A stretch of DNA of 64,000 bases. Source: a virus. Of the stretch, positions 1-64,000 are shown one piece after another. The stretch is taken from IMG/VR virus record IMGVR_UViG_3300023179_007063, positions 1 to 64,000 of that record; one strand, 5' to 3'. Positions within the stretch are counted from its first letter, which is position 1, and the number at the start of each line of letters is the position of its first letter. The position numbers and the translations under genes are program-made. The notes below the pieces were generated by a model that made no database searches, was not told the origin of the DNA, and saw only the letters and a program-made list of their open reading frames with translations.

Positions 1-372
1 AATGCTCAGTACGTCGAGACGTTGAGAGCTAGGACCGTCTACGAGAACGAAGTCGATGCTGTGAAGAGACAAGATCTGACGAACGTCCTCATCACTCTCA
101 TACCTTTTCACAGTATGTTGCTTGTTGGATTGCTTAGAAACGCAGACCTGACACGTCGACCAACGAGGATCGTCCTCTAGGGACACGATCTGTAACACCT
201 CCGGCATGGAGTGAAAGAGGGGTGTAGAAGAGATTCCCATACCGTGTTCCAGCACACTGACCGGTGAAGTGAAACATCTCAACAACTCAGTTACTAGAGG
301 TGCGTGAGTAGCCACTCTGACAGACTTATCGTGACTTCTAGATGCATTTCCTCTACTGTTAGGTCCATTCAT
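1..372 (-). CDS. Class I SAM-dependent methyltransferase (partial, runs off window start; absent from ORF track)
   Basis: ATG at 372 overlaps the upstream stop (ATGA). Open frame to position 1: MNGPNSRG...VSVLEHGMGISSTPLF...IVSLEDDPRW...IDFVLVDGPSSQRL, with Methyltransf_24-like motifs (LExGxGxST, SLEDD, LVDG). Confidence 0.75.
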   Translation of the reverse strand, partial: MNGPNSRGNASRSHDKSVRVATHAPLVTELLRCFTSPVSVLEHGMGISSTPLFHSMPEVLQIVSLEDDPRWSTCQVCVSKQSNKQHTVKRYESDEDVRQILSLHSIDFVLVDGPSSQRLDVLSI

Positions 373-1244
373 GCCTCATACATATCACTCTCCTCGAACA
401 ACACGGCGAACTTCATGCCCCTCTCCCTACAAAATGTCTCCGCCGCCGCCCACTTGGCCTCGTCCACCTCGTCGTGTCGACCCTTCACCTCGTAGAGGAC
501 TCTGTCGTCGGGAGCGTAGAAGTCGGGAACGTAGGTGCGTTGGGAGCCGTCTGGATGGGTGTAGGGGATGGTGATGCCGTGTGCCTTCGTGACCTTGTAG
601 CCACGGGCGACTGCAGCCTCGAGGAAGGACGTCTCCCAGGAGGAATGCATGAACTCCTCTTGCCCCGTGAAGGGATTGAGGATCCACTGCGTCTTGAAGG
701 GAGCTTGGGGACCGATGAGGCCGGCTTCGAGGAGCTTGACCGCACGGTCTGCAGCTTCCTTGCGGAGGAGAGCCGCGAAGGGTGACGTTGACCAGAAGCG
801 ATGTACACCTTCCCTTCTTTTCTGACGTAAAGAAGGATCTTTTACATAGCTCATCTTTTGAGCTTCACTATTTGCTTTGCTGTATTCGGGGGTCTTCATC
901 ATCTCTCGAAGCTTGTCACCGTGCTTTTCCCAACGCTTCTTTGACCCCACAGAATAGTTCTTTAATTGCTCTGCTGTTCTTCTAATGCCATATATCGGAG
1001 ATTTATCTCCTGTCTTTCCGTGCATCGGATTGTTGGTTCCGGATGAGGCGCAAGACTTAGAACAGAATCGCGGGAATCCACCCTTCTTATATGACAGCTT
1101 AGAACCACACTGGCATGTGGGCCAAATACCTGTATATTCGTGCTTCACAAGATAGTCGGTATAGGTGAGGCTGTGCGTCTTGAGGTGATAGCTCAGAGCG
1201 TTCTGAGCAGAGCATTCATGTCCACACTCTTTACAGGCGATCAT
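369..1244 (-). CDS. Free-standing homing-endonuclease-like protein: C2H2/Cys zinc fingers + NUMOD3-like segment + TnsA/gp4-family PD-(D/E)XK nuclease
   Basis: CKEC...HLKTH, CQCG...FCSKSC, NNPMHGK, and C-terminal SSWE...YVPDF...YEVKG...K. Start moved to ATG 1244 because the longer ORF begins inside the capsid terminator and a promoter-like motif lies 5 nt upstream of 1244. Confidence 0.8.
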   Translation of the reverse strand: MIACKECGHECSAQNALSYHLKTHSLTYTDYLVKHEYTGIWPTCQCGSKLSYKKGGFPRFCSKSCASSGTNNPMHGKTGDKSPIYGIRRTAEQLKNYSVGSKKRWEKHGDKLREMMKTPEYSKANSEAQKMSYVKDPSLRQKRREGVHRFWSTSPFAALLRKEAADRAVKLLEAGLIGPQAPFKTQWILNPFTGQEEFMHSSWETSFLEAAVARGYKVTKAHGITIPYTHPDGSQRTYVPDFYAPDDRVLYEVKGRHDEVDEAKWAAAETFCRERGMKFAVLFEESDMYEA

Positions 1245-1249
1245 GTAGA

Positions 1250-1256
1250 TAAGTAT
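1250..1256 (-). promoter_or_regulatory. Late-promoter-like motif ATACTTA inside a CATGTA/TACATG inverted repeat
   Basis: Minus strand reads CATGT-ATACTTA-TCTAC-ATG. The same heptamer recurs upstream of other structural genes. Confidence 0.6.
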
Positions 1257-1293
1257 ACATGGTAACTTGTGACTTGTATACAGAATGATGCTT

Positions 1294-1326
1294 AAAACAG
1301 AAGAGGCCACCTTTCGGCGGCCTCCC
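1294..1326 (-). terminator. Rho-independent terminator after major capsid gene
   Basis: Minus strand GGAGGCCGCC-GAAA-GGTGGCCTCT followed by TCTGTTTT, about 25 nt after the capsid stop codon. Confidence 0.85.
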
Positions 1327-1351
1327 TGTTAACCTAGATGGTTAGTTGTGA

Positions 1352-3223
1352 TTATATCACGTTCATGTCGAGTACCGTCACGGTTCCGTAGAAGTCCGAA
1401 CGGACCATCTTCTTACCGTACCGAGTCATGACGCCCTTACGCGGGGTGAAGTCCTCGGGTGCGAAGATCGTGGGGGTCACGATGAGTGGCACGTAGGGTG
1501 AGTAGACGTAGCCCGTCTCGAGGTAGGAGCCGCCCTTGTAGCCGACGAGGATCTTGTTACGTGGGAAGTAGGGATCCTTGTAGACTGTGAAGCGGTTCGA
1601 CAGGGTTCCGATTGCCTCTGCACCGATGGTGAAGGGCGAAGCGACCTGTCCCTCGCCGTCGATCGAGAACTTGGGCTTGTAGAGCACCGAGGCCTCGAGG
1701 ATCGTGGCGACGTCGGGTGAGGTGACCATGAAGTTGGCGGATCCACGGAGTGTCTTCCTGTGGATGGTGTTCGCCACGTCGATGATCGTCTCGATGAGGG
1801 TCTCATACCACTCACGGACGGTGCCGGTGAACTGGGGTCCGATCTGGAGGGAGTTCGACAGAGACTGACGAGCTCCTGTGACCTTGTTCACGAAGCGGCC
1901 GGGTGAGCGGCTCCAGTAGTAGTTGGCTCCGTTGGCCTGGGAGACGAGGTCGTTGAGGATCTCGCGGTCGATCTCGAGAGCGATCTGCTCAGAGAGGATC
2001 GAGGTGAGCTCCACCTCAGCGTCCATCGAGTGATAGGCGTTGAGGTCCTGTGCCAACTCGGGGCTCCACTTCGCGCGGAGCTTCCTGGTCTCGGCTGTGA
2101 TCGAGATTGCCTCGATCTTGATGTCGATCTCAGGAATGACGGGCTGTGGGGTCGCTCCGAAGTCAGACTCGAAGGAGGGGACCGTCACTGTTGCGCCGCT
2201 GTTGGAGTCGACCGAGAGAGCCGTCGAGAGGACGGTGGTGACCTTACCTGCGCCGGCTGTGAGAACCGAGAGGCCGTTTGCACCCTTGAGAAGGAGCTGA
2301 ACCGTGTCTCCGTTGAGTGCGTCAGGAACGAAGCCTCCACCGGTGGTGAAGAAGCCGCGCTTGTTGAGGCGACGGAGGTTGAGGACGTTGGTTCCGCCCT
2401 GGTATGAGGGGCCCCATGCTGTTGCGTTGCCACCGAAACCGCTAAAGACGGCGATCTGCTCGACGGCGAGGAGGTCTGTTCCTGAAGGAAGAGCCGACGT
2501 GGGAACATAGACGAAGATCGCGTCGAGGGCGTTGCCGGCAAGGTCGTTCTCGACCTGGCTGTCGAAGTCAGCGAAGCGAGCATTGGAACCGCTGAACATC
2601 GTGTCGGATGAGATAACGAGGCCGTTGGTCCATGTGGTGCCGTTTGCGCCGCCGTATGAGCCGGAGTAGACCGATCCTGCGGCGAAGTTCAACGATGTGG
2701 TTGAACCTGTGACGCGGGAGTAGCCGGAGCCCACGAGGTCATACATACCACCAGTTGCGAGAGATCCGCTCTGGACGCCCTTGCCGGTGGGGTTGTTATA
2801 GATGGACTGTCCCTTGGTGTAGGTGGAGTTCGAATCTCCCGCGGCCTGGCCTACGTTGCTGCCGTAGGTGTAGTCGAGGTAGAAGATGAGGCCCGAGGGG
2901 AGCGACATCGGCTGGATCGAGACGAGCTCGTTGGCGACGAGGCCACCGAACACGCGGCGAACGATTGGGAAGGCGATGTTGCTGAATCCCTGGATCTGTC
3001 CGGAGCCGGCGAGGTTACCACCACCGGAGGAGAGAGCGTTGGACTCCTTGAGGACCTGAGCTGCCTGGTTCTCCAGGAGCTGTGACATCATCTCACGCTT
3101 CTGGCCATCGAGGCCACGAAGTAGGCCAGTGCGGCTCCACTTCTCCGTGAGGCGGGCGCGCTCAGCACCGACGTGCTTCTCGCGAATGCCCTGTGCGAGT
3201 TGTTCAAGACTAAAATGCTTCAT
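1352..3223 (-). CDS. Major capsid protein (T4 gp23-like)
   Basis: AFPIVRRVFGGLVANELVSIQPMSLPSGLIFYLDY; TRKLRAKWSPELAQDLNAYHSMDAEVELTSILSEQIALEIDREIL; YSPYVPL...FTPRKGVMTRYG. Strongly C/G-ending codons. Confidence 0.97.
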   Translation of the reverse strand: MKHFSLEQLAQGIREKHVGAERARLTEKWSRTGLLRGLDGQKREMMSQLLENQAAQVLKESNALSSGGGNLAGSGQIQGFSNIAFPIVRRVFGGLVANELVSIQPMSLPSGLIFYLDYTYGSNVGQAAGDSNSTYTKGQSIYNNPTGKGVQSGSLATGGMYDLVGSGYSRVTGSTTSLNFAAGSVYSGSYGGANGTTWTNGLVISSDTMFSGSNARFADFDSQVENDLAGNALDAIFVYVPTSALPSGTDLLAVEQIAVFSGFGGNATAWGPSYQGGTNVLNLRRLNKRGFFTTGGGFVPDALNGDTVQLLLKGANGLSVLTAGAGKVTTVLSTALSVDSNSGATVTVPSFESDFGATPQPVIPEIDIKIEAISITAETRKLRAKWSPELAQDLNAYHSMDAEVELTSILSEQIALEIDREILNDLVSQANGANYYWSRSPGRFVNKVTGARQSLSNSLQIGPQFTGTVREWYETLIETIIDVANTIHRKTLRGSANFMVTSPDVATILEASVLYKPKFSIDGEGQVASPFTIGAEAIGTLSNRFTVYKDPYFPRNKILVGYKGGSYLETGYVYSPYVPLIVTPTIFAPEDFTPRKGVMTRYGKKMVRSDFYGTVTVLDMNVI

Positions 3224-3261
3224 TTTGTTCTCCGTATCAAAGTTGGGTTAGTTGTGTTGTT

Positions 3262-5349
3262 TCACTTGACGATGCCAGCCAGACGTGCCCAACGATCGGC
3301 TTCGAAGCCCTCGTTGATGTTGTTGGTGGCAGAACGCGTGGGACGAGATGCCGATCCGATCACGCTTGGTGATGCAGACTCCGTGAGATTACGGGGTGCT
3401 GCGGCCGAGAGAGACCTCGTGACGCTCTCGTAAACTAGCTTCACCTCACGCTCAGTGCGTGCCTCATCGAGTCTCTCGATTACCTCTGCCTTTTGGCGCT
3501 TGGTGAGGGACTCATTCTGAAGCAGCTTGTTCGTGAAGAGCAGCTTCGCGTTGAACAGATTCGTCTCTGCCAACTTAGCGCGGAGATTCGAGGTCTCGAC
3601 CGCTGACCTTTTGGCTGCGCCATTGAGGACGCTGCCCTTGCGTGAGCTCGCCTCGGCGAGCATGCCACGTAGCTTGCTAGAACGAGCCACTGACTCGTTG
3701 AACTTGGTTGCGAAGAAGTTGTAGGCCTCCTGCATCTTCTTAGCCTGCTTCTTAGCCTGCTGCTTCTCCTGCATCTTCTTGGCCTGCTGTGCCTTCTTCT
3801 GCTGCTTCTCCTGCATCTTCTTGGCCTGCTGTGCCTTCTTCTTCGCCTCAGTCTGGAGACGATACTCAGCAGCTAGACGGCGACGGAGGCCTTCGACAGT
3901 TGCACCAGGCTGACGCCCCTGCTTGTTAGTGGCAGCGCCTGGTCCTGTTCCCTGAGAGGCAACGTTGCCGCCCATCTGACGGACATCTTCTGCCTCATCC
4001 ATGTCAGCTTCGTCCATGTCAGCTTCGTCCATGTCAGCTTCGTCCATGTCAGCTTCGTCCATGTCAGCTTCATGAGCCTTGGCCTTGGTGTCGTCGTCCT
4101 CGTCCATGCCATATTGGTGCATCGACATCTCATCGACTTCGTCCATGTCATCTTCGTCGAGGTCGTCTGACTCATCTTGCTTCTTGTCAGACTTCTTATC
4201 GGCATCAGCCTCTGTAGTGAGCTCGATGTCGACGAAGGGATCTCCCATATCATCGTCAGCAAACTCATCAGAGACCTCACCTGGTCCGTTACCCCAGGAC
4301 TGTGCCTTGGTCTCATCAGCTTCGCGGAGGGCCTTCATGCGGGCGATCTCGCGACGAAGCATACCTTCATCAATTTCTACGATCGTATCGTTGCTTAGTC
4401 TACGTGATTCCATCTTTTTTTCCTCCGAGTCACCTGACTCATCTGAACTTTCTTCACCCTCATCACTGAGATCGCTGAGATCAAGATCTTCATCTTCATC
4501 TCCACTCTCCTCTTCTCCGCCTTCTTCATCACCAAGGTCGAGATCTTCATCTCCGCCTTCATCACCCTCTTCCTCACCACCTGTGATGAGGTCGACACCA
4601 ATTGAGTCGAGATCGAGGTCATCGGGCATGCCCGTTAGTTTGAGTGTGACGTCACCTTCTAGTAGAGATTTGGATCTGTTGCGCTTCATATTCTGCTCCG
4701 TGAGCTTGTTGAGGGTTGAATAACATCTATTAAGAACATTTTCGTACTTCTTCTTGCCAGGAACATCGCTCATCGACTCCTGAAGCTGTTTATATAGTGA
4801 CTTCGTCTCGTCTACCATCGTCTTGACAGTAGAACCATACGAAGAAGACTCCTTGATGATCTTACTTGCAGCTGCGAGTCTATTGACATCGTCAACTAGC
4901 TTTCTCAAGCTGGACTCGAAACGAAGCTGTGTCGACTTGCTCGAATTAATGAGAGAACCTAGCGCCATTGCTGCTTCTTGGTTTAACTCGTACTCTCCCG
5001 TAGGGGTCTTGAGAGCGTCGAGGTCAAGAGTCAGCTTTCCTTCTTCATCAGGCATCGAGATAGCTTCAGCTGAGGCTGCCGATGATCCCATCTCAGGAGA
5101 GACTGAAAGCGGCATTTCCTCAAAGTCTTCACTTGGAACTTCTGATACCATGGGTTCGTCGTCCAGCAGAAGCTTGTCCTCGTCTCGGACTTCATCTTCC
5201 ATTGCATTTTCACCAAGAAGTTGATTCTCGATGAGGTCTCTGATCCTGGGTGTCACGGCCTCCAAGAGTGCACGCTTAGCGTTATCTTCGGCGACTTCCT
5301 TGAGTTTTTTGACGTCGGCCAACGCCTCTTCGTACAATTGCTTGGTCAT
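3262..5349 (-). CDS. Prohead core/scaffold protein (gp22-like), highly acidic with coiled coils
   Basis: Directly upstream of capsid. N-term LYEEALADVKKLKEVAEDNAKRALLEAVTPRIRDLI; C-term LAETNLFNAKLLFTNKLL...EVKLVYES...RWARLAGI; D/E-rich middle. Confidence 0.85.
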   Translation of the reverse strand: MTKQLYEEALADVKKLKEVAEDNAKRALLEAVTPRIRDLIENQLLGENAMEDEVRDEDKLLLDDEPMVSEVPSEDFEEMPLSVSPEMGSSAASAEAISMPDEEGKLTLDLDALKTPTGEYELNQEAAMALGSLINSSKSTQLRFESSLRKLVDDVNRLAAASKIIKESSSYGSTVKTMVDETKSLYKQLQESMSDVPGKKKYENVLNRCYSTLNKLTEQNMKRNRSKSLLEGDVTLKLTGMPDDLDLDSIGVDLITGGEEEGDEGGDEDLDLGDEEGGEEESGDEDEDLDLSDLSDEGEESSDESGDSEEKKMESRRLSNDTIVEIDEGMLRREIARMKALREADETKAQSWGNGPGEVSDEFADDDMGDPFVDIELTTEADADKKSDKKQDESDDLDEDDMDEVDEMSMHQYGMDEDDDTKAKAHEADMDEADMDEADMDEADMDEADMDEAEDVRQMGGNVASQGTGPGAATNKQGRQPGATVEGLRRRLAAEYRLQTEAKKKAQQAKKMQEKQQKKAQQAKKMQEKQQAKKQAKKMQEAYNFFATKFNESVARSSKLRGMLAEASSRKGSVLNGAAKRSAVETSNLRAKLAETNLFNAKLLFTNKLLQNESLTKRQKAEVIERLDEARTEREVKLVYESVTRSLSAAAPRNLTESASPSVIGSASRPTRSATNNINEGFEADRWARLAGIVK
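3757..3840. repeat. 42-bp perfect tandem duplication (KKAQQAKKMQEKQQ x2) in scaffold gene
   Basis: CTGCTGCTTCTCCTGCATCTTCTTGGCCTGCTGTGCCTTCTT at 3757-3798 and 3799-3840. Confidence 0.9.
3998..4072. repeat. 15-bp tandem repeat x5 encoding (EADMD)5 in scaffold gene
   Basis: TCCATGTCAGCTTCG repeated five times (last copy ends in A). Confidence 0.95.
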
Positions 5350-5376
5350 ATGTCTTTCTTCCTAATCTATGCGACT

Positions 5377-5383
5377 TAAGTAT
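5377..5383 (-). promoter_or_regulatory. Late-promoter-like motif ATACTTA upstream of scaffold/capsid genes
   Basis: Plus strand TAAGTAT in the 49-nt intergenic gap. Confidence 0.6.
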
Positions 5384-5398
5384 TCTAGTTTTGTCTAA

Positions 5399-5890
5399 TT
5401 AAACAGACGACTTGCCCTTTTTGAGATCCTTCCCTATCGGGAAAGATCCAATTGTTGTAGCAGTCGAAGAAGGCGATGTTGTTCCTGCATCAGATACGAA
5501 GTTAGGCTTTACATCTGTCGTAGATATCTTTGGATCAGCGTCCTTGTCAGTACCAGACGTCTTTCCAGCACCAGGGGACGAAAGATCGGGAACGTATGGA
5601 TTGGCAGGATCACCGCTCTGAGACCACTTTACTGTCGTGACATCAGGAGCTCCGCTGAAGTCTTTTGTAACACCGTCTGGGAAGGTGTTGACGTCGATTT
5701 GAGAAAAAGCTACAATCGAGTCTTTGACGAGTTGATCTGCGACGGCAGTGACAGTGTTGCCTGTATAGATGCCACCAGACGCCGACTTATCATTGAACAG
5801 CTTCTTTCTCGTGATGTAACGATCAACAGTTCCGCTGTTCTTATCGATCGGTATGTATGTCGTATATCTTCCTGTTCCGGGTCCGGCCAT
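5399..5890 (-). CDS. Hypothetical head-module protein (G/P/S/T-rich)
   Basis: ORF in head cluster; AGGAG RBS before ATG 5890 (MAGPGTGRY). Confidence 0.7.
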   Translation of the reverse strand: MAGPGTGRYTTYIPIDKNSGTVDRYITRKKLFNDKSASGGIYTGNTVTAVADQLVKDSIVAFSQIDVNTFPDGVTKDFSGAPDVTTVKWSQSGDPANPYVPDLSSPGAGKTSGTDKDADPKISTTDVKPNFVSDAGTTSPSSTATTIGSFPIGKDLKKGKSSV

Positions 5891-5914
5891 GGTAGTATCT
5901 CCTGGTGACAAAAA

Positions 5915-6160
5915 TTAGATTCGGTTTGCGAGGCGGCGCTTCGTTTCAGCGATCTTGACGAGACGCCGACGGAGACGCGTCTCTTCTATCTTAAGCGCCT
6001 TCATGAAGTCGATATGCTTCTCTTTGGCCTTGTCTGTGCCAAGCTCATCAGCATCAAGCTCCTCAGCATCGCTTGCTCTGTCTTCAGTCGTCTCCATGTC
6101 TCCGAACTTGGCGACTTCCTCTTCAATGATTCTACGTAGTAGTCTGCTTGTAAGCTTCAT
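5915..6160 (-). CDS. Small probable internal head protein
   Basis: MKLTSRLLRRIIEEE N-terminus; GAGG RBS; ATACTTA motif upstream. Confidence 0.7.
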   Translation of the reverse strand: MKLTSRLLRRIIEEEVAKFGDMETTEDRASDAEELDADELGTDKAKEKHIDFMKALKIEETRLRRRLVKIAETKRRLANRI

Positions 6161-6186
6161 GTGTATTTCCTCGTGGTGCTAATGAC

Positions 6187-6193
6187 TAAGTAT
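6187..6193 (-). promoter_or_regulatory. Late-promoter-like motif ATACTTA
   Basis: Plus strand TAAGTAT in the intergenic gap upstream of 6160. Confidence 0.6.
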
Positions 6194-6209
6194 GATGTTA
6201 GAAACAAAA

Positions 6210-6635
6210 TTACTGCTTTGAAGATCCCATGAACGCTAGTTCAGCCCATTTAGCTGCAGCTTCCTCTCCAAATAGCTGCTCAGGATTGGTCTGAGAGACT
6301 ACACGTTCAGCTATGCCTCCACCTACGACGGGTCCTGGTCTATCGTTGTTGAGCATGTTGGGAAGAGTCTTGGCAGCAGTGTCAGCGAAGATAGACTCCA
6401 TGATCTTATTCCCACCAGCTGCATCTTTTATAGCTTCACGAAGGGCGGGAGTAGTCTTTCTTGGAGTTGATGATTCTACGAACATCTGGGATGATGTGGG
6501 CTGTCTCATCACAGTCTTCTGATCGGCAGGGCCCGACATTTTTTGTGTATTGACTGCGCCGCCCATACCTTCGTTGAGTATCTCGATGAGACACTCTTTC
6601 ACGATAGACTTAAGTTCCGACTTTGTCATCTTCAT
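6210..6635 (-). CDS. Probable internal head protein
   Basis: MKMTKSELKSIVKECLIEILNEG N-terminus; start overlaps the deformylase stop (ATGA). Confidence 0.7.
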   Translation of the reverse strand: MKMTKSELKSIVKECLIEILNEGMGGAVNTQKMSGPADQKTVMRQPTSSQMFVESSTPRKTTPALREAIKDAAGGNKIMESIFADTAAKTLPNMLNNDRPGPVVGGGIAERVVSQTNPEQLFGEEAAAKWAELAFMGSSKQ

Positions 6636-7123
6636 GTGGTTGCTTCACTCTCTCGAGACGCTGCCTTCACCGGCCTCACAGCAACATCAGTCATAACGAC
6701 TCCGTTGAGGTGATCTATCTCGTGTTGAACTATTCTAGCCTCAAAACTTGTGAAATTCTTCGTGTATGTCTTGCCTGTGACGTCTTGATACTCAACTTCG
6801 ACCGAGACGTGTCGCTTCACCTTGCAGGTCTTGCCAGGAATAGATAGACAGCCCTCGGAGGCGATCTCTGTCTCTCTAGAGCGCCATGTTATTCTTGGAT
6901 TAATGAGCGCATAGCGTGTTGTCAAGTCAGAACCAGCAGACGGGTCCATCACAAGCACGCTCATAGAAACTCCTATCTGAGGTGCAGCCAGTCCAACTCC
7001 TGCAGCTGAAGCCATGCTACCAAACATATCTTCTATCAGGAGAGAGACTGAAGAGTCGAACTTCTCTACTCTTCTAGCTGCTACACGAAGAACAGAATTC
7101 GGATACTCGACGATGGCTTGCAT
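6632..7123 (-). CDS. def: Peptide deformylase
   Basis: All three PDF motifs present: GVGLAAPQIG, EGCLS, QHEIDHLNG. Confidence 0.95.
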   Translation of the reverse strand: MQAIVEYPNSVLRVAARRVEKFDSSVSLLIEDMFGSMASAAGVGLAAPQIGVSMSVLVMDPSAGSDLTTRYALINPRITWRSRETEIASEGCLSIPGKTCKVKRHVSVEVEYQDVTGKTYTKNFTSFEARIVQHEIDHLNGVVMTDVAVRPVKAASRESEATT

Positions 7124-7125
7124 TA

Positions 7126-7734
7126 TCACTTCTTCGATGACAAGATGTCGTTAACTATCCTGTCGATTCTATCGCTCTTGTTAAAGATCTGACGAAGCTC
7201 GTGCGATTTTATCGTCTTTCCCTCGGGCAGCATGAAGGCACCCGGAGTTGAGGGCTCTGAAACATAGTCCCAACAGATCAGCTGGAAGTCGTCCTGAACT
7301 ACGTGATAATCTCCTTGCTTCTTGGTCGAGCCAACTCCACGTGAAGATATGCCAAGCTTCACTCCGCTTTCGACAAGAGATTGAAGTATCTTGCCGCTAG
7401 GTGTGTCGAGTAGTTCAACAGTTCCATACACGACACCCTTGTCAAGGTATGCTTCTTTGATGACGTGGGAGACATTCTTGAGGTTAACGACAGAAGAGTC
7501 GGGATGATCAAGCTCACCAAGAGCTCTGTTCTCTACAATAAACTTCTGATAGTTTCTAACTTCTCGTTCGAGAACAGAAATCGGATAGATTCTGCCGTTC
7601 TGATTCAAGGTGTCAGCCTTCTGAAGAATTCCCTTCATTACGACTTTTCCGCCGTTCTGGTCGCGTGACTCTTTGATCATTGCCGGGGTGTAGTCAAACA
7701 CCTCGTAAGAGTTGAGTAGCTTGAGATTTTCCAT
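7126..7734 (-). CDS. Prohead core protein protease (T4 gp21-like)
   Basis: GILQKADTLNQNGRIYP, ALGELDHP, NVSH, GISSRGVGS, DYVSEPSTPGA. Confidence 0.95.
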   Translation of the reverse strand: MENLKLLNSYEVFDYTPAMIKESRDQNGGKVVMKGILQKADTLNQNGRIYPISVLEREVRNYQKFIVENRALGELDHPDSSVVNLKNVSHVIKEAYLDKGVVYGTVELLDTPSGKILQSLVESGVKLGISSRGVGSTKKQGDYHVVQDDFQLICWDYVSEPSTPGAFMLPEGKTIKSHELRQIFNKSDRIDRIVNDILSSKK

Positions 7735-7736
7735 GT

Positions 7737-8594
7737 TCACTCCTCTGTCTCCAGTTCGTTCTTGAGACGAGAGTACAACATGAAGCGCGTGACAGTCTCA
7801 TCGTTCACTTCTTCTAGGCTCTCAGATAAGAGCTGTTGCTTCGTCTCTATCATCTTGTTGCGGAGATAATCGTTGTGGTTATCCTGCATCACGTAAGTAT
7901 CGATCATCTTCGATAGGTCGCTTTTGATCTCTTCCAGTTTGAGTTGAATAGTTCTTGGATCATCAGAAGCTGCAGATAAGGCATACGCCTTCACAAGTGA
8001 CTTCTGCTGTTCGTTTAGAACACCTGAATATTTCTCGTTCAGTTTCTTAGTCATGACTTTCATCAGTAAACGAGAAGTACCGCCCGTGTCTTCTGTTATA
8101 GTAGAATCGGGTGTCTCAGCTTTCTCAGTAACGAGCCACTTGACAAGATGATCTTCAAACTTTGCAAGAGTTTCAATGTCTTTCTCTTGTGACCGCCATT
8201 CGTTGAGAAGCGTCTGTATCGTAGCAAACGTCCTGTATTCAGAGATCTGCTGATCATAGAACTGATCGTCGTTTAGTGTGTGATTAATTGCTTTTATTAG
8301 AAGAGACTTCTGACGATCAAGCGCTGAAAAGTCGATGGCAGCTGCAGCTGTCTTAGCCTCACGAAGAATCGAACCTGCAACATGTTCACTTGACACCGTC
8401 GTCTTGAACAGTGCGTTCATGATTCGAAACTCTCTATACAGTTCAGTTCCAGGCTTAAAGTGTCGACGAAGAATCTTAAGCGCTGCTGATGACTTCTTCT
8501 TGTCGTTTTCTATCAGAGCTCTCGATATTGTTCTCACCAAGAATTCATAGATGAGAATTGAGTTGCGCTTCTTATTGTGTGCCTTGCTACCCAT
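7737..8594 (-). CDS. Conserved head-cluster protein between portal and protease
   Basis: 285-aa helical ORF (HNKKRNSILIYEFLVR...NEKYSGVLNEQQK); position in head operon. Confidence 0.7.
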   Translation of the reverse strand: MGSKAHNKKRNSILIYEFLVRTISRALIENDKKKSSAALKILRRHFKPGTELYREFRIMNALFKTTVSSEHVAGSILREAKTAAAAIDFSALDRQKSLLIKAINHTLNDDQFYDQQISEYRTFATIQTLLNEWRSQEKDIETLAKFEDHLVKWLVTEKAETPDSTITEDTGGTSRLLMKVMTKKLNEKYSGVLNEQQKSLVKAYALSAASDDPRTIQLKLEEIKSDLSKMIDTYVMQDNHNDYLRNKMIETKQQLLSESLEEVNDETVTRFMLYSRLKNELETEE

Positions 8595-8598
8595 TTTT

Positions 8599-11500
8599 TC
8601 AGTCTCCGTCGATTATCAAGTCTGTTTCTTCTGCGTCGTACTCGGACTCACTGAGGACTTTGCGTGAAGATACAAATCCCTCAGCTCCTCTATTTTGAAA
8701 CTTACTGGTCTGTGACATGTTCTTGAGGGCAGACATTACATCGCCTCCAATGCTCGTCTTAATCTTTAACTCGCCAAGCGGATTTCGTAGATAGTTTCTC
8801 GTCCACTCTGCGTCATAGGGATCTTTTAGACGGCTGTTGTCAGTCATCTTCTTGAAGTCTGGCATGTGTGTCTTTGATGGGCCGCTATGACTAATTCTCG
8901 CCCTGTTGTACAGAACTCTGTCGAGCTGTTTCTGAGCCTTGACAGGGACGTCTATGTCGTCAAGTGTCATCTTGACTGGGAAGTCTTCATCGTCATCTCT
9001 GTCGTCTCCTGCTGTAAGCATGTCTAGTTGTGGGTCTTTTTGAAGAACGTCGTCTCCTGCAAAGAGAGATTCTCCGCCCTCTTCGCCTCCCTCTTCAGAG
9101 CCGGATTCTGCCTCTTCACTTTCTTCACCGCCTCCGAACAGGTCTTCTTCGCCCTCTTCGTCTTCCGCAGGCTTGGCGTTCTCAATGGTCTGGTCAACGA
9201 TCTTCTCTTTGAGACGTTGCTCGTCTATCGTTTTGCACTGCTCTTCATTAAGCCCCCAGATCTCCTTTCGGATAAATTCCTTGGACATCTGACCCTCAGG
9301 AGCAGAACCTGCAATTTCGAACTTGGCGCGCCAAAGTTCAAGCTTCTGCTGTTGAGCAACAGTCGACGGATTTGAGAGTCGAAGAACGAAGTTTTGTAAG
9401 TCTTCAGAGTCGAATCCGTGTGCATACAGGTGGATGATTGCTAGCTTGTTGAGTTCTGAGACGACTGTCTTCTGAATGACATTGATTGTTCTAGAAAATC
9501 TGATGTCTTCTTGGGCGAGTGTAGCTTTCGAAGACAAAGCTTCGTCGTATCCGAGATAAGCTCGAGGTATCTTGAGAGCAGCAAACAGCTTCTTCTGAAT
9601 GTATGCTACGTCCTCAACGGCAGCTGTATTCTGTCCACCAGCCAGCGTGTCGATCTTTGTGCCGCTCTCTCCTCCTCGGACTGGTATGAAATAATCTTCG
9701 TCAACAGACAGCGGGTTGTATCTCAGATCAACTCTTCCTGTCTGTCTGTCTATCACTTGGTTTGATCGAAGGTTCTTCCTCTGCTCTTCGACATACATTG
9801 GAACGCTTTCGGGTGGTATGTTTGCTACATCGATGTAGAACACTCTTCTCTCTGGGGCACGGACGACACGATAGACGAGCATCGCGTCCTCGATGAGGAT
9901 CAGCTGTCTCCAGATTCTGCGTGCTGGTTCAATGACAGATGATCCGTATGGAAGGAACATGTCGTTACCGAGAAGACGGAAGTGTGTAACTTCCCAGTTC
10001 TCTAAGGTGCGATTGCCAAGGGTGACCCATCGATAGCGAACCGCCATGGGATCGTTGGGATCGTAGTTCTCTTCCCTCTCTATCTCGTTGACAGGAATTG
10101 GGAATGCGTTGATGACGCCGTGTGTAGGAGACACGTCGTTGTAGAGGAACATGTCACCGTACTTGACGAGGTTACGTACCCAGGAACGTAGGTTGAATTC
10201 GACATTGAGAGTGTTGTAGAAGAGGTCTTCCAAAATCTCTCTGATCTTCTCATTGTCAGAGTAGATGTGAAGGACTCTGCCTTTCTCGTCCTGGGCACAC
10301 GTCTCGTCGGCATATATGTCAAGTGCCGCTGCGAGCTCAGGAGTGTTGTGAGAAATGACAGCATCTGTGGCGAAGTTCTTATAACCGTCAACTGTTAGAT
10401 CGAATAGAGGAATGACACCGTGGTACTCAACAGAGACGACCTTGAGATTGTCATAGGAAGAAGAGAAATCGGTGAAATGTTTATATCCCCTCTCCTTCAG
10501 TCTACCGTCTATTACGTGCGTCGTGGTGTTCAGTAAAGCAGCTAGCTGTCGCTTAGATGTACCCTTAGAGAAAGCTGCGCATATTCTATCAAAGGTTACT
10601 GTCTTGACATATCTGGGATTATTCTCTCCGTTATTATCCCAGCCAGTGTTATGCCAGTCTGGGTTATAAGCTCTCGCAAACGTCTCGAAATTTTCGTATC
10701 CATGCTTTCGAAGCTTACGCTTTATGACGTTTGGATCTGTGTCGAGCACCTCACATATTTTACGAGAGTTGAATCCGACTCTTTCAGCGACCTCGAGGAT
10801 TCTACCGAACGTGATGTCCTTGCGTTCGGCAGGATTGTTCTCGGTCATGAACTTAGAGTGGTTCGCCTTGAATTGCTGAATCCACTCAGAGTTGCGTTCA
10901 GACCACTTGGCACCGTTGAGAATCCTTGAGTGAAGCTCAAGGTGAGCCTTCTCGGTCATGACCTGTAGATTCTCAGGTCTGTTGTCGTGCTTGATGAAGT
11001 TGCAGTGGTGAACAACTTCGTCTTCGGACAGCGGGGATCCCTTCAGCATCTCACCGATGACTCTGTGTTCGGCGACCCAGCCGTTCATCTTAGAGCGACG
11101 GTCCATCGTGTAGATCCAGCGGTAACCATCGCCTTCTTCCTTGCAGCCGTGAAAGAGGTCACGTCGATAGAACGGCATCATCGCGTCGCCAGACTTCAGG
11201 TCTTCTATCTTACAGAAGGTTCCGTCTCTCTTCATGAGGCGGTGGTTTGGTGTGCCGATTATCTTTTGTCCGTTGTCGAAAGTGACCGTGTATGCAACAT
11301 CGACTCGAGTCTGACGGGCTTGTTTTCCGAGAGCGGGGACTATTCGACCGAGGTTGTGGTCGTAAGCGTATACGAGGAATGTGTGTTCCGGATTGCCTTC
11401 ACACTCCTGTGCGAGATTCGATATCGTCCTGTAGCCACCAGGCACTGCGATCTTCGTATCACCGTGTAGGCAATACTCCATCTCGCCGAAATCTTGATAC

Positions 11501-11712
11501 CTCATCAGACGCTCTGAGAGGTTATACGCGTTTGCAGTGATCGTGGCATAAGTCGGCGCCATCGACTTCTGGAAGAGGAGGGCACCGCTGCTCTTTGTCT
11601 TGTCTGCAACTGCTACAGTCGTATCTAGATTACGTAGCTTTCTCTTGACTACGGGTCCACTCTTGAAGAGTCTAGTCAGTTGTTGAAATAGTGTCTTGTC
11701 TTCTTTTGCCAT
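8599..11712 (-). CDS. Portal vertex protein (T4 gp20-like) containing an intein
   Basis: ALDIYADE, PYGSSVIEPARRIWRQLILIEDAMLVYRVVRAPERRVFYIDV, DYFIPVRG, LFAALKIP, EDIRFSRTI. Intein occupies aa 81-456. Confidence 0.95.
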   Translation of the reverse strand: MAKEDKTLFQQLTRLFKSGPVVKRKLRNLDTTVAVADKTKSSGALLFQKSMAPTYATITANAYNLSERLMRYQDFGEMEYCLHGDTKIAVPGGYRTISNLAQECEGNPEHTFLVYAYDHNLGRIVPALGKQARQTRVDVAYTVTFDNGQKIIGTPNHRLMKRDGTFCKIEDLKSGDAMMPFYRRDLFHGCKEEGDGYRWIYTMDRRSKMNGWVAEHRVIGEMLKGSPLSEDEVVHHCNFIKHDNRPENLQVMTEKAHLELHSRILNGAKWSERNSEWIQQFKANHSKFMTENNPAERKDITFGRILEVAERVGFNSRKICEVLDTDPNVIKRKLRKHGYENFETFARAYNPDWHNTGWDNNGENNPRYVKTVTFDRICAAFSKGTSKRQLAALLNTTTHVIDGRLKERGYKHFTDFSSSYDNLKVVSVEYHGVIPLFDLTVDGYKNFATDAVISHNTPELAAALDIYADETCAQDEKGRVLHIYSDNEKIREILEDLFYNTLNVEFNLRSWVRNLVKYGDMFLYNDVSPTHGVINAFPIPVNEIEREENYDPNDPMAVRYRWVTLGNRTLENWEVTHFRLLGNDMFLPYGSSVIEPARRIWRQLILIEDAMLVYRVVRAPERRVFYIDVANIPPESVPMYVEEQRKNLRSNQVIDRQTGRVDLRYNPLSVDEDYFIPVRGGESGTKIDTLAGGQNTAAVEDVAYIQKKLFAALKIPRAYLGYDEALSSKATLAQEDIRFSRTINVIQKTVVSELNKLAIIHLYAHGFDSEDLQNFVLRLSNPSTVAQQQKLELWRAKFEIAGSAPEGQMSKEFIRKEIWGLNEEQCKTIDEQRLKEKIVDQTIENAKPAEDEEGEEDLFGGGEESEEAESGSEEGGEEGGESLFAGDDVLQKDPQLDMLTAGDDRDDDEDFPVKMTLDDIDVPVKAQKQLDRVLYNRARISHSGPSKTHMPDFKKMTDNSRLKDPYDAEWTRNYLRNPLGELKIKTSIGGDVMSALKNMSQTSKFQNRGAEGFVSSRKVLSESEYDAEETDLIIDGD
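10345..11472 (-). mobile_element. Intein (376 aa) with HNH homing endonuclease in portal gene
   Basis: N-junction EMEY|CLHGDTKI; block B TPNHRLM; HNH core EHRV...VHHCNFIKHDNRPENL; C-junction FDLTVDGYKNFATDAVISHN|TPE. Removal restores RYQDFGEMEYTPELAAALDIYADE. Confidence 0.95.
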
Positions 11713-11760
11713 CTTTTTTGTCGACTCATTGTTCGGAATCGACCCTGCGTGGTCTCTATA

Positions 11761-12069
11761 TTACAGTGTTCCTGCTGACTTAGTTGGCTTAAGTGAAACC
11801 TTCTTGACAGCGCCCGGTTTTGTCGCATCGACGTATTGCATTGGAGAAGCGATGATTCTCTGTAAAGTCTGTTGAATGCTGTCGAGATTACCGCCAAACT
11901 CTGACTTTGATTTCTCAGAAGCTGTCTCTTTGAAAGTCTCCACAGCTTTAAGAAGCTTTGTTGCAGAACTCATCATCTTAGAAGCTGCATCGTGATCTGT
12001 TCCCTCTTTGAGTGAGGCGAGCTCTTCTCGAATAATTGCTTGCAGTCTGTCGATCTTAATCTGGGGCAT
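11761..12069 (-). CDS. Small probable internal head protein
   Basis: MPQIKIDRLQAIIREELASLKEG; GAGG RBS before ATG 12069; ATACTTA at 12090-12096. Confidence 0.7.
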   Translation of the reverse strand: MPQIKIDRLQAIIREELASLKEGTDHDAASKMMSSATKLLKAVETFKETASEKSKSEFGGNLDSIQQTLQRIIASPMQYVDATKPGAVKKVSLKPTKSAGTL

Positions 12070-12089
12070 TGCTGATCCTCTATCACACA

Positions 12090-12096
12090 TAAGTAT
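12090..12096 (-). promoter_or_regulatory. Late-promoter-like motif ATACTTA
   Basis: Plus strand TAAGTAT just downstream of the terminase stop, upstream of the portal operon. Confidence 0.6.
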
Positions 12097-12099
12097 CTA

Positions 12100-13719
12100 T
12101 CATCTAAACAACCATGAAAAATCTGTGACACTAACGTGTTTGACGTCTTCTGGCTTTTTTGCTTTGCCCGCATCTTGCGGTGTAAATCCCATTATTTGTG
12201 GATTTGGAACAGGTCGAACTTGGTTAATACCGCCAGGTAGCTCGTTGATGCCTCTATTGCCACGAGACGTTGCTTTCAGCATGGCATATGCCATCTCTGT
12301 AGCAGAATCGGTCGAGGCGTTCTCACCAACAGATAGCCAGACGGCGATTGCCAGGCTAATGATGAGATCGTCATGTGAGTCTTTCGATGCCATAGCTTTG
12401 GCACCGTTCCAGACGAAAGCCTGCATCTGGTCATATAGGCGCTGTGAGTACGTACGTAGCGTTCCATTTCTAACTACTTCTTCGAGCTTTGCTAGTATTT
12501 GTGCTCTAGACTTTGTCTGTGTTGAAAATCCAGGAATAGCATCTGGGTTGACAGATCTATACTGGAACGGGTCGCCACGGGTGTCAGAGTAGTACAGATG
12601 TGGATAATTATTATCTCTTAGCTTCACGCACGTGAAGTAGCCGAACGTGTTCTGCTCAGGACAAATTAAAGCATTGTTATAGAGTTTGCCGTACTCAATA
12701 AGGAGATCAGCTAGTTTATCAGGCGGTACTTTCCCCATGTACTCTACACAAACTTCACACGTATCATAGTCAACTATGTGAAATGCAGAGAAGTCTGCTG
12801 CATCCCCTCGAGCCACGTCGGCAGAAATGACATACTTTCTATTTTGCTCTGGTTTCTTCCAGGTCCAAATAGCATTTTGAGGTCCGGACTTCTCCATGGG
12901 TGGCTTTATTGTCGATCGAATAGACTCGAGATCACCCGGTTGTAAGAACGTATCACCTGAAGAGACGAAGTCGCACAAGAACTCTTGCGCGACTTGACGC
13001 TTCGTGAGGTTCTTCGTCTCTTTGTTAAACCACGATTGATCGTGCTCAGGATGCACGTCCCAGGGAAGCCGAATAGGATTGAAGTCGTTTGCTCCTGTCT
13101 CTGCTTCGACCCAAAGCTTGTAGTACTGTCCCCCCACACCATTCGGTGTAGACAAGATGATTGCAGAACCACCTGTTGACAGAGTCGGATAGAGAGACGT
13201 CCAAATCTCATCAAAGTCTCTGATGAAAGCAGCCTCGTCCACGATGAGCAAAGCGAGTGCTTCAGAACGTCCGGCATCGGGAGATGTAGGAACTGCAGTG
13301 ATGGTTGAACCGTTTGTGAAACGGATGGACTGTCTGGTTGGCTCGAACTTAGTGAGGAGGAGCCACTGTGGCAGTCCATCCAGCATCGTCTTCACCTTCT
13401 TGATGAAGTTGATTGCAGTGTTGAGTTTGGTAGCGATGATAAGGATGTTCTTGTCCTTCTTGAAGATGGCGTACCAAACGACGTAAGCAGCTGAGACCGT
13501 TGAGAGGCCTAGCTGTCGGGACTTGAGAACGATATTGAATCGGTGTTCTTGAAATTGCCTAACACAGTCGTCTTGAAAATCGTATGTGTCAAATGGTATC
13601 AATCCTCGAAGTTGGTGTTGAATCTTGCAATACTTCTTCATGAAGTAAGAAGGATCCTTACCGCACCGAAGGATCTCAGAGACTTGTGCTTGTCGTGAGA
13701 GAGGAGCAGATGATGTCAT
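12100..13719 (-). CDS. Terminase large subunit (T4 gp17-like)
   Basis: Walker A LKSRQLGLST, Walker B LIVDEAAF, motif III STPNG; RNase H-like ISADVARG...DFSA, EQN, HDDLIIS. Confidence 0.96.
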   Translation of the reverse strand: MTSSAPLSRQAQVSEILRCGKDPSYFMKKYCKIQHQLRGLIPFDTYDFQDDCVRQFQEHRFNIVLKSRQLGLSTVSAAYVVWYAIFKKDKNILIIATKLNTAINFIKKVKTMLDGLPQWLLLTKFEPTRQSIRFTNGSTITAVPTSPDAGRSEALALLIVDEAAFIRDFDEIWTSLYPTLSTGGSAIILSTPNGVGGQYYKLWVEAETGANDFNPIRLPWDVHPEHDQSWFNKETKNLTKRQVAQEFLCDFVSSGDTFLQPGDLESIRSTIKPPMEKSGPQNAIWTWKKPEQNRKYVISADVARGDAADFSAFHIVDYDTCEVCVEYMGKVPPDKLADLLIEYGKLYNNALICPEQNTFGYFTCVKLRDNNYPHLYYSDTRGDPFQYRSVNPDAIPGFSTQTKSRAQILAKLEEVVRNGTLRTYSQRLYDQMQAFVWNGAKAMASKDSHDDLIISLAIAVWLSVGENASTDSATEMAYAMLKATSRGNRGINELPGGINQVRPVPNPQIMGFTPQDAGKAKKPEDVKHVSVTDFSWLFR

Positions 13720-14102
13720 GTAATCTCAACAGTCATTCTCCTGAGATAGTACGCTGTTCTCTTGGGATTGTGAACGTTGAAGCCGATTATCTCCAACGAG
13801 TCTGTAGTATCAGCTTCCTTGAGGGATATTGTGTCCCCACACAGGTCCTTATAGACCTTCTTTATGAGGCTTAAGTGTGAGTCGATTATCTTGAGCGAGT
13901 CTTCCTCGCATGCTTGACGCATCTTGATCATCTCTTTTTCAGCAACGAAGTTGATGATTTGACGAAATGTGACTTGGAGTCTGTCTGCACCGAGAAGCGT
14001 CATCTTGACTGAACTCGAAGCCATCAAGGGCGTAGATGACCGTCCCCAAGTCGTGTCGATTGCCTGCCCAAGCGCATTGTAGTCTATCTTCTTATCAGCC
14101 AT
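13716..14102 (-). CDS. Hypothetical protein
   Basis: 128-aa ORF with GGAG RBS, overlapping the terminase start; ATACTTA upstream. Confidence 0.7.
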   Translation of the reverse strand: MADKKIDYNALGQAIDTTWGRSSTPLMASSSVKMTLLGADRLQVTFRQIINFVAEKEMIKMRQACEEDSLKIIDSHLSLIKKVYKDLCGDTISLKEADTTDSLEIIGFNVHNPKRTAYYLRRMTVEIT

Positions 14103-14121
14103 TTTTGAACTCCCGTGATTC

Positions 14122-14128
14122 TAAGTAT
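14122..14128 (-). promoter_or_regulatory. Late-promoter-like motif ATACTTA in loop of 7-bp inverted repeat
   Basis: Plus strand CGTGATT-CTAAGTATA-AATCACG (14114-14136). Confidence 0.6.
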
Positions 14129-14131
14129 AAA

Positions 14132-14425
14132 TCACGCCTGTGTAGTTCTTGTCTTAATCTCCGAGTCGACTTCCTGTTGTGAAGGACGCCAGCCTGATTC
14201 CCATTCTTTTGCACGTGGATAAGCCCACTTTGCAGCACACTTGTCGCAGCAGCCAAACTTTCTATGTGCACCCTCATCATAAAGAGATGTAAGAGCAAAG
14301 CGACACAGTGGACATAACATTGGCGTGTAGTCTGATCGAGATTTCGGTACGATGATAGAAAATCCCGAGGAGTGTTGTGCAATTAGTCTATCATCCAAAT
14401 AGTCTGACCACTTCAAGTCTTTCAT
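14132..14425 (-). CDS. Small zinc-binding hypothetical protein
   Basis: CPLC...CCDKC; translationally coupled to the SbcCD gene. Confidence 0.65.
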   Translation of the reverse strand: MKDLKWSDYLDDRLIAQHSSGFSIIVPKSRSDYTPMLCPLCRFALTSLYDEGAHRKFGCCDKCAAKWAYPRAKEWESGWRPSQQEVDSEIKTRTTQA

Positions 14426-17400
14426 TAGTGCACTACCTTCGAGTCTTTCTCATGCTTCGTTATCTCTATGACATGATCAGCAGCGTCCTTAATACCGTCG
14501 ACATGCGTGATGACCACTATAGTTCTAAAGTAGCTCTTCAATGATGTTAACAATCGATTACAAGACTCTACGCCTGCAGAGTCAAGAGTACCAAAGCCCT
14601 CGTCGACTACGAATATGTCCGGTTTAGGCAGCGATGACACGTTTGAGAGAGCTACACGAAGTGCTATCGAGGCTACAGTCTTCTCCATGCCACTGCACAG
14701 CTCGACTATTCTTCGAGAGTCTCCGTAGTTGATATAAATCTCAAGTGCATCTGAGTCTTCTTCGTTCTCTAGCTCTATCGTGAAGTCAACTATTCCTTGA
14801 AGTATCTTGGAAACCTCGGCATTTATGATTGGTAGCTGCGTCCTTGTGATGACGAACGGTATACCCTTCTTGGAGAATGCTGTCGTTAGAAGCTCTTGAA
14901 GTCGCATCTTATTTAGAAGAGAATCTCTCTGAGACTTCTCCTCTTCAAGCTGTTCGAGTTTTGCACGTGCAGTTCCACACGCTAGAAGATCATCTGATTT
15001 CTGAGAGTCAAGTGTCTTGATACTTCTGTTGAGATGATCTATCTCTGAACGGATTCTAACGACCTCTGCGCTCTCTTTTGAGACAAGCGCGGCAGCGAGA
15101 TTCACCATCTGATGCTGTGCTTCTTCGAGAAGCTTCTTACAAGACTCACATGAAGATCTAGTCTTCTCCAGCTGTGTCTCTCTCTTTGAGATCTCTAGCT
15201 GCAACTTCGCTAGGAGAACCGTAGCTTTTTCGTGCTTCTCTAGTTTGTCATCGACAGAATCGTCACGAAGACTAGTTATTGCATCCTGAGCGGACTTGAG
15301 AGCTTCTTCTGCCTTCTTCGTCTTCTTGTCTTGTGAGACGACCTTGTCTTTAAGCGCATATGCATCTTTGATGAACTTGCACGTAGGATAGTCGTCACCG
15401 CAGGGAACTTCATCAAGAATCTTCAAGGACTTCTTTTGACTGATTAGCAAGGTCGTCTCTCTGTCAAAAGCATGCTTAAGTTCCACAATGGATGCTTGTA
15501 AGGAAGCGACAGCGTCTCTTTTCTTCTTCAGCGCATCTATATCGATGACGTCTAGAACTGTTTGTACTGACTCAACCTTCTGTTGCAGAGCGGCGATCTC
15601 ATCTTCGCAAGCTTCGATGGTTTTTGAAAACTCATCAGACTGATCCTGGAGCTTGATAAGTTTTAATCTGTGAGCATCGACATCAGCTTGTGTCACGGGC
15701 TTTGCATTATGTTTTGAAAGCTCGTCACGAAGAAGTGCCAGCTTCGTTTGTGACTCATTGATGAGAAGTGTGTTCTCGTCAATCCGCTTCTTCAGAGACT
15801 GACTGAGGTCTTCGTTTGCGGAGCGGGCTGAATCCCAATCCCTCTCAGGAAAATTCTTGAGTTGTGACTTCAGGCCATTAAGGTCTTTGTTTGCAGCATC
15901 ATACATCTTGTCAAAGATGTCTAGATCTAAGAACCGCGAAAGTACTGCACGTCTCTTAGTCGATCCCTGAGACATGAAGGGATTAGCCTCTCCTTGTGCT
16001 GACAAGGATGTCATCAGAAAGTCTTCAGGAGATCCTATGAGTGATCTAATGGTCTTCTCGGTATCGTTCCTCTGTTCACCGCAAAGGTCGTCTAGCTCTC
16101 CATCCTCTCTCATGCGAAAGAGATTAAGAGCTGTGGATGCAGAAACTACTCCCTTCTTGTTCGTTGACTTAGAAGTCTGTCTCTCGATGACATAGGACGT
16201 GCCGTTGTGTGTAAGGACTGCTCGAGAAGAGCAATAGTCTTTCCTGACATTACAGACGTAGATGTTCTTCATGGGACCTCGGTCTGTCGTATTGAAGAGT
16301 GAATACATCAACGTTCCAACGATCGAAGACTTACCCGTTCTGTTTGGTCCAAATATGCCAACGATGCCGCTGAGCTTATCGAAGTCGACAGAGTTGCCCT
16401 CACCGTAGATAAACATGTTATCCCACATGAGATGGTTGAGCGACCATTTGGCACCACGAGCCAACTCTTCACCGCCAGAAGCCGAAGACAGGTAAGATTT
16501 GATTAGAGAGGTAGCTGATGATATGTCAGAATCGGTCAGCTTCTCGCCACCGTGGTGGTCCTTGAATAACTTCACTAGAGTGTCTGTGGATCGAAGATCG
16601 GTCTTGACTATCTTCGCGGCGCCTACTTCAGCTGTAGATCTGTCTATCACAACGTCTGACTTGTAGGTGACCTCAGCTGCAGATAGACGCGTCTTCAACA
16701 TCTCTGACAACCTGTGAACGTCGTCTTGAGAAACTTGAACGTCTGACTTGATTCTAAACCTGCTTCCTTTAGGATGCTTCTGAGCTTGTGCGAATGTGCT
16801 CTGCACATCATTGACCCACTGAACTGTCACGTAGGGTCGAAGGTTTGGTATCTCTCTGAAGGAGACTGACCACTCCTTGCTAGTTTCGATATTCCATAGA
16901 AGGTAACCGTGGACTAATTCTTCTGCATAGTTCTGCTGAATCAGAGTGCCAGGGTAGCACATAGTGGCGCGACCTTCTCTGGTGGTGAGATCCTGGCGCT
17001 TGTGAATGTCTCCCAGTAGCGTGAAGTCGTAGTCTTTAAAGAAGTCTGTCCGAAGTCCATCCTCGACAGCCCAGTCCGACTCTGTCTTTGATCCCCAAAC
17101 CGGTCCGTGATAGCATGCAATGTTCACGTCGCCCGCAACAGGTTTCACACTCTCCCATCCCTCCTCATCGAAGAGGGAGAAGACACACAGGTTGACGCCC
17201 GAGGCGATAGGATACACACCTGACCTCTTGTAGAGGTGCACGTTGGGGTCACCCAGGGCGTCCACAATGGGAGAGACGGCGTCCTGTCGTGACGCATTGA
17301 CGAGATTACCGTCATGATTGCCAAGGATGAGGTGGACGGGAGCGACACGGGACATCTCCCTCAACCACCACGTGAGGAGGTCGATGTACTCAGGAGAGAT

Positions 17401-17559
17401 GCCAGTTGTCTTCGTGTGGAAGATGTCACCGCCCACGAAGATGTGGTCTACGCCCTGTGCCTCACAGTCGTCAACGAAGGCCTTGAAGGCGTGTCTGTAC
17501 TCATCGTGACGTGACAGCGAACGGATGTGTATGTCCGCGGTGTGGGCAATTTTAACCAT
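14425..17559 (-). CDS. SbcD-SbcC (Mre11-Rad50; gp47-gp46-like) fusion exonuclease
   Basis: Phosphoesterase motifs ADIH, GGDIFH, GNHD, YHG, LGDIH; Walker A GPNRTGKS; coiled coil with central PCGDDYPTC; signature CSGME; Walker B VVDEGFGTLD; ITH. Start set at ATG 17559. Confidence 0.92.
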   Translation of the reverse strand: MVKIAHTADIHIRSLSRHDEYRHAFKAFVDDCEAQGVDHIFVGGDIFHTKTTGISPEYIDLLTWWLREMSRVAPVHLILGNHDGNLVNASRQDAVSPIVDALGDPNVHLYKRSGVYPIASGVNLCVFSLFDEEGWESVKPVAGDVNIACYHGPVWGSKTESDWAVEDGLRTDFFKDYDFTLLGDIHKRQDLTTREGRATMCYPGTLIQQNYAEELVHGYLLWNIETSKEWSVSFREIPNLRPYVTVQWVNDVQSTFAQAQKHPKGSRFRIKSDVQVSQDDVHRLSEMLKTRLSAAEVTYKSDVVIDRSTAEVGAAKIVKTDLRSTDTLVKLFKDHHGGEKLTDSDISSATSLIKSYLSSASGGEELARGAKWSLNHLMWDNMFIYGEGNSVDFDKLSGIVGIFGPNRTGKSSIVGTLMYSLFNTTDRGPMKNIYVCNVRKDYCSSRAVLTHNGTSYVIERQTSKSTNKKGVVSASTALNLFRMREDGELDDLCGEQRNDTEKTIRSLIGSPEDFLMTSLSAQGEANPFMSQGSTKRRAVLSRFLDLDIFDKMYDAANKDLNGLKSQLKNFPERDWDSARSANEDLSQSLKKRIDENTLLINESQTKLALLRDELSKHNAKPVTQADVDAHRLKLIKLQDQSDEFSKTIEACEDEIAALQQKVESVQTVLDVIDIDALKKKRDAVASLQASIVELKHAFDRETTLLISQKKSLKILDEVPCGDDYPTCKFIKDAYALKDKVVSQDKKTKKAEEALKSAQDAITSLRDDSVDDKLEKHEKATVLLAKLQLEISKRETQLEKTRSSCESCKKLLEEAQHQMVNLAAALVSKESAEVVRIRSEIDHLNRSIKTLDSQKSDDLLACGTARAKLEQLEEEKSQRDSLLNKMRLQELLTTAFSKKGIPFVITRTQLPIINAEVSKILQGIVDFTIELENEEDSDALEIYINYGDSRRIVELCSGMEKTVASIALRVALSNVSSLPKPDIFVVDEGFGTLDSAGVESCNRLLTSLKSYFRTIVVITHVDGIKDAADHVIEITKHEKDSKVVH

Positions 17560-17567
17560 ACTGAATG

Positions 17568-17596
17568 ATTGTATGCCCAAGCAGAGAAAAGTTCAA
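17568..17596 (-). promoter_or_regulatory. Sigma70-type promoter TTGAAC-N17-TACAAT
   Basis: -35 at 17591-17596, -10 at 17568-17573, 8 nt before ATG 17559. Confidence 0.65.
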
Positions 17597-17600
17597 TATG

Positions 17601-18797
17601 TCAAGTACGCGCGAGAGTAGATAGTGCCTCTTCGCCCGCTGCAACGGTCTTTCCAAGGTTAGCAATCTCTCCGGCTTCTTTGCTAGCATGTCCAACGACA
17701 TGTCCTGCTGTGTGTGCCACATCACTCACAGAAACTCCGACCTCTTTTGCAGCAGATAGAAATTCGTGGACGCTCTCAAGAACTTCATCAGCAGCCTCCC
17801 AGAGTATAGCGACAACGACGACGAACTTGAAAGCCTTCAAGGCGGCGTCTCTAGTCTCTCTATCATTCTTAAACTCTTCAAATGAAAGAGGCTTTTCTGA
17901 AGCAGCCATCAGAGCATCGACTTGACGTCCCTTCTTCTGCAAGAATTTTTCAATTCTACCTTCTTTCTCCGGAGCATTCTTTGCCTTCTCTCTCTTCTCT
18001 TTGAAGGTAGGTATTGCTTCTTGTGCTGCTTTGTCCAATTTGTTATCTAAGCTCATGGTTAGCATGAAGGCTCGATACGCAGCGTACTGCAAAGGTAGCG
18101 GAAAGAGTATCTTGTCTGTTATGAACTTCTCTATCTTTTCAACAGCATGTTCGGCTTTTTCAAAGAGATCATGAAGACCTTCTAGACCCAGCATCTTAGC
18201 AAGTTTAGCTGAAAGCTTAAAGCCAAACTCGAAGATGCCGCATATTCCAACGAATATCTTTATGGAAGATACCCAGACTGATATGGGATCTACAAACTCA
18301 ACAAGTAGTTGTTCGTTGAGTGAAGCACGCTCAGACTTCTGTAGAGCCTCTTCTTCTGAAAGAATGAAAAACATCTTGAACTCTTCAAGACTGAAGCTTT
18401 CTTTGACAGAAGCGCCTGACTTAGCTAACTTACTCACGTTGCCCTTGTTGACAGTTGCAAGAGCAGATGTGGCGTCAGAAAGAAGAGGTGACTGGGAAAC
18501 GATGTCCTTAAGGGACGCACCACCCTCCTGCTTCTCGAGGAACTTAAGAACTGGGTTAGACTTCTCGTGAAGCTCCCTCAGCTTTTGAAGAGATCCCTTG
18601 AGCTTCTCGAGCAACTGGTCTGCCTTCTCGGCAATTGCTTTCTTTGCTTTGTCACCTAACTTCTTGAAAGGAGCTTTGAGAGAATCGATGAGTCCTTCGT
18701 CAAGTATGCCTTCATTCATCAAGTGTTCTCTTGCGAGCTCGTCTCTAATGAGCTTGCGAAGCTTTGCTTCTGTGATGGCAGAACGTGACTTTGGCAT
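17601..18797 (-). CDS. Hypothetical, probable virion-internal protein with hydrophobic helices
   Basis: ITEAKLRKLIRDELAREHLMNEG N-terminus; ATATTTA 5 nt before ATG; hydrophobic segments. Confidence 0.65.
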   Translation of the reverse strand: MPKSRSAITEAKLRKLIRDELAREHLMNEGILDEGLIDSLKAPFKKLGDKAKKAIAEKADQLLEKLKGSLQKLRELHEKSNPVLKFLEKQEGGASLKDIVSQSPLLSDATSALATVNKGNVSKLAKSGASVKESFSLEEFKMFFILSEEEALQKSERASLNEQLLVEFVDPISVWVSSIKIFVGICGIFEFGFKLSAKLAKMLGLEGLHDLFEKAEHAVEKIEKFITDKILFPLPLQYAAYRAFMLTMSLDNKLDKAAQEAIPTFKEKREKAKNAPEKEGRIEKFLQKKGRQVDALMAASEKPLSFEEFKNDRETRDAALKAFKFVVVVAILWEAADEVLESVHEFLSAAKEVGVSVSDVAHTAGHVVGHASKEAGEIANLGKTVAAGEEALSTLART

Positions 18798-18818
18798 GCA
18801 CCTAAATATTGACAGAGT

Positions 18819-19802
18819 CTAAATCTTGAGAGAAAACTGGGAGGCACGCTGTAGCTTTGTTAGAATGCTTGACTCCCACGTAGGCTCAGTAGCATCTTTC
18901 AAGGCAGACTCAATCTCGCTTCGAGACATGCTTCCAGGATCTCCCCATGGTCGGATGTCGACTACCTTGACATCGATGTTGTACTCCTGAAGCTTCTTGG
19001 AGATCTTCGGGGTCTTTGAGTGCCACATATCACCGTCGAGTGCCAGCCAGACAGGTGTGCCATTTAGAAGAATCTTGTTGAAGAGCTCGTGACGTTCATC
19101 TAGATCTGATCCTAAGAGAGCCGTAGTGTTATCTGGGCATTTCACAAGATCGAAGGGCCCTTCAACGAGCATCAGTCTCTTTGACCAGTCAATATTAATC
19201 TCATTGAAGACGATCGGGTTCTTATCGACATCGGGATTGTCGTACTTTGGCTTTCTATCCTTATCGATCGCTCGTGCCGTATAGTAGTTGAGTTTTCCTT
19301 CTACGTCAAAGGACGGCATGATGACACGACGCTTCCACCTTGCATCACCAGATATGCCAAACTTGAAATACCAGGCATCTCTATCGTCCAGTCCCCTAGA
19401 ATACACATATCGCCACATAGCCTTGACGTCAGGATCACCTTCGGACGCAAGGGCGAGGAGTTGAAAGTCGCTTGGAAGCTCAAGGCGCTTCTCTTCGACT
19501 TTTTCTCCTGTGATGAGCTGGTTGCTGCTGTCGAGGCCGCCAAACACCTCTCTGTACTTGATCAGTTGAGATTCTGTTCCGTATTTGCGTATGAGAGGAG
19601 CAAGTGATCGAGCTTTGAAGCCGCACACCCAACAGTGGCACCTGTCGTCAGCCGTGAGGATTGCCAATTTCTTTTTTGTAGGATCTGACGGTGCACATAT
19701 GGGACATCGGACGTCGAAGTTTCGACCGTTCTTGGCAAGATGGCCCTTGCCAAAGACTGACTCAATGAAAGTCAACTTATCTGTGATGGAATGTATTCCC
19801 AC
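18819..19802 (-). CDS. DNA primase (zinc-binding + TOPRIM)
   Basis: CPIC...CHCWVCG, RVIMP...YYTAR, PKY, LVEGPFD, LALDGD. Confidence 0.9.
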   Translation of the reverse strand: MGIHSITDKLTFIESVFGKGHLAKNGRNFDVRCPICAPSDPTKKKLAILTADDRCHCWVCGFKARSLAPLIRKYGTESQLIKYREVFGGLDSSNQLITGEKVEEKRLELPSDFQLLALASEGDPDVKAMWRYVYSRGLDDRDAWYFKFGISGDARWKRRVIMPSFDVEGKLNYYTARAIDKDRKPKYDNPDVDKNPIVFNEINIDWSKRLMLVEGPFDLVKCPDNTTALLGSDLDERHELFNKILLNGTPVWLALDGDMWHSKTPKISKKLQEYNIDVKVVDIRPWGDPGSMSRSEIESALKDATEPTWESSILTKLQRASQFSLKI

Positions 19803-19814
19803 AGAGTAATGATA

Positions 19815-20390
19815 TTATACTCTTGCAGGAGTGTTCACAAGAAAAGCTGCACGTGCGATCACGTATGCATCTGTCATGTCTCTCGAAGCATCGATAGGCT
19901 GACCGCTCTTCTTCGTCGGCCACACGATGTGCTTCAAGTCGTTCTCAGACATGTGTTTGAAGACCTGCTCTTTGTGGCTCAGCCCAGCGACCGCAGTCTT
20001 CTGTAGCTTTACACCTGATAGCTTTCTTGCTGATGCTGCAGAGATGTAAGTGGGATCGACGTTGAAGAGGGATCTACCGATGTACGAGACGATCCCATTG
20101 AATCTCATCAATGTCGTGATAGTAGAGGCGGAAGACATACCCTTGGAAAATCCCAAGAGAGGTTCTTCAAGTGCAAAGATTGCAGGAGTTTCACCCATCT
20201 CGGTTACGTGTCGTAGAAGCTCTCCTCTGACCCTGTCTGCCTTATCGAAGAAAGTATTGCACTTCTTGAAGTCGATGTAGTCAATTCTTGTGATGTGAGA
20301 ACCCATAGCGTCGGGAGGTATGTCTGCATCGATTACGCAGACCCCAGTGCAAGACGTAGAAACATCGAGTCCAAGAACTAGTTTTGACAC
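19815..20390 (-). CDS. RuvC-like Holliday junction resolvase
   Basis: LGLDVSTSCTG, ALEEP, KEQV, DMTDAYVIA. Confidence 0.85.
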   Translation of the reverse strand: MSKLVLGLDVSTSCTGVCVIDADIPPDAMGSHITRIDYIDFKKCNTFFDKADRVRGELLRHVTEMGETPAIFALEEPLLGFSKGMSSASTITTLMRFNGIVSYIGRSLFNVDPTYISAASARKLSGVKLQKTAVAGLSHKEQVFKHMSENDLKHIVWPTKKSGQPIDASRDMTDAYVIARAAFLVNTPARV

Positions 20391-20396
20391 AAAGAA

Positions 20397-20425
20397 AAGG
20401 TACGACGGTGGGGACGTAGGTAAAT
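20397..20425 (-). promoter_or_regulatory. Early-type promoter ATTTAC-N17-TACCTT, leaderless spacing
   Basis: -10 at 20397-20402 is 6 nt before GTG 20390; no SD sequence. Confidence 0.5.
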
Positions 20426-20826
20426 CACAGAAGTCCCAGGGACTTCATCTCAACTTCCGTTATGATCTTGTATGTGTAGCCCATCTTGTCGCACCAGCTC
20501 TGTGCTGCAACAGCCTTCTTCTTCACTGCCGCCTGTTCTAGCTTTCGCTTTGGCTTCACTTCCAGCACTTCTACATGACCGTCAGAGAAAGTCACCGTAA
20601 AGTCTGGGTAATACCTTCGGATCTTTTTAGTTCGAATATTGGAGATGTACTCTATGACGGTTTGCTCATAAGACCAAGTCGACACGTCTATGAGAGAGTC
20701 CAGGTAGACCATCATCTTCTCCTCCCAGCCGCTGCGATACTTGCACACTTGACCTGTTTTCGTGGAAGTGTATTCGCCACGGTGGTAGTGACCTTTCCTT
20801 TTTCGCTTCTTCTTAGGTCTGGGCAT
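20425..20826 (-). CDS. TnsA N-terminal/T4 gp4-like head-completion nuclease
   Basis: YRSGWE, WSYE, RYYPDF, LEVKP...K; compact 133 aa with no accessory DNA-binding domains. Confidence 0.8.
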   Translation of the reverse strand: MPRPKKKRKRKGHYHRGEYTSTKTGQVCKYRSGWEEKMMVYLDSLIDVSTWSYEQTVIEYISNIRTKKIRRYYPDFTVTFSDGHVEVLEVKPKRKLEQAAVKKKAVAAQSWCDKMGYTYKIITEVEMKSLGLL

Positions 20827-21804
20827 TCAGAGAATTCCCATCTGCTTGAGCTCATCTTTGGTTAGTATCTTGTATTCAGAGATTTTCTCTGATTCACAGA
20901 ATTTGATTGCGGCTTCAGTTTTTAGCTGGCATGCGCGTGTCGACACAAGCTCTCTGGGCTTGATCTCCCAGATCTCTTTTCTTCCGTCCACATATTCCAC
21001 AAGGAAGTCGGGAACGTACCAGCGTTTCTTATTCTCATAGTAGTACGGTATTCTTAGACACTCATAGTTCCAAGTGGTGACGTCATTGTTGAAATCGAGA
21101 TGTTTCATCGTCTCTCGTTCCCACGAGGACCTAAACCTGTGTTCTCTTTCGGTCTTGATAGACTTACGGTCTCCGCAAGCGTGATTATTCTTTCCGTATT
21201 CCTTCAATGTCCCATCGATCATCTTCCTCGTGCGAGTCTCAGACATCTTGTCTTTCGACTCCTCTGTGTGGTTCTTTCCGAACATCCCATTCTTCTCTCC
21301 GACGGGAGGATTGAGATGCTTCATCTCTCTGAGGTGAGCCTTCGTCTCTTCGGTATGATGCTGTCCCTTGAAATTAGGAGTCCACCCAGATTGGGACATC
21401 CGATGACGAACATCTTCACGTATCTTCTGCCATGACGCTTCTGTGTGCATCGCTGACGTGTTCTGTGCATAGAGCTCGGGATGCGAAGACCTGTATGTGC
21501 CATAACAATTTCTACTGCAGGTCTTTCCCCATTTTCTCTCTCCGCCGATCTTTCGTATTCTCATCGACTTTCCACATGAAAGACACGAAGACTCGATGAC
21601 CTCTGCGCCGTAGCCACCAACTCCTCCTCTGTGTGAATAGTGGCACTTCAGGGAACAGAAATGTGTCGGGGAATCATGCGTTGACTTGAGCCATTTCCTC
21701 TCGAACATGACTCCACATCCGTCACATTTGAGGACGAGAGCACGTGGAGGATTACCTGTTGCCTTGGCGTGTTTACGTGGTAGATCTTTGATTTCGACGA
21801 CCAT
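20827..21804 (-). CDS. Homing-endonuclease-like protein: Cys-rich repeats + NUMOD3 repeats + TnsA/gp4-family nuclease
   Basis: CDGC..FCSLKC, CLSC..TCSRNC; GQHHTEETKAHL and GKNHTEESKDKMS; FRSSWE..YVPDF..WEIKP. Confidence 0.82.
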   Translation of the reverse strand: MVVEIKDLPRKHAKATGNPPRALVLKCDGCGVMFERKWLKSTHDSPTHFCSLKCHYSHRGGVGGYGAEVIESSCLSCGKSMRIRKIGGERKWGKTCSRNCYGTYRSSHPELYAQNTSAMHTEASWQKIREDVRHRMSQSGWTPNFKGQHHTEETKAHLREMKHLNPPVGEKNGMFGKNHTEESKDKMSETRTRKMIDGTLKEYGKNNHACGDRKSIKTEREHRFRSSWERETMKHLDFNNDVTTWNYECLRIPYYYENKKRWYVPDFLVEYVDGRKEIWEIKPRELVSTRACQLKTEAAIKFCESEKISEYKILTKDELKQMGIL

Positions 21805-21832
21805 GTAGATACATATCTAATTGGTGCTAAAC

Positions 21833-24397
21833 CTACCAGTCAAAAGCTACCTTGAAGAGGATCTTATCGGGCTCACGCTTTATGATGGGCTGCGCTAGTT
21901 TGGCTTTTGCGACAACGTTCATGTTCTCATCATGGAAGTACATGCCGCTGATGTAGACGAAGCTGTCCTTATCGTTTGGATTGCTTGAGGCTTTTAGAGT
22001 GTCTTTATTGTCTATGTAAGACTGGTTGGACGAGGAATTTAACAGACTCTGTGGTGCTAGTATCTCATACTTGGTGCTGTAGACGTGCTTGATACCTTTG
22101 AACTCTATCTCATAGCTGTCTTTACCAAAGAAGTTGAGGTGTGGGTTCTTGATGAGAACGAGTCCCTCGTTGTAGAAGATGTTACCGACAGTGTTCTGCT
22201 TGTTTGTAGGAGTATTCGAGTCGTCTCTGTAGAGACCTCCAAAGCCGTCGTCCCTGAGAGTTATCCCGATTCTACCGTACGATCCTGACAAGCTTGAGTC
22301 TCGTATCACGAAAGTTCCTGGGCTTATCTTGTTACCGTAGTAGAGGTTGCTGATGTTAAATATCGTGATCTGATCGGATGAGGGATCTTGCAGTCGCTTG
22401 TAGATCGTCAAGGGCACGCCCTTTTGAACACCCCTGTCGCCAGGCCAGTCACTTCCTTCTCCAGCTGTAAAGCCGGCGAGGTATTTCTTATAGGCGTTGA
22501 CTGCAGCTCCTGGCTGATATCCAGGATTCTCTGGTGTGGGGCCGATTATCTGCTGTTGAAAATCTTCATAAGTGGCATTCTCATCGTCAGAAAGAGACCG
22601 ACCTGTTCGAGCAGACTCCGTGACGAGGTTGTCGAGACTTATCTTCGTCTCGTCAAAGTAGCCGTACTGGTCTACGAACTTATTGAGAAGCTTCTCGTGA
22701 CGTAGTATCTCATAGTTGGGGCTGTACATACCGTCGTCACAGGGAAGAATTGTCAGGTTTCTCTTTCGTGCTTTTTGATCGTTATAGACGAAGTAGTTTG
22801 CCTCAAGCGCGTCTGTGGTGTAGTCGATAACCGAGGCAGTGAGGTGAAGAAGACGAGGAAATCTATTGCTAGCGAAGTCTTTAACAAAGTTCTCTAGATT
22901 TATGTAGTGTCCACCGACTCCGAACGCCATGGATACATTGAAGGGATCGTCAGTTGTTCCATTGAAAGCATAGAAGGGCGTCTGCAAGACACCGCCGCCT
23001 GATCCGTCTCCAATGTCTCTTCGGATTGGAGTGTCTTCTACGAAGTACGGCGGTAGGTAGAATGCTATGTCTCTCTCGTAGATAGCTTCAGATCCCGGCC
23101 CTGTTGAACTCGTAGCAAATACTTCAACATTCGACATGTAGTATCTACGAATCATTAGATCGTGGATCTCTGCCTTGAGAGGATGTCTAAAGTATGTGTG
23201 ATCAGGATCGGGTGCCTCTTCAGATGTCAGTGCAACAACTCCATCTCTCAAAGAGTTGTTTGCAGAAAAGAAGTACTCCTGACTTGCACTTCCTGTATTA
23301 TATCCTTCATAGAAATTACCAACGCATAGTACGCTTGGGTCTTTTCTTGGAAAAGTGTATGTTTTCGGTGTAATAGAGCCGGAAGGAACGACAAAATAGC
23401 CCTTGTTCTGTCCGTCAATGACGAAAGATCCTGTTCCATTATTGATAAGGTTTGTTCCCCACCTAACGACGACGTGGTGCCAGTTGTTCCACGTTAGGCT
23501 GTTGTCATCAGAGAGAAATACGAGGTCTCTTGGGTACGGACCAGGAATTACAGATGAGGGCGTATAGTCTGCACTATGACTCAACTGTAGCTGAAGCCTA
23601 AATCCTACAGGAAGCCCATTGTGGTCTTTGAGAGAGCCTGTCACGAGTGACAGAGCATAGCTAGAAGATAAGTGAAATATCGTCCCAGCTTTGAAGTGAC
23701 CAAAGTCAATGTCGTCCCTATTGTAGCGGGGATTTATGTGAAAATCAAAGCTGAAAGAACCAGACAGACAGTAGCTTCCTGATGCTCTACCAGCTGCGGC
23801 AACACTTGTGTCGGAAATGTTTGGAAACAACAGAACTGAAGAAGTCGGAACGAGTTGCGTATAGACGACCGAATTTCCTGGGCCGAGAGAGGAAGAACCT
23901 ACACTAAAGAAGTTAAGTGAGTGATAGTTGTTATATGACCAGTCGAGATTTGAATACTGATGTCGATAGAAATCAAATAAGTTATTCTTGATGATGTTCT
24001 TCGTTAGCGTATTTCGAGTCAGCTTAGGCGTCGGTGTGATTCTCGTTATCTCTAGAACTTGGTTTGGCTTCGTCGGAGTCGACTTGACAAGGTCGAAGTA
24101 CTGAGACATCACCGATGATATATCTTTAGACCCTCCAGAGCTACGTCTGTTTCTGGCACTCGTCAAGATGTTCTGATACTGAGTATCAAAGTTGCTGTCT
24201 GCTACTGGGTCTGGTTTGTCGTTAGTATCATCGAAGACTCTTCTGTAAGATGTTGTCTCTTTCTCCACGGAAGACAGGCGCGAGAAGACTTTTACAGAGC
24301 CATCGACACCGATGGAACTTGAGGTGAAGGTCCTGTATGGTGTCGTGACTATTGTTGATGTCTCAAAGCTGTCTGAGCTTACGTTTATTACAGACAT
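21833..24397 (-). CDS. Virion structural (tail/baseplate) protein with LamG-like segment
   Basis: WHHVVVRW LamG-like motif; VGNIFYNEGLVLI; C-term VAKAKLAQPIIK...FKVAFDW resembles the C-terminus of the next gene. Confidence 0.7.
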   Translation of the reverse strand: MSVINVSSDSFETSTIVTTPYRTFTSSSIGVDGSVKVFSRLSSVEKETTSYRRVFDDTNDKPDPVADSNFDTQYQNILTSARNRRSSGGSKDISSVMSQYFDLVKSTPTKPNQVLEITRITPTPKLTRNTLTKNIIKNNLFDFYRHQYSNLDWSYNNYHSLNFFSVGSSSLGPGNSVVYTQLVPTSSVLLFPNISDTSVAAAGRASGSYCLSGSFSFDFHINPRYNRDDIDFGHFKAGTIFHLSSSYALSLVTGSLKDHNGLPVGFRLQLQLSHSADYTPSSVIPGPYPRDLVFLSDDNSLTWNNWHHVVVRWGTNLINNGTGSFVIDGQNKGYFVVPSGSITPKTYTFPRKDPSVLCVGNFYEGYNTGSASQEYFFSANNSLRDGVVALTSEEAPDPDHTYFRHPLKAEIHDLMIRRYYMSNVEVFATSSTGPGSEAIYERDIAFYLPPYFVEDTPIRRDIGDGSGGGVLQTPFYAFNGTTDDPFNVSMAFGVGGHYINLENFVKDFASNRFPRLLHLTASVIDYTTDALEANYFVYNDQKARKRNLTILPCDDGMYSPNYEILRHEKLLNKFVDQYGYFDETKISLDNLVTESARTGRSLSDDENATYEDFQQQIIGPTPENPGYQPGAAVNAYKKYLAGFTAGEGSDWPGDRGVQKGVPLTIYKRLQDPSSDQITIFNISNLYYGNKISPGTFVIRDSSLSGSYGRIGITLRDDGFGGLYRDDSNTPTNKQNTVGNIFYNEGLVLIKNPHLNFFGKDSYEIEFKGIKHVYSTKYEILAPQSLLNSSSNQSYIDNKDTLKASSNPNDKDSFVYISGMYFHDENMNVVAKAKLAQPIIKREPDKILFKVAFDW

Positions 24398-24424
24398 GCA
24401 TCTCCTTTAGAGACTTGGCGACCA

Positions 24425-25735
24425 TCAGAAGTCAAGTCTGACTCTAAAAGTGAGATCTCTGCTTGAGTTCTTCTCTACGGGTCGACTGAGCTTGGCAACA
24501 GCAACTAGTACGTCTTCAGAGTCATACAGTCCTATTGTTGTGACATAAGAGAATGCGTCTTGTAGGTCTGAAGGAACTCTAGTGTCGTTTATAGACAAGA
24601 CTCCAGTTGAGTCGTAGTATGTCGGATTTGAAGAGTAGTTGAAGAGATCTGGTGTCGCTCTACAGAATATCAAGCTTGAGTTGATGTTGGTAACATTCTG
24701 GAATGTGATGGCTGTCTGTCCAGGAATATTAGATTGTCCGCCGAATCTCGCCGTACAAATGTGATCAACTATGTTATCAATGCTCGCTGAGACCAAGAAG
24801 TCTGGTATGAACTTTGAAGTCTTATATGTCTCTGTTCCAGGTCCGCCGAGGACTGTGGTTCCATTCGGTTCTCTCATAGCCGAGATAGTGCCTGACATAA
24901 ATTGAGATCCTGATGTAACTTTTGCCAAGTCGAAAACTGCAACTCCTGCATCATAGAACATCAGACCGACTGCGCGAGACGTGGCAGCAGCATCAACCAG
25001 GTAAGAGAACATTCCACCTTGAGCAAAGTATCTTGAAGCCTCTCCTCCACCGACGTCTGTATAGATGACAGATCCTGATGAGTAGTCGTTTCCGGCTATG
25101 TTTTGGACTCCGTCTTGGTCGAGAGAGGGTGGATATGAAAGCTGAGCATCAGTGTTTCCAGTTTTGCTGACGAACGAAGCTGTCTGATAGAACCGCATTG
25201 CGAACGTCTCTCTCTTGATCTGATCTCGTGCGAACAGACGTTTGAAAGCCATGAACATCGCTGCGTCGATCTTGTCTTCGTTCTGGTTTGCCAGTACATT
25301 ATTGGCATCAACAGGGAGTGAGAAGGTCTGATTTCTATCTCCAAGAAGTATCTGTGCAAATTGACTGTAGATGTCTGTCTTCTCCCTCATCATGAGCGAG
25401 CTGCTGGGATACAGATATTTTCCGTAAGTGTCTGGTGCACTTGACTTTGCTTTGTCTGCAATGCCATTTGTGATTACTGTGGGAGGAGCAATTCCAACAG
25501 TTATGTCAAACATAGGATTTGCAGACTGTAGCGTGAAATCGTTGTCATAGACTGTCTGAAACAGAGACGAAGTGACACCGGGTCCGATTCCACCTGTCAC
25601 GAACACCTGATATTTTCTGCGTGAGATAGAGGCGCTAATGTCTGTCTGTGGAACATCGATAAGCTGGTTCAAGAAGGACCGACGGCTAGCTATTGATCCG
25701 TTACCTGCTGTACTTAAGTCTGCGTAGATTGTCAT
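24425..25735 (-). CDS. Virion structural (tail/baseplate) protein
   Basis: FNYSSNPTY...YVTTIGLYD...VAVAKLSRPVEKN...FRVRLDF C-terminal motif of large-phage structural proteins. Confidence 0.72.
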   Translation of the reverse strand: MTIYADLSTAGNGSIASRRSFLNQLIDVPQTDISASISRRKYQVFVTGGIGPGVTSSLFQTVYDNDFTLQSANPMFDITVGIAPPTVITNGIADKAKSSAPDTYGKYLYPSSSLMMREKTDIYSQFAQILLGDRNQTFSLPVDANNVLANQNEDKIDAAMFMAFKRLFARDQIKRETFAMRFYQTASFVSKTGNTDAQLSYPPSLDQDGVQNIAGNDYSSGSVIYTDVGGGEASRYFAQGGMFSYLVDAAATSRAVGLMFYDAGVAVFDLAKVTSGSQFMSGTISAMREPNGTTVLGGPGTETYKTSKFIPDFLVSASIDNIVDHICTARFGGQSNIPGQTAITFQNVTNINSSLIFCRATPDLFNYSSNPTYYDSTGVLSINDTRVPSDLQDAFSYVTTIGLYDSEDVLVAVAKLSRPVEKNSSRDLTFRVRLDF

Positions 25736-25756
25736 TGATTTGTCTCTCTGCTGCTT

Positions 25757-26524
25757 TTAAGTGTTCTGTCTTATCGATATCTTGAAAGTACTACTTATGC
25801 TCGTGTCACCTGCAGACCTGACAGTCACGTAGGTGTCTACTTGTCTTGAAGTACCGGCTGTTGTCGTCTTCTTGCCATAGATGCTTAGTGTAGTGGAATC
25901 TAGCGGAACACTCGTTAGCTTGAACTGAACAGTCTCAGCAGCAGTCTGCGGTGTTGCGGTGTAGATGAACGTCTGTGTCAAGTTAGGATCGTCTTCGGCA
26001 GCCGAAGTTCTCGCAGCTCCGACAGTGCCATACGTAGCATTATCCGTGGAGATAGTCAAGAATCTAGTAGGAACGATGATGTCATAAGTCTTCTGAGCTC
26101 TAGTCGAACCGGTCGAAGTCGAAATGTTTGTATTGCCATTATACTTCAGCTGCACAACGACTGTCAAGATGTTTGTACCGCCTTGCGAAGTAGTGTCGAT
26201 GAGCTGAGACTGACCCGTCTGTAGCGCAAGCGTTACAGACTTCGTTGTGTCGAAAGTCTGTGCTGTGTCAGCTCTTGAATAAAGTCTATACTTTAAAGCG
26301 ATATTCTGATTTGTGCTAGCTTCGAAGATGGGCGTGTTCTTCTCTATCTTCTCTTTTCCAACAGCGCGACCGTATTTCTTTATGATTGTATAGTCGACTT
26401 CATCGTCTCCGAGAGCAAACTTCGTGATACTGAGCGACTTGTTCTGAGACAGCTTGCTGCGACCAGCATCTGTAAGAACGGCGTCAAGTATCAAGTTGTT
26501 AGTTGAGTGGTCGAGTAGTCCCAT
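25757..26524 (-). CDS. Virion structural (baseplate-like) protein
   Basis: N-term LILDAVLTDAGR...ITKFALGDDEVDY...TPIFEA. Confidence 0.7.
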   Translation of the reverse strand: MGLLDHSTNNLILDAVLTDAGRSKLSQNKSLSITKFALGDDEVDYTIIKKYGRAVGKEKIEKNTPIFEASTNQNIALKYRLYSRADTAQTFDTTKSVTLALQTGQSQLIDTTSQGGTNILTVVVQLKYNGNTNISTSTGSTRAQKTYDIIVPTRFLTISTDNATYGTVGAARTSAAEDDPNLTQTFIYTATPQTAAETVQFKLTSVPLDSTTLSIYGKKTTTAGTSRQVDTYVTVRSAGDTSISSTFKISIRQNT

Positions 26525-26618
26525 TGTGATTCCTCTGATACGTTCAATTATACGATCTGATGCAAAACTAGACTAATATCTTGGAATGTAACTCGATAAG
26601 AAGACGCATAAAGGATCA

Positions 26619-28412
26619 TCAAGGCGACACTTCGATCTTTACTTGTTGGACTTTCTGATTGTCCAGATTGATCAGCTGATAGACGTAGTAAGATTTGTTG
26701 TTGTCTGCTGTTTGTGTCTTGGTCTTGATGGTGTTTATGACGTTGTTCTTCGAGTCTTCAATAGATAAGCAGTCAGGAGACAGGTAAAGTGTCATCTTCT
26801 TCGTTTGGCCGCTGTTCTCGTCTTCGACATAAGACGCATCTTTGAAGATGTTCTTCTCGAGAGTTAGATTGGGGTATTGGCGTGGAGACCCAGACGAAGC
26901 AACGTGCTGTATGACAGGCCGATTCTTGTAGGGATCAAATGTTACCCTGTACTGAGCTGAGTAGTTAGACACCATTCCATGAGCGTCGACAGCGCCGACT
27001 GCATAGATGAAGTCAGGCTCATTCTGGTAGAATTGTGTGTCTATTGAGAAGTCTTCGTCGATGTGATAACTGACCTCTCTGCCGGATGGGTCGTATTTGA
27101 CTAAATCAGACAGGCCCAAATCGACGACTGCTTTCATATCATTGGAGTCTGTCTTCTCACCCGATAAGTATCTCTTGCCATCCACTCCGGTAATAGAGTC
27201 ATCGAAGCCATACTGTGCAACAAGCTCAAAGGGATGCATGATGCTATCTCTTCTGAAGACTTGGTACTGTTTTATGTCTCTCTGTTTGTATGTAGGAGTG
27301 TTCCACGATATTCTTAGATTGTTTCTCTCATAGTCATAGTTAAAATTCAAAGTGTCAGGAGGGGGCGGAGGAGAATACTCAAAGCACTCTACAGACTTTG
27401 AGACGGGATGTGAGCTTACATATAGAGTCGACGGGTTAGCATCTCCGTCAAGATAAGCTGTAATGCGGGCAACAGATCTTACAGAGTAAAGATAGCTTGT
27501 TCCATATAAAGCGTCTTTATCTATCATAGAAGAAGTCTGTGGACCTTCTATGTAGAATGTCTTGAGACGAACTAATGCAGATGAAGTAACTCTAAACTTA
27601 TCGACGATATATCCAACAATAGTGTCAGAAGCCTGAGGTGTGGACGCTTCGGCTGGGACACTCAGCCTATCAGACTTGTTATTTTTGACGCTATTAAGAA
27701 ATTTGACCGACTGGGCATCAGACAGAGACGGAGTCGTCCTAAAGAAGTCGGTAAATACATCTGACTTTATCTTCATATTGATGGAAAGATCATCGGCAGC
27801 TACGCTCAGAATACTCGAGTCAGATGAAGTAGAGATTTGCTTTCCGTCAGCGTCTAAGAACTGTAGTCCTAGGTTGCTATAGGGTAGATTGAAGAGGTAA
27901 GAATGAGCGCGTCTGATGGCATCTATCTGTGCTTTTTGATCAGCTTCGACTTTCGGATCCGTGCTTAGTGAACTAAAATTATTTGAATACTCTTGAAGGA
28001 CTAGCTTAGATAAGTCTGACAAGCTAGACCCGATAGTTCCAATCTCGCTTGCAGTCGTCTCAAGATCATTAGAAGACTGTAGGACGTGTGAGACGTCCGA
28101 GAAAGTTCTCGGTAGATAGCCTATTTGTGTTAGGTCGTCTTGCGAGAAGATACCTGGGCTTGATGATGCATCAGCTAGACGCTTGTTTGCATCTGTTACT
28201 GTATACGTGTATCCTTTTGGCGTGTTCCATGAGATACTGACGTACCTCGAAATTCTAGATAAATCGGTTCCTGCAGGAGAAGAGTCAGGATTTATTCTCT
28301 CGTCTTTTACGTAGTAGTTGTACACAAAGTCAACATTTAAGCCCGTGACGCTTGGGACTTCTGCGCTGTAGACGGAGTCAGATATATCTGATTCTTGAGG
28401 TACTGACGACAT
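26619..28412 (-). CDS. Probable structural protein with Fn3-like repeats
   Basis: PPPPPD..LRISWNTP..YQVFRR..YAVGAVD..VSNYS; YLYSVRSV. Confidence 0.6.
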   Translation of the reverse strand: MSSVPQESDISDSVYSAEVPSVTGLNVDFVYNYYVKDERINPDSSPAGTDLSRISRYVSISWNTPKGYTYTVTDANKRLADASSSPGIFSQDDLTQIGYLPRTFSDVSHVLQSSNDLETTASEIGTIGSSLSDLSKLVLQEYSNNFSSLSTDPKVEADQKAQIDAIRRAHSYLFNLPYSNLGLQFLDADGKQISTSSDSSILSVAADDLSINMKIKSDVFTDFFRTTPSLSDAQSVKFLNSVKNNKSDRLSVPAEASTPQASDTIVGYIVDKFRVTSSALVRLKTFYIEGPQTSSMIDKDALYGTSYLYSVRSVARITAYLDGDANPSTLYVSSHPVSKSVECFEYSPPPPPDTLNFNYDYERNNLRISWNTPTYKQRDIKQYQVFRRDSIMHPFELVAQYGFDDSITGVDGKRYLSGEKTDSNDMKAVVDLGLSDLVKYDPSGREVSYHIDEDFSIDTQFYQNEPDFIYAVGAVDAHGMVSNYSAQYRVTFDPYKNRPVIQHVASSGSPRQYPNLTLEKNIFKDASYVEDENSGQTKKMTLYLSPDCLSIEDSKNNVINTIKTKTQTADNNKSYYVYQLINLDNQKVQQVKIEVSP

Positions 28413-28427
28413 TTTGTTGTCTCTCTG

Positions 28428-31400
28428 TTATGAAGGTGTGTAGGGTTTGACTGCAACAAAGTATTCGTTAAGAGAGATGCTGTTTGGAGAGGCGGGTGTC
28501 TTATAGTAGAGCCCCGTGCTATCTATTATGATAAATTTGCTATCTATGACATCGGCAATTTTTGATGCTCTTTCATTAGCATTGCTGCTCGGGAAAGACG
28601 CCGCTAAGTCGACTTGAAAGTCTTCAGGATCGACTATTACGTTGAAGACTCTGTCGTACTTCTTGGCAAAGAGTGCTCTTCGTTGAAACTCTATGCCGTC
28701 GAGCATTGCAGTTTCGTAACTTGAGAAGAAAGTGTCAAGAGAGCTATCGCGCTGAGTGATTCCGGAGTTTTTGTTCGATTGATCAAGGTAAGGGCTGCCA
28801 GGATAGAGGTTGCCGAAATGCCAGAACCTACTGTCGTCTATTCTTGCATCAGTAAACCATCTCACATACTGCTCGAGCAAGAAGCTTCTTGAGTGGTTGA
28901 GGTATACGTCTCTACCTATGTTTGTTCCGGCAGGAAAAGAGTCGTCGTTTGCATCATATACCTGGTATATTTTTGACGTACCGTCTTCTTGCATAATACG
29001 ACTCGGTATGCTCTGTAGCAAGCTTGTTACGTCGGATCTCATAGACTGGTTTGACCAGTTAGATAGAACTCTCGTAGGAAAACGATTGAGTTGAAAGACA
29101 TATTCTCGTGGCTTAAATAACAAGCCTGGCAGTCTGAGATCTGAATAGTAGACTAAGATCTTGATGAGCTGTCTAGTCTTTCTCTCTTCGATATAGTCTA
29201 GGCTCCTGCTGTCAGTGTAATTCATCACGTTGTCGATCAAACCTGGGGGTATTCCAATCGTGAGTATCTTTTTATCATGTCCACTGTTTGGACGGAATTC
29301 TGAGGTGTTAAAGAAAGACTCTAGAGAAGAGAAAGAGACGTGTTCGATATCACTTGCTGCGAGGAACTTGTATCGGTCGGAAGTTATATTTGCAAATGAC
29401 GGCTTAGTACTAAGCCTCGTTATGCTGTCGTTGTCTATTCCGTATCTGTCAGACAGCTCCTCAAGGCACTCCAGCTGCATCTTGAGCTGATACTTGGTGA
29501 AACTCTTAGCTATTCTGTTGAGCTTATCACTGTCATTGAGTCCGAGATTATCGTATGCACTCTTTATCGTAGAGATGTAATCAGAAGCTTCACCGGATGT
29601 CAAGTCTCTCTTTATTTTTGTAGTCAGTCCTCTCAAATAGTTTAGATAGTTTGAATACATGTCGAGGCTCTGCTGCATGTACTCACTCTCCCCAGAAAGA
29701 ATAGAAGATATACTATCTTTTATTGTTGGAGTAATTTTTTCGTTGACTATTGAATATCCGGTGAGTAGAGACGTAGAAGTTTTTTCTTCTATTAAGAAAT
29801 ATGAGTTCACACTATCATTTGTTGAAATGACACTCTTCAAGACTTCTGGACAGAGTGTGCTCGTGCACGCAAGAAGAACATCAAAGAATGCCATCAATAC
29901 GACTAAGAAGTCTGTTCCCGTGTAAGATGTGCTGTTCCTATACGTACTTAGTAATGAGCTAGCCAGTTTATTCATAACTGTTGCCCAAGCATTTCCTACA
30001 CCGCTTCTCTTGCTCAGAAACTTCTGGTTAAACCCGACAAAGCCGATACGTGACAGAAGCCTTCTACTTGAGTAGTCATCAATAAGAACATCTGAATCGT
30101 GGTGCATGTCACTGTTTTCAACGCCAAGGTTCGAAGTCGGTCGGTTCCCATTCGAGTCGGGTACGAAGATTCCGCCGTTCGTCGTCGTGACGAAGATGGG
30201 CGAAGTCGTGCCGTCCAAATTCGGGACGGATACAGTCTTAGAAATATGAGAAATAAAGTAAAGATGCTGCAGTTTTTCAAGAGAGCTTGTTAGCTTTTTT
30301 GATACTACTTCAAGAGCATCGTCTGAGACTCCTAGCGCAGCCCCCAATGTCCAGGCAAACAACGTGGACTTTAAATAGTCGTATTGAGATTTTGCCGAAT
30401 ATTCTGTGGCTTCTCCAATAGCCAGCTTTGCTAGCATGCAGGCCGACCTAATTCCAGACTGGTTTCCGGAAATATCGGGGTTCAAGTCGCTAGCAGGAGA
30501 CTTTGGACTAGATGGGTCATTAGTGTCGGCAGGACTGTCTGCCTCTAGTAAGCTTCTGTCTAGAACAAGCTTCTTCTTGTCGACATCGTCTTGTCTTATG
30601 ATACTTGAGTACAAGTTTGATACAGGTTGAAGCGCGTCATAGATGTACTCGACAACTGAAGAAAGAGCATAGTAGTCAGTATTTCCGTAGATTAATCCGT
30701 CGTCTCTGGGGATGGCTGTCTGGGGCGGGAATGTCTGTCTGATGATGCCTAGCGACTTTATAGCTGCATCAAGAGAGCTGTTGAGACCATCGACTCTAGA
30801 CGTGTTGAAACCTGTTGCGTTCGTAGAATCATTTGGTCTGAAATTTGCGTCGACGTAGAATGAAGATCCTGCATTTATGTAGCTTGTAGGTGCTTGGGGA
30901 TCTGTGAGTGCAGTTGTATTCTCAAAGGTGAGTATGTTGTAGTTAGTCCCACCAATTGGTGCCGTTCTCTTAGAAGTGTTAAAGAGAGTCGTTTGTTGAC
31001 TTGTGTCTCGAGAAGAGAAACTTGTTACTATTTGAGAAGATGGACTTCCAATAAGTTTTTCCCACAGGCTTGTGCTGTTATCTCCGCCTAGAGAGACAGA
31101 AAATCCATAGTCAGAAAGATCGTTAACACTCTCTACCATCTTAGAGTAGTTGATTTCTCTCACAACAGCATTTATGGCACAAGCAATGTTTCTGTGATTT
31201 TCTTTGTCAGAATTCAATACTAGTTGAAGTGAATTTCCTTTATAGTCTGCGTATACGCTTTTGTATGCTTCTTTAATAGGATTTATGATATGTGCATCGA
31301 TACTGCTGTCATTCGACTGTTCGTACAAATCACCAATGCTAGATAAAGAAAATTGTAGAAGCGTTTGAGAAGCTGCGGAAGCTTGTGATTGTGGCTGCCC

Positions 31401-32267
31401 TTGAGATTTCAAGAGTTTACCATTTATAGCAGTAATTTGTGTTTGCGAAGAAGGCAATGTTCCAAGTCTGTATCGATAAGATTCTATTGTATCTGTTCCG
31501 TCAGCGTCGAGGAGATTGTCTGGGGCTGTTAGACTACCGGCGTCTCTCGAGCCGGCGATGCTTCGAACTGCTGACTTACTTCCATTGGATAGAAAGTGTG
31601 AAGAGAATATCAAGTCTTTCTTCATCTCGATCAGTGACTGTTGCCACAATTTAGTTGAAAGAAATGATTCAATTACACTGCTACCATCTGAAGCCTTCTT
31701 ATCGAAACCCTTGTGCTTAAGATAGTCAACAAAAGGATTGCTAGTGACCCCGTTGGTGTCGGAAATGCTGTAGTTTCTTATAGATAAGGCTCTTGATACT
31801 TCTAAAGAGTCTTTAAGCGCAGTAGATATGAAGGACTTGTCAACTTGCGAAGCGCTTAATATGAATCCGACGTTAGAATTAACGTACTTTTGGGCTGTTG
31901 TGCTAGCTGATAGCTTTTTAGAAGTTAAGTTGGTAGTTATCGACTTGGCAACTTCTTTAATGTAAAGAGCATCATGAGTCGAATTAGGTCTACCGTCTTC
32001 TCCATATATCGGAATGAAGTCAGCTGATAGAATTATCTGAGGAGCTGAGGCAGTTGATGTCAGATCCTCGCTGCCAATTACAGGGGCAGGGGGTGGAGAA
32101 ACATCGGGTGCAGGTGAAGGAGGTGGTGGTTTTATTGGGTCCGCAAGAGATGTCGCGGCGGTAGACAGGGTTAGCACCCGTCGGACTAAATCAGCACTAG
32201 ACAATCCTTCAGTCTGAAGGGGCTGAGAAGCGAGAGCTCCCGTGCTGTACTCTATAGGATTAGACAT
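28428..32267 (-). CDS. Large Ser-rich hypothetical (probable virion) protein
   Basis: 1279-aa ORF in the structural run; Pro-rich N-terminal linker. Confidence 0.6.
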   Translation of the reverse strand: MSNPIEYSTGALASQPLQTEGLSSADLVRRVLTLSTAATSLADPIKPPPPSPAPDVSPPPAPVIGSEDLTSTASAPQIILSADFIPIYGEDGRPNSTHDALYIKEVAKSITTNLTSKKLSASTTAQKYVNSNVGFILSASQVDKSFISTALKDSLEVSRALSIRNYSISDTNGVTSNPFVDYLKHKGFDKKASDGSSVIESFLSTKLWQQSLIEMKKDLIFSSHFLSNGSKSAVRSIAGSRDAGSLTAPDNLLDADGTDTIESYRYRLGTLPSSQTQITAINGKLLKSQGQPQSQASAASQTLLQFSLSSIGDLYEQSNDSSIDAHIINPIKEAYKSVYADYKGNSLQLVLNSDKENHRNIACAINAVVREINYSKMVESVNDLSDYGFSVSLGGDNSTSLWEKLIGSPSSQIVTSFSSRDTSQQTTLFNTSKRTAPIGGTNYNILTFENTTALTDPQAPTSYINAGSSFYVDANFRPNDSTNATGFNTSRVDGLNSSLDAAIKSLGIIRQTFPPQTAIPRDDGLIYGNTDYYALSSVVEYIYDALQPVSNLYSSIIRQDDVDKKKLVLDRSLLEADSPADTNDPSSPKSPASDLNPDISGNQSGIRSACMLAKLAIGEATEYSAKSQYDYLKSTLFAWTLGAALGVSDDALEVVSKKLTSSLEKLQHLYFISHISKTVSVPNLDGTTSPIFVTTTNGGIFVPDSNGNRPTSNLGVENSDMHHDSDVLIDDYSSRRLLSRIGFVGFNQKFLSKRSGVGNAWATVMNKLASSLLSTYRNSTSYTGTDFLVVLMAFFDVLLACTSTLCPEVLKSVISTNDSVNSYFLIEEKTSTSLLTGYSIVNEKITPTIKDSISSILSGESEYMQQSLDMYSNYLNYLRGLTTKIKRDLTSGEASDYISTIKSAYDNLGLNDSDKLNRIAKSFTKYQLKMQLECLEELSDRYGIDNDSITRLSTKPSFANITSDRYKFLAASDIEHVSFSSLESFFNTSEFRPNSGHDKKILTIGIPPGLIDNVMNYTDSRSLDYIEERKTRQLIKILVYYSDLRLPGLLFKPREYVFQLNRFPTRVLSNWSNQSMRSDVTSLLQSIPSRIMQEDGTSKIYQVYDANDDSFPAGTNIGRDVYLNHSRSFLLEQYVRWFTDARIDDSRFWHFGNLYPGSPYLDQSNKNSGITQRDSSLDTFFSSYETAMLDGIEFQRRALFAKKYDRVFNVIVDPEDFQVDLAASFPSSNANERASKIADVIDSKFIIIDSTGLYYKTPASPNSISLNEYFVAVKPYTPS

Positions 32268-32273
32268 GGATGT

Positions 32274-35123
32274 TTACTCTATAATTGTAGCAAATTGTAT
32301 CTGTTCAGACAGTTTAAAACCAGAATCATTAAAGAAGCCATCGTCTGGCGATACGAGAATTTGATTCGAATAGGCCGTTTTGTCTATCGTGAGATCTTCT
32401 AATATCGGTATCACACAGTAATAGACGTATCCTAGGTCTGCGTTTGGGTCTGTAATTCCTGTCGGTCCCATTGGCGATAAGTAGTCATAGATGAAAGTAT
32501 CGTTCGTCTTTCCTACGAATTTCCTGACGCCATTTCGACCATTGACTTGCTTGAATACTAAGAAAGAATCGTAAAAAACTTTGGGATTACTTGTCTGTCT
32601 TACAATGCTGTTAGCTATCGATACGTCCCAACTTACCTTTACAGCTTCTCTGGTAAGTCTCAGGGCTCTTACACTTGTCACGTCCGCGTATATAGAAGCA
32701 GCATCGATGACGTAAGAAGGAACTTGAGTTATTGGTGTCCAGGTCTCAAAGCTGTCATATATGAGCGGATTGTTGTTGTCATCTTCTGGGTATGTCGTAG
32801 ACGTATTTACGACTTTAGGATTGTTCCACTTGATGGGTGTGTAGAAATACTCCGACTTACCGTCGTCTTTCTTCCCAACGGTGATGTACTTCTCTAGAGC
32901 AGACAGTGGATCTTTAATGTAAGTAAAGACTTGATACTCGTATCTATCTGACGTGACAGCAGGTGGTATAGACTTCTTGCTTCTGGTGTCTGCTGCATCT
33001 CTGAAATTTGCTGTCTCTGTATTACCTGAAGTGATGTATGGAAACGAGTATCTCTCTCCCGTCCTAAGGTTTGTTCGAACCACCTCATGTACTATCAGAA
33101 AGTCGTACAAATCTGATGGTTTATTGACAATACTTGTAGTATCTATCCCTGACATCGACGTGTTGTTCTGTATCGCTTCCTTGACAACTGACCTTGAGTC
33201 GGTATCGTTCAAAGAAGTAGTAATATCAAAAGATATGTCACGTGTACCATCAACGTTGATGGTTGAAGAAGCTGAGCCTTGATCTATTGTAACAGACTTA
33301 ACCGACTTGGCCAATCCTTCGACGTCTCTGTGCGGAGTTCTAATCGTTGCAATGTTAGAAACTGTTAGAAGTGCACCAGATAAATCGTGTAAATATGCAT
33401 TGTATTCTAGGTAGCCTTTGCCAGCCAATGAGCTTACATCGTCTGCCACAGTTAGACTTCCCGCTGTCTTTGAGTCAGTAGTTCCACTATATACAACGAC
33501 TCTAGACGAAGCCCGTGTAATCTCAGGATATGCGTCTGTCACTGAGGTCTCCGGAAATGACCTTCGCTTGATGACTAATTTTGCATCGCTTGGAATTCCA
33601 TACACGTTTATGGTAACACTGTTACCCATAGCAGAAGCTCGAGAGTAAGAAGGAACTATTACTAGCTCAGAGAAGTAAGAGTACCCGCGGCCGACGACAA
33701 AGTCTCTGTATTTCTTCGACTCTTGCCCTTTGTCGTCGACTGCTATTACTCTAACTAAGCCTAGCTGTGTTTTGATACTATAGAGGCCGCTTTGCTTATT
33801 TTGAAGTGATCCTACAAACTCATATCGAGCACCTGCAGCTGCTTTTCCAAGGGACTTCACATACACATTGAACTTAGAGACTCTGCTGCTTTCTCTCTGA
33901 AAATATTTTGACGACTGATACGGGCTTCGCTTTGCTAGTCCATCGACAGATATTGAAAAAATACTCTTGTCTTGTGCGGGATATGAAAGACTTGCATTCG
34001 GCTCATACTGCATAGACTCGAAAGAATCTATTAGACTGTCTAGCGACACATCGATGGACTTTTTCTGTGTATACGGTTTGTTTCCGCTCGTGATTGGCTT
34101 TCCTGGTGCTTGATTCCAGGCGTATACTGAAATTCTATAAGTACTTGACTTATTTGGTATCTTGACTCCTGAGACAACAAGAGATATATCGACTTTTTGT
34201 TTAACGTTCTTGCCGATAACGACATTGTACCTGTCGTCATAGGGTCCATCAGGCGAGTCGACAAAGCAGTATTTTGTCATTCCACTGAGAACTCTGTTGT
34301 TTCTTGTCAAAGCTCTAAAAGAATTAAGCATGCCGAGGTCGTAAGCCGTGCTTACACCATAAGTCATGTTCATGACTTGAGATGGCGAAGCGTCTACTGG
34401 GCTGGGGGACTCAAGAGTTGCTTTGTTGAGCTCTATCGCTGTGCTATCTTTGAGACTAAAAGACACCTGAGGTCTGAATGGTGTCTGGTCTACGCTGTTG
34501 ATTGTTGGTCTCGTAGGAGAGATCAGACTCTGAGCAAAGTTATTAGAAGTTGTTACTAGCCTTGGAGATGTCCAATAACTGACAGATGCGTCTCTGACAG
34601 TGTTCCTTATGTCGTAATTGCTTTCATGGACTGTCTCGTACTTTTTATCAAGTACTTCGGCGCCTGCAAGAGCTCTCTTTAGCAGCTTTTCCCGTCCCGG
34701 GCTACCAGAAGCAGTCTCATATATCCCCTGGTATGTATCCGATAGACCTTGCTGCTTCAAAGAGTTGGCATCGTGAGTTGCAAGAATGCTATTTGCGGCC
34801 GCGGCCGCAACCTTATTTATCTGCACCTCTCGGGGCGTGAGACGTCTCTCTATCTTAAGCGTCACATTCGTGAAACAGAGGTTTGTAGGTGGGTTTATTG
34901 GGTCATGGTCGATTCTTCCGACATCTTTTATCGGTTGACCTTCATTGTAATAGTAGTAACCATTCCACAAAAAATTATAGCTTGGTACTTTGAAGCTCAC
35001 GTCAAGGTCGACAGTCTGTAGCGTCTCATCGTAGTCTCTGATACTGAGAGCAGTTTCTTCGCTCATCTCTATCGCGCCGTGATTAGTAGCTGAGTCTTTG
35101 CTGTTCTTTATGCTGCTTGTCAT
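32274..35123 (-). CDS. Large hypothetical (probable virion) protein, beta-sandwich-like
   Basis: 949-aa ORF; Fn3-like strands (VKVSWD, YEYQV, YYCVIP). Confidence 0.6.
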   Translation of the reverse strand: MTSSIKNSKDSATNHGAIEMSEETALSIRDYDETLQTVDLDVSFKVPSYNFLWNGYYYYNEGQPIKDVGRIDHDPINPPTNLCFTNVTLKIERRLTPREVQINKVAAAAANSILATHDANSLKQQGLSDTYQGIYETASGSPGREKLLKRALAGAEVLDKKYETVHESNYDIRNTVRDASVSYWTSPRLVTTSNNFAQSLISPTRPTINSVDQTPFRPQVSFSLKDSTAIELNKATLESPSPVDASPSQVMNMTYGVSTAYDLGMLNSFRALTRNNRVLSGMTKYCFVDSPDGPYDDRYNVVIGKNVKQKVDISLVVSGVKIPNKSSTYRISVYAWNQAPGKPITSGNKPYTQKKSIDVSLDSLIDSFESMQYEPNASLSYPAQDKSIFSISVDGLAKRSPYQSSKYFQRESSRVSKFNVYVKSLGKAAAGARYEFVGSLQNKQSGLYSIKTQLGLVRVIAVDDKGQESKKYRDFVVGRGYSYFSELVIVPSYSRASAMGNSVTINVYGIPSDAKLVIKRRSFPETSVTDAYPEITRASSRVVVYSGTTDSKTAGSLTVADDVSSLAGKGYLEYNAYLHDLSGALLTVSNIATIRTPHRDVEGLAKSVKSVTIDQGSASSTINVDGTRDISFDITTSLNDTDSRSVVKEAIQNNTSMSGIDTTSIVNKPSDLYDFLIVHEVVRTNLRTGERYSFPYITSGNTETANFRDAADTRSKKSIPPAVTSDRYEYQVFTYIKDPLSALEKYITVGKKDDGKSEYFYTPIKWNNPKVVNTSTTYPEDDNNNPLIYDSFETWTPITQVPSYVIDAASIYADVTSVRALRLTREAVKVSWDVSIANSIVRQTSNPKVFYDSFLVFKQVNGRNGVRKFVGKTNDTFIYDYLSPMGPTGITDPNADLGYVYYCVIPILEDLTIDKTAYSNQILVSPDDGFFNDSGFKLSEQIQFATIIE

Positions 35124-35133
35124 CGATTATCCG

Positions 35134-36663
35134 TCATAGGTTCGTAGACTGCTGAGAATAAATCAGAGTAAACATGTTGATGAATACTGATGTGTTCATC
35201 TTATCCAATAGTCGCTTGCCTAAAAAGAAGACGCGTAAGTTCGTTCCATCTGGTGACTTTATGCTTCCGTAGTCGACCATGTCAAGCTTGTTAACAGTGT
35301 GTACTGTTCCATCAGATACGACTTCGAAAAACTGGCCGAGAAGTCTATTTCCAAGAGAGGTCTGGTCGAAAGTTATCGATGACTTGCTAGAAGGTCCGTA
35401 CTTATCTAGCCTAGATTTCAGGCCGCCGTCTCCTGTAAACTGCATCGGTGTGTTTCTACCAAATGCTGGGTAATTTCCTAGTAGATAGCTGCTAGCGAGT
35501 GTTGCAACTTCGGAAACGGGACTATCGAGTAGTGCTGGGATGTCAGTCTTGCTGTACTCTCTCGATGTTAGCTTCTTGAATTTTGCTCTAAGCGATCCTT
35601 CATCTGTCTTCAAGATCGGCGGCAAGTATCGATACTCGGGCAAGTTACTAAACTTATCGTCTAAAAATATCGAAGGTGATATGTCGACATCACTTCTTTC
35701 AATGGCAGACTTATACGCAGGAGGTATGTTACTTAGTGAGAAAGAAACGGTATTAGATGACAGAGTAAAATTCTGATCGTTCTTCTGAAAGTCTATGGAG
35801 GCCAAAGTCTTAAGTCCCAAGAAGTTGTCAAAAGAAGCCGTAAGTTGGCCAGAAATCTGTGACAAGAATTCGTCTCCGACTATCTGTTCCTCAACTCTTC
35901 TACCTCCTGAGACAGTATCGAGGAGTGAGAACTGATCAGATTTAAGCTGCCCGAGATATTGAAGATTGATGTTGCCTAGACCTGGATAGTCGAAGAAGAC
36001 GTAGCTTCCCTGGGTGGTCGTGAAGATCTTGGGTCCTGCACCTGTGGATGCAGACATGGCATTTATTGCATTGCTGATTCTAGTAGCAACAACGTCGGAT
36101 GACGGATCGTCTGAGACACCTATCGTGGAAATATACGGGCCGTTTCCCGGAAATGTGTTTGCTGGGTCTTCAAAAGTCAGAGGTATGCGGCTAAAGGGAT
36201 CGAAAAATATACTAGCGGTGACACCGCCAACTGGATCTGAATATATGAATCCGTCAGATGTAGAATATTCAACGCTCTTAATGGGGGTTGTTAACAGTCG
36301 AGGCTTGTACTGATACTCTGAAGTCAACATCTCTCCGCCAACAAAATTTCCGACAGTGAAAGCACTCTTCATCGAAGGCATAGCATTGCTGAAGACAGAA
36401 GCGTCGGGATTGATAGACTTAATTCCTCCACCGCGTGTGTCTGTCTCAAACACGATCCTGTCTTGAGGAAGATTGCATGCCTCGAGATAGATCTTTCCTG
36501 CAGGATCAATGTGACCATCAGCAGCGTCTGGCTGGTAGACGACGTCGGCATCTGTAAATGTCACGTACTTTATCTGAAAACGGTCTTCCGAAAGCTGTCG
36601 CCTTCCCTCGACAGTGAAGACCGCATCGATTACACGTGACTTTGGATCTAAGATTCCGCTCAT
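35134..36663 (-). CDS. Virion structural protein, paralog of 25757-26524 N-terminus
   Basis: MSGILDPKSRVIDAVFTVEGRRQL...IKYVTFTDADVVY aligns by eye with MGLLDHSTNNLILDAVLTDAGRSKL...ITKFALGDDEVDY. Confidence 0.65.
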   Translation of the reverse strand: MSGILDPKSRVIDAVFTVEGRRQLSEDRFQIKYVTFTDADVVYQPDAADGHIDPAGKIYLEACNLPQDRIVFETDTRGGGIKSINPDASVFSNAMPSMKSAFTVGNFVGGEMLTSEYQYKPRLLTTPIKSVEYSTSDGFIYSDPVGGVTASIFFDPFSRIPLTFEDPANTFPGNGPYISTIGVSDDPSSDVVATRISNAINAMSASTGAGPKIFTTTQGSYVFFDYPGLGNINLQYLGQLKSDQFSLLDTVSGGRRVEEQIVGDEFLSQISGQLTASFDNFLGLKTLASIDFQKNDQNFTLSSNTVSFSLSNIPPAYKSAIERSDVDISPSIFLDDKFSNLPEYRYLPPILKTDEGSLRAKFKKLTSREYSKTDIPALLDSPVSEVATLASSYLLGNYPAFGRNTPMQFTGDGGLKSRLDKYGPSSKSSITFDQTSLGNRLLGQFFEVVSDGTVHTVNKLDMVDYGSIKSPDGTNLRVFFLGKRLLDKMNTSVFINMFTLIYSQQSTNL

Positions 36664-36720
36664 TTAGTCTCAGACTCTCTTCATATTCAAATATACGTCG
36701 ATGAGCGAGGCGTGACCGCT

Positions 36721-38103
36721 TTATAGAATCTTAGATGCAAGCGTTGCGAGGTCGCTTCTCTCTCCCTTGAGGAGAGTGATGTGTCCTGCAATGTCGTATT
36801 CTTTGAACTTTTCAACGGCATAGGTAAGTCCATTGGTGAAAGTGTCAACATGAACGTTGTCGATCTGCTCGATGTCTCCTGTCAGAACTATCTTCGTTCC
36901 TTCACCGGCACGTGTGATGATCGTCTTGAGTTCGTGCAGCGTCAAGTTCTGAGCCTCGTCAATCACTATGAAAGCGTTTGGAATAGACCTACCACGAATG
37001 AAAGATATGGCCTCGATCTCTAGTAGACCTCTTGACTGTAGAAGCTCAAGGTAGGGATCATGAAATCCAGTAGCACCTTCCTCTGTCTTCTTCTTTCTAA
37101 TATTCTTATTCTTTCGTGAGGCACCAAGCAAGAATTCGAGACTGTCTCGTATCGGAGAGATCCAAGGCTCCATCTTTTCTTCCAGCGTACCAGGTAGGAA
37201 TCCGATGTCTCTACCGACAGGCTGAACAGGGCGTGACACGATTAACTTCTGATATCTCTGCTGATCGCCGATCGACTCAAGCTGCTCGAGTCCTGCGGCC
37301 ATTGCAATCAGAGTCTTGCCACAACCTGCACGACCTGTGAGAGTCACGAGTTTGACGTCTGGGTCCATCAGAAGATCGATAGAGAACTTCTGCTCTTTGT
37401 TCCTAGGGAATAAGCCAAAGACTTTTTCGATCTTTTTCAAGGGCATCAGACGCCCATTCTGAAAGCGAGCTAGAGCTGAGCTATTTGTGTTACCTTCACC
37501 ATCGACGTTCTTGAGGACTACTATCTCATTCGGTAGAACACACTTGTCTGTGACGATCGTAGCTTCAGGACAGATACCTGCATAGAAGTCTTCGATGACG
37601 CTAAGGTCCGTAATGATAACTTTTACGCCCGTATACAGCGTCTCTGTACTGTCCGCTACTTTCATAGAAAGGTAGTCTTGAGCAGATATTCCAAGGGCAG
37701 AGCACTTTATTCGAACGTTGATGTCCTTGGACACGAGGATGACGTTGGGATCAACGTTCTTCCTGTATCCATCGACAAATCCAAGAATCATGTTATCAAC
37801 GGACGTCGTTGACTTCAGCTCTGGTGGGAGACCCATGGTGTACTCGGGGCCAGATGACAATATTCTAAGAATTCCACCGGAAGGAAGCTTCACACCTATG
37901 ACAGCGTCGCGTCCTGCAAAGAGGTCATCCAGAGACCGATTGACTTCTCTGCAGTTTCTACCAATTTCGTCCGATCTGCTCTTGTGTTTGTCTAGCTCTT
38001 CAAGTACCAACATCGGAACGATGAGGTTATTGTCTTGAAAGTTATTGAGACACTTAGGATCACTGAGAAGGACATTCGTGTCCAAGATGAAAGTTTTTGT
38101 CAT
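36721..38103 (-). CDS. phoH: PIN-domain PhoH-family ATPase (PhoH2)
   Basis: PIN: ILDTNVLL, ELD, DNMIL, SKDINVR. PhoH: GRAGCGKT, GFLPG, RGRS, IDEAQN, GDIEQID. TGGTATAAT upstream. Confidence 0.93.
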   Translation of the reverse strand: MTKTFILDTNVLLSDPKCLNNFQDNNLIVPMLVLEELDKHKSRSDEIGRNCREVNRSLDDLFAGRDAVIGVKLPSGGILRILSSGPEYTMGLPPELKSTTSVDNMILGFVDGYRKNVDPNVILVSKDINVRIKCSALGISAQDYLSMKVADSTETLYTGVKVIITDLSVIEDFYAGICPEATIVTDKCVLPNEIVVLKNVDGEGNTNSSALARFQNGRLMPLKKIEKVFGLFPRNKEQKFSIDLLMDPDVKLVTLTGRAGCGKTLIAMAAGLEQLESIGDQQRYQKLIVSRPVQPVGRDIGFLPGTLEEKMEPWISPIRDSLEFLLGASRKNKNIRKKKTEEGATGFHDPYLELLQSRGLLEIEAISFIRGRSIPNAFIVIDEAQNLTLHELKTIITRAGEGTKIVLTGDIEQIDNVHVDTFTNGLTYAVEKFKEYDIAGHITLLKGERSDLATLASKIL

Positions 38104-38163
38104 GAATTATGAGACGTCTTTGAACAAGAAGATCTCTAAGCACAATTATACCATCTAACACCG

Positions 38164-38433
38164 ATGAGTACTGACAAAATAGGAAAGAAGCATCTACCCG
38201 TTGTAACGGGAGTCAAGTGTTATGAGGCTGTTGACAGACAAGGCTTGCCTTGCATGAGAAAGACATGTCAACAGTGGATCGAATATCCACAGGAGAAGAA
38301 CTGTGTAGTGCTAACAACACAAAAAGGCCCACTGACCTTGCGAGAGATTGGCAAGATCTATGGACTCACTAGAATGAGAATCTGTCAGATTGAAAAGAAT
38401 GTCTATCAGAAGATAAAGAAGCACATTCTTTAA
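38164..38433 (+). CDS. Stand-alone sigma70 region-4 HTH protein with Cys-rich N-terminus
   Basis: LTLREIGKIYGLTRMRICQIEK matches sigma 4.2 (TLEEVGxxFxVTRERIRQIE); four upstream Cys. Confidence 0.8.
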   Translation: MSTDKIGKKHLPVVTGVKCYEAVDRQGLPCMRKTCQQWIEYPQEKNCVVLTTQKGPLTLREIGKIYGLTRMRICQIEKNVYQKIKKHIL

Positions 38434-38804
38434 GCAGACTTCTTGCCAAACTTCTTCTTTGGCTTGTCTTGAGCAACTTCAGTCGGCTCATGCGTCTCTG
38501 GTTGCACGGCTTCTAACTCAGAGGTCGTCTCGGTGATAGTTGCGGCTGTTGATTCTTCGACTTGTACTTGAAGATCAGGTACTGTTACTTCGACTTTTTC
38601 TTCGCCTATTTTAACAACAGGCGGCGTTTGTGCAGAAATATTTTTTATCTCTGTAGCAATCTCTACTTTTTCTTCAGCAGAAGTCGAAAGAATAGCCTTT
38701 TGCTTGAGAGGCACAAGTCCGCTCTTTCCTGCGACATATGCCGCTTTGGGATCGAGATTCTTCTGTGCTAACTCTCTTAGTATCATCTGGTGTTGTCTGC
38801 TCAT
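38430..38804 (-). CDS. Hypothetical E/K/T-rich protein
   Basis: Start MSRQHQ at 38804, preceded by ATACATA at 5 nt. Confidence 0.6.
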   Translation of the reverse strand: MSRQHQMILRELAQKNLDPKAAYVAGKSGLVPLKQKAILSTSAEEKVEIATEIKNISAQTPPVVKIGEEKVEVTVPDLQVQVEESTAATITETTSELEAVQPETHEPTEVAQDKPKKKFGKKSA

Positions 38805-38876
38805 AATTGTATGTATCTCCTGGCTGCAAATATAGAACGAGACCCAGCATGCCAAGAAGCATGGGGTCTCGTTGTG

Positions 38877-39086
38877 TCACTTCTCTGTCTTGTTAGCCTT
38901 GTCCGTCTCAAGGGTGAGCTTGACAAGCTCCTTGGCAACGCCTTGAAGGTGGCGAAGACCCTTGCGTGCGCGTACGCCGGCAGCTGCTACGCCCTTCTCA
39001 CCATTCTTCAAGACGTCAACCTCAAGAGCCTCTACGAGAGACTTGAGCTCAGACCACTTTGTAAGTACAACACTTGAATCACTCAT
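38877..39086 (-). CDS. Histone H1-like Hc1-family nucleoid protein
   Basis: DVLKNGEKGVAAAGVRARKGL resembles the Hc1 KGNKAAGxRARK motif; strong AGGAGGT RBS. Confidence 0.75.
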   Translation of the reverse strand: MSDSSVVLTKWSELKSLVEALEVDVLKNGEKGVAAAGVRARKGLRHLQGVAKELVKLTLETDKANKTEK

Positions 39087-39110
39087 TTGAAAGATAAACC
39101 TCCTGCAGGA

Positions 39111-39139
39111 AATGTAACACAGGCATTAAAGGAGTAAAC
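39111..39139 (-). promoter_or_regulatory. T4-early-like promoter GTTTAC-N17-TACATT
   Basis: -35 at 39134-39139, -10 at 39111-39116, upstream of the Hc1-like gene. Confidence 0.6.
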
Positions 39140-39155
39140 TATCACTTCACAACTA

Positions 39156-40808
39156 TCACTTCACAAATGAGGCTTTAAAGTCTTCTGGAAACATGTGAAT
39201 GCTTCTTGTATAGAACTTGTCCCAATCAGAGTCCAAGATGTAGGAAACAGCATGATCTTTCTCATTCCTAATAGACCTACCGAAAGACTGAATGACTGAC
39301 TTTGCAGTCATATATGGATACCATGACTTATTCTTATCCATTCGCTTCTTGATCACTAGATCTCCTAGGTAAGGAAACGGAACCTTACACAAGATCTGAA
39401 ATCTGGATGCATCGTCGGATAGATCTACGCCCTCCATCATTGATGGGCTCAAGAGAACAGTGTGTTCGGAAGATTCGACATGCTTTCGGAGAACTTCGTC
39501 TCTATTGTTAGAGTCGTGTGTTAGAAGCCTGTTCGACCTAACGTTGTCGATCAGATACTTTGCAACTTTATAGTTTGTCGAATGGATGATGCCCTTCTCG
39601 GCCGGATGCTTATTAAGCAACATCTTGACAGCCTCAGCCAGGACAGGAAGTGTCTTGTCGATGTTGTCCTTTGACATGCTTCCTACGGGTATGTAATGGA
39701 TGGGTCGATTCTCAACAGGAAACGGTGAAGGCATTCGAAGGTAGGCGACTTCATCTGTGGGTAACCCAATGGACTTACAAAACACATCCTTGTCGACAAC
39801 AGTGGCCGACATTAACAAGACTCTTGCTCCGCTCTTGAAGAACACAGACGTACTATAAGGGCCTACATCGATGGGCTTAAACTCGAATTTTCGTGCTCCT
39901 CTTCTGTTGCCTTCCTGCGGATATGCAATGTTCATCACCCAGTTGTCATCTCTGTAGACTTCGATGAACTGCTCTACCTTACCAATGTGCTTCTCAAGCA
40001 TCTCTGCTTGCTTCGAGAACTCTCCGTATCCTTCAATGTCGCCTGATAGCTTTGCCAGGTTCTTGTCGAGGTCCTTCGCATACTTGTTGAGACTCTTCTT
40101 ATAGCCTGCTCGAATCCATTCGAACACTGCGGACTGTGAGTCAAGCTTTGGAACCTTACACTTCAAGACGTCGCGAGCAAACTTTTCAGAGAATGTGACC
40201 TCTACGAACTTACCAAGTTCTGTCTCTGTATTGTGGCATTCATCAACTACGAGCAGGGCTCGAGGTTCAAGTTTTCCTGCATACGTTGTCTCTGCAAGAA
40301 AATAAGAGAAATTGGTGATAGAGATAGGTGACTCAATAAAGTCTTGCTTTTCTAGAGCATATAGACAGCTGGTCTTACACTTCTTCTGAAACTCTGTTCC
40401 GTTTAGCTGCTTTCCTAGCTGTGCAAGTACTCTTCGCGACTGTCCGCAAGACTGATCAGTGTAAAACTGACACTTATAGTTAGAAGAAGACTTGATGGTT
40501 CGTATCAGATTCTTACCTGAGGCTGGACCGAAGTCATCCATGTACTGCTCTTGTAGAATCTTCTGTGTCGTGATGACGTATGCACCTGTCATTAATTCTC
40601 CGTCTGCATTCCTAACAGACGGAGCGTGCGCTTCCATGTATCTTGCTACTGTAATACCGATAGCAGACTTGCCGAGTCCAGTACCTGCTTCTAGTAGAAC
40701 GTACTTCTTTCCACTCTCATAGGCATCGATAGCAAACTCGATTGCTCGACGTTGCTGGTCTCTCATCTTTGTGAAGGGAAAATATTGGTCGTATTTGTGA
40801 AGCGGCAT
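39156..40808 (-). CDS. DinG/Rad3-family SF2 helicase
   Basis: Q motif RDQQ, EAGTGLGKS, four-Cys Fe-S region, VDECHN, MSAT, EGVDL, KVPFP, QSFGRSIR..D. Confidence 0.92.
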   Translation of the reverse strand: MPLHKYDQYFPFTKMRDQQRRAIEFAIDAYESGKKYVLLEAGTGLGKSAIGITVARYMEAHAPSVRNADGELMTGAYVITTQKILQEQYMDDFGPASGKNLIRTIKSSSNYKCQFYTDQSCGQSRRVLAQLGKQLNGTEFQKKCKTSCLYALEKQDFIESPISITNFSYFLAETTYAGKLEPRALLVVDECHNTETELGKFVEVTFSEKFARDVLKCKVPKLDSQSAVFEWIRAGYKKSLNKYAKDLDKNLAKLSGDIEGYGEFSKQAEMLEKHIGKVEQFIEVYRDDNWVMNIAYPQEGNRRGARKFEFKPIDVGPYSTSVFFKSGARVLLMSATVVDKDVFCKSIGLPTDEVAYLRMPSPFPVENRPIHYIPVGSMSKDNIDKTLPVLAEAVKMLLNKHPAEKGIIHSTNYKVAKYLIDNVRSNRLLTHDSNNRDEVLRKHVESSEHTVLLSPSMMEGVDLSDDASRFQILCKVPFPYLGDLVIKKRMDKNKSWYPYMTAKSVIQSFGRSIRNEKDHAVSYILDSDWDKFYTRSIHMFPEDFKASFVK

Positions 40809-40853
40809 CAGGAGGACACTACAGTGATGTTGGACAAGATTACACTCATAGCT

Positions 40854-41465
40854 TCATGAGTTATCGCCAATGATCTTATCAACTATGCCCAGTCTTATAG
40901 CCTCCTGCGGCTGTATGTAGACGTCATGACCAACTTTCATGAGTCTCTCTATCTCGTGCCTAGATGATCCCGTCTCCTTCACAATCGCTTCTATCATCTG
41001 GTTCTGTTGACGCTTCATCTCTTTCGTGTCATTTATCACCTCAAAGATGTTTCCGCCGGCGCCGCCGCTGACAGGATGGACCATGAGACGCGCAGATCTT
41101 CCTATCATCCTGTGCCCCTTGGCACCAGATGCTAGCAAGAGAACACCGGCAGACATCACTTTGCCCAATGCGACCGTATGAATCGGGCATGGTAAAAACT
41201 TGATCGTATCGTAAAGAGTAAACATCTCATCAACAGAACCGCCGTATGTCGAGATGATGAGATGAATCGGCTTGTTGTTCTGTGATGCAAGGTGAAGAAG
41301 CTGTGCTACGACGATCGTGATTGACTGCTCATTGACGTCTCCCGCCAAGACTACAATCCGTGCAGTGTCACCCGAAGCGATGTGCTGTATCTGAACACCC
41401 TCGGGACCTTCATTGTGTCCAGGCGATCGCCTCTTCGCTTCTATCGTAGCTGATGATCTTCCCAT
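40854..41465 (-). CDS. clpP: ClpP-like ATP-dependent protease proteolytic subunit
   Basis: ISTYGGSV, catalytic Ser in VMSAG, His in LMVHP, EAIRLGIVDKI. Confidence 0.88.
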   Translation of the reverse strand: MGRSSATIEAKRRSPGHNEGPEGVQIQHIASGDTARIVVLAGDVNEQSITIVVAQLLHLASQNNKPIHLIISTYGGSVDEMFTLYDTIKFLPCPIHTVALGKVMSAGVLLLASGAKGHRMIGRSARLMVHPVSGGAGGNIFEVINDTKEMKRQQNQMIEAIVKETGSSRHEIERLMKVGHDVYIQPQEAIRLGIVDKIIGDNS

Positions 41466-41734
41466 TACACAATCTCCTGTTCAGGGTCTGGTGGGGTTTC
41501 TTCCGAGAAGACTCTCGACACAAACATGTCTTTTCCCTTCAAGTCTGATATGAATTTTGTCACAGATTTCATCTCTTCGACGTTCTCGATCTCAAGAGAC
41601 AGTAGATGAATTATCAGCCATCTCTGTCTATCATTGATGCCGAACATGTTAATCTCTCTGACGATCTGTCGAGCTGCATTGTTGTCAGCAGCCAACTTCT
41701 CAGAAGCTGTCTGACCAAAAAACTCAGTGCTCAT
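41465..41734 (-). CDS. Hypothetical protein
   Basis: Coupled ORF, 89 aa. Confidence 0.65.
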   Translation of the reverse strand: MSTEFFGQTASEKLAADNNAARQIVREINMFGINDRQRWLIIHLLSLEIENVEEMKSVTKFISDLKGKDMFVSRVFSEETPPDPEQEIV

Positions 41735-42201
41735 AGTATGACTACCTCTTCTCTTGCAAAGGACTCAACTTTAAAGAAAGTCTCACTCATAATGACGGCG
41801 TACTTGCCTTGCTTCACTCCTGCATCTTCTTCTTGAGCAAGCAGTATGAAGTTTCCCCACTGCTTGTTCTCCAAGATAAACTTTGCCTGCTCCCAGACTG
41901 ATGTGTCGACGTTGTTTCTCTCTAAGATGTCAACTAAGTTTGATGGCAGACCAATTTTTATGTCTTCTATCGTTAAGATCGAAGACATGTTCTCTCGACC
42001 GGTCATTATAGTCGACGTGCATATGTCTGTGATCTTGTGTATGACACCACAGTTGTTACACTGCGCAAACTTAGAAACTACTGTATCGTCATCGTTGATG
42101 ACAGAAAAAACTATGAATCTGTGTGCTGGGGGATCGACTCGTCCCTTGAACGTCGGCAAGACGCATCGACATTTAATGAGATGTCGCTGACCTCGAGCCA
42201 T
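41731..42201 (-). CDS. Hypothetical zinc-ribbon protein
   Basis: KCRC...QCNNCG. Confidence 0.65.
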   Translation of the reverse strand: MARGQRHLIKCRCVLPTFKGRVDPPAHRFIVFSVINDDDTVVSKFAQCNNCGVIHKITDICTSTIMTGRENMSSILTIEDIKIGLPSNLVDILERNNVDTSVWEQAKFILENKQWGNFILLAQEEDAGVKQGKYAVIMSETFFKVESFAREEVVIL

Positions 42202-42461
42202 TACTTGTTTTTCGCCGTCTTGGATACGGTCTTGTGCTCTGAGACGATGTGATTATCAACTGACTTCTGAAAGACACGAATTGCCTTCTGATATCCCTCT
42301 CCAGCTGAAATTGAAACTAAGTTGACCAGCTTTGATAGCTGATCTTCTCTTATGTCTATTAGACCCGTCTTCGATGCTGTTATGAGGTTGTTGCTTATTG
42401 TGTCTTTCACGCTGTCGATTATCAGCTTGGTGTCGTGTACAATCTTATCGGAGGTCTTCAT
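42201..42461 (-). CDS. Hypothetical protein
   Basis: 86-aa ORF heading a coupled operon. Confidence 0.65.
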   Translation of the reverse strand: MKTSDKIVHDTKLIIDSVKDTISNNLITASKTGLIDIREDQLSKLVNLVSISAGEGYQKAIRVFQKSVDNHIVSEHKTVSKTAKNK

Positions 42462-42467
42462 AGCACA

Positions 42468-42496
42468 ATAGTAGGTCTATAGTCAACAGTGTAAAC
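42468..42496 (-). promoter_or_regulatory. T4-early-like promoter GTTTAC-N17-TACTAT, leaderless spacing
   Basis: -35 at 42491-42496, -10 at 42468-42473, 6 nt before ATG 42461. Confidence 0.65.
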
Positions 42497-43639
42497 TTAG
42501 ACGATCGCTGTACAGCTTTCTATTGTCGACATGAAGTGTTCATAGTGGCGCTTAGCTACTTCTGTTGCATCTTCTCTACACAGAAGAGCATGGCTCAGCC
42601 ATCGAATGACTTCGTCGAATTTCTGACGAGTTGCTTCATACATTGCGTCGTTCGATAGATAGATCGTGACGTGCGAAGACGTGAGAGATCGATATCTCTT
42701 GGAGAGAATGCTCTCTATCTCAGGTCGATCTTGTATCATCTTCTTTAAGTTCTGAACGTGATCTTCGACTCTCTGCGCTGTACGTCTGTTCTTTATCACA
42801 ACAGCAGCATCACGAATTGATATCTCATCTACTGCAGGTGATTTCTTCATGTCTATTGCAGACATTAAGTCCCCCTTAAGACTCGATGTGACGTCTGTAC
42901 CACATACGACTGCGATGTCTACCATGGTGTTTGCATTATCGACATCGAAAGGCACTCTTATCGGTATGATCTTGAATATGCCCCTGTCATTGTTGACCTT
43001 GATGGTATTCAGAACATCATCAGATAGTCCCCTAACGAAGAGCATGCACGTCTCTTTGTTCTCGGCAAGATACTCAAGAATGTGATGAATTTCACTGATG
43101 TTTTCTACGTAACCATCGATGCAAAGAACTGTTGCATTCCTATAAAGACCGGTCTGTTTTAGCAGCACAGGCAAGCTAAATACGTATCCATCCGTGGCTT
43201 CTACAAATGAAGCTAGTGATCTGGATTTTACAACAGACAATTTACCGGTGAGAGAAGACATGTCACATGCTAAAAGAAACATGTCGACCTCTCTCTTTCG
43301 AAGTCCTACGAAGAATAGTTTTTCTTCTATTCTATCCCGAGTAATGCCATTTATGGCATTTATGGCATTTATGGCATTTGATTCATAAGGTGCACCAGCT
43401 ACAAGCTTGAGTAACTGAATGCCGGCTCCGGCCGACGTCGTCTCTGCTTTCGAAGCATATGCTAGAAGCGTTTGATAGACCCCTGCTGTGCTTTTGTCTC
43501 TGTATTTCTTATCAAAGAATATCTGTAATCTACTTCTAAGACGTAAATTGTCACCTTCTACTGAAAGTGCAGACGTGACAGATTTTGAATTTTCTATGAA
43601 GCTTCTAATTTCTTGTAGCGACGCTTCTACTTTGTTCAC
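42497..43639 (-). CDS. Divergent GroEL/cpn60-like protein (apical domain conserved)
   Basis: IDGYVENISEIHHILE...LFVRGLSDDVLNTIKVN...IIPIRVPF...DIAVVCG resembles the GroEL apical region. Only 380 aa and no GDGTT motif. Confidence 0.7.
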   Translation of the reverse strand: MNKVEASLQEIRSFIENSKSVTSALSVEGDNLRLRSRLQIFFDKKYRDKSTAGVYQTLLAYASKAETTSAGAGIQLLKLVAGAPYESNAINAINAINGITRDRIEEKLFFVGLRKREVDMFLLACDMSSLTGKLSVVKSRSLASFVEATDGYVFSLPVLLKQTGLYRNATVLCIDGYVENISEIHHILEYLAENKETCMLFVRGLSDDVLNTIKVNNDRGIFKIIPIRVPFDVDNANTMVDIAVVCGTDVTSSLKGDLMSAIDMKKSPAVDEISIRDAAVVIKNRRTAQRVEDHVQNLKKMIQDRPEIESILSKRYRSLTSSHVTIYLSNDAMYEATRQKFDEVIRWLSHALLCREDATEVAKRHYEHFMSTIESCTAIV

Positions 43640-43645
43640 TCATCT

Positions 43646-43674
43646 ATCATACGACAAATCTGTGTATTGAACAA
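43646..43674 (-). promoter_or_regulatory. Sigma70-type promoter TTGTTC-N17-TATGAT, leaderless spacing
   Basis: -10 is 6 nt before GTG 43639. Confidence 0.55.
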
Positions 43675-43676
43675 GA

Positions 43677-44201
43677 TCACATGTGCTTCTCAATCCAATT
43701 GAAGATGAGCGTAATTGCTCCTCCGCCCAGGGCTACTACTATCCACTTGATGATCGATCCAGCCTGATCTTTTGATCTTGTAAGATGGTCGACGGTCTTT
43801 TCTAGCTGAACTATCTTGTCAGCATTATCATCGACATTTTGCTCGTGCTTCGTGTCTGACTTTTCTTGGTGTTTCTTCCATTCAGTAAGCTCTGCTAGCT
43901 TCTGTGACGTCTCACCGTGTTGTTGAGCGTTTTCAATCTTAGCAGCTCCGATCTTGGCAAAGATTCCATCGATAGGATCGTAGATCGAGTCGTGTATCTT
44001 GTCGACTTTTGTGACTATTTGTCCCTGGCATTGCTCGATTTTATCAATCTTGAATAGAAGAGTATCAAATCCACCGTTGAGAGCTGCGCTAGACGTTATC
44101 TTTCGCTGAATCTCCTCGAGCAGCTCTGACTCTTTCTTTTGTTCTATCTTCTGGTTCGTAACTGCAATAGGACGAACAGAAAGTCTTTTTGCCATGTACA
44201 T
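43677..44201 (-). CDS. Coiled-coil protein with C-terminal membrane anchor
   Basis: Heptad-rich body; C-term IIKWIVVALGGGAITLIFNW; CTACTTA/CTATTTA motifs upstream. Confidence 0.65.
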   Translation of the reverse strand: MYMAKRLSVRPIAVTNQKIEQKKESELLEEIQRKITSSAALNGGFDTLLFKIDKIEQCQGQIVTKVDKIHDSIYDPIDGIFAKIGAAKIENAQQHGETSQKLAELTEWKKHQEKSDTKHEQNVDDNADKIVQLEKTVDHLTRSKDQAGSIIKWIVVALGGGAITLIFNWIEKHM

Positions 44202-44279
44202 TCTCCGGGCGACTAAGTAGATTCCTCTCTTAAATAGTAAGAATTTTAAGTCTTAAAGAAAAAATAGGAATTCAGAGAA

Positions 44280-46295
44280 ATGGCAAATTTCAGAGACGCA
44301 GTGTTCGTAGATCCGAACAAATTAATACGCGATGATGCAGATATCATATTTGTTTCCGATCTTTTTGAAGAAGACTACGTCGGCGGTGCAGAGCTGACAA
44401 CTGAAGCTCTCATCCAGGAATCTCCCTACAAAATTCAGAAATTGCACTCAAGAGATGTGAAGTTAGCTCACCTGTCACAAGGCGTAGCTAAAACGTGGCT
44501 CTTCGGAAATTTCTCACAGATTAATCCCGAGCTAATCCCCAGCATCATTGCGAACCTTAAGTACTCGGTCTTAGAGTACGACTACAAGTATTGCAAGTAT
44601 AGATCACCAGAGAAGCATGAAGCATCTACTGGTGATAAGTGTGACTGCCAGAACAACCTATCGGGAAAGCTGGTCTCTGCTTTCTATTACGGTTCATTGT
44701 GCATGTGGTGGATGTCAGAGAAGCAGAAGCAAAGATATCTGGAACTGTTTCCGTTCTTGTCTGAGAAAGACAACATCGTACTATCTAGTGTATTTTCAAA
44801 AAATACTCTGGGCACCATCCAGATCCTACGAACAGCTGCTTCAAAGAACGAACGTAAGGGCTGGGTTGTCCTTGGTTCTGACTCTTGGGTAAAGGGGGCA
44901 GAGGCTGCCAAGAAGTGGTGCGAAGACAACGGCAAAGATGCTCAAGTCATTTGGAACTTGAGATACGATGAGACGCTAGCTAAGCTTGCAGCAGCTGAGG
45001 GTTTTGTTTATCTGCCAGCCGGCGCAGACACTTGTCCTCGAATGGTCATCGAAGCGAAGTTGCTAGGATGTAAGCTCGAGCTGAATGACAACGTTCAGCA
45101 CAGAGACGAAGAGTGGTTTGCAACCGACGACATCGACAGCATTCACGACTATCTATATGCAGCTCCTACAACTTTCTGGAACGTGATTCGACACCTCATG
45201 GATAAGAAGCCGACGATCTCAGGCTACACAACGACATACAACTGCGTAACACAAGGTTATCCGTTCGAGCAGAGCATCAGGTCCATGATGCAGTTCTGTG
45301 ATGAGGTATGCGTAGTCGATGGAGGATCTACTGATGAGACACCCGAGAAGCTCTTTCAGCTTCAGATGGAGAACAGCGGTCTAGACGGCAAAGGTCGAGA
45401 AGACTTCATGCTTAGTATGGAGACCGGTCCCGATGGGATCAAACTTCGAGATGCTATGGAAAAGCTCAATGAGATTTCCAAGGTCAAGGTCAAGTTCATT
45501 GCTAGAGACTGGTCACATCCACGTCATGCTGTGTTCGATGGCATGCAGAAGGCCGAGGCTAGGAAGATGTGCATGGGAGAGTTCTGCTGGCAGATGGATT
45601 CCGATGAGATAGTGCACGAAGACGACTTCTCGAAGGTGTCTGACTTGTGTAGCAAGATGCCTAAGAACGTTGATCTTATATCGCTCCCTGTCGTCGAGTA
45701 TTGGGGCGGCTCTGAAAAAGTTCGTGTCGACATACAGCCCTGGAAGTGGCGTCTCAGCAGAAACCAGTCGTACATAACTCACGGAATTCCCGTAGAGCTA
45801 CGTGCCAAAGATGGAAATGGAGACGTCTATGCTTCGAGTGGAACAGACGGTTGTGATCTGATCCACACAGAGTCAGGAGAACGTATACCGCACCTTACTT
45901 TCCACAACGAAGACTCTGAAAAGTTGAGGCTAGCTGCTATGTCAGGCAACGCCGCAGCACTCAAGCAGTATGAGACGTGGTTCAATGCCGTCGTAGAAAA
46001 CTTACCGGGCGTACACCACTATTCTTGGTTTGACATTCCCAGAAAGATGAGACTCTATCGTGACTACTGGACACGTCACTGGAACTCTCTGTTCAACAAG
46101 TCTCTCGAAGACACTGCAGAGACGAACATGATGTTTGATCTACCTTGGGCTGAAGTGACAGAAGAGATGATCGAGGCCCGTGCGAAAGAACTAGCAGAAA
46201 AGACGGGAGGTTGGATCTGGCATCAGAAGTGGAATGGTCAGAATATACCTTCGATCAAGTGCGGTAGAAGTCAACCAAATCTAATGGCTCTTTGA
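44280..46295 (+). CDS. Two-domain glycosyltransferase (GT-B-like + GT2)
   Basis: GGAELTT, KG..., DTCPRMVIEAKLLGC; then TTTYN..VVDGGSTDET..WQMDSDE. Confidence 0.85.
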   Translation: MANFRDAVFVDPNKLIRDDADIIFVSDLFEEDYVGGAELTTEALIQESPYKIQKLHSRDVKLAHLSQGVAKTWLFGNFSQINPELIPSIIANLKYSVLEYDYKYCKYRSPEKHEASTGDKCDCQNNLSGKLVSAFYYGSLCMWWMSEKQKQRYLELFPFLSEKDNIVLSSVFSKNTLGTIQILRTAASKNERKGWVVLGSDSWVKGAEAAKKWCEDNGKDAQVIWNLRYDETLAKLAAAEGFVYLPAGADTCPRMVIEAKLLGCKLELNDNVQHRDEEWFATDDIDSIHDYLYAAPTTFWNVIRHLMDKKPTISGYTTTYNCVTQGYPFEQSIRSMMQFCDEVCVVDGGSTDETPEKLFQLQMENSGLDGKGREDFMLSMETGPDGIKLRDAMEKLNEISKVKVKFIARDWSHPRHAVFDGMQKAEARKMCMGEFCWQMDSDEIVHEDDFSKVSDLCSKMPKNVDLISLPVVEYWGGSEKVRVDIQPWKWRLSRNQSYITHGIPVELRAKDGNGDVYASSGTDGCDLIHTESGERIPHLTFHNEDSEKLRLAAMSGNAAALKQYETWFNAVVENLPGVHHYSWFDIPRKMRLYRDYWTRHWNSLFNKSLEDTAETNMMFDLPWAEVTEEMIEARAKELAEKTGGWIWHQKWNGQNIPSIKCGRSQPNLMAL

Positions 46296-46308
46296 GAGAA
46301 GGAACCTA

Positions 46309-47034
46309 ATGAAAATTATAGACATAAGGAAGAAGCTTGAAGAATTGGGAACAAGTGTCTCAAGCATTCCACTTGGAGATTTTGACTATATTGGAAAATT
46401 TACAGCAGAAAGAATGAGAGATAGGGGGTCAGATCTCTATAACAAAGTAGGGGCCTTCTATAGATCGAATTACGAAAGAGGAATTTTGATCAGTACTCTT
46501 ATCAAGACCTATAAGATTGAGTCAGTTTTAGAGATAGGTTTTGGTAGAGGATATTCTACCTTCTGTGCTGCAAAAACATTTGATGAGCTTGGTATACAAG
46601 GGAAGATACACACAATTGATCCTAATTTCGATCAAAACCTAATTCAGAGTCTAAAAAGTGTATTTCCTCAAAAATGGTTCAGCTATATAACTTTTATGAA
46701 TGGAACATCAAGAGATGTTCTTCCATCTATTAGAGAAGAATATGATCTCATATACATCGATGGAGACCACTCATATGAGGGAACAAAATTTGACTGGGAG
46801 ATGACTAAAAACAAGTGGAAAAAGTGTCTTCTATTTGATGACTATCATCTACCAACAAAGAACGACCCGGGAATTCAATGCAGAGAATTGATCGATACTA
46901 TCGAAGATCCTTCAAAAGAATTGATCATAGGAGATAGAAGAATATTCTTTGATGATAGAAGACTACCTGACGATAAGATAGACTACGGTCAAGTCCTATT
47001 GACAAAACAGGGAATCATTAGCAATGACTGGTAA
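46309..47034 (+). CDS. SAM-dependent methyltransferase (Methyltransf_24-like)
   Basis: VLEIGFGRGYST, TIDP, YIDGDHSYE, FDDY. Confidence 0.88.
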   Translation: MKIIDIRKKLEELGTSVSSIPLGDFDYIGKFTAERMRDRGSDLYNKVGAFYRSNYERGILISTLIKTYKIESVLEIGFGRGYSTFCAAKTFDELGIQGKIHTIDPNFDQNLIQSLKSVFPQKWFSYITFMNGTSRDVLPSIREEYDLIYIDGDHSYEGTKFDWEMTKNKWKKCLLFDDYHLPTKNDPGIQCRELIDTIEDPSKELIIGDRRIFFDDRRLPDDKIDYGQVLLTKQGIISNDW

Positions 47035-47749
47035 TAGATTCGTGTTTGTGTGTCCAATGTTTAATGCATCCAAGACGCTTGAGAGACTTTTACACTCACT
47101 CTATGGACAGTCATACGAAGACTGGAAAATCATTATACTAGATGACGTTTCAGACAAGAACGATTCTATGCGTTGCAACGAGATTATCTACTCGTTTAGA
47201 AATTTCGGCTACGGCAAGATCAAGATCATTCACAACTCAGAGAAGAAGTGGGAAGTTGCAAATGTTCTTCATGGCATCTCGATGTGCGATGATAACGACA
47301 TCGTCTGCAGGATAGATGCTGATGACTGGTTGACCGATCTGGATGCGCTAGCAATCATAGACTCGACCTATCAACAGACAGGATGTGATGCTCTTTGGAC
47401 TGCTCATCGGTGGAGCTTTAGCGACAAGAACATCAGCGGTCCCATGCCTGAAGATGCTGATCCTTATGTGTTTCCTTGGGTTTCAAGTCATCTGAAGACG
47501 TTTCGAAAGAGCCTCATCAATGACGTCAAAGACGAGAACTTTAGAGGGGAAGATGGCAACTACATTCGTAGAGCCGGCGATCAAGCAATCTATCTTCCCG
47601 TTCTCAAGAAAGCAAAGAAACGCTTGTTCTTACCGCGAGTGATGTACCACTATACTATCAAAGACGTCCCAGAGACCTATCAAACTGATGACGCCAGGTT
47701 TCAGAGAGACGAAGCTGTCTTCTTGAGGAAAAGGGGTTACATAGAATGA
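47024..47749 (+). CDS. Glycosyltransferase family 2
   Basis: PMFNA, QSYEDW, ILDDVSD, RIDADDWL. Confidence 0.9.
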   Translation: MTGNRFVFVCPMFNASKTLERLLHSLYGQSYEDWKIIILDDVSDKNDSMRCNEIIYSFRNFGYGKIKIIHNSEKKWEVANVLHGISMCDDNDIVCRIDADDWLTDLDALAIIDSTYQQTGCDALWTAHRWSFSDKNISGPMPEDADPYVFPWVSSHLKTFRKSLINDVKDENFRGEDGNYIRRAGDQAIYLPVLKKAKKRLFLPRVMYHYTIKDVPETYQTDDARFQRDEAVFLRKRGYIE

Positions 47750-48114
47750 AATCTACCGTAAACGAAACGATTACAAAGCTTCTGGTAGAGAGGTTGCAGT
47801 GGAGGAAAGAACAAAAGCTTGACACGTCTACCTGCTCAGAGATATACCAAGACATCTTCTTTACTCTTTCTGAGATAGTGAAAGAGGCTAACACGCCGCT
47901 TAGCAATGAGTCAGTGAACCTGCTGTCGCAAATGTACTATGACAGTGTGACAGTACAGACGTCATCAGGTCCCATGGAGCTAGATCCTAACATCTTCACC
48001 CAGCGTGCCAAGATAGAAAATATCCCAACAAAGGAGCTAGCTCTTCTTGCTACGATGATGAATGGAACACCCTATGGCGACATCTTCGTCGGTGCTGTCA
48101 AGAGGCGGTCTTGA
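47746..48114 (+). CDS. Hypothetical protein
   Basis: Coupled ORF, 122 aa. Confidence 0.65.
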   Translation: MKSTVNETITKLLVERLQWRKEQKLDTSTCSEIYQDIFFTLSEIVKEANTPLSNESVNLLSQMYYDSVTVQTSSGPMELDPNIFTQRAKIENIPTKELALLATMMNGTPYGDIFVGAVKRRS

Positions 48115-49052
48115 AGGTACACGTCGACAATGTCGACCCAGCATCAAGAAGTGGTCCTAACTCTTTTGCATTTCGACTAACAACAGAGCTTGTCAAGCGA
48201 GGTCACACTGTCGCTCTAGACAGTGGAAAAGATGCAGACGTCTCTCTCATTTTCATAGAGCCTTCGGGAAGACAACTTGCAAAGCGAACAGTACAACGTC
48301 TAGATGGAATATGGTTTGCACCTGACGAGTTCCACCACAAGAATTCAAACATCAAGCAGATTTATCACCAAGCTGACCATGTCATATGGCAGTCTCAGTT
48401 TGACAGAAACATGACGACTACCTGGTGGGGTTCTCCTCGAGAGGGTTCAGTTGTCTCAAACGGCGCCTCAAACAGTTACAAGAAGTTTGACGCTGTAGAG
48501 GCTCAGATGGGTCTCCTCAGAGAGAAACACGAGAAGATCTTCGTGTGTTCTGCGAACTGGCATCCTCAGAAGAGACTGAAGGACAACATCCGTCTCTTTC
48601 GACACCTCAAGACCCACTATCCCACAGCGTGTCTCATTGTCATGGGATCTAACGGACACAACGGTGGCGAGTCTGACGTGTACGTAGTGGGAAACCAGCC
48701 TCACGATGTGTGCATGCAAGTCTTCGAAGCATCGGACTGGATGTTACACCTCGCGTGGCTAGACCACTGTCCCAACACCGTAGTAGAGTCCCTGTCCGTA
48801 GGAACACCAGTCATCTGCACAGAAGACGGAGGAACACGAGAGATTGTGGGAGACTATGGCATTGTCCTTCGCGAAGACGTGAAGTACAACTACGAGCTGA
48901 AAGACTACGACTCGCCCCCTCCTATTGACGTGACACAGGTAGGTATCCTACCATCGAAGAACGACCTGGGTGACCACCCAGACTTATCGATAGAAACAAG
49001 TGCAAGTAACTACATTAGAATATTCGAAGATTTACTAAAGAAGATACCATGA
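48111..49052 (+). CDS. Glycosyltransferase family 4 (GT-B)
   Basis: SGPNSF, QRLDG, KRL, DHCPNTVVESLSVGTPVI. Confidence 0.85.
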   Translation: MKVHVDNVDPASRSGPNSFAFRLTTELVKRGHTVALDSGKDADVSLIFIEPSGRQLAKRTVQRLDGIWFAPDEFHHKNSNIKQIYHQADHVIWQSQFDRNMTTTWWGSPREGSVVSNGASNSYKKFDAVEAQMGLLREKHEKIFVCSANWHPQKRLKDNIRLFRHLKTHYPTACLIVMGSNGHNGGESDVYVVGNQPHDVCMQVFEASDWMLHLAWLDHCPNTVVESLSVGTPVICTEDGGTREIVGDYGIVLREDVKYNYELKDYDSPPPIDVTQVGILPSKNDLGDHPDLSIETSASNYIRIFEDLLKKIP

Positions 49053-49945
49053 ACAAAGTCTACGTTCTACCACCTCGAGAAGATTGGATTGTTGACAGGT
49101 TTGTCAAAGAGTGGAATGAAGACAACTCCGACATTAGTGTGCATCACCCGAAAGATGCACAAGTTGTGTGGCTACTAGCAGACTGGTGTTGGGAGCGACT
49201 CTGGAGAAGTGGTGCGCTGAAAGACAAGAAGGTGATCACAACTGTGCACCACATAGTACCAGAGAAATTCGGACATCAGCAACGCCAAGAGTTCGATGTA
49301 AGAGACAAGATCACAACTGCGTATCACGTCTATAACGAGAGGACACTAGACTTTATTCGTCCGATGACAGACAAGCCCGTACACTTCATCAAATACTGGG
49401 CAAATCAGAAAATCTGGAATGTAACTGAGTCGAAGTCAGAACTGCGCAAGAAGTACGACATACCTGAAGATGGTGTGAAAGTAATTGGATCATTTCAGAG
49501 AGACACTGAGGGTCACGATCTCAAGAGTCCAAAGCTGGAGAAAGGTCCCGATCTTTTTGCTGACTACGTAGGAAAGCTGGCGGAGAAACCCTTCGTTCTA
49601 CTTGCAGGCTGGAGAAGACAATACGTGATCAGTCGCCTAGAGACTATGGGCATTCCTTACAAGTACTTCGAAAGGCCCGATCAAAGCACAGTCAACGAGC
49701 TTTATCAGTGCTTGGACTTGTATGTTGTTTCAGCTAGACACGAAGGAGGTCCACAGTCACTCATCGAATGTGGACTTACTAATGTACCTGTCATCTCAAC
49801 TCCCGTTGGAATTGCCGAACAAGTTCTACCGAGCAGTGCGATAAATGTCGATCTCGCAAAAGCAGAACCTGCAATACCCGATGTCGACAGTTGGAAACTG
49901 CCAGACGGCTATTTGCTGTATAGAAAGCTGATAAATTCTCTCTAG
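49049..49945 (+). CDS. Glycosyltransferase family 4 (GT-B)
   Basis: EKGPD, DLYVVSARHEGGPQSLIECGLTNVPVISTPVG. Confidence 0.85.
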   Translation: MNKVYVLPPREDWIVDRFVKEWNEDNSDISVHHPKDAQVVWLLADWCWERLWRSGALKDKKVITTVHHIVPEKFGHQQRQEFDVRDKITTAYHVYNERTLDFIRPMTDKPVHFIKYWANQKIWNVTESKSELRKKYDIPEDGVKVIGSFQRDTEGHDLKSPKLEKGPDLFADYVGKLAEKPFVLLAGWRRQYVISRLETMGIPYKYFERPDQSTVNELYQCLDLYVVSARHEGGPQSLIECGLTNVPVISTPVGIAEQVLPSSAINVDLAKAEPAIPDVDSWKLPDGYLLYRKLINSL

Positions 49946-49972
49946 AGTGTGGTACCTTATGTCAAGGTACAC

Positions 49973-50109
49973 ATGAAGATAGCAGGTATTTGGTCAGGTC
50001 ACGATTGCTCGTATTGCATACTTGATTCCGGAAAACCGGTTGCTTCTTGGGAACCAACATCGACTATTTATACTTTCCCGAGTACAACAAGATCTTGAGG
50101 AGAAAGTGA
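49973..50109 (+). pseudogene. Carbamoyltransferase (NodU/CmcH family) remnant with near-total internal deletion
   Basis: ATG 49973 reads MKIAGIWSGHDCSYCILDSGKPV (family N-terminus). From 50041 another frame reads CFLGTNIDYLYFPEYNKILRRK* (family C-terminus); its TGA overlaps the GTG of the next gene. Confidence 0.8.
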
Positions 50110-51038
50110 AAGTCTTCTTCAACAGACACCTGAGGCGTACACCCTGGGGAGGTGGAGTCCATTTTGCTACTGGTCTAGCTGACTACTTGGAGCATAATGG
50201 ACACAAAGCAACAACTGAGTACGAAGATGACGTCGATGTCATTCTAATGTTAGACCCCCGAGATGACGAAGGTTTCGGAAGAGTAGAACATCTGATATCT
50301 TACAAAAAACATCTTCGAGAAAAGGGCAGAAATGTAAAAGTAGTTCACAGGATAAACGATACTGACGTAGCAAGAGGAACAAATTTCCTAGTCGACCTCA
50401 ACATCAAGGCAAATTCGGCTATAGCTGATGAGACTGTCTTCATAAGCTCGTGGTTGAAAAACCACTATGAAGACAGAGGATTTAGTCGAAATAGCAGCGT
50501 CATAACAAATGGTTGCAATCAAAAGTGGTTTTACCCGAGGTCAACAAACAGCATAGAAGGCCCAGTTAGAGTAGTCACACATCACTGGTCGGACAACTAC
50601 AACAAGGGATTTGATGCATACATTGAGCTTGATAAGCAGCTTTCTCATAGAAGCGACATAGAATTTACATACGTCGGAAGATACTTCAAAGGCTACGCAC
50701 CTACAAATACAAAAATCATACAGCCTCTATATGGAATGCCACTAGCGGATGAGCTTAGAAAGCACGACGTGTATCTAACAGCAGCACGCTGGGAAGCGTG
50801 TGGAATGCATCACATCGAAGCTTCTTCTTGCGGCCTACCCGTAGTATATCACAGAGACGGAGGAGGCATCAATGAAGTCTGTGAATCACACGGAATTCAA
50901 TTCGAAGACCCGTCCAGAGTGTGCGATGTCATCTTAGAAGCCTTTAAACAACGCATCGAGCTATCTTCAAAAATTGCATACGAAAAGCTAGACAGTGATC
51001 AAGTAAATGCAATGTACTTGAAGGTGCTGTCAGTATGA
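50106..51038 (+). CDS. Glycosyltransferase family 4 (GT-B)
   Basis: Likely start GTG 50106 (MKVFFN..PWGGG); HHWSDNYNKG; EACGMHHIEASSCGLP. Confidence 0.85.
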   Translation: MKVFFNRHLRRTPWGGGVHFATGLADYLEHNGHKATTEYEDDVDVILMLDPRDDEGFGRVEHLISYKKHLREKGRNVKVVHRINDTDVARGTNFLVDLNIKANSAIADETVFISSWLKNHYEDRGFSRNSSVITNGCNQKWFYPRSTNSIEGPVRVVTHHWSDNYNKGFDAYIELDKQLSHRSDIEFTYVGRYFKGYAPTNTKIIQPLYGMPLADELRKHDVYLTAARWEACGMHHIEASSCGLPVVYHRDGGGINEVCESHGIQFEDPSRVCDVILEAFKQRIELSSKIAYEKLDSDQVNAMYLKVLSV

Positions 51039-51973
51039 AGATCATTGCCATAACTCCTGATAGAAAGAGAGACTATACAACAGAGCTCACACTGGAGGGT
51101 CTTAGAGATCTAGGTTGCAATGTAATCGTATCAGATGCAGGAAATGGCATAGAAGAAGCTGCATCCGAAGAGTCGATACTTGAAACTCACGATGCAGACG
51201 CTGTCATAGCTTTCTTTGGTAAAGTTAGAGGAAATAGACCTCCGAAGTATCATCTCCTAGACGATCTAAAGAAGAGATACAAGACAGCCTACATCGATGG
51301 GAGCGAGTGGACATGTACAGGTTATCCAAGTGAAGGTCAGATGTCTGACTCTTTGTCAAAGCCAGAGAGGCGAAGAGGTCATCCTTGGATTAATCAGCAC
51401 ATGAAAGACATCACAGATTTCTACTATAAGAGAGAGTGTTATCCACAAGATCTCGAAGAAGGAATCATTCCGCTTCCATTTTGTCTATCAAGTCGACACA
51501 TATCTGAGACAGTCAATAAAGACATAGACGTTATGTGTGTTTTTGGTCACAGTCTAACAGGTATGAGAAGAGAAGTAGTTCAAGAGTGCATGAATCTCAG
51601 AAGCAAGACTTCGTACAACATAGTAATAGCCGACAATTTAGATTCTCTCACTTATAGAAGCGTACTGTCTAGATCTAAAATTGTCATCGACGCCTGGGGA
51701 GGCGGAGACACCTGTGACAGATTCTTCGAAGCCATAGGCTCGGGCGCGTGCTGTCTATATCAGAGATACAATGTAGTAGTTGAGAATCCTTTCAGTGATT
51801 TCGAAAATGCTGTTTCGTATTGGGATACATCCACCTTGATAGACAGACTATCGATGCTGTTATCTTCCCCAGAGATTAGTAGGTTGATAGGTGAAAATGG
51901 AAAACACCACGCCATGAAATACCATACAGCGGCTATAAGAGCACAAAAAATACTCAACAATTTTCAGGTGTAG
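51035..51973 (+). CDS. Glycosyltransferase (CgeB/Glyco_trans_1_2-like)
   Basis: YYKRE, KDIDV, SKIVIDAWGGGDTCDRFFEAIGSG, IGENG..HAMKYHT. Confidence 0.78.
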   Translation: MKIIAITPDRKRDYTTELTLEGLRDLGCNVIVSDAGNGIEEAASEESILETHDADAVIAFFGKVRGNRPPKYHLLDDLKKRYKTAYIDGSEWTCTGYPSEGQMSDSLSKPERRRGHPWINQHMKDITDFYYKRECYPQDLEEGIIPLPFCLSSRHISETVNKDIDVMCVFGHSLTGMRREVVQECMNLRSKTSYNIVIADNLDSLTYRSVLSRSKIVIDAWGGGDTCDRFFEAIGSGACCLYQRYNVVVENPFSDFENAVSYWDTSTLIDRLSMLLSSPEISRLIGENGKHHAMKYHTAAIRAQKILNNFQV

Positions 51974-51976
51974 ACA

Positions 51977-52867
51977 ATGATTACATTTTGTGGATTTTCT
52001 TATAGAAGCTCTGGAATAATACGCGGAATGCAATTATCAGACCGCATAGAAGGATCTGATTTCCTCGATGTTGACAGATTGTCGGGTGCAAGACCAAAGA
52101 ACGACATCATCATCTACGTTAGAAAGTTTGATCCTGCCCATGCAAATTTCTGTAAGTCGATGGGTCTCAAAGTAGGATTTGACGTTGCAGATAACCCAGT
52201 AACAGATTTCTTATATGGAAGAGTGAAGAAAGACGACTTCGTCAGATACACACATCAATCAATAGACTTCTACATCGTCAATAATGACATTATGTTGAAT
52301 GAGATGAAGAAAGTGACTGACAAGCCCGTTTATGTCATTCCTCACCACAATTGCAACTTCTTGAAGAAGCACAATATGCTAAAAGGCAGACCGAAGAGAC
52401 TCGGCTACGTCGGCTTGCCAGAGCAGACAATACACGAAGATAGCATGATCAGTCTTTGCAAAAAGCTAGACGTTAGCTTCACATCTCAGGATGTGACTAG
52501 TCACGATCAGCTAGATGAAGCATTCTCTAAGATAGACATAGGAATCGTCTACTTCGACAGAGATGATTCAAAGAGTGAATATCAGAGCAAGATCTTGCGC
52601 TACAAGCCTGCAACCAAGCTTAGCAATTTTCAGAGCTACGGAATTCCAACAGTCTGTCTTCCTTACGAGAGTTTCAAGCAATTTGGAGGAGGAAAGAATG
52701 TATTCGTTGACAGCTTTGAAGATCTTGAAAATGCTGTTGAACGTCTAGTCAAAGATGAAGAAGCTTACTCTAGCCTAGCAAGCGAGTCTCTCGTACAAGG
52801 AGAATCTCTGCATATTGAAAAAGTTGTAGATTACTACCACGGCATAGCGAAAGATTTAGAGACATGA
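51977..52867 (+). CDS. GT-B-like glycosyltransferase
   Basis: SSGIIRG, VIPHH, LGYVG, IDIGI, KPATKL..FQSYGIP. Confidence 0.65.
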   Translation: MITFCGFSYRSSGIIRGMQLSDRIEGSDFLDVDRLSGARPKNDIIIYVRKFDPAHANFCKSMGLKVGFDVADNPVTDFLYGRVKKDDFVRYTHQSIDFYIVNNDIMLNEMKKVTDKPVYVIPHHNCNFLKKHNMLKGRPKRLGYVGLPEQTIHEDSMISLCKKLDVSFTSQDVTSHDQLDEAFSKIDIGIVYFDRDDSKSEYQSKILRYKPATKLSNFQSYGIPTVCLPYESFKQFGGGKNVFVDSFEDLENAVERLVKDEEAYSSLASESLVQGESLHIEKVVDYYHGIAKDLET

Positions 52868-53631
52868 GAAATGTTGTGAATTTGCTTGACGAGAAGAGTC
52901 TAAAAGAATCTTTTAGGGGCGCAGCTCCGTTCGACCATATAGTCATTGACAACTTTCTTCAAGAGAGCTTTGCTACTGACCTAGCCAACACATTTCCAGG
53001 CGTAAAAGATCACGTCTGGTGGGTATATGACAATCCGCTTGAGAGAAAGTTAGCATTCAACGACATATCACGACTACCTGCCTGTTTTTCACAATTCTTC
53101 TCTTGCGTAAACGGAGTAGAGTTCGTATCGTGGCTATCTAGAGTCACAGGGATCGAAAACTTAAGGTCTGACTCTTCTCTTAGGGGTGGAGGCCTTCATT
53201 ACATAAGAAAGGGTGGAAAGCTCGACGTACATCAAGACTTCAACATACACAAAGAGATTAACATGCTTCGAAAGGTTAACTTGATAGTCTATCTAAACGA
53301 AGCTTGGGATGAAAGTTGGGGAGGGCATCTAGAGCTTTGGGACAAAGATATGACTCGTCTGTGTCAAAGAATCGCTCCCATCTTCAACAGAGCAGTCATA
53401 TTCCGAACAGACACCGAATCGAACCACGGGCATCCACACCCTCTACAGTGCCCAGAAGATAGAGGAAGAATGTCATTAGCTACGTACTACTACGTAGAAG
53501 ACAAGAATATTGACACCATACCCTATAAGTCCACCGTCTACAAGAAGCTCCCAGGTGAAGATGACAGCTTAGACGAGCTAAGAATTAAAAGAAGCGAGGG
53601 TCGTCTAGCAAACATCACTTCAGGCAAATGA
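52864..53631 (+). CDS. 2OG-Fe(II) oxygenase (prolyl-hydroxylase-like)
   Basis: GGGLH, HQDFN (HxD), YLN..W..WGGHLELW, FNRAVIF, HGHP, RMSLATYYY. Confidence 0.9.
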   Translation: MRNVVNLLDEKSLKESFRGAAPFDHIVIDNFLQESFATDLANTFPGVKDHVWWVYDNPLERKLAFNDISRLPACFSQFFSCVNGVEFVSWLSRVTGIENLRSDSSLRGGGLHYIRKGGKLDVHQDFNIHKEINMLRKVNLIVYLNEAWDESWGGHLELWDKDMTRLCQRIAPIFNRAVIFRTDTESNHGHPHPLQCPEDRGRMSLATYYYVEDKNIDTIPYKSTVYKKLPGEDDSLDELRIKRSEGRLANITSGK

Positions 53632-54371
53632 GAAGACACATGACAAATAACGTCGCAATTGTCACATATACTACTTCTAAATACTCAGACGTTTGGGACA
53701 TGCATTTCGGTCAGCTAACAAGGCATGCTGCGAGCTTGAAAAGCTATGCATTCTCCGACAGGCTTTCTCGAGATGCATGGAAACACACCAAACACACACT
53801 TGTAACATACGAAGACAGCGATCCATACTGGAAGCAGTACACTACGTGTCTCAAGAGCATCGAAGAAGACTTTGTCATCTATTCACAAGAAGACTTCATA
53901 TTGTTTGCAGATGTAGACTATGCTGCTCTGAATAGGTACAGAGATTTCTTGTCGAATACAAACTATGACTATGTACGTCTAATTAGATGCGGATATTCAA
54001 CACCGCTTGACAGACCAGTGCAGGAAGACATCTATGAGGTCGACATGAGCACGAATGATGCATTCTCCATGCAGGCAACGATGTGGAAGAAGTCATCGAT
54101 AGACAAGTTGTATAGACATGTCAAATCAGAGAAGTGGCTGGAGTCAGAATCGTGGAACTCAGGTGCTCGTGAGATTGGTATAAAAGGAACGCTTGTCTAC
54201 AACGGTGAGAGAAAGATTGGAGCATTCCATTACGACTCTATCGTGTATCCTTATGTCTGCACTGCAATCAACAGAGGAAAATGGAATGTTGATCAATATC
54301 CAGATGTAATGAGCGAAATGTTTACGAAGTACAATATAGATCCTTCAGTCAGGGGTATTAGAGTTAGATGA
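53628..54371 (+). CDS. Putative GT-A-fold glycosyltransferase
   Basis: YSDVW, VIYSQEDFIL, QATMWKK; context in glycan cluster. Confidence 0.55.
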   Translation: MRRHMTNNVAIVTYTTSKYSDVWDMHFGQLTRHAASLKSYAFSDRLSRDAWKHTKHTLVTYEDSDPYWKQYTTCLKSIEEDFVIYSQEDFILFADVDYAALNRYRDFLSNTNYDYVRLIRCGYSTPLDRPVQEDIYEVDMSTNDAFSMQATMWKKSSIDKLYRHVKSEKWLESESWNSGAREIGIKGTLVYNGERKIGAFHYDSIVYPYVCTAINRGKWNVDQYPDVMSEMFTKYNIDPSVRGIRVR

Positions 54372-55165
54372 AGATCTATAGCTTAGTATTCGACTACAAT
54401 TTGTCGAAGATGAAAGGGACAGGTCGTCCATGGGCTGAAACTGCTTATAAGAACAAGGACTTCATCTTTTCATACTCAGCAGCTTCAATTGCAACATTTC
54501 TTCATCACAACCCACATCTTCCATACGAGATCCTTACAGACGATGTGTACTTGCTCATCAGAAAACTCGATGAATATGCAGTAGATACTCACAACTTGAC
54601 CATCACAGATGCAAGAAGCCTAATCAGTGAGTGGACTTCACACTGGTACTGCTTCTGGCCTCTCATAAAGTCTTTTGACTATTTTGCAAGAGAGTCGAAT
54701 CAAGGTGTCTTGAAGCTTGACAACGACTTGACTTGCTTGAAACCCATAGACGATCTTCTTAAACATGATGGTGCAATTGTCTGGAAGCGGGAGAGAAATT
54801 GTAGCGACGGTCGCGAGTACTGGGGTGAGAAGTATGCAGCTAAGCGGGCATTTGGAACAGACAACTTTTCAATCTACAACACAGGAACGTGGGGCGTCTC
54901 ATCTCAACACGTAGAATCAGCTCACTCCATACCCGATCTATGCGAGAAGATGATATCCGTCGATGTCACCGATATCTCCAGATTTCCAGAAACACCAGAA
55001 GTAAGAACTAAAGTCTTTAACACTAGCGATCAAGTATCTAATTGCTATTATCTAAGCTACAACGATATTCCTGTTATAGAATCTAAGGCATGGTTCGAAC
55101 ACCATTGCTATGGACATGATGCAAAAGCACAGTGCATAGAGAGAGCCGTGCGTCTAAAGAAATGA
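54368..55165 (+). CDS. Putative nucleotide-diphospho-sugar transferase
   Basis: ILTDD, LKLDND (DxD), YNTG; context. Confidence 0.55.
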   Translation: MKIYSLVFDYNLSKMKGTGRPWAETAYKNKDFIFSYSAASIATFLHHNPHLPYEILTDDVYLLIRKLDEYAVDTHNLTITDARSLISEWTSHWYCFWPLIKSFDYFARESNQGVLKLDNDLTCLKPIDDLLKHDGAIVWKRERNCSDGREYWGEKYAAKRAFGTDNFSIYNTGTWGVSSQHVESAHSIPDLCEKMISVDVTDISRFPETPEVRTKVFNTSDQVSNCYYLSYNDIPVIESKAWFEHHCYGHDAKAQCIERAVRLKK

Positions 55166-55788
55166 GAATTATCAAGCAAAAAGAATTCAATGAACCTTCT
55201 AGAAGAGTAGGGCCAAAAAAAGACGAATGCTACTACTTGAAGGCGTTATACAGCACACTTGTTCATTTTCGACCAAAAGTATGTCTAGAGATAGGCACAC
55301 ATACGGGAAAATCTTCTCGAGTTTTTCAGAAATACTTTGATGATTACATGCCCGACGGATTGTTAATTACATGCGACATCAAAAAGTATGTTGATCTCTC
55401 AAGTCTTAAAAATGTAAGACAGATCATAGTATCACATCACATACCAGATATTGATCGACTTCACAATGTAGATTCAGCGAGTCTTGTATTCAACGACAAA
55501 GAGTCAACAAAGACCAATATAGATCTCATAAAGAAAGAGTCTCAGTTGTACGACTTTGCATTCATTGATGGCGATCACACTAGAATCTCATTCCTAAAAG
55601 ATTTGGAAATATGCGAGTCTGTGCTGTCTCATCCTATGAACATTCTGATAGATGACACGAAAGAACCTGTACACGAATGCAAATCTGTGTATGAAAATGA
55701 GATAAGAAAATCGAGTCTATACGAATGTTATGACTTTGAAGACTGGGATGTATTTGTTGGATGCTCTTTAATAAAGAGAAGGTCATAA
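55162..55788 (+). CDS. SAM-dependent methyltransferase (Methyltransf_24-like)
   Basis: LEIGTHTGKS, TCDI, AFIDGDH, LIDD; start ATG 55162 overlaps the upstream TGA. Confidence 0.82.
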   Translation: MRIIKQKEFNEPSRRVGPKKDECYYLKALYSTLVHFRPKVCLEIGTHTGKSSRVFQKYFDDYMPDGLLITCDIKKYVDLSSLKNVRQIIVSHHIPDIDRLHNVDSASLVFNDKESTKTNIDLIKKESQLYDFAFIDGDHTRISFLKDLEICESVLSHPMNILIDDTKEPVHECKSVYENEIRKSSLYECYDFEDWDVFVGCSLIKRRS

Positions 55789-55791
55789 GAA

Positions 55792-56355
55792 ATGGGAAGT
55801 CTAGATAAGAACGTTCTTGCAAGCATATTGAATAGTCACAACGCAGCTTTAGAAGACTTCCCAATTTTTATAGAGACGGGAACTCATTTAGGTACGACTA
55901 GCGCAAGGATGAGTTCACTTTTTAGAGAAGTTCACACAATTGAGATATCCGATCTTTATTACGAAGAATCGAAAAAGTCGCTTAATAGACTACAGAACGT
56001 AAAAACTTATTTGGGTGATTGCGTAGATTTGCTTCCGTCGATACTTTCATCTTGTGTTGGAAATACAGTCTTTTGGCTTGATGGTCACTGGTCTGGCGGG
56101 ACGACGGGGAGAGGTAAAGATGATTGTCCTGTTCTCGATGAATGCAAAATAATAAACAACTATTTGAGTCAAACATGTTCTAAGTCTATCATAGTAATCG
56201 ACGACTATAGACTGTTTGGTGAAATAAAAGAACACAATTGGAAGAACATCACCGTCAATAATATCAGATCGATCTTTCCAATTGAAAAGATTCGTACTGA
56301 TATGATTAACAATAAGGTCGACTGCTACAGCATCTGTGTCTCTTACGAGAAATAA
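55792..56355 (+). CDS. SAM-dependent methyltransferase-like protein
   Basis: FIETGTHLG, HTIEI, GDC, FWLDGHWSGG, IDDYRLF. Confidence 0.78.
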   Translation: MGSLDKNVLASILNSHNAALEDFPIFIETGTHLGTTSARMSSLFREVHTIEISDLYYEESKKSLNRLQNVKTYLGDCVDLLPSILSSCVGNTVFWLDGHWSGGTTGRGKDDCPVLDECKIINNYLSQTCSKSIIVIDDYRLFGEIKEHNWKNITVNNIRSIFPIEKIRTDMINNKVDCYSICVSYEK

Positions 56356-56376
56356 ATGCATACCAATAACAATCAT

Positions 56377-57360
56377 ATGAAAAAAGCGCTTGTTTGTGGA
56401 GCAGGTGGATTCATAGGATCACACCTCGTGAAGTGTCTCAAGAGAGAGGGATACTGGGTGAGAGGCGTTGATCTAAAACACCCAGAATATTCTTCTACAG
56501 CAGCTGATGAGTTTGTCATTGGAGATTTGAGAGATTTGTCTACTGTGGTTTCTGTCTTACACACAGATACTTCTTGGGGCAGGGGATTTGACGAGGTGTA
56601 TCAGCTAGCCGCAGATATGGGTGGAGCAGGTTATATCTTTACGGGTGAAAACGACTCCAATGTGATGCACAACTCCGCAACAATCAACCTTAATGTCGTT
56701 TCCTCAGTAGTCAAATTCAAGGTGATGCCCCGTGTCTTCTACTCCTCATCAGCTTGCATGTACCCAGCTTACAATCAAGAAGATCCTGAGAACCCAAAGT
56801 GCAGTGAAGAGTCAGCTTACCCAGCAGCTCCGGACAGTGAGTACGGCTGGGAGAAGCTCTTCAGTGAGCGCTTATATCTTGCGCACTCAAGAAACTTCGG
56901 TCTCCAAGTTCGAATTGCCAGATATCACAACATTTTCGGGCCAGAAGGAACCTGGAGGGGTGGCAAAGAGAAAGCTCCTGCAGCGATTTGTAGAAAGGTG
57001 GCAGAAGCAAAAGACGGTGATGAAATTGAGGTGTGGGGTGACGGTCAGCAGACCCGATCTTTCCTCTACATCGATGAATGTGTAGAAGGAACTCGAAAGC
57101 TCATGGACTCTAATTTCGAAGGACCTGTCAACATTGGATCCGATGAGATGATCAAGATACAAGATCTTGTGAAGATGGTAGCATCGTTGGCTGGGAAAGA
57201 TATTCGCATCAAGAATGTTACGGGACCCATAGGCGTCCGTGGAAGAAACTCAGACAACAAGCTAATCGAAGAGAAGCTTTGTTGGAAACCTACATCATCG
57301 TTGAAAGATGGCATCGTCAAGACTTATGAATGGATATTGAATCAAGCAAGCAAGTCATAG
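56377..57360 (+). CDS. NAD-dependent epimerase, GDP-mannose 3,5-epimerase-like
   Basis: GAGGFIG, LAADMGGAGYI, SSSACMYP, YGWEK, RYHNIFGP, GGKEKAPAA, GVRGRNSDN. Confidence 0.92.
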   Translation: MKKALVCGAGGFIGSHLVKCLKREGYWVRGVDLKHPEYSSTAADEFVIGDLRDLSTVVSVLHTDTSWGRGFDEVYQLAADMGGAGYIFTGENDSNVMHNSATINLNVVSSVVKFKVMPRVFYSSSACMYPAYNQEDPENPKCSEESAYPAAPDSEYGWEKLFSERLYLAHSRNFGLQVRIARYHNIFGPEGTWRGGKEKAPAAICRKVAEAKDGDEIEVWGDGQQTRSFLYIDECVEGTRKLMDSNFEGPVNIGSDEMIKIQDLVKMVASLAGKDIRIKNVTGPIGVRGRNSDNKLIEEKLCWKPTSSLKDGIVKTYEWILNQASKS

Positions 57361-57362
57361 AA

Positions 57363-58043
57363 ATGATATGCTACATTCACTATATGATCTCGAATGATCC
57401 TGACAGATCAGATCAAATTTTCAGAGAGATATACGACAGGTTGCAATCTTCATCACTTTTACAGAAGCTCTCTGATGTAAAAATTGTAACTGTAGGAAAC
57501 CACAAATCTCTAAAAACAAACTTTGGCGAGTATGAAAAAGCTCAACAAGTAGATCACAAAGAAAACGTCTTTGAGTACGAGTTTCCAACTCTCTCTAGAG
57601 TATACCAAGATGCACAACTTCTAGACGGCGACACTCCCATCTTGTATCTTCATCTAAAAGGAGCTTCAAAGCCCAAGAATCACTCTGATGATTCTTGGAG
57701 AGAAAGAATGATGGTCGGCGTTCTGGATAAACATGTAGAATGTCTTGAAAGTTTGCAGAATATCAGAGTCGTAGGCATCGATCTAGCTCGAGTAAAAATG
57801 AACGACGGAGAGACATGCCCTGCATATACGGGAAATTTCTGGTGGTCATCTGCAAGACACCTATCGTCACTACCCGACCCATCAGTTGAAAGCATTAAGA
57901 AGTCACATGGACATCTAGTAAAGAGTAGAACCAGCAAGAATCCGTCATCTCCGCGTGGCGATAATCACAGATACCTTGCAGAATTTTGGGTTTGCATGAA
58001 CAATCTTGATAATCCTGCTGGTCTAAGTGTACTATCGGTCTAA
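57363..58043 (+). CDS. Putative glycosyltransferase-like protein
   Basis: YEFPTL, LYLHLKG, WRERM, GNFWW, EFWV; context. Confidence 0.55.
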   Translation: MICYIHYMISNDPDRSDQIFREIYDRLQSSSLLQKLSDVKIVTVGNHKSLKTNFGEYEKAQQVDHKENVFEYEFPTLSRVYQDAQLLDGDTPILYLHLKGASKPKNHSDDSWRERMMVGVLDKHVECLESLQNIRVVGIDLARVKMNDGETCPAYTGNFWWSSARHLSSLPDPSVESIKKSHGHLVKSRTSKNPSSPRGDNHRYLAEFWVCMNNLDNPAGLSVLSV

Positions 58044-59011
58044 TGATCACATTTTTTGGTCTGAATGATAGAGATCACATACAAGAATTCCAACACCGCT
58101 TGTTGGAAAGAAATGTTGGTCCTGATAGCGTGCATGACAAAAGTCTATCTACAGAATCCATAGGAAGAAATCTTTCTGCCTTCGTGTGGCAAGAAGATGG
58201 AAAAAGACTGCTCGTAATACTAGACGTCGACGACGGTAGCGGAGGAACACCTGCCGACTGTAAGATAGTCTGGCCGTCTTACAACAACATACTTCATCGT
58301 TATAGACCTCACGACGTAATGGTGTTGAAGTCACAGGTTCATCCCGTAGATGAGTACAATCAGTTCTATCCATTCAAAGAAGACGTTCTACCCATAGGTG
58401 TTTTTAGCAACAAAATAAAAGACGTCTTCAGTATGAGAGAGAAATTTGCACCTGTCACAAAAGACATCGACGTCTTTTTTGCGGGCGGTCTCAAGCATTC
58501 AAAGAACAGACCATATGCTTGGCCCAAGAATAGAGACATCAAGAGATGGTGGTCAGGAGCATCTGTCAGGGGATACGACAAGCTCTTAGAGATAAGAGAG
58601 AATAGAAGGGACATAAAATTCGAGCTATTCGACGAATCTGTATCACCAGATGACTTTTACAATCTCGTGAGAAGAAGCAAAATATGCATCGATCTACCCG
58701 GTGTCGGTCTTTCTTCAAGAAAATTCTATGAATTCATGGTTTTTGGTAAGTGCGTTTTGTCGCTTAGACAGCAACTCACGCCCTGGGAATGCCAAGAGAA
58801 CGTTCACTATAGATCAATGGGAGAAGATCTAGACTTCGAAACGCTAGAAAGTGAAATAGACAACCTCTTGAGATCAGATGAATCACGAATTGCAATAGAA
58901 GAGAATGTTCGATCGATAGAGACACAACTCACACTTGAACACATGATCACAAGAGCTGAAAGATCTATAAGAGAAAAAGCTAAAAATGCAACCCAAAGAC
59001 TCACGTACTAA
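58043..59011 (+). CDS. Glycosyltransferase (GT-B, exostosin/CgeB-like C-terminus)
   Basis: KDIDVFFAG, RSKICIDLPGVG..RKFYE..GKCVL. Confidence 0.72.
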   Translation: MITFFGLNDRDHIQEFQHRLLERNVGPDSVHDKSLSTESIGRNLSAFVWQEDGKRLLVILDVDDGSGGTPADCKIVWPSYNNILHRYRPHDVMVLKSQVHPVDEYNQFYPFKEDVLPIGVFSNKIKDVFSMREKFAPVTKDIDVFFAGGLKHSKNRPYAWPKNRDIKRWWSGASVRGYDKLLEIRENRRDIKFELFDESVSPDDFYNLVRRSKICIDLPGVGLSSRKFYEFMVFGKCVLSLRQQLTPWECQENVHYRSMGEDLDFETLESEIDNLLRSDESRIAIEENVRSIETQLTLEHMITRAERSIREKAKNATQRLTY

Positions 59012-59765
59012 CACAGTTGGAATTCTAGGGTTTGGAGAGATAGGTCGCGCTCTACACGAGGTTTATGCTTTAAGTAGCAAAAGCTTCAATGTCAAAGTCA
59101 AGGACTTAGAGAGAGATGACGGTCTGGTCGACTTAGATGTGCTAAACATAGCATTGCCCTTTAACGACTCTTTTGATTTCATTCGGACCGTTGAAGAGGC
59201 TGCAATTCTCTCTGGGTCAAAGATTGTAATCATTCACTCTACAGTACCTGTAGGCACAACAAAGAAGCTGAAGCAGTCACTAACGTCTGCAGCGGTTTGT
59301 CACTCACCCTGCAGGGGAGTTCATCCGAATCTCTTCGAAGGAATTATGACTTTCGAGAAAATCATCGGAGCTACTTCGCAAGAAGATGCGCGCTTGGCGT
59401 CTATCCATCTTGAAGAGCTAGGAATTAAGACGCGTATTTGTACCAATTCAGAGACTACTGAGTTAGCAAAGCTACTAGACACGACGTATTACGGTCTATG
59501 CATTGCATTTCATGGCGAGGCTGCTAAAGCATGTGAGAAGCTTGGAGCCGACTTCGAAGATGTCATGACTTCATACAACACAACATACAATGAAGGCTAC
59601 ACAAAACTAGGAAAGAAGAATGTAGTTAGACCAGTACTACATGCACCTACTAACGGCATTGGCGGACATTGCGTGGTTCAAAATGCTGAACTGTTAAAGA
59701 AGCAAATTGAGTCCGACGTATTAGATTTGATTATCTCATACAAGAAAGCTAATCAGCATGAGTAA
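58986..59765 (+). CDS. UDP-glucose/GDP-mannose dehydrogenase family, short form
   Basis: GFGEIG, HSTVPVGTT, ELAKL, GIGGHC. Confidence 0.85.
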   Translation: MQPKDSRTNTVGILGFGEIGRALHEVYALSSKSFNVKVKDLERDDGLVDLDVLNIALPFNDSFDFIRTVEEAAILSGSKIVIIHSTVPVGTTKKLKQSLTSAAVCHSPCRGVHPNLFEGIMTFEKIIGATSQEDARLASIHLEELGIKTRICTNSETTELAKLLDTTYYGLCIAFHGEAAKACEKLGADFEDVMTSYNTTYNEGYTKLGKKNVVRPVLHAPTNGIGGHCVVQNAELLKKQIESDVLDLIISYKKANQHE

Positions 59766-60693
59766 GTCAATTGCAGTTATTGGTCAAGGATTCGTCGGCG
59801 GGTCTCTCACCACAGTATTTTCTGAGAGAAACTTTGAAGTCTATGCCTATGACAAAGCAGGCAACTACGCAACGGGAGCCTGGAGAAGCGGCGAAGACGG
59901 AACGAGACTGCCACAAAGGCCAACATCCATCAAAGACCTAGTTGAACTTTGTGAATCAAAAGAAAACTTTTCCAACGTCTACTTCGTGTGTCTTCCGACT
60001 CCCATGTACGAGGACGGCTCGGCGGACCTCAGAATAGTGGAAGGAGTGCTAGAGGAGTTAGCATCTGTCCCTGGTGAGAGGATCGCAGTTGTCAAGTCCA
60101 CAGTTCCACCTGGTTCTACAGAGAAGTGGAACGAGGCGTTCGGACCTCGAGGTCTCCACGTGGTCTTCAACCCAGAGTTCCTCACAGAAGCCAACGCGCT
60201 TGATGACATGCGCAACCAGAACCGCATCATCCTCGGCGGACCTCGTCCTTGGATCAACGAAGTAAAGCAAGTCTTCCAGACTGCATTCCCGAAGGTTCCA
60301 CTAATCAAAACGTCTAGCACTACGGCTGAAATGGTGAAGTACATGACCAACAACTTCCTCACCGTCAAGGTAGCCTTCGCTAACGAGATGGCACAGATCT
60401 GCGAGGCTCTAGACAAATCCGGTCTAAATGTGGACTATGACAAGGTGGTCGAATATGCGAAGTACGACAGGCGCCTAGGAGAGAGTCACTGGAGTGTACC
60501 TGGCCCTGACGGCGATCGAGGTTTCGGAGGCCACTGCTTTCCGAAGGACATTAATGCTATGATCAGAGTTGCAGAGAGTTTAGACGTGTGCCCCTTAGTC
60601 CTACAATCTGCATGGAACAAGAACAGAGAGGTCAGAAAAGACCTAGACTGGGAGAAGCAAGTAGGTCGCGCTGTCTCCAAGAAAACCTGTTAA
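59758..60693 (+). CDS. UDP-glucose/GDP-mannose dehydrogenase family
   Basis: GQGFVG, LPTP, KSTVPPG, NPEFL, EMVKY..N, GFGGHCFPKD. Confidence 0.92.
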   Translation: MSKSIAVIGQGFVGGSLTTVFSERNFEVYAYDKAGNYATGAWRSGEDGTRLPQRPTSIKDLVELCESKENFSNVYFVCLPTPMYEDGSADLRIVEGVLEELASVPGERIAVVKSTVPPGSTEKWNEAFGPRGLHVVFNPEFLTEANALDDMRNQNRIILGGPRPWINEVKQVFQTAFPKVPLIKTSSTTAEMVKYMTNNFLTVKVAFANEMAQICEALDKSGLNVDYDKVVEYAKYDRRLGESHWSVPGPDGDRGFGGHCFPKDINAMIRVAESLDVCPLVLQSAWNKNREVRKDLDWEKQVGRAVSKKTC

Positions 60694-60723
60694 TTGAACT
60701 GTTGAGTCTCTGCACTGTATGGT
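60694..60723 (+). promoter_or_regulatory. Sigma70-type promoter TTGAAC-N18-TATGGT, leaderless spacing
   Basis: -10 ends 6 nt before ATG 60730; no SD sequence. Confidence 0.5.
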
Positions 60724-60729
60724 CTTACA

Positions 60730-61545
60730 ATGCAAGACAAGTCGTCCTTCGAGATTCTTCCGACAGGAAAGCCGCACGTTTCTTTCTCTGAAGTGAAACA
60801 GTGGAAGGAGTGCTCCTTCCGACACCACCTCGTTCACGTCAAGAAGCTCGATGTCTTCAAGCCTTCACCCGTGCTAGAGTTCGGTACTGCAGTACACGCG
60901 GCGTGCGAGGACTACCTGTTGACACGCGTCATGAAGGTAGAGATCGCACACGCAGCGATACAGGACGCCTGGAAGAAGAACGAAAATATCGAAGAATTCA
61001 ACGAGCGTTCCCTCAATGAGGCGCTCAGAGATTCTTCTGCCATACTCTCTGAGGTCCCGGCGTTCCTCGATGAGACCTTTCCCGAGTGGACCGTGGTGGA
61101 CGCTGAACACGAACTCTATGAGTCCATCGAGGGTCATCCGCACGCCTTCAAGGGATTCATCGACGGAGTCATCAAGGCGAAGGGCAAGAAGGGAGAGGAC
61201 CTCTACTGGATCCTCGACTGGAAGACCTCTGCGCGAGGCTGGTTCCGCGAGAAGCGGTCAGACGACATGGTGAAGGCGCAGTTGGCGCTCTACAAGAACT
61301 TCTGGCACAAGAAGAATCCCCAGGTCCCGTTCAAGGACATCCGTTGCGGTTTCGTCATCCTCAAGAAGAGTGGTAAGCCTGGTACTCACTGTGAACTCTT
61401 CACCGTTCCCATGGGTGAGGTCCCCATCACGCGGTCGCTCAAGGTGGTGAGTAACATGATCGCATCTGTCAAGCGGGGCATGTCAATCAAGAACAAGAGT
61501 TCATGCACGTACTGTGAGTTCCGAGAGACAGAACACTGTCCGTAA
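60730..61545 (+). CDS. PD-(D/E)XK exonuclease, Cas4/AddB-like with Fe-S staple cysteines
   Basis: SFSE...C, GTAVH, GFIDG, LDWKT, QLALY, CTYC..C. Confidence 0.88.
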   Translation: MQDKSSFEILPTGKPHVSFSEVKQWKECSFRHHLVHVKKLDVFKPSPVLEFGTAVHAACEDYLLTRVMKVEIAHAAIQDAWKKNENIEEFNERSLNEALRDSSAILSEVPAFLDETFPEWTVVDAEHELYESIEGHPHAFKGFIDGVIKAKGKKGEDLYWILDWKTSARGWFREKRSDDMVKAQLALYKNFWHKKNPQVPFKDIRCGFVILKKSGKPGTHCELFTVPMGEVPITRSLKVVSNMIASVKRGMSIKNKSSCTYCEFRETEHCP

Positions 61546-61572
61546 TACTTCAGCGTTGTTTCATTTCATGAG

Positions 61573-61897
61573 ATAGTTCTTATAGAATTATCGACACTGC
61601 AATCCTGAAAGTATGAGTCCAATTTTTTCCATCATGTCAAAAATGCATGCCCACGAGATATGGACAAACGATGCAAAAAGACTGGAAACAATTGCTTCGA
61701 TAGGGTATAGAATCCTCGTCATACGGGAGAGCGAATACAAGAATGGATCTTGGGTTGATAAGCTCGACCGATGGCTGGAGGAAAATGGAAAAGAAAAAGA
61801 TATTGATACTGTCAGACCATCCGTGAACGACCACAGCTCAGCGGATGTAAAATTGGGTGAATTGCTGGAAACTCGTGGGATAGACACCACAGCGTGA
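61573..61897 (+). pseudogene. Eroded Vsr/DUF559-like (EDxHD-type) homing endonuclease
   Basis: Fragments across shifting frames: IVLIE, HCNPE, YESNFFHHVK, MHAHEIWTNDAKRL..GYRILVIRESE. N-terminus and the GDYW part of the core are missing; frame runs over the GT exon 1 into the intron. Confidence 0.6.
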
Positions 61898-63301
61898 CTG
61901 GAAACGGTGAGCGCGAAGGTCAAAAAGTCTTACTATACGACAATCAGCAGCCAAGCTCCTAAGGAGAAATTCTGGAGAAGGTTCAGAGACTACGGTTAGC
62001 CTAAATCAAAAAGACACGGCAATGATCCGACAGCGCCCAACACCAAATCAAGTATGGTGATGATATAGTCCAAAACTTTTTGTAAAGTGAGCACCTCCGG
62101 AGTAGGCACACAGGCCCGATGGCTTGTATCAGGTCTGATAGAAACAGGCAAGTATTCGTTCAGATGCTTCGGCGGAGCGATTAAGCATGACAACTACGAT
62201 ACGGTCGTAGTCAACCCTGACTTCATCATCAAGCCTACAAACGGCTTCGGTGATAGAAATCTTCTACGCAAGACGCTGGCTCAGGTGAAGCCTGATGCCC
62301 TGATGCTGTTTACTGACCCACGTTTCTTCATGTGGGTCTGGGAGATGGAGGACGAGATCCACCAGATGTGCCCAATCGTCTATTGGCACTTGTGGGACAA
62401 TCCTCCCTGGCCTGAGTTCAATCGTCACATCTATGAGTCGACCGACCTCGTCAACTGCATCAACTATCCGACATACAAGATGGTACACGAGAGGTTCCCA
62501 GAGAAGACAAACTACATTCCTCACGCTGTTCCCGAAGATCTATACAAGCCGCTTCCGAAAGAAGACGTTAGGAAGTTCAAAGCAGCGCTCTTAGGCAATG
62601 AAAAGGTCGACCACTTTACGCCGATGTACGTCAGTCGTAATGCGAGGAGAAAAGTTCCGAGCGACATCATAGAGTCGTGGAAGATTTTCTTGGATGACCT
62701 TGAGGCAAAGTACGGCCACAGGAAGGCGACTCTGATCCTCCACACAGACCCACTTGATCAAGAGGGAACAAATTTATTTATGCTTGTCGACCTCTTTGGC
62801 GTGAAAGACAACGTCGTCTTCTCCAAGGAGAGAATAGGCTTCCAGGAGATGAGCACCCTCTACAACGTTTGCGACTGTGTCGTCAACCGGTCTATGAATG
62901 AGGGCTTCGGTCTACCTGTTCTAGAGTCGATTCTATGTGGCAAGCCGCCGATAGTTGTGAAGACAGGCGGTTTGACACGACAGGTATACGACGATGAGAC
63001 AGGTGAAAAATACGGTATCGGTCTGGACCCTGAAGTTCGAACTCTCGCTGGTAATCACTTCGTTCCCTACATCTATGAAGACTTCGTGTCTCACAAGACT
63101 TTCGCAAATGCATTCATGGAGATGTATGAACTCGGTCCTGAGGGGAGAGCGGCACTTGGCAACAAGGCAAGAGAGAGAGCGAAGAAAGAGTATAATCTCA
63201 AGAAAGTCGTCTCTGACTGGGACAACACTCTCGATTCAACGATCTCTAGGTGGAGAGATGATAGAAAGTCCTTCGACAGATGGAGCAAGATAGAACTATG
63301 A
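61785..63301 (+). CDS. Glycosyltransferase family 4, split by group I intron (exon 1 61785-61824, exon 2 62088-63301; 417 aa spliced)
   Basis: GGAGG RBS + ATG 61785. Spliced N-term MEKKKILILSDHP-L-STSGVGTQARW; RNARRK; NEGFGLPVLE. Confidence 0.9.
61825..62087 (+). ncRNA. Group I self-splicing intron, 263 nt, no internal ORF (probably subgroup IA)
   Basis: P1 CATCCGT/GCGGATG with U-G at the 5' splice site; P10 GCTCA/TGAGC; P3 TTGGGTG/CGCCCAA; P4 TTGCTG/CAGCAG; P7 GACTA/TAGTC within GTTCAGAGACTA and GATATAGTCC; P8 CACCA/TGGTG; terminal G at 62087. Confidence 0.95.
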
Positions 63302-64000
63302 GCACCACCACTCTTAAGAAATCAGTACTTCTCCGCGGACCGCTTCTGACTCAGTCAGGTTACGGAGTCCATGCACGACAGATCGCGGCTTGGGCGATAG
63401 GAAGAGACGACTTCGAAGTGCAAGTACAAGCTACTCCGTGGGGTGAAACTCCGTGGATCATAGACGAAAGCGCTTGTGGTGGTCTCATCAGAAGCATCAT
63501 GGAAAGGACAGTCGACCCAGGAAATAAGCTGTACGACATCACAGTACAGATTCAACTACCGAATGAGTGGAATCCATCGCTAGGTCGATTCAACATTGGC
63601 GTCACGGCAGCAGTAGAGACTGACACGTGCCACCCATCCTGGCCAGAATATTGCAACAAAATGTCAGCTGTGGTTGTTCCATCAGAGCATGCAAAGAGCT
63701 GCCTGTTGTCATCTGGTAAGATCACAGTCCCGATCCTAGTGATACCCGAAGCTTACAACGATGCAATCGTTGCCGCCGAGAAGACACACATCGATGAAGT
63801 CAAGTTCTCAACACCTTTCAACTTCTTAGTCTTCGGTCAGATGACAGGCAGCAATCCAGAGAATGACAGGAAGAACCTCTTCTACACTGTCAAGTGGTTC
63901 TGTGAGGCGTTCAAAGATAACCAGGAAGTAGGCCTGGTCTTGAAGACTAATATGGGAAGAAACACAAAGCTCGATAGACGACTCGTGACTAACTTGTTGC
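63298..64000 (+). CDS. Glycosyltransferase family 4 (partial, runs off window end; absent from ORF track)
   Basis: ATG 63298 overlaps the upstream TGA: MSTTTLKKSVLLRGPLLTQSGYGVHAR...QLPNEW...VETD...VVPSEHAK...DRKNL. Confidence 0.85.
   Translation, partial: MSTTTLKKSVLLRGPLLTQSGYGVHARQIAAWAIGRDDFEVQVQATPWGETPWIIDESACGGLIRSIMERTVDPGNKLYDITVQIQLPNEWNPSLGRFNIGVTAAVETDTCHPSWPEYCNKMSAVVVPSEHAKSCLLSSGKITVPILVIPEAYNDAIVAAEKTHIDEVKFSTPFNFLVFGQMTGSNPENDRKNLFYTVKWFCEAFKDNQEVGLVLKTNMGRNTKLDRRLVTNLL

Follow-up and report, generated by a model that had tools for sequence, protein, structure and literature searches.

A glycosyltransferase-rich island with a conserved frame and a variable cassette in a large lake phage, and its possible role in virion glycosylation

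Overview of the island

The ~20-kb block of sugar-making and sugar-attaching genes in this large uncultured lake phage is best, though tentatively, explained as export-less cytoplasmic assembly of a glycan onto the phage's own virion proteins, a reading to which we assign a probability of about 0.45. The block comprises 23 genes (g1–g23), all on the + strand, which form a single co-directional and tightly coupled run at 44280–64482 of a 97-kb viral contig. The window, i.e., the whole stretch of 64,000 nucleotides that was analysed, ends at 64000, before the end of the island, and the examined part is 44280–64000. Neighbouring genes mostly abut or share 1–34 nt, with only three intergenic gaps (49946–50021, 60694–60729, and 61546–62086), which bears out the coupled run put forward in a preliminary description of this DNA.

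In the proposed mechanism, the island is a phage-run assembly line, located wholly in the cytoplasm. A GDP-mannose-3,5-epimerase, a UGDH-like dehydrogenase, O-methyltransferases, and a 2OG hydroxylase, together with a carbamoyltransferase in relatives, would make and tailor activated sugars, and about a dozen soluble glycosyltransferases (GTs) of both folds would join them in the absence of a lipid-carrier primer, flippase, polymerase, or exporter. The four lineage-wide GT domains (two in g1, and one each in g22 and g23) may place on a conserved acceptor an inner glycan that is itself conserved, to which a swappable cassette would add a strain-specific, methylated outer glycan, analogous to O-antigen on an LPS core. 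The acceptor would be one or more proteins of the virion, from the fibre, baseplate, or head decoration, to which the glycan would be added ahead of or during assembly. If this is true, the surface sugars differ among particles of related phages.

Integrity of the contig

A host polysaccharide locus wrongly joined to the phage contig near 44.2 kb has a negligible probability. Instead of the coverage break that would mark such a chimera, a separately assembled contig of 22,956 nt spans 42000–61862 with 0 mismatches and a flat depth of 15.5, and the junction between the upstream genes (helicase through f174) and g1 is common to about 30 independent viral contigs; on these grounds the chimera was rejected. 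In addition, GC content and skew change little across the junction, baseplate genes follow g23 on the same contig, and pieces of the island are present in two further studies.

A conserved frame surrounds a swapped cassette

Homologues of g1 (33–68% identity) are found in 77 viral contigs from ~300-kb aquatic T4-like phages, a clade that probably corresponds to the published 'moraphages', whose described features it matches. Across this lineage the order g1 ... g20-g22-g23-baseplate is conserved, and the cassette inside this frame varies from 0 to ~20 kb between relatives: one relative (L045) carries g1-g20-g22-g23-baseplate with the cassette absent, two (L036 and L042) add three genes to the frame, and the island from g1 to g23 measures 20 kb in this phage, against 24.6 kb for G003 and 26.4 kb for G002. 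The 645 cassette ORFs form 200 clusters, with 120 singletons, and include GT2s, many methyltransferases, DegT, NTP-transferases, heptose-pathway genes, radical SAM proteins, and carbamoyltransferases. The cassette is the rapidly swapped middle part, and the frame enzymes are kept throughout the lineage.

The first frame gene, g1 (44280–46295), encodes a bifunctional GT, as assigned by an AF2 model (pLDDT 90.4), Foldseek, profiles, and homologues. A compact GT-B domain (residues 18–310; VIA Z 20.5 to 6kih, BshA, and PglA) is followed by a GT-A/GT2 domain with a DSDE motif (residues 309–655; Foldseek E 7e-9), which matches SunS/ThuS, TarS, and K4CP, and profile matches include K4CP and the flagellin GT GmaR. 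The conserved GT-A domain is structurally most similar to SunS, a peptide glycosyltransferase, and this match and that to GmaR are consistent with a protein acceptor. However, the structural matches are generic for the GT-A and GT-B folds, and T4 DNA alpha-glucosyltransferase also reaches a Z of 16.8. The GT-B domain further resembles small-molecule enzymes (sucrose-phosphate synthase, BshA, and GlgM), as would be expected for another cytoplasmic acceptor or product, such as RNA, a host protein, a phage protein outside the virion, or an oligosaccharide, polysaccharide, or glycoconjugate produced in free, soluble form in the course of infection. This explanation, which we consider improbable, accommodates the solubility of all the enzymes and the fact that none of the genes singles out one acceptor; hypervariability among close relatives would be hard to explain for a free cytoplasmic product, and we know of no phage precedent.

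At the other end of the frame, g20 (60730–61545) encodes a PD-(D/E)XK (Cas4/RecB-like) nuclease (Pfam E 5e-18), which by synteny always lies immediately 5' of a pair of GT4-like glycosyltransferases. The first of the pair, g22 (Pfam E 2e-12; phrog_2170), is split by an ORF-less group I intron (61825–62087; Rfam RF00028, 77.2 bits, E 2e-18) into exon 1 (MEKKKILILSDHP, 61785–61824) and exon 2 (62088–63301), boundaries that are supported by alignment with the N-termini of intron-less homologues. The second, g23 (63280–64000, continuing to contig position 64482; Pfam), shows 33% identity to gp180 of the cultured Flavobacterium phage immuto and to a protein of phage Mel-JY01, and weak similarity (22–29% identity) to actinophage GTs. 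We note that the nuclease and the intron were not among the elements named in the preliminary description.

Glycosyltransferases of the cassette

The island had been described as holding about 13 GT-like genes; its richness in GTs holds, and the count that we can support is 11 genes with 12 GT domains. Five of those in the cassette were assigned by Pfam, i.e., g3 (47024–47749; GT2, GT-A fold, E 1e-16), which is present at 64 of 77 loci, and the GT-B enzymes g5 (48111–49052; Glycos_transf_1/GT4-like, E 1e-12), g6 (49049–49945; Glyco_trans_1_4, E 1e-6), g7 (50022–51038), and g8 (51035–51973; Glyco_trans_1_2, CgeB-like, E 5e-12). The real start of g7 is probably the GTG at 50106, which is preceded by GAGGAG. 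Missed by Pfam, g9 (51977–52867) is a GT-B enzyme by Atlas features (0.97) and superimposes on GT4 clusters with TM 0.77–0.84. The g12 product (54368–55165; AF2 pLDDT 95.5) is a retaining-type GT-A enzyme with a GT6/GT8-like fold and an invariant D118-N-D120, which matches GTA/GTB, LgtC, XXYLT1, and LARGE1 in Foldseek at E about 2e-6 and has at least 167 homologues. Finally, g17 (58043–59011) is probably of GT-B type, as judged from Pfam matches of its homologues (Glyco_trans_1_2 in 7 of 24 and GT47 in one) and a blastp match to the C-terminus of g8.

Sugar-making and tailoring enzymes

A clear assignment is that of g15 (56356–57360) as the GDP-mannose-3,5-epimerase previously suggested, which scores 306 bits (E 4e-90) against Arabidopsis GME (2c59) and 89 bits for the next-best family. 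Its predicted product is GDP-L-galactose or GDP-L-gulose, and the island would therefore make at least one activated L-sugar of its own. Uronic acids, the other kind of activated sugar proposed, appear doubtful, because both nucleotide-sugar dehydrogenases, although members of the UGDH family, end near position 295 of the 413-position UGDH model and thus lack the C-terminal UDP-binding domain. Of the two, g19 (59758–60693; TIGR03026, 198 bits over positions 2–297 of 413) keeps the GGHCFPKD motif, which is lost in its degenerate paralogue g18 (58986–59765; no K-D after the Cys).

Three methyltransferases had been claimed. Two are clear SAM-dependent enzymes of the Methyltransf_24 family, i.e., the O-methyltransferase-like g2 (46309–47034; Pfam E 9e-16), present in 18 relatives, and g13 (55132–55788; Pfam E 2e-8); the third, g14 (55792–56355), is possibly a class I methyltransferase, with faint NCBIfam matches only (E 0.005–0.04). 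With two to three such enzymes encoded, the glycans likely carry methyl groups, as anticipated. The 2OG-Fe(II) oxygenase is confirmed as g10 (52864–53631; PF13640, E 5e-19) and is of the prolyl-4-hydroxylase (P4H) type.

The reported carbamoyltransferase remnant is real. At 49975–50105 (+ strand), blastx against intact NodU/CmcH-type proteins of 541–547 aa from relatives L047, L058, and L010 (Pfam Carbam_trans_N/C at L010:18979–20622) recovers both termini, i.e., 23 N-terminal codons with 87–91% identity and 22 C-terminal codons in a different frame with 59–77% identity, the ~1.5 kb in between being deleted. In run X2, another 105 bp are missing from this site in a related strain.

The remaining genes have no assigned family function. 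Family searches returned no match for g4 (47746–48114; 122 aa), which in relatives is almost always immediately 5' of g5, or for g16 (57330–58043). The g11 product (53628–54371) belongs to a phage family whose members usually adjoin g12, with a Pfam domain in 0 of 111 homologues and no match in a PDB profile search.

The acceptor of the glycan

No membrane segment is predicted in g1–g23 (Kyte-Doolittle, top 19-mer 1.36, below the cut-off of 1.6), in agreement with the earlier remark that no multi-pass membrane protein is evident, and no lipid-carrier primer, flippase, polymerase, or exporter is found among the island genes. Multi-pass proteins are likewise absent from all 645 cassette ORFs across the lineage, which supports a soluble, export-less pathway. 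These observations weigh against remodelling of the host envelope, an explanation that we regard as possible but unlikely. Soluble GTs would then act at the inner membrane face on host undecaprenyl-linked or LPS-core intermediates, and host flippases or ABC exporters would carry the altered glycan outwards, changing the surface of the infected cell and perhaps blocking superinfection or preventing re-adsorption of progeny. The literature gives this interpretation for islands in pelagimyophages and cyanomyophages that are hypervariable and rich in GTs (PMC7029224, PMC12801897). Bacterial O-antigen GTs are likewise soluble or peripheral, and the cassette repertoire (heptose pathway, DegT, cytidylyltransferases, and GT4/GT2/GT8-like enzymes) resembles LPS and O-antigen loci. 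Methyltransferases might serve as chain terminators, as in ABC-dependent pathways, which also favours an envelope target. However, a priming phosphoglycosyltransferase, Wzx, Wzy, and an ABC permease are absent from about 60 relatives and 645 cassette ORFs, and so are membrane proteins of the GtrA/B/C or Oac type, which, or the like of which, the serotype-converting phages known so far encode. Furthermore, phages that infect Bacteroidota and a cyanobacterium share this conserved GT frame, and the envelope pathways of these hosts differ.

DNA had been placed second to the virion as acceptor, and host O-antigen third; we find it reasonable to keep the virion first, but move DNA below the host envelope in view of the canonical dC and dT of the cultured relative immuto. 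In a DNA-directed system, which we consider quite improbable, the GTs would glycosylate a hydroxymethylated pyrimidine in the manner of the T-even alpha/beta-GTs or the 5hmC-glycan clusters of Pyle et al., cassette variation would be driven by modification-dependent restriction in an arms race, and the PD-(D/E)XK nuclease, which always adjoins the GT pair, would degrade unmodified DNA. In its favour, soluble, LPS-enzyme-related phage GTs place diverse mono- to trisaccharides, heptose included, on 5hmC (10.1101/2023.12.21.572611), g23 clears the Pfam GT4-conflict threshold (27.4 bits), and six of nine large relatives encode a TS-family enzyme. The only one of these examined, from the closest relative (G004), has the CMP 5-hydroxymethylase MilA as its best solved match (146 bits, vs 86 for thymidylate synthase) and an Asp at the specificity position. 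Yet this gene is located elsewhere, in a nucleotide-metabolism locus that includes a carbamoyltransferase but no GT, and two relatives (93% and 100% complete) have g1 but no TS-family gene, the whole frame being confirmed in one of them. Neither Tet/JBP nor a C5 DNA methylase was found in the five records searched, the island oxygenase is of P4H type and its methyltransferases are O-methyltransferase-like, and 12 GT domains far exceed the need of any known DNA glycan. In immuto, which carries the nuclease-GT-GT triad and a sugar cassette, LC-UV-MS of virion DNA gives dA, dC, and dT in canonical form, with fdPreQ1 as the only addition, which disfavours DNA as the acceptor.

Virion proteins as acceptor are favoured by this canonical DNA in a phage with triad and cassette, by the gene content, solubility, and frame-plus-cassette architecture of the island, and by the presence of a P4H-type oxygenase. 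Members of the ~300-kb clade have the island directly 5' of, and in the same orientation as, the baseplate and fibre operon; however, this adjacency is not conserved in the cultured relatives immuto and Mel-JY01, where the triad sits amid replication and lysis genes. The divergent intergenic region 5' of g1 (44202–44279; no strand assigned) contains ATTTTAAGTC, ending at 44252, 28 nt 5' of the g1 ATG, and TTAAATAG, ending at 44237; words similar to TTAAATAG recur 5' of g1 in close relatives. ATACTTA(A)GTC is found 24–25 nt 5' of head and fibre genes of the same contig, and its near-copy upstream of g1 at the same spacing weakly suggests a shared type of promoter.

The structural proteins had been called Ser/Thr-rich. 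They are enriched (18–27% S+T against a median of 14%), but only moderately and without extreme tracts, at a level usual for fibre proteins. The fibre-like proteins of this phage contain collagen-like (GPT)n repeats, a type densely glycosylated in BclA of the Bacillus exosporium, where soluble enzymes assemble a glycan that ends in a methylated rare sugar (PMC10050317, PMC6222408). By analogy only, these repeats may be acceptors here; they cannot be the universal acceptor, since (GPX)4 is found only in G004 among the relatives examined, and not in G001–G003 or immuto. Virion glycosylation also leaves unexplained the conserved nuclease beside the GT pair.

Comparison with known systems

The island had been proposed as an undescribed system, which is too strong, as GT islands that are hypervariable have been published for aquatic T4-like phages (PMC7029224), and four core GTs for 'moraphages' (PMC12619734). 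The latter (Perez-Hernandez et al. 2025) are aquatic phages whose genomes reach 307 kb, and they have T4-like core genes (gp6, gp25, gp19, PhoH, and UvsW), predicted Bacteroidota hosts, four core GT orthogroups, and unexplored variable genomic islands; the likeness is by description, and that paper does not present this island, its frame-plus-cassette layout, or its content.

Precedents for virion glycosylation include the capsid and tail glycans of mycobacteriophages (Freeman et al. 2023, as cited in PMC12619734) and the glycoproteins in virions of the jumbo phage XacN1 (PMC5852040). As outlined in these sources, soluble phage GTs, accompanied by methyltransferases in some cases, act in the cytoplasm to glycosylate capsid and tail proteins, and g23 is weakly related to actinophage GTs. 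The systems as outlined there have 2–4 GTs, without nucleotide-sugar synthesis on the scale seen here, and act on C-terminal tails of capsid and tail tube proteins, which are not seen here. Megavirinae (PMC10117803) and chloroviruses (PMC9614988) likewise encode nucleotide-sugar synthesis, soluble GTs, and methyltransferases, with clade-specific clusters and rare bacterial-like sugars on virion fibrils or capsid; these are eukaryotic viruses of an unrelated lineage, and the likeness shown is one of shared folds.

A close published parallel is a large, non-syntenic, GT-rich island in aquatic T4-like myophages, known in pelagimyophages and cyanomyophages as the hypervariable 'host recognition cluster' (Zaragoza-Solas et al. 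2020, PMC7029224); the GT-rich large cyanomyophages S-SCSM2R, S-SCSM1, and P-SSM2 (PMC12801897) provide another. GT8-like GTs, UGDH, and heptose-pathway genes are shared, with putative functions, and 13 GTs are reported in one phage genome (PMC7029224, PMC12801897). Unlike these clusters, the island described here is without tail-fibre genes, lies between replication genes and the baseplate operon, and has at its ends GTs and a nuclease that are conserved throughout the lineage. Those clusters have been interpreted in print as modifying the host O-chain; here, the absence of membrane components across the lineage points instead to a cytoplasmic acceptor.

Source contig and integrity of the island

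The source contig is a linear IMG/VR viral sequence of 97,087 bp from lake water, obtained as metagenomic DNA, and the window is its first 64 kb. Its completeness rating of 29% implies a whole phage of about 300 kb. The contig encodes a T4-like large terminase and major head protein, together with PhoH and a helicase, and the terminase is 39–42% identical to those of two cultured phages, Flavobacterium phage immuto and Microcystis phage Mel-JY01. A chimeric contig is ruled out by an independent assembly across the point where the helicase block gives way to the island, and by about 30 related contigs in which the helicase block meets g1, the first island gene, at the same junction. The independently assembled contig, from the probable source run, spans positions 42000–61862 with no mismatches and at flat depth. 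In addition, pieces of the island recur in two further studies at ~95% and ~100% identity. Searches of 50,697 phage records with the island (megablast) and with g1 (tblastn) gave zero matches.

Enzymes of the island

The island comprises 23 genes (g1–g23), all on the plus strand at 44280–64482, so that its end falls 482 bases past the window. Most of the genes overlap by a few bases, and the run is broken by only three short gaps. Pfam assigns a GT2 glycosyltransferase (g3), six GT-B enzymes (g5, g6, g7, g8, g22 and g23), two Methyltransf_24 proteins (g2 and g13), a P4H-type 2OG oxygenase (g10), an SDR epimerase (g15), two UGDH-family proteins (g18 and g19) and a PD-(D/E)XK nuclease (g20, 60730–61545). 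Further analysis adds four glycosyltransferases (GTs), g1, g9, g12 and g17, which brings the total to 11 GT genes with 12 domains.

The g1 protein (671 aa) is predicted with a pLDDT of 90.4 to contain two GT domains. In the predicted structure, the compact GT-B domain matches sucrose-phosphate synthase, BshA and PglA (Z of 20.5), and the GT-A domain is closest to SunS/ThuS, TarS and K4CP. The g12 model (pLDDT 95.5) is that of a retaining GT-A enzyme resembling the ABO transferases and LgtC, and by this modelled fold g12 is a new GT-A family. Comparison with the Atlas places g9 among the GT-B enzymes, and Glyco_trans_1_2 is matched by 7 of 24 homologues in the g17 family. PDB sequence searches with g1, g9 and g12 singly, and with profiles of g11, g12 and g17, gave useful matches only for the GT-A domain of g1; hhalign of g4, g9, g11, g12, g14, g16 and g17 against the GT, methyltransferase and SDR families of the island gave none that were significant. 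We note that g11 and g12 (53628–55165) belong to two large phage families that Pfam does not model, with 111 homologues for g11 and at least 167 for g12; members of the two frequently co-occur on one contig.

Among the sugar-activating enzymes, g15 is clearly a predicted GDP-mannose-3,5-epimerase, scoring 306 bits to 2c59. Both of the tandem genes g18 and g19 (58986–60693) follow the nucleotide-sugar dehydrogenase model only to about position 295 of 413, so the C-terminal UDP-binding domain is missing in both, and the catalytic GGHCFPKD is kept in g19. Short UGDH forms of ~285 aa are found again in 11 relatives, so they constitute a family rather than an accident of truncation. The carbamoyltransferase remnant that the preliminary description had listed is confirmed at 49975–50105, where the gene has shrunk to its two termini. 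In the related strain present in sequencing run X2, an additional 105 bp of this remnant are gone (49985–50091), as expected for a dead relic.

At the distal end, g22 is split after codon 13 by a group I intron without an ORF (61785–62087 region; Rfam, 77 bits). The gene is uninterrupted in five relatives, and the intron-less homologues align continuously over the junction. No clean ORF was found at 61546–61785, between g20 and the first exon of g22. A nuclease of the g20 type directly before the GT pair is kept from the ~300-kb clade out to immuto and Mel-JY01.

A conserved frame around a variable cassette

Homologues sharing 33–68% identity with g1 occur on 77 viral contigs, the longest of which measures 324 kb. 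Mapping of all island and flank proteins onto these contigs defines a kept frame around a cassette: g1 forms one border, and g20-g22-g23, with baseplate genes after them, form the opposite border. The cassette is empty in one related locus (L045) and holds three genes in two others (L036 and L042), and the distance from g1 to g23 reaches 24.6 kb in the large relative G003 and 26.4 kb in another, G002, the cassette of which is nearly all unlike the present one. The genes of a more distant group are arranged as g20-g22-g23-g1(N half)-g3.

Clustering of the 645 cassette ORFs of the relatives gives 200 groups, of which 120 contain a single member. Among representatives of 148 of these clusters, Pfam identifies GT2s, methyltransferases of at least seven kinds, NTP- and CTP-transferases, the PfkB, SIS and HAD proteins of a heptose path, PIG-L, radical SAM and GFO/IDH/MocA proteins; genes checked individually add a DegT aminotransferase, a B12-radical SAM protein, a TPP enzyme and an intact carbamoyltransferase. 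Flippase, polymerase and ABC permease are absent from the 25 commonest Pfam families of these representatives. The earlier observation that no multi-pass membrane protein could be recognised holds for the island, since no potential membrane-spanning hydrophobic segment (19-mer of at least 1.6) is reached in g1–g23, and no multi-pass protein was found among the 645 ORFs (no segment in 624, one in 20 and two in 1). Given its diversity and gene content, the locus resembles an O-antigen locus minus all membrane steps.

Virion proteins as the leading candidate acceptor

We put the probability that the acceptor is virion proteins at roughly 0.45. This reading fits the layout without export genes, the P4H-type oxygenase within the island, and the position of the island ahead of the baseplate and fibre operon in the ~300-kb clade. 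It also fits a near-copy, ahead of g1, of the motif found upstream of head and fibre genes. That motif, ATACTTA(A)GTC, occurs at window positions 5373, 6184 and 44211 (minus strand) and at contig position 90674 (plus strand), 24–25 nt upstream of head and fibre start codons and 10 nt upstream of f174, the neighbour of g1 across the junction; it is a candidate promoter of the phage, to which the motif before g1 is a near-match only. TTAAATAG was found upstream of no other gene in the contig, and a scan for sigma-70 promoters and terminators gave site counts not above those of shuffled sequences.

Glycosylated virions have precedents in actinophages (PMC12619734), XacN1 (PMC5852040) and giant viruses (PMC10117803). 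Like virion glycosylation in mycobacteriophages, the island combines soluble phage GTs and methyltransferases with an absence of export genes, a likeness in gene content. The mycobacteriophage acceptors are Ser/Thr-rich C-terminal tails of the major capsid or tail tube protein. Here the Ser+Thr fraction of the major capsid protein (40-aa window) peaks at 0.38 at residue 174, away from the C-terminus, and that of the fibre-like proteins at 0.42–0.45. Fibre-like proteins beyond the window (contig 82551–84659, 87957–90665 and 90699–94082) contain collagen-like (GPT)5 and 14 G-X-Y, and the (GPT)n collagen-like regions of BclA are densely glycosylated (PMC10050317). A collagen-like (GPX)4 as universal acceptor is ruled out, being present only in G004, a complete 298-kb relative, among five records searched. 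A protein of 1127 aa from the same part of the contig has many 'SHAEG' repeats.

The host envelope is the target in the literature reading of comparable islands (PMC7029224, PMC12801897), and the host's own machinery may serve it. Like O-antigen and capsule loci, the island has nucleotide-sugar synthesis genes alongside several GTs. However, Wzx/Wzy- or ABC-dependent loci have an initiating, multi-pass phosphoglycosyltransferase of the WbaP/WecA type, and serotype-converting modules (GtrABC, Oac, phage Wzy) have integral membrane enzymes acting at the periplasmic face; neither kind occurs in g1–g23 or the 645 ORFs. About 60 relatives lack any primer, flippase, polymerase, permease or Gtr/Oac-type protein, which argues against a lipid-linked exported product, and we consider the envelope a rather unlikely target. 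A cytoplasmic target other than virion proteins or DNA appears less likely still.

If virion proteins are the acceptor, the conserved GT core (four domains) would prime one of them, and the horizontally exchanged cassette, with up to ~20 soluble enzymes, would build on it a heteroglycan that is methylated and includes L-galactose or other rare sugars. Across the ~300-kb T4-like freshwater and marine lineage, this could amount to a strain-specific virion 'serotype', an O-antigen-like coat free of lipid carrier, which we propose tentatively. To our knowledge, tailed-phage particles with complex glycans are known experimentally only for a few actinophages, with 2–4 GTs. Variable glycans of O-antigen scale on the virions of abundant aquatic jumbo phages would change the interpretation of host range, adsorption and particle stability, as well as of phage grazing and aggregation in water, and would account for a sizeable proportion of the LPS-like 'auxiliary metabolic' genes now taken as host-surface modification. 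They would also provide a lipid-free toolkit for protein glycosylation, with new GT families including g12. If the target were the host envelope or DNA, the frame-plus-cassette layout would remain a major arms-race locus marker for these phages.

Relation to published islands

Hypervariable GT-rich islands have already been published for aquatic T4-like phages (PMC7029224), and the 'moraphages' are reported to have four core GTs and variable islands (PMC12619734). As far as described features go, the present phage resembles the moraphages, being an aquatic phage of ~300 kb with T4-like core genes, PhoH and UvsW. The host recognition cluster of pelagi- and cyanomyophages is likewise a big, non-syntenic GT/LPS-type island in a T4-like phage; that cluster lies between VrlC and gp14 and contains tail-fibre genes, whereas 44280–64482 contains none and is bordered by the helicase block and, on its far side, by baseplate genes, the fibre-like genes mapping to 77.9–95 kb of the contig. 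For the island, our analysis adds a check of each gene, two GT assignments that Pfam does not make, a GDP-L-galactose route and a UGDH pair lacking a domain. For the lineage, it adds the frame-plus-cassette map, the membrane-protein census, the distribution of the hydroxymethylase and the tie to the published DNA chemistry of immuto.

Cultured relatives and the case for DNA

Both cultured phages have the gene order of PD-(D/E)XK nuclease, two GTs and a small sugar cassette, and g23 is 33% identical to the immuto GT and to the Mel-JY01 protein. The immuto cassette consists of a GT2, two WecE-like aminotransferases, a methyltransferase, a mannosyltransferase, an epimerase and a WcaA-like GT; that of Mel-JY01 of a GT-A, a methyltransferase and a GT. 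In both phages the module sits amid replication and lysis genes, away from the baseplate. Because they carry the nuclease–GT triad with a small cassette, the acceptor question is testable in them.

The constant adjacency of nuclease and GT pair would suit modification of DNA, as would a TS-family protein encoded by six of nine large relatives; among solved structures the G004 protein is best matched by the CMP hydroxymethylase MilA, and its cytosine-specificity position is occupied by Asp. However, the TS-family gene is absent from two g1-bearing relatives rated 93% and 100% complete, G002 having the whole frame, and in G004 the hydroxymethylase is encoded elsewhere, within a nucleotide-metabolism block that includes a carbamoyltransferase but no GT. 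The virion DNA of immuto, analysed by LC-UV-MS, has canonical dA, dC and dT, and only dG is replaced, by fdPreQ1 (10.1101/2023.04.13.536721). No TET or C5-methylase (Tet_JBP, DNA_methylase) was found in five records; the Tet_JBP control was silent in all reference genomes, so this blank counts only weakly against a 5hmC route through TET/JBP and a C5-methyltransferase. The 97-kb contig (29% complete) has no enzyme for a hydroxymethylated base. In sum, we consider DNA a very improbable target.

The hydroxymethylase locus of G004 (L097, G004:171001–190000) occupies positions 8639–13029 of that segment. Its MilA-like (d)CMP hydroxymethylase is flanked by a 588-aa carbamoyltransferase, accompanied by a 221-aa unknown protein, and by an SDR protein; downstream are thymidine kinase and dCMP deaminase, beside a Pol III alpha gene containing a Hint piece. 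This gene group is a candidate locus for carbamoylated hydroxymethyl-cytosine in DNA.

Follow-up and report, generated by a model that had tools for sequence, protein, structure and literature searches.

In cyanophage S-PM2, the endonuclease F-CphI and a psbA group I intron that lacks an ORF form a pair for which collaborative homing was described (Zeng, Bonocora & Shub 2009, as reviewed in PMC3984707). In the model, the enzyme cuts at the site of intron insertion, with immunity given by the intron (PMC3984707). In phage T4, MobE and the nrdB intron, with its defunct I-TevIII, illustrate trans homing (Wilson & Edgell 2009, PMC2790892). Dassa et al. 2009 (PMC2677866) and Taylor et al. 2011 (PMC3239194) reported on the EDxHD (Vsr-like) family, to which I-Bth0305I belongs. 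The family is defined by N-terminal NUMOD-type motifs and a Vsr-like domain with residues E, D, x, H, D (PMC3239194, PMC2677866), and free-standing Vsr-like homing endonuclease genes are already known from metagenomes (PMC2677866). The turnover of homing endonuclease genes has also been discussed as an origin of ICP1-type loci (PMC10448857). A literature search did not find a published description of the glycosyltransferase (GT) locus presented below.

The window is the whole stretch of 64,000 nucleotides that was analysed. It comes from an IMG/VR viral record of 97 kb with an estimated completeness of about 29%. Region 61549-61897 of the + strand is a pseudogene, the remainder of a free-standing homing endonuclease (HEG) of ~340 aa whose last ~120 codons it retains. 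It is located between a PD-(D/E)XK nuclease (PDDEXK) gene and a GT4 glycosyltransferase gene, which are separated by a 239-nt spacer in the window. The features of the locus are the following.

60730-61545, + strand: PD-(D/E)XK (Cas4/RecB-like) nuclease gene, Pfam PF12705 (66 bits), left border of the insertion slot.
61549-61897, + strand: HEG pseudogene, equal to codons ~222-341 of an intact 341-aa gene.
61552-61587, + strand, frame 1: first piece of the stump, SVVSFHEIVLIE.
61556-61562, + strand: TTGTTTC at the junction of the large deletion, kept here as one copy.
61589-61609, + strand, frame 2: second piece, YRHCNPE.
61609-61641, + strand, frame 1: third piece, KYESNFFHHVK.
61640-61897, + strand, frame 2: fourth piece, KMHAHEIW...TTA, then stop.
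61777-61782, + strand: GGAGGA, Shine-Dalgarno sequence of the GT gene, as read from the sequence, inside the HEG codons W-L-E-E-N.
61785-61824, + strand: GT4 exon 1, 40 nt, ATG at 61785, encoding MEKKKILILSDHP plus the first base of Leu14.
61825-62087, + strand: group I intron of 263 nt with no ORF, scoring 77.2 bits (E 2e-19) with Rfam RF00028.
62088-63301, + strand: GT exon 2, GT4 family, Pfam PF00534/PF13692.

Joining exons 1 and 2 gives an unbroken 417-aa GT starting with MEKKKILILSDHPLSTSGVG. The GT genes of more than 100 related phage contigs are 47-80% identical to that of the window, and relatives have the PDDEXK gene conserved in its place immediately upstream of GT. In intron-less relatives, the sequence SDHPLSTSGVG, the most conserved motif of the GT, is uninterrupted. 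The score of the intron is above the curated threshold of RF00028 (50 bits). Its P1 helix pairs CATCCGU with GCGGAUG, with a U.G pair at the 5' splice site, and its terminal nucleotide is a G (62087). P1 covaries in relatives, with CATGCGT/GCGCATA in L113 and CATCAAT/GTTGATG in L027. The window sequence therefore has the score, the U.G pair, the terminal G and the reading frame restored by predicted ligation that identify a group I intron. The intron is intact and presumably still splicing. It has no ORF of its own and adjoins a free-standing endonuclease sequence, as the earlier note had proposed. Outside the window, the same viral record has another group I intron, with 87.8 bits in Rfam (G000:C1:85825-86067, - strand). 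Moreover, a viral contig of 175 kb has an intron close to that of the window (73% over 232 nt), located inside or after an unrelated gene of 197 aa (L220:813-1042). Because this copy sits at an unrelated gene, this type of intron is not restricted to the GT gene.

The earlier note had described a frame-broken endonuclease upstream of the intron-bearing gene. The strings that it quoted are found there, IVLIE and YESNFFHHVK in frame 1 counted from 61546, HCNPE and MHAHEIWTND...GYRILVIRESE in frame 2. The last frame is an ORF of 94 aa (61613-61897). It crosses the Shine-Dalgarno sequence and the ATG of the GT gene, contains the whole of exon 1, crosses the 5' splice site and, as the earlier note had also seen, stops inside the intron, at a TGA (61895-61897) located 71-73 nt from the intron start. 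Pfam gave no match for this 94-aa ORF, even at E<=10. No match was obtained by tblastn against 50,697 phage records, and a DNA search of the same records with the stump region returned generic group I intron cores only. Because Pfam and the phage database gave nothing, the family of the stump had to be tested via its relatives.

We found 17 viral contigs with the same GT. In most of them, the PDDEXK gene is followed by an uninterrupted GT gene after ~100 nt. One of the 17, L009, bears the intron (Rfam 68 bits) and has an intact ORF of 341 codons between PDDEXK and GT (L009:615-1640). The C-terminal third of this ORF contains the four pieces of the window in a single frame (...KKILIEFNGDYWHCNPDKYKSDFFHHIKKMCAYDIWHNDAKRLETISSLGYKILVIWENEY...). 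Thus, the whole HEG is still present at the same spot in related uncultured phages. A database search for the intact protein gave 63 relatives, and the viral and metagenome contig collections each added more than 400 matches. A profile made from 24 intact relatives matched the stump at 61577-61870 (E=1.1e-34), and this is its sole match within the 97-kb record; as the record is ~29% complete, an intact paralog may exist in the rest of the phage. In this way, the tBLASTn/HMM check suggested by the earlier note led to the recognition of a nuclease family through the intact relatives, Pfam alone having failed. The last frame of the stump is 82% identical to the C-terminus of P0007, an intact protein of 339 aa, and 94% identical to P0072, an 84-aa gene call of another metagenome.

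In intact relatives, three Cys4 modules are followed by NUMOD3 and, at the C-terminus, by a nuclease domain with the Vsr fold. The cysteines of the Cys4 modules (CxxC...CSxxC twice and CxxxxC...CSxxC once) are invariant or nearly so. NUMOD3 was identified in the intact homologs with 27.6 bits for a cut-off of 20.4 (PF07460), so that the N-terminal DNA-binding region is of the NUMOD type, with NUMOD3 and not NUMOD2. In the C-terminal domain, the alignment shows invariant D223, E234, G237, D238, W240, H241, C242, K256, W264, D267 and W285. The candidate catalytic positions E, D, x, H, D are E210, D223, N236, H241 and D267. D223, H241 and D267 are invariant among the 24 intact relatives, E210, assigned by alignment only, is found in at least 90% of them, and N236 is at the x position. 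The Glu that is specific to the family and occupies the position of Phe62 in Vsr is E234. The WLEEN/TGGCTGGAGGAAAATG block, which contains the Shine-Dalgarno sequence in the window, is conserved among intact homologs.

A single-sequence phmmer search of the PDB with the relative P0001 gave only noise. With the profile, the top matches were E. coli Vsr (1odg, 1vsr, 1cw0) and I-Bth0305I (3r3p), with marginal E values of 0.05-0.09. The AlphaFold (AF2) model of P0001 has a mean pLDDT of 83. Foldseek aligned this model to 3r3p with a probability of 1.0 and a target-normalised TM of 0.76, and VIA-align gave Z 11.7 for 3r3p with 96/97 residues aligned, Z 11.2 for the DUF559-like 3hrl and Z 10.9 for Vsr 1cw0. 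The Vsr fold is therefore assigned on the intact P0001, of which the window retains just part of the domain. Residues 308-341 of the HEG, encoded over exon 1 and the intron, have a pLDDT of ~30 and are modelled as disordered. The tail of the HEG (SSADVKLGELLE) is conserved because the intron nucleotides are conserved. Since they have a Vsr fold, the candidate residues E210/D223/N236/H241/D267 and NUMOD3, the intact relatives qualify as EDxHD-type homing endonucleases under the published definition, in agreement with the Vsr-like EDxHD type suggested in the earlier note. Their N-terminal half is unusual in being rich in zinc ribbons, and site-specific double-strand cleavage of the allele that lacks the element is predicted for them. 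I-Bth0305I is the best structural match, and this prototype of the EDxHD enzymes is, on the modelled fold, the nearest described enzyme.

Two other assignments of the intact gene were considered. Some relatives are named "Vsr" repair genes, but this name is a source annotation only. Relatives are ~340 aa long with a 220-aa Cys4/NUMOD3 extension, as compared to ~150 aa for a stand-alone very-short-patch repair enzyme. In addition, they are polymorphic in presence/absence at one intergenic slot between near-identical phages, unlike a stably inherited gene. A repair gene was rejected on this architecture and polymorphism. An intron-encoded HEG was also rejected, as the HEG starts upstream of the GT start codon. 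In one contig (L117:2223-4050), two tandem Vsr-like HEGs, 30% and 37% identical to P0001, are located upstream of an intron-bearing GT.

DNA alignment with the intact gene of L009 shows four deletions in the window, of ~690, 11, 1 and 2 bp. The ~690-bp deletion extends from just past the PDDEXK stop to codon ~222 and took the start codon with the entire DNA-binding half. Its junction (61556-61562) coincides with TTGTTTC. In L009, this heptamer occurs exactly twice in the region, at a distance of 695 bp, with the first copy 9 nt past the PDDEXK stop and the second at codons 224-226. This arrangement suggests a microhomology-mediated deletion between the two repeats. The model is an inference because L009 is a relative and the ancestor of the window stump was not observed. 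The 11-bp deletion, at ~61586/7, takes F-N-G and part of D238. The 1-bp deletion is at ~61609. The 2-bp deletion, at ~61640, is in an A-run, AAAAAAA in L009 and AAAAA in the window. The 11-, 1- and 2-bp shifts account for the frame order 1/2/1/2 of the stump. The catalytic positions E210, D223 and N236 are gone, the codons of H241 and D267 are retained, and the invariant W240 and W285 are both replaced by R. The window copy no longer has the E, D, x, H, D set. It is dead because E210, D223 and N236 were lost together with the whole N-terminal half. The erosion claimed by the earlier note is thereby confirmed.

Decay of the HEG is recurrent. Three stumps adjoin the intron, starting at codon ~222 in the window, ~226 in L026/L035 and ~269 in L183. 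The L026/L035 stump is a 120-codon open frame with no start codon. The nearest intact lineages are P0016/P0007 for the window (85/81%), P0004 for L026/L035 (91%) and P0015 for L183. The three stumps arose independently, because each is nearest to a different intact lineage. In all three, the 5' part is lost and the 3' part is kept.

The state of the locus was classified in three sets of alleles, ascertained by the GT, by the HEG or by the intron. In the GT-ascertained set (80 viral contigs), a nuclease gene or stump is directly upstream in 5/5 intron-bearing alleles. Two of them have an intact EDxHD-type gene (L330 and L347) and one an EDxHD-type gene cut by the contig end (L323). The remaining two have a stump of ~70 codons (L311, identical to L183) and an EndoVII-like ORF (L372, identical to L187). 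An EDxHD HEG or stump is found in 4/71 informative intron-less alleles, namely L321, L327, L342 and L318, the last with a weak stump. With relatedness ignored, Fisher tests gave p=2.6e-4 for the EDxHD type (4/5 intron-bearing alleles versus 4/71) and, again ignoring relatedness, p=4e-5 for any nuclease (5/5 versus 7/71). The HEG-ascertained set contains many alleles with HEG and intron, including L009, L022, L102 and L201, as well as at least six distinct alleles with the HEG and without the intron. The Rfam intron search was negative at the HEG-bearing L025, L033, L103 and L108. In the intron-ascertained set, the HEG is present in most alleles; L180 has the intron and no HEG, with a sugar dehydratase gene upstream instead.

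The earlier note expected intact copies with the same intron at the same locus, which is the case in L009, L022 and many others. It also expected HEG and intron to co-occur. The association itself is strong (5/5 in the GT-ascertained set, and the L009/L010 block described below), but it is not exclusive, since intact HEGs also occur without the intron (L025, L033, L103, L108). On a GT tree of 96 alleles, at least nine intron changes are needed. Eight independent pairs are discordant for the intron; the HEG follows the intron in ~5 of them, goes the opposite way in 0 and is tied in 3, an underpowered comparison (median p 0.06). Altogether, an ORF-less intron adjoining a HEG or its stump, with both inherited together, is observed, and the more than 100 sampled alleles of this phage locus span all states of gain, partnership and decay.

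Two pairs of closely related alleles show the units that move. L009 and L010 are 99% identical at the PDDEXK end and 93% identical in the GT. The block made of the HEG, exon 1 and the intron in L009 corresponds to an unrelated 107-nt spacer in L010. The difference between the two is the gain or loss of this block. L342 and L352 have flanks 99-100% identical and an identical GT 5' end, and neither has the intron. Relative to L352, L342 has a clean 1038-bp insertion of the HEG, 4 nt upstream of the GT ATG. The HEG is thus a discrete mobile unit. The intron-insertion sequence is the same in the HEG-bearing L342 and in the HEG-less L352. Because this sequence is unchanged despite the HEG, the intron is not needed for immunity in the L342 lineage. 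There, the simplest source of immunity would be a target disrupted where the HEG itself inserts, ~45 bp away from the intron site.

The slot between PDDEXK and GT is a general insertion hot spot. The "empty" site of L352 (L352:1663-2010; also L343 and L344) has a 116-aa ORF (phrog_3339, E 5e-16). This ORF matches long homing/HNH endonucleases of phages at their C-terminal end only; going by this match, a further HEG has probably left its stump in the slot. In L187, the EndoVII-like ORF (L187:1-288; phrog_1035, E 9e-10) is directly upstream of the intron-bearing GT and replaces the Vsr-like HEG. An HNH reading of this ORF was discarded, as Pfam gave no match and PHROGs places the ORF with endonuclease VII. 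An intron-less relative has a 278-aa ORF in the slot (L001:2554-3390, - strand) with a sub-threshold match to glycosyltransferases of the WecG/TagA type (25.7 bits). The slot content of L180, L365 and L376 is made of sugar dehydrogenase or dehydratase genes.

Inside the GT gene itself, L113 (5060-6199; also L040-L042 and probably L118) has an in-frame intein of ~380 aa, which precedes the NEGFG motif and contains a LAGLIDADG endonuclease (28 bits for LAGLIDADG_3 in Pfam, weak matches to Hint/Intein). Since in some relatives the intein adds to the HEG and the intron, three kinds of selfish element are found in one GT gene. At the intron insertion site, L010, which has neither HEG nor intron, has SDHQL (CATCAATTG, ~170-220) in place of the near-invariant SDHPL. 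The exon 1 of the intron-bearing L027 has the same change together with the compensating guide GTTGATG. SDHQL may be a target-site variant, on this anecdotal evidence.

We consider it very probable that the HEG, exon 1 and the intron moved as a block and that the HEG decayed afterwards. In the ancestor, a HEG of ~1 kb would have been located between the PDDEXK and GT genes. By analogy to I-Bth0305I, F-CphI and MobE, its product would have cut HEG-less alleles near the 5' end of GT. With the HEG-bearing genome as template, repair would then have copied the HEG, exon 1 and the intron as one block, in this predicted direction of transfer. A cut at the intron insertion site would correspond to collaborative homing, and a cut just nearby to trans homing. 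Once the block was resident, nothing would have maintained the HEG intact. The ~690-bp deletion, probably between the two TTGTTTC repeats, would have removed the start and the DNA-binding half of the HEG, and would have been followed by the three small deletions and by substitutions at invariant residues. The 3' stump probably persists because the GT Shine-Dalgarno sequence and exon 1 are inside it and the intron P1 adjoins it, all of which are needed for GT expression.

As to the position of the cut, trans homing, or hitch-hiking, has close to an even chance of being correct. The target would be the insertion point of the HEG, which is at the GT start codon or close to it and ~45-50 bp away from the intron site. 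Insertion of the HEG would itself confer immunity and the intron would be a passenger, as for T4 MobE and the nrdB intron, a published precedent (PMC2790892). The clean insertion of the HEG alone in L342, at 4 nt from the GT ATG on its upstream side and between flanks 99-100% identical to those of L352, argues for this position of the target, and HEG-only alleles are common. Close pairs of alleles, of which only three were discordant, were also compared for a gradient of co-conversion. A 5' drop was seen only in L033/L318, where the first ~100 nt of the GT are far more diverged than the remainder. By itself, trans homing leaves unexplained the rarity of introns with no nuclease neighbour, as well as the convergence of two nuclease families beside the intron.

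Strict collaborative homing, as the earlier note had it, is a tentative reading, clearly short of an even chance. The ancestral recognition site would span ...GACCATCCGT/TGAGCAC..., where the slash marks the insertion point, so that the intron splits the site and protects its carrier, and the enzyme would have decayed after fixation. A distance of 40 nt separates the intron from the GT start, and a nuclease gene in the adjoining slot nearly always accompanies the intron. Of the 51 HEGs in the HEG tree, 35 read into the intron. An unrelated EndoVII-like ORF is in the same slot beside the same intron in L187. The insertion site is in the most conserved GT motif, SDHPLSTSGVG, and conserved motifs are typical homing targets. 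The reading also agrees with the published F-CphI/psbA case (reviewed in PMC3984707). However, alleles that bear the HEG and lack the intron exist in several lineages, and L342 and L352 are identical around the insertion site with the HEG in L342 only, which weakens the proposal that the intron conferred immunity. Comparison of the insertion-site sequences of HEG-/intron-, HEG+/intron- and HEG+/intron+ alleles also gave no target-site signature. By analogy with MobE, a cut nearby, with the intron as a co-converted passenger, would fit the data equally well as the strict version.

A broader form of collaborative homing is doubtful. According to it, the site of the EDxHD enzyme spans the insertion point, and the living alleles at this slot of freshwater phages keep every stage in the birth and death of a mobile intron. 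The stages would be the empty site, the HEG only, the HEG with the ORF-less intron, the decayed HEG with the intron, as in the window, the intron only, and an unrelated nuclease. Because the site of the enzyme would span the intron insertion point, the intron would be its immunity device. In the stage with both elements, the HEG frame already runs across exon 1, ends inside the intron and may be one recombination away from an intron-encoded HEG.

It is very unlikely that the 94-aa ORF (61613-61897) is a genuine small gene for a domesticated fragment of the nuclease domain, such as a binding-only protector or a regulator. The ORF has an ATG and 94 open codons, the 84-aa gene call P0072 is 94% identical, and L026/L035 have kept a 120-codon open stump. 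This reading is difficult to reconcile with the loss of three of the five catalytic positions and of the entire DNA-binding half, and with the change of the invariant W285 to R. The last 34 residues of the ORF come simply from exon 1 and the intron in a different frame, and the model shows them as disordered. The stumps of other phages begin elsewhere and come from different lineages. A promoter/terminator scan of 61300-62200 did not find a promoter-like site.

An assembly or sequencing artefact, with an intact real gene and frame breaks due to homopolymer errors, is hardly conceivable: the 2-bp deletion falls in an A-run, but the artefact is rejected because the ~690-bp and 11-bp deletions are large non-homopolymer events, invariant residues are substituted, P0072 is a near-identical short product from an independent contig, and comparable stumps exist in L026/L035 and L183.

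The stump itself is an ordinary outcome of the life cycle of homing endonucleases. The value of the locus resides in the surrounding allele series. At one phage locus, the same free-standing Vsr-fold endonuclease is found with an ORF-less intron, near-isogenic filled and empty pairs included. The series thus makes directly testable the choice between collaborative and trans homing as well as the proposed route from a free-standing endonuclease to a mobile intron, and is a good experimental entry point. Annotators should be warned that calls of "very short patch repair endonuclease" or small ORFs at such sites are genes of selfish elements or their remains.

The intact relatives share with I-Bth0305I the C-terminal Vsr-fold nuclease (Z 11.7, 96/97 residues aligned to 3r3p). 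They also share the Asp/His/Asp catalytic positions, the Glu at the Vsr Phe62 position (E234 here) and a modular N-terminal DNA-binding region with a NUMOD motif. As here, members of the EDxHD family are found in phages and linked to self-splicing elements, and free-standing genes are also known. I-Bth0305I is encoded inside a recA intron, whereas the relatives described here are free-standing and located upstream of the interrupted gene. Their N-terminal half has three Cys4 zinc-ribbon-like modules and NUMOD3, in contrast with the two NUMOD2 helix-turn-helix repeats of I-Bth0305I. Sequence identity with the solved domain of I-Bth0305I is only ~19% and, unlike I-Bth0305I, the window copy is dead.

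F-CphI has an active site of the Endo VII type (PMC6083498), whereas the relatives have a Vsr fold; the EndoVII-like ORF found in the slot of L187 belongs to the same catalytic family as F-CphI. The cut of F-CphI at the intron insertion site was demonstrated, and the position of the cut is here predicted by analogy. In addition, the reading frame of the HEG covers exon 1 and terminates within the intron at the present locus, and the window copy is a stump. The likeness to MobE lies in a neighbouring free-standing endonuclease that would move an otherwise immobile intron by co-conversion, with a cut that may be off the insertion site. MobE is an HNH nickase, and in T4 the intron-encoded endonuclease is defunct, whereas here the free-standing gene has decayed. 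The ICP1 terminase locus (2023, PMC10448857) likewise has a very short first exon with a free-standing HEG immediately beside it. It involves another nuclease family and another host gene, and stages of decay were not described in that work. Collaborative or trans homing, the type of system to which the window locus belongs, is thus already known, and the locus is a further example of it, clear rather than unprecedented.
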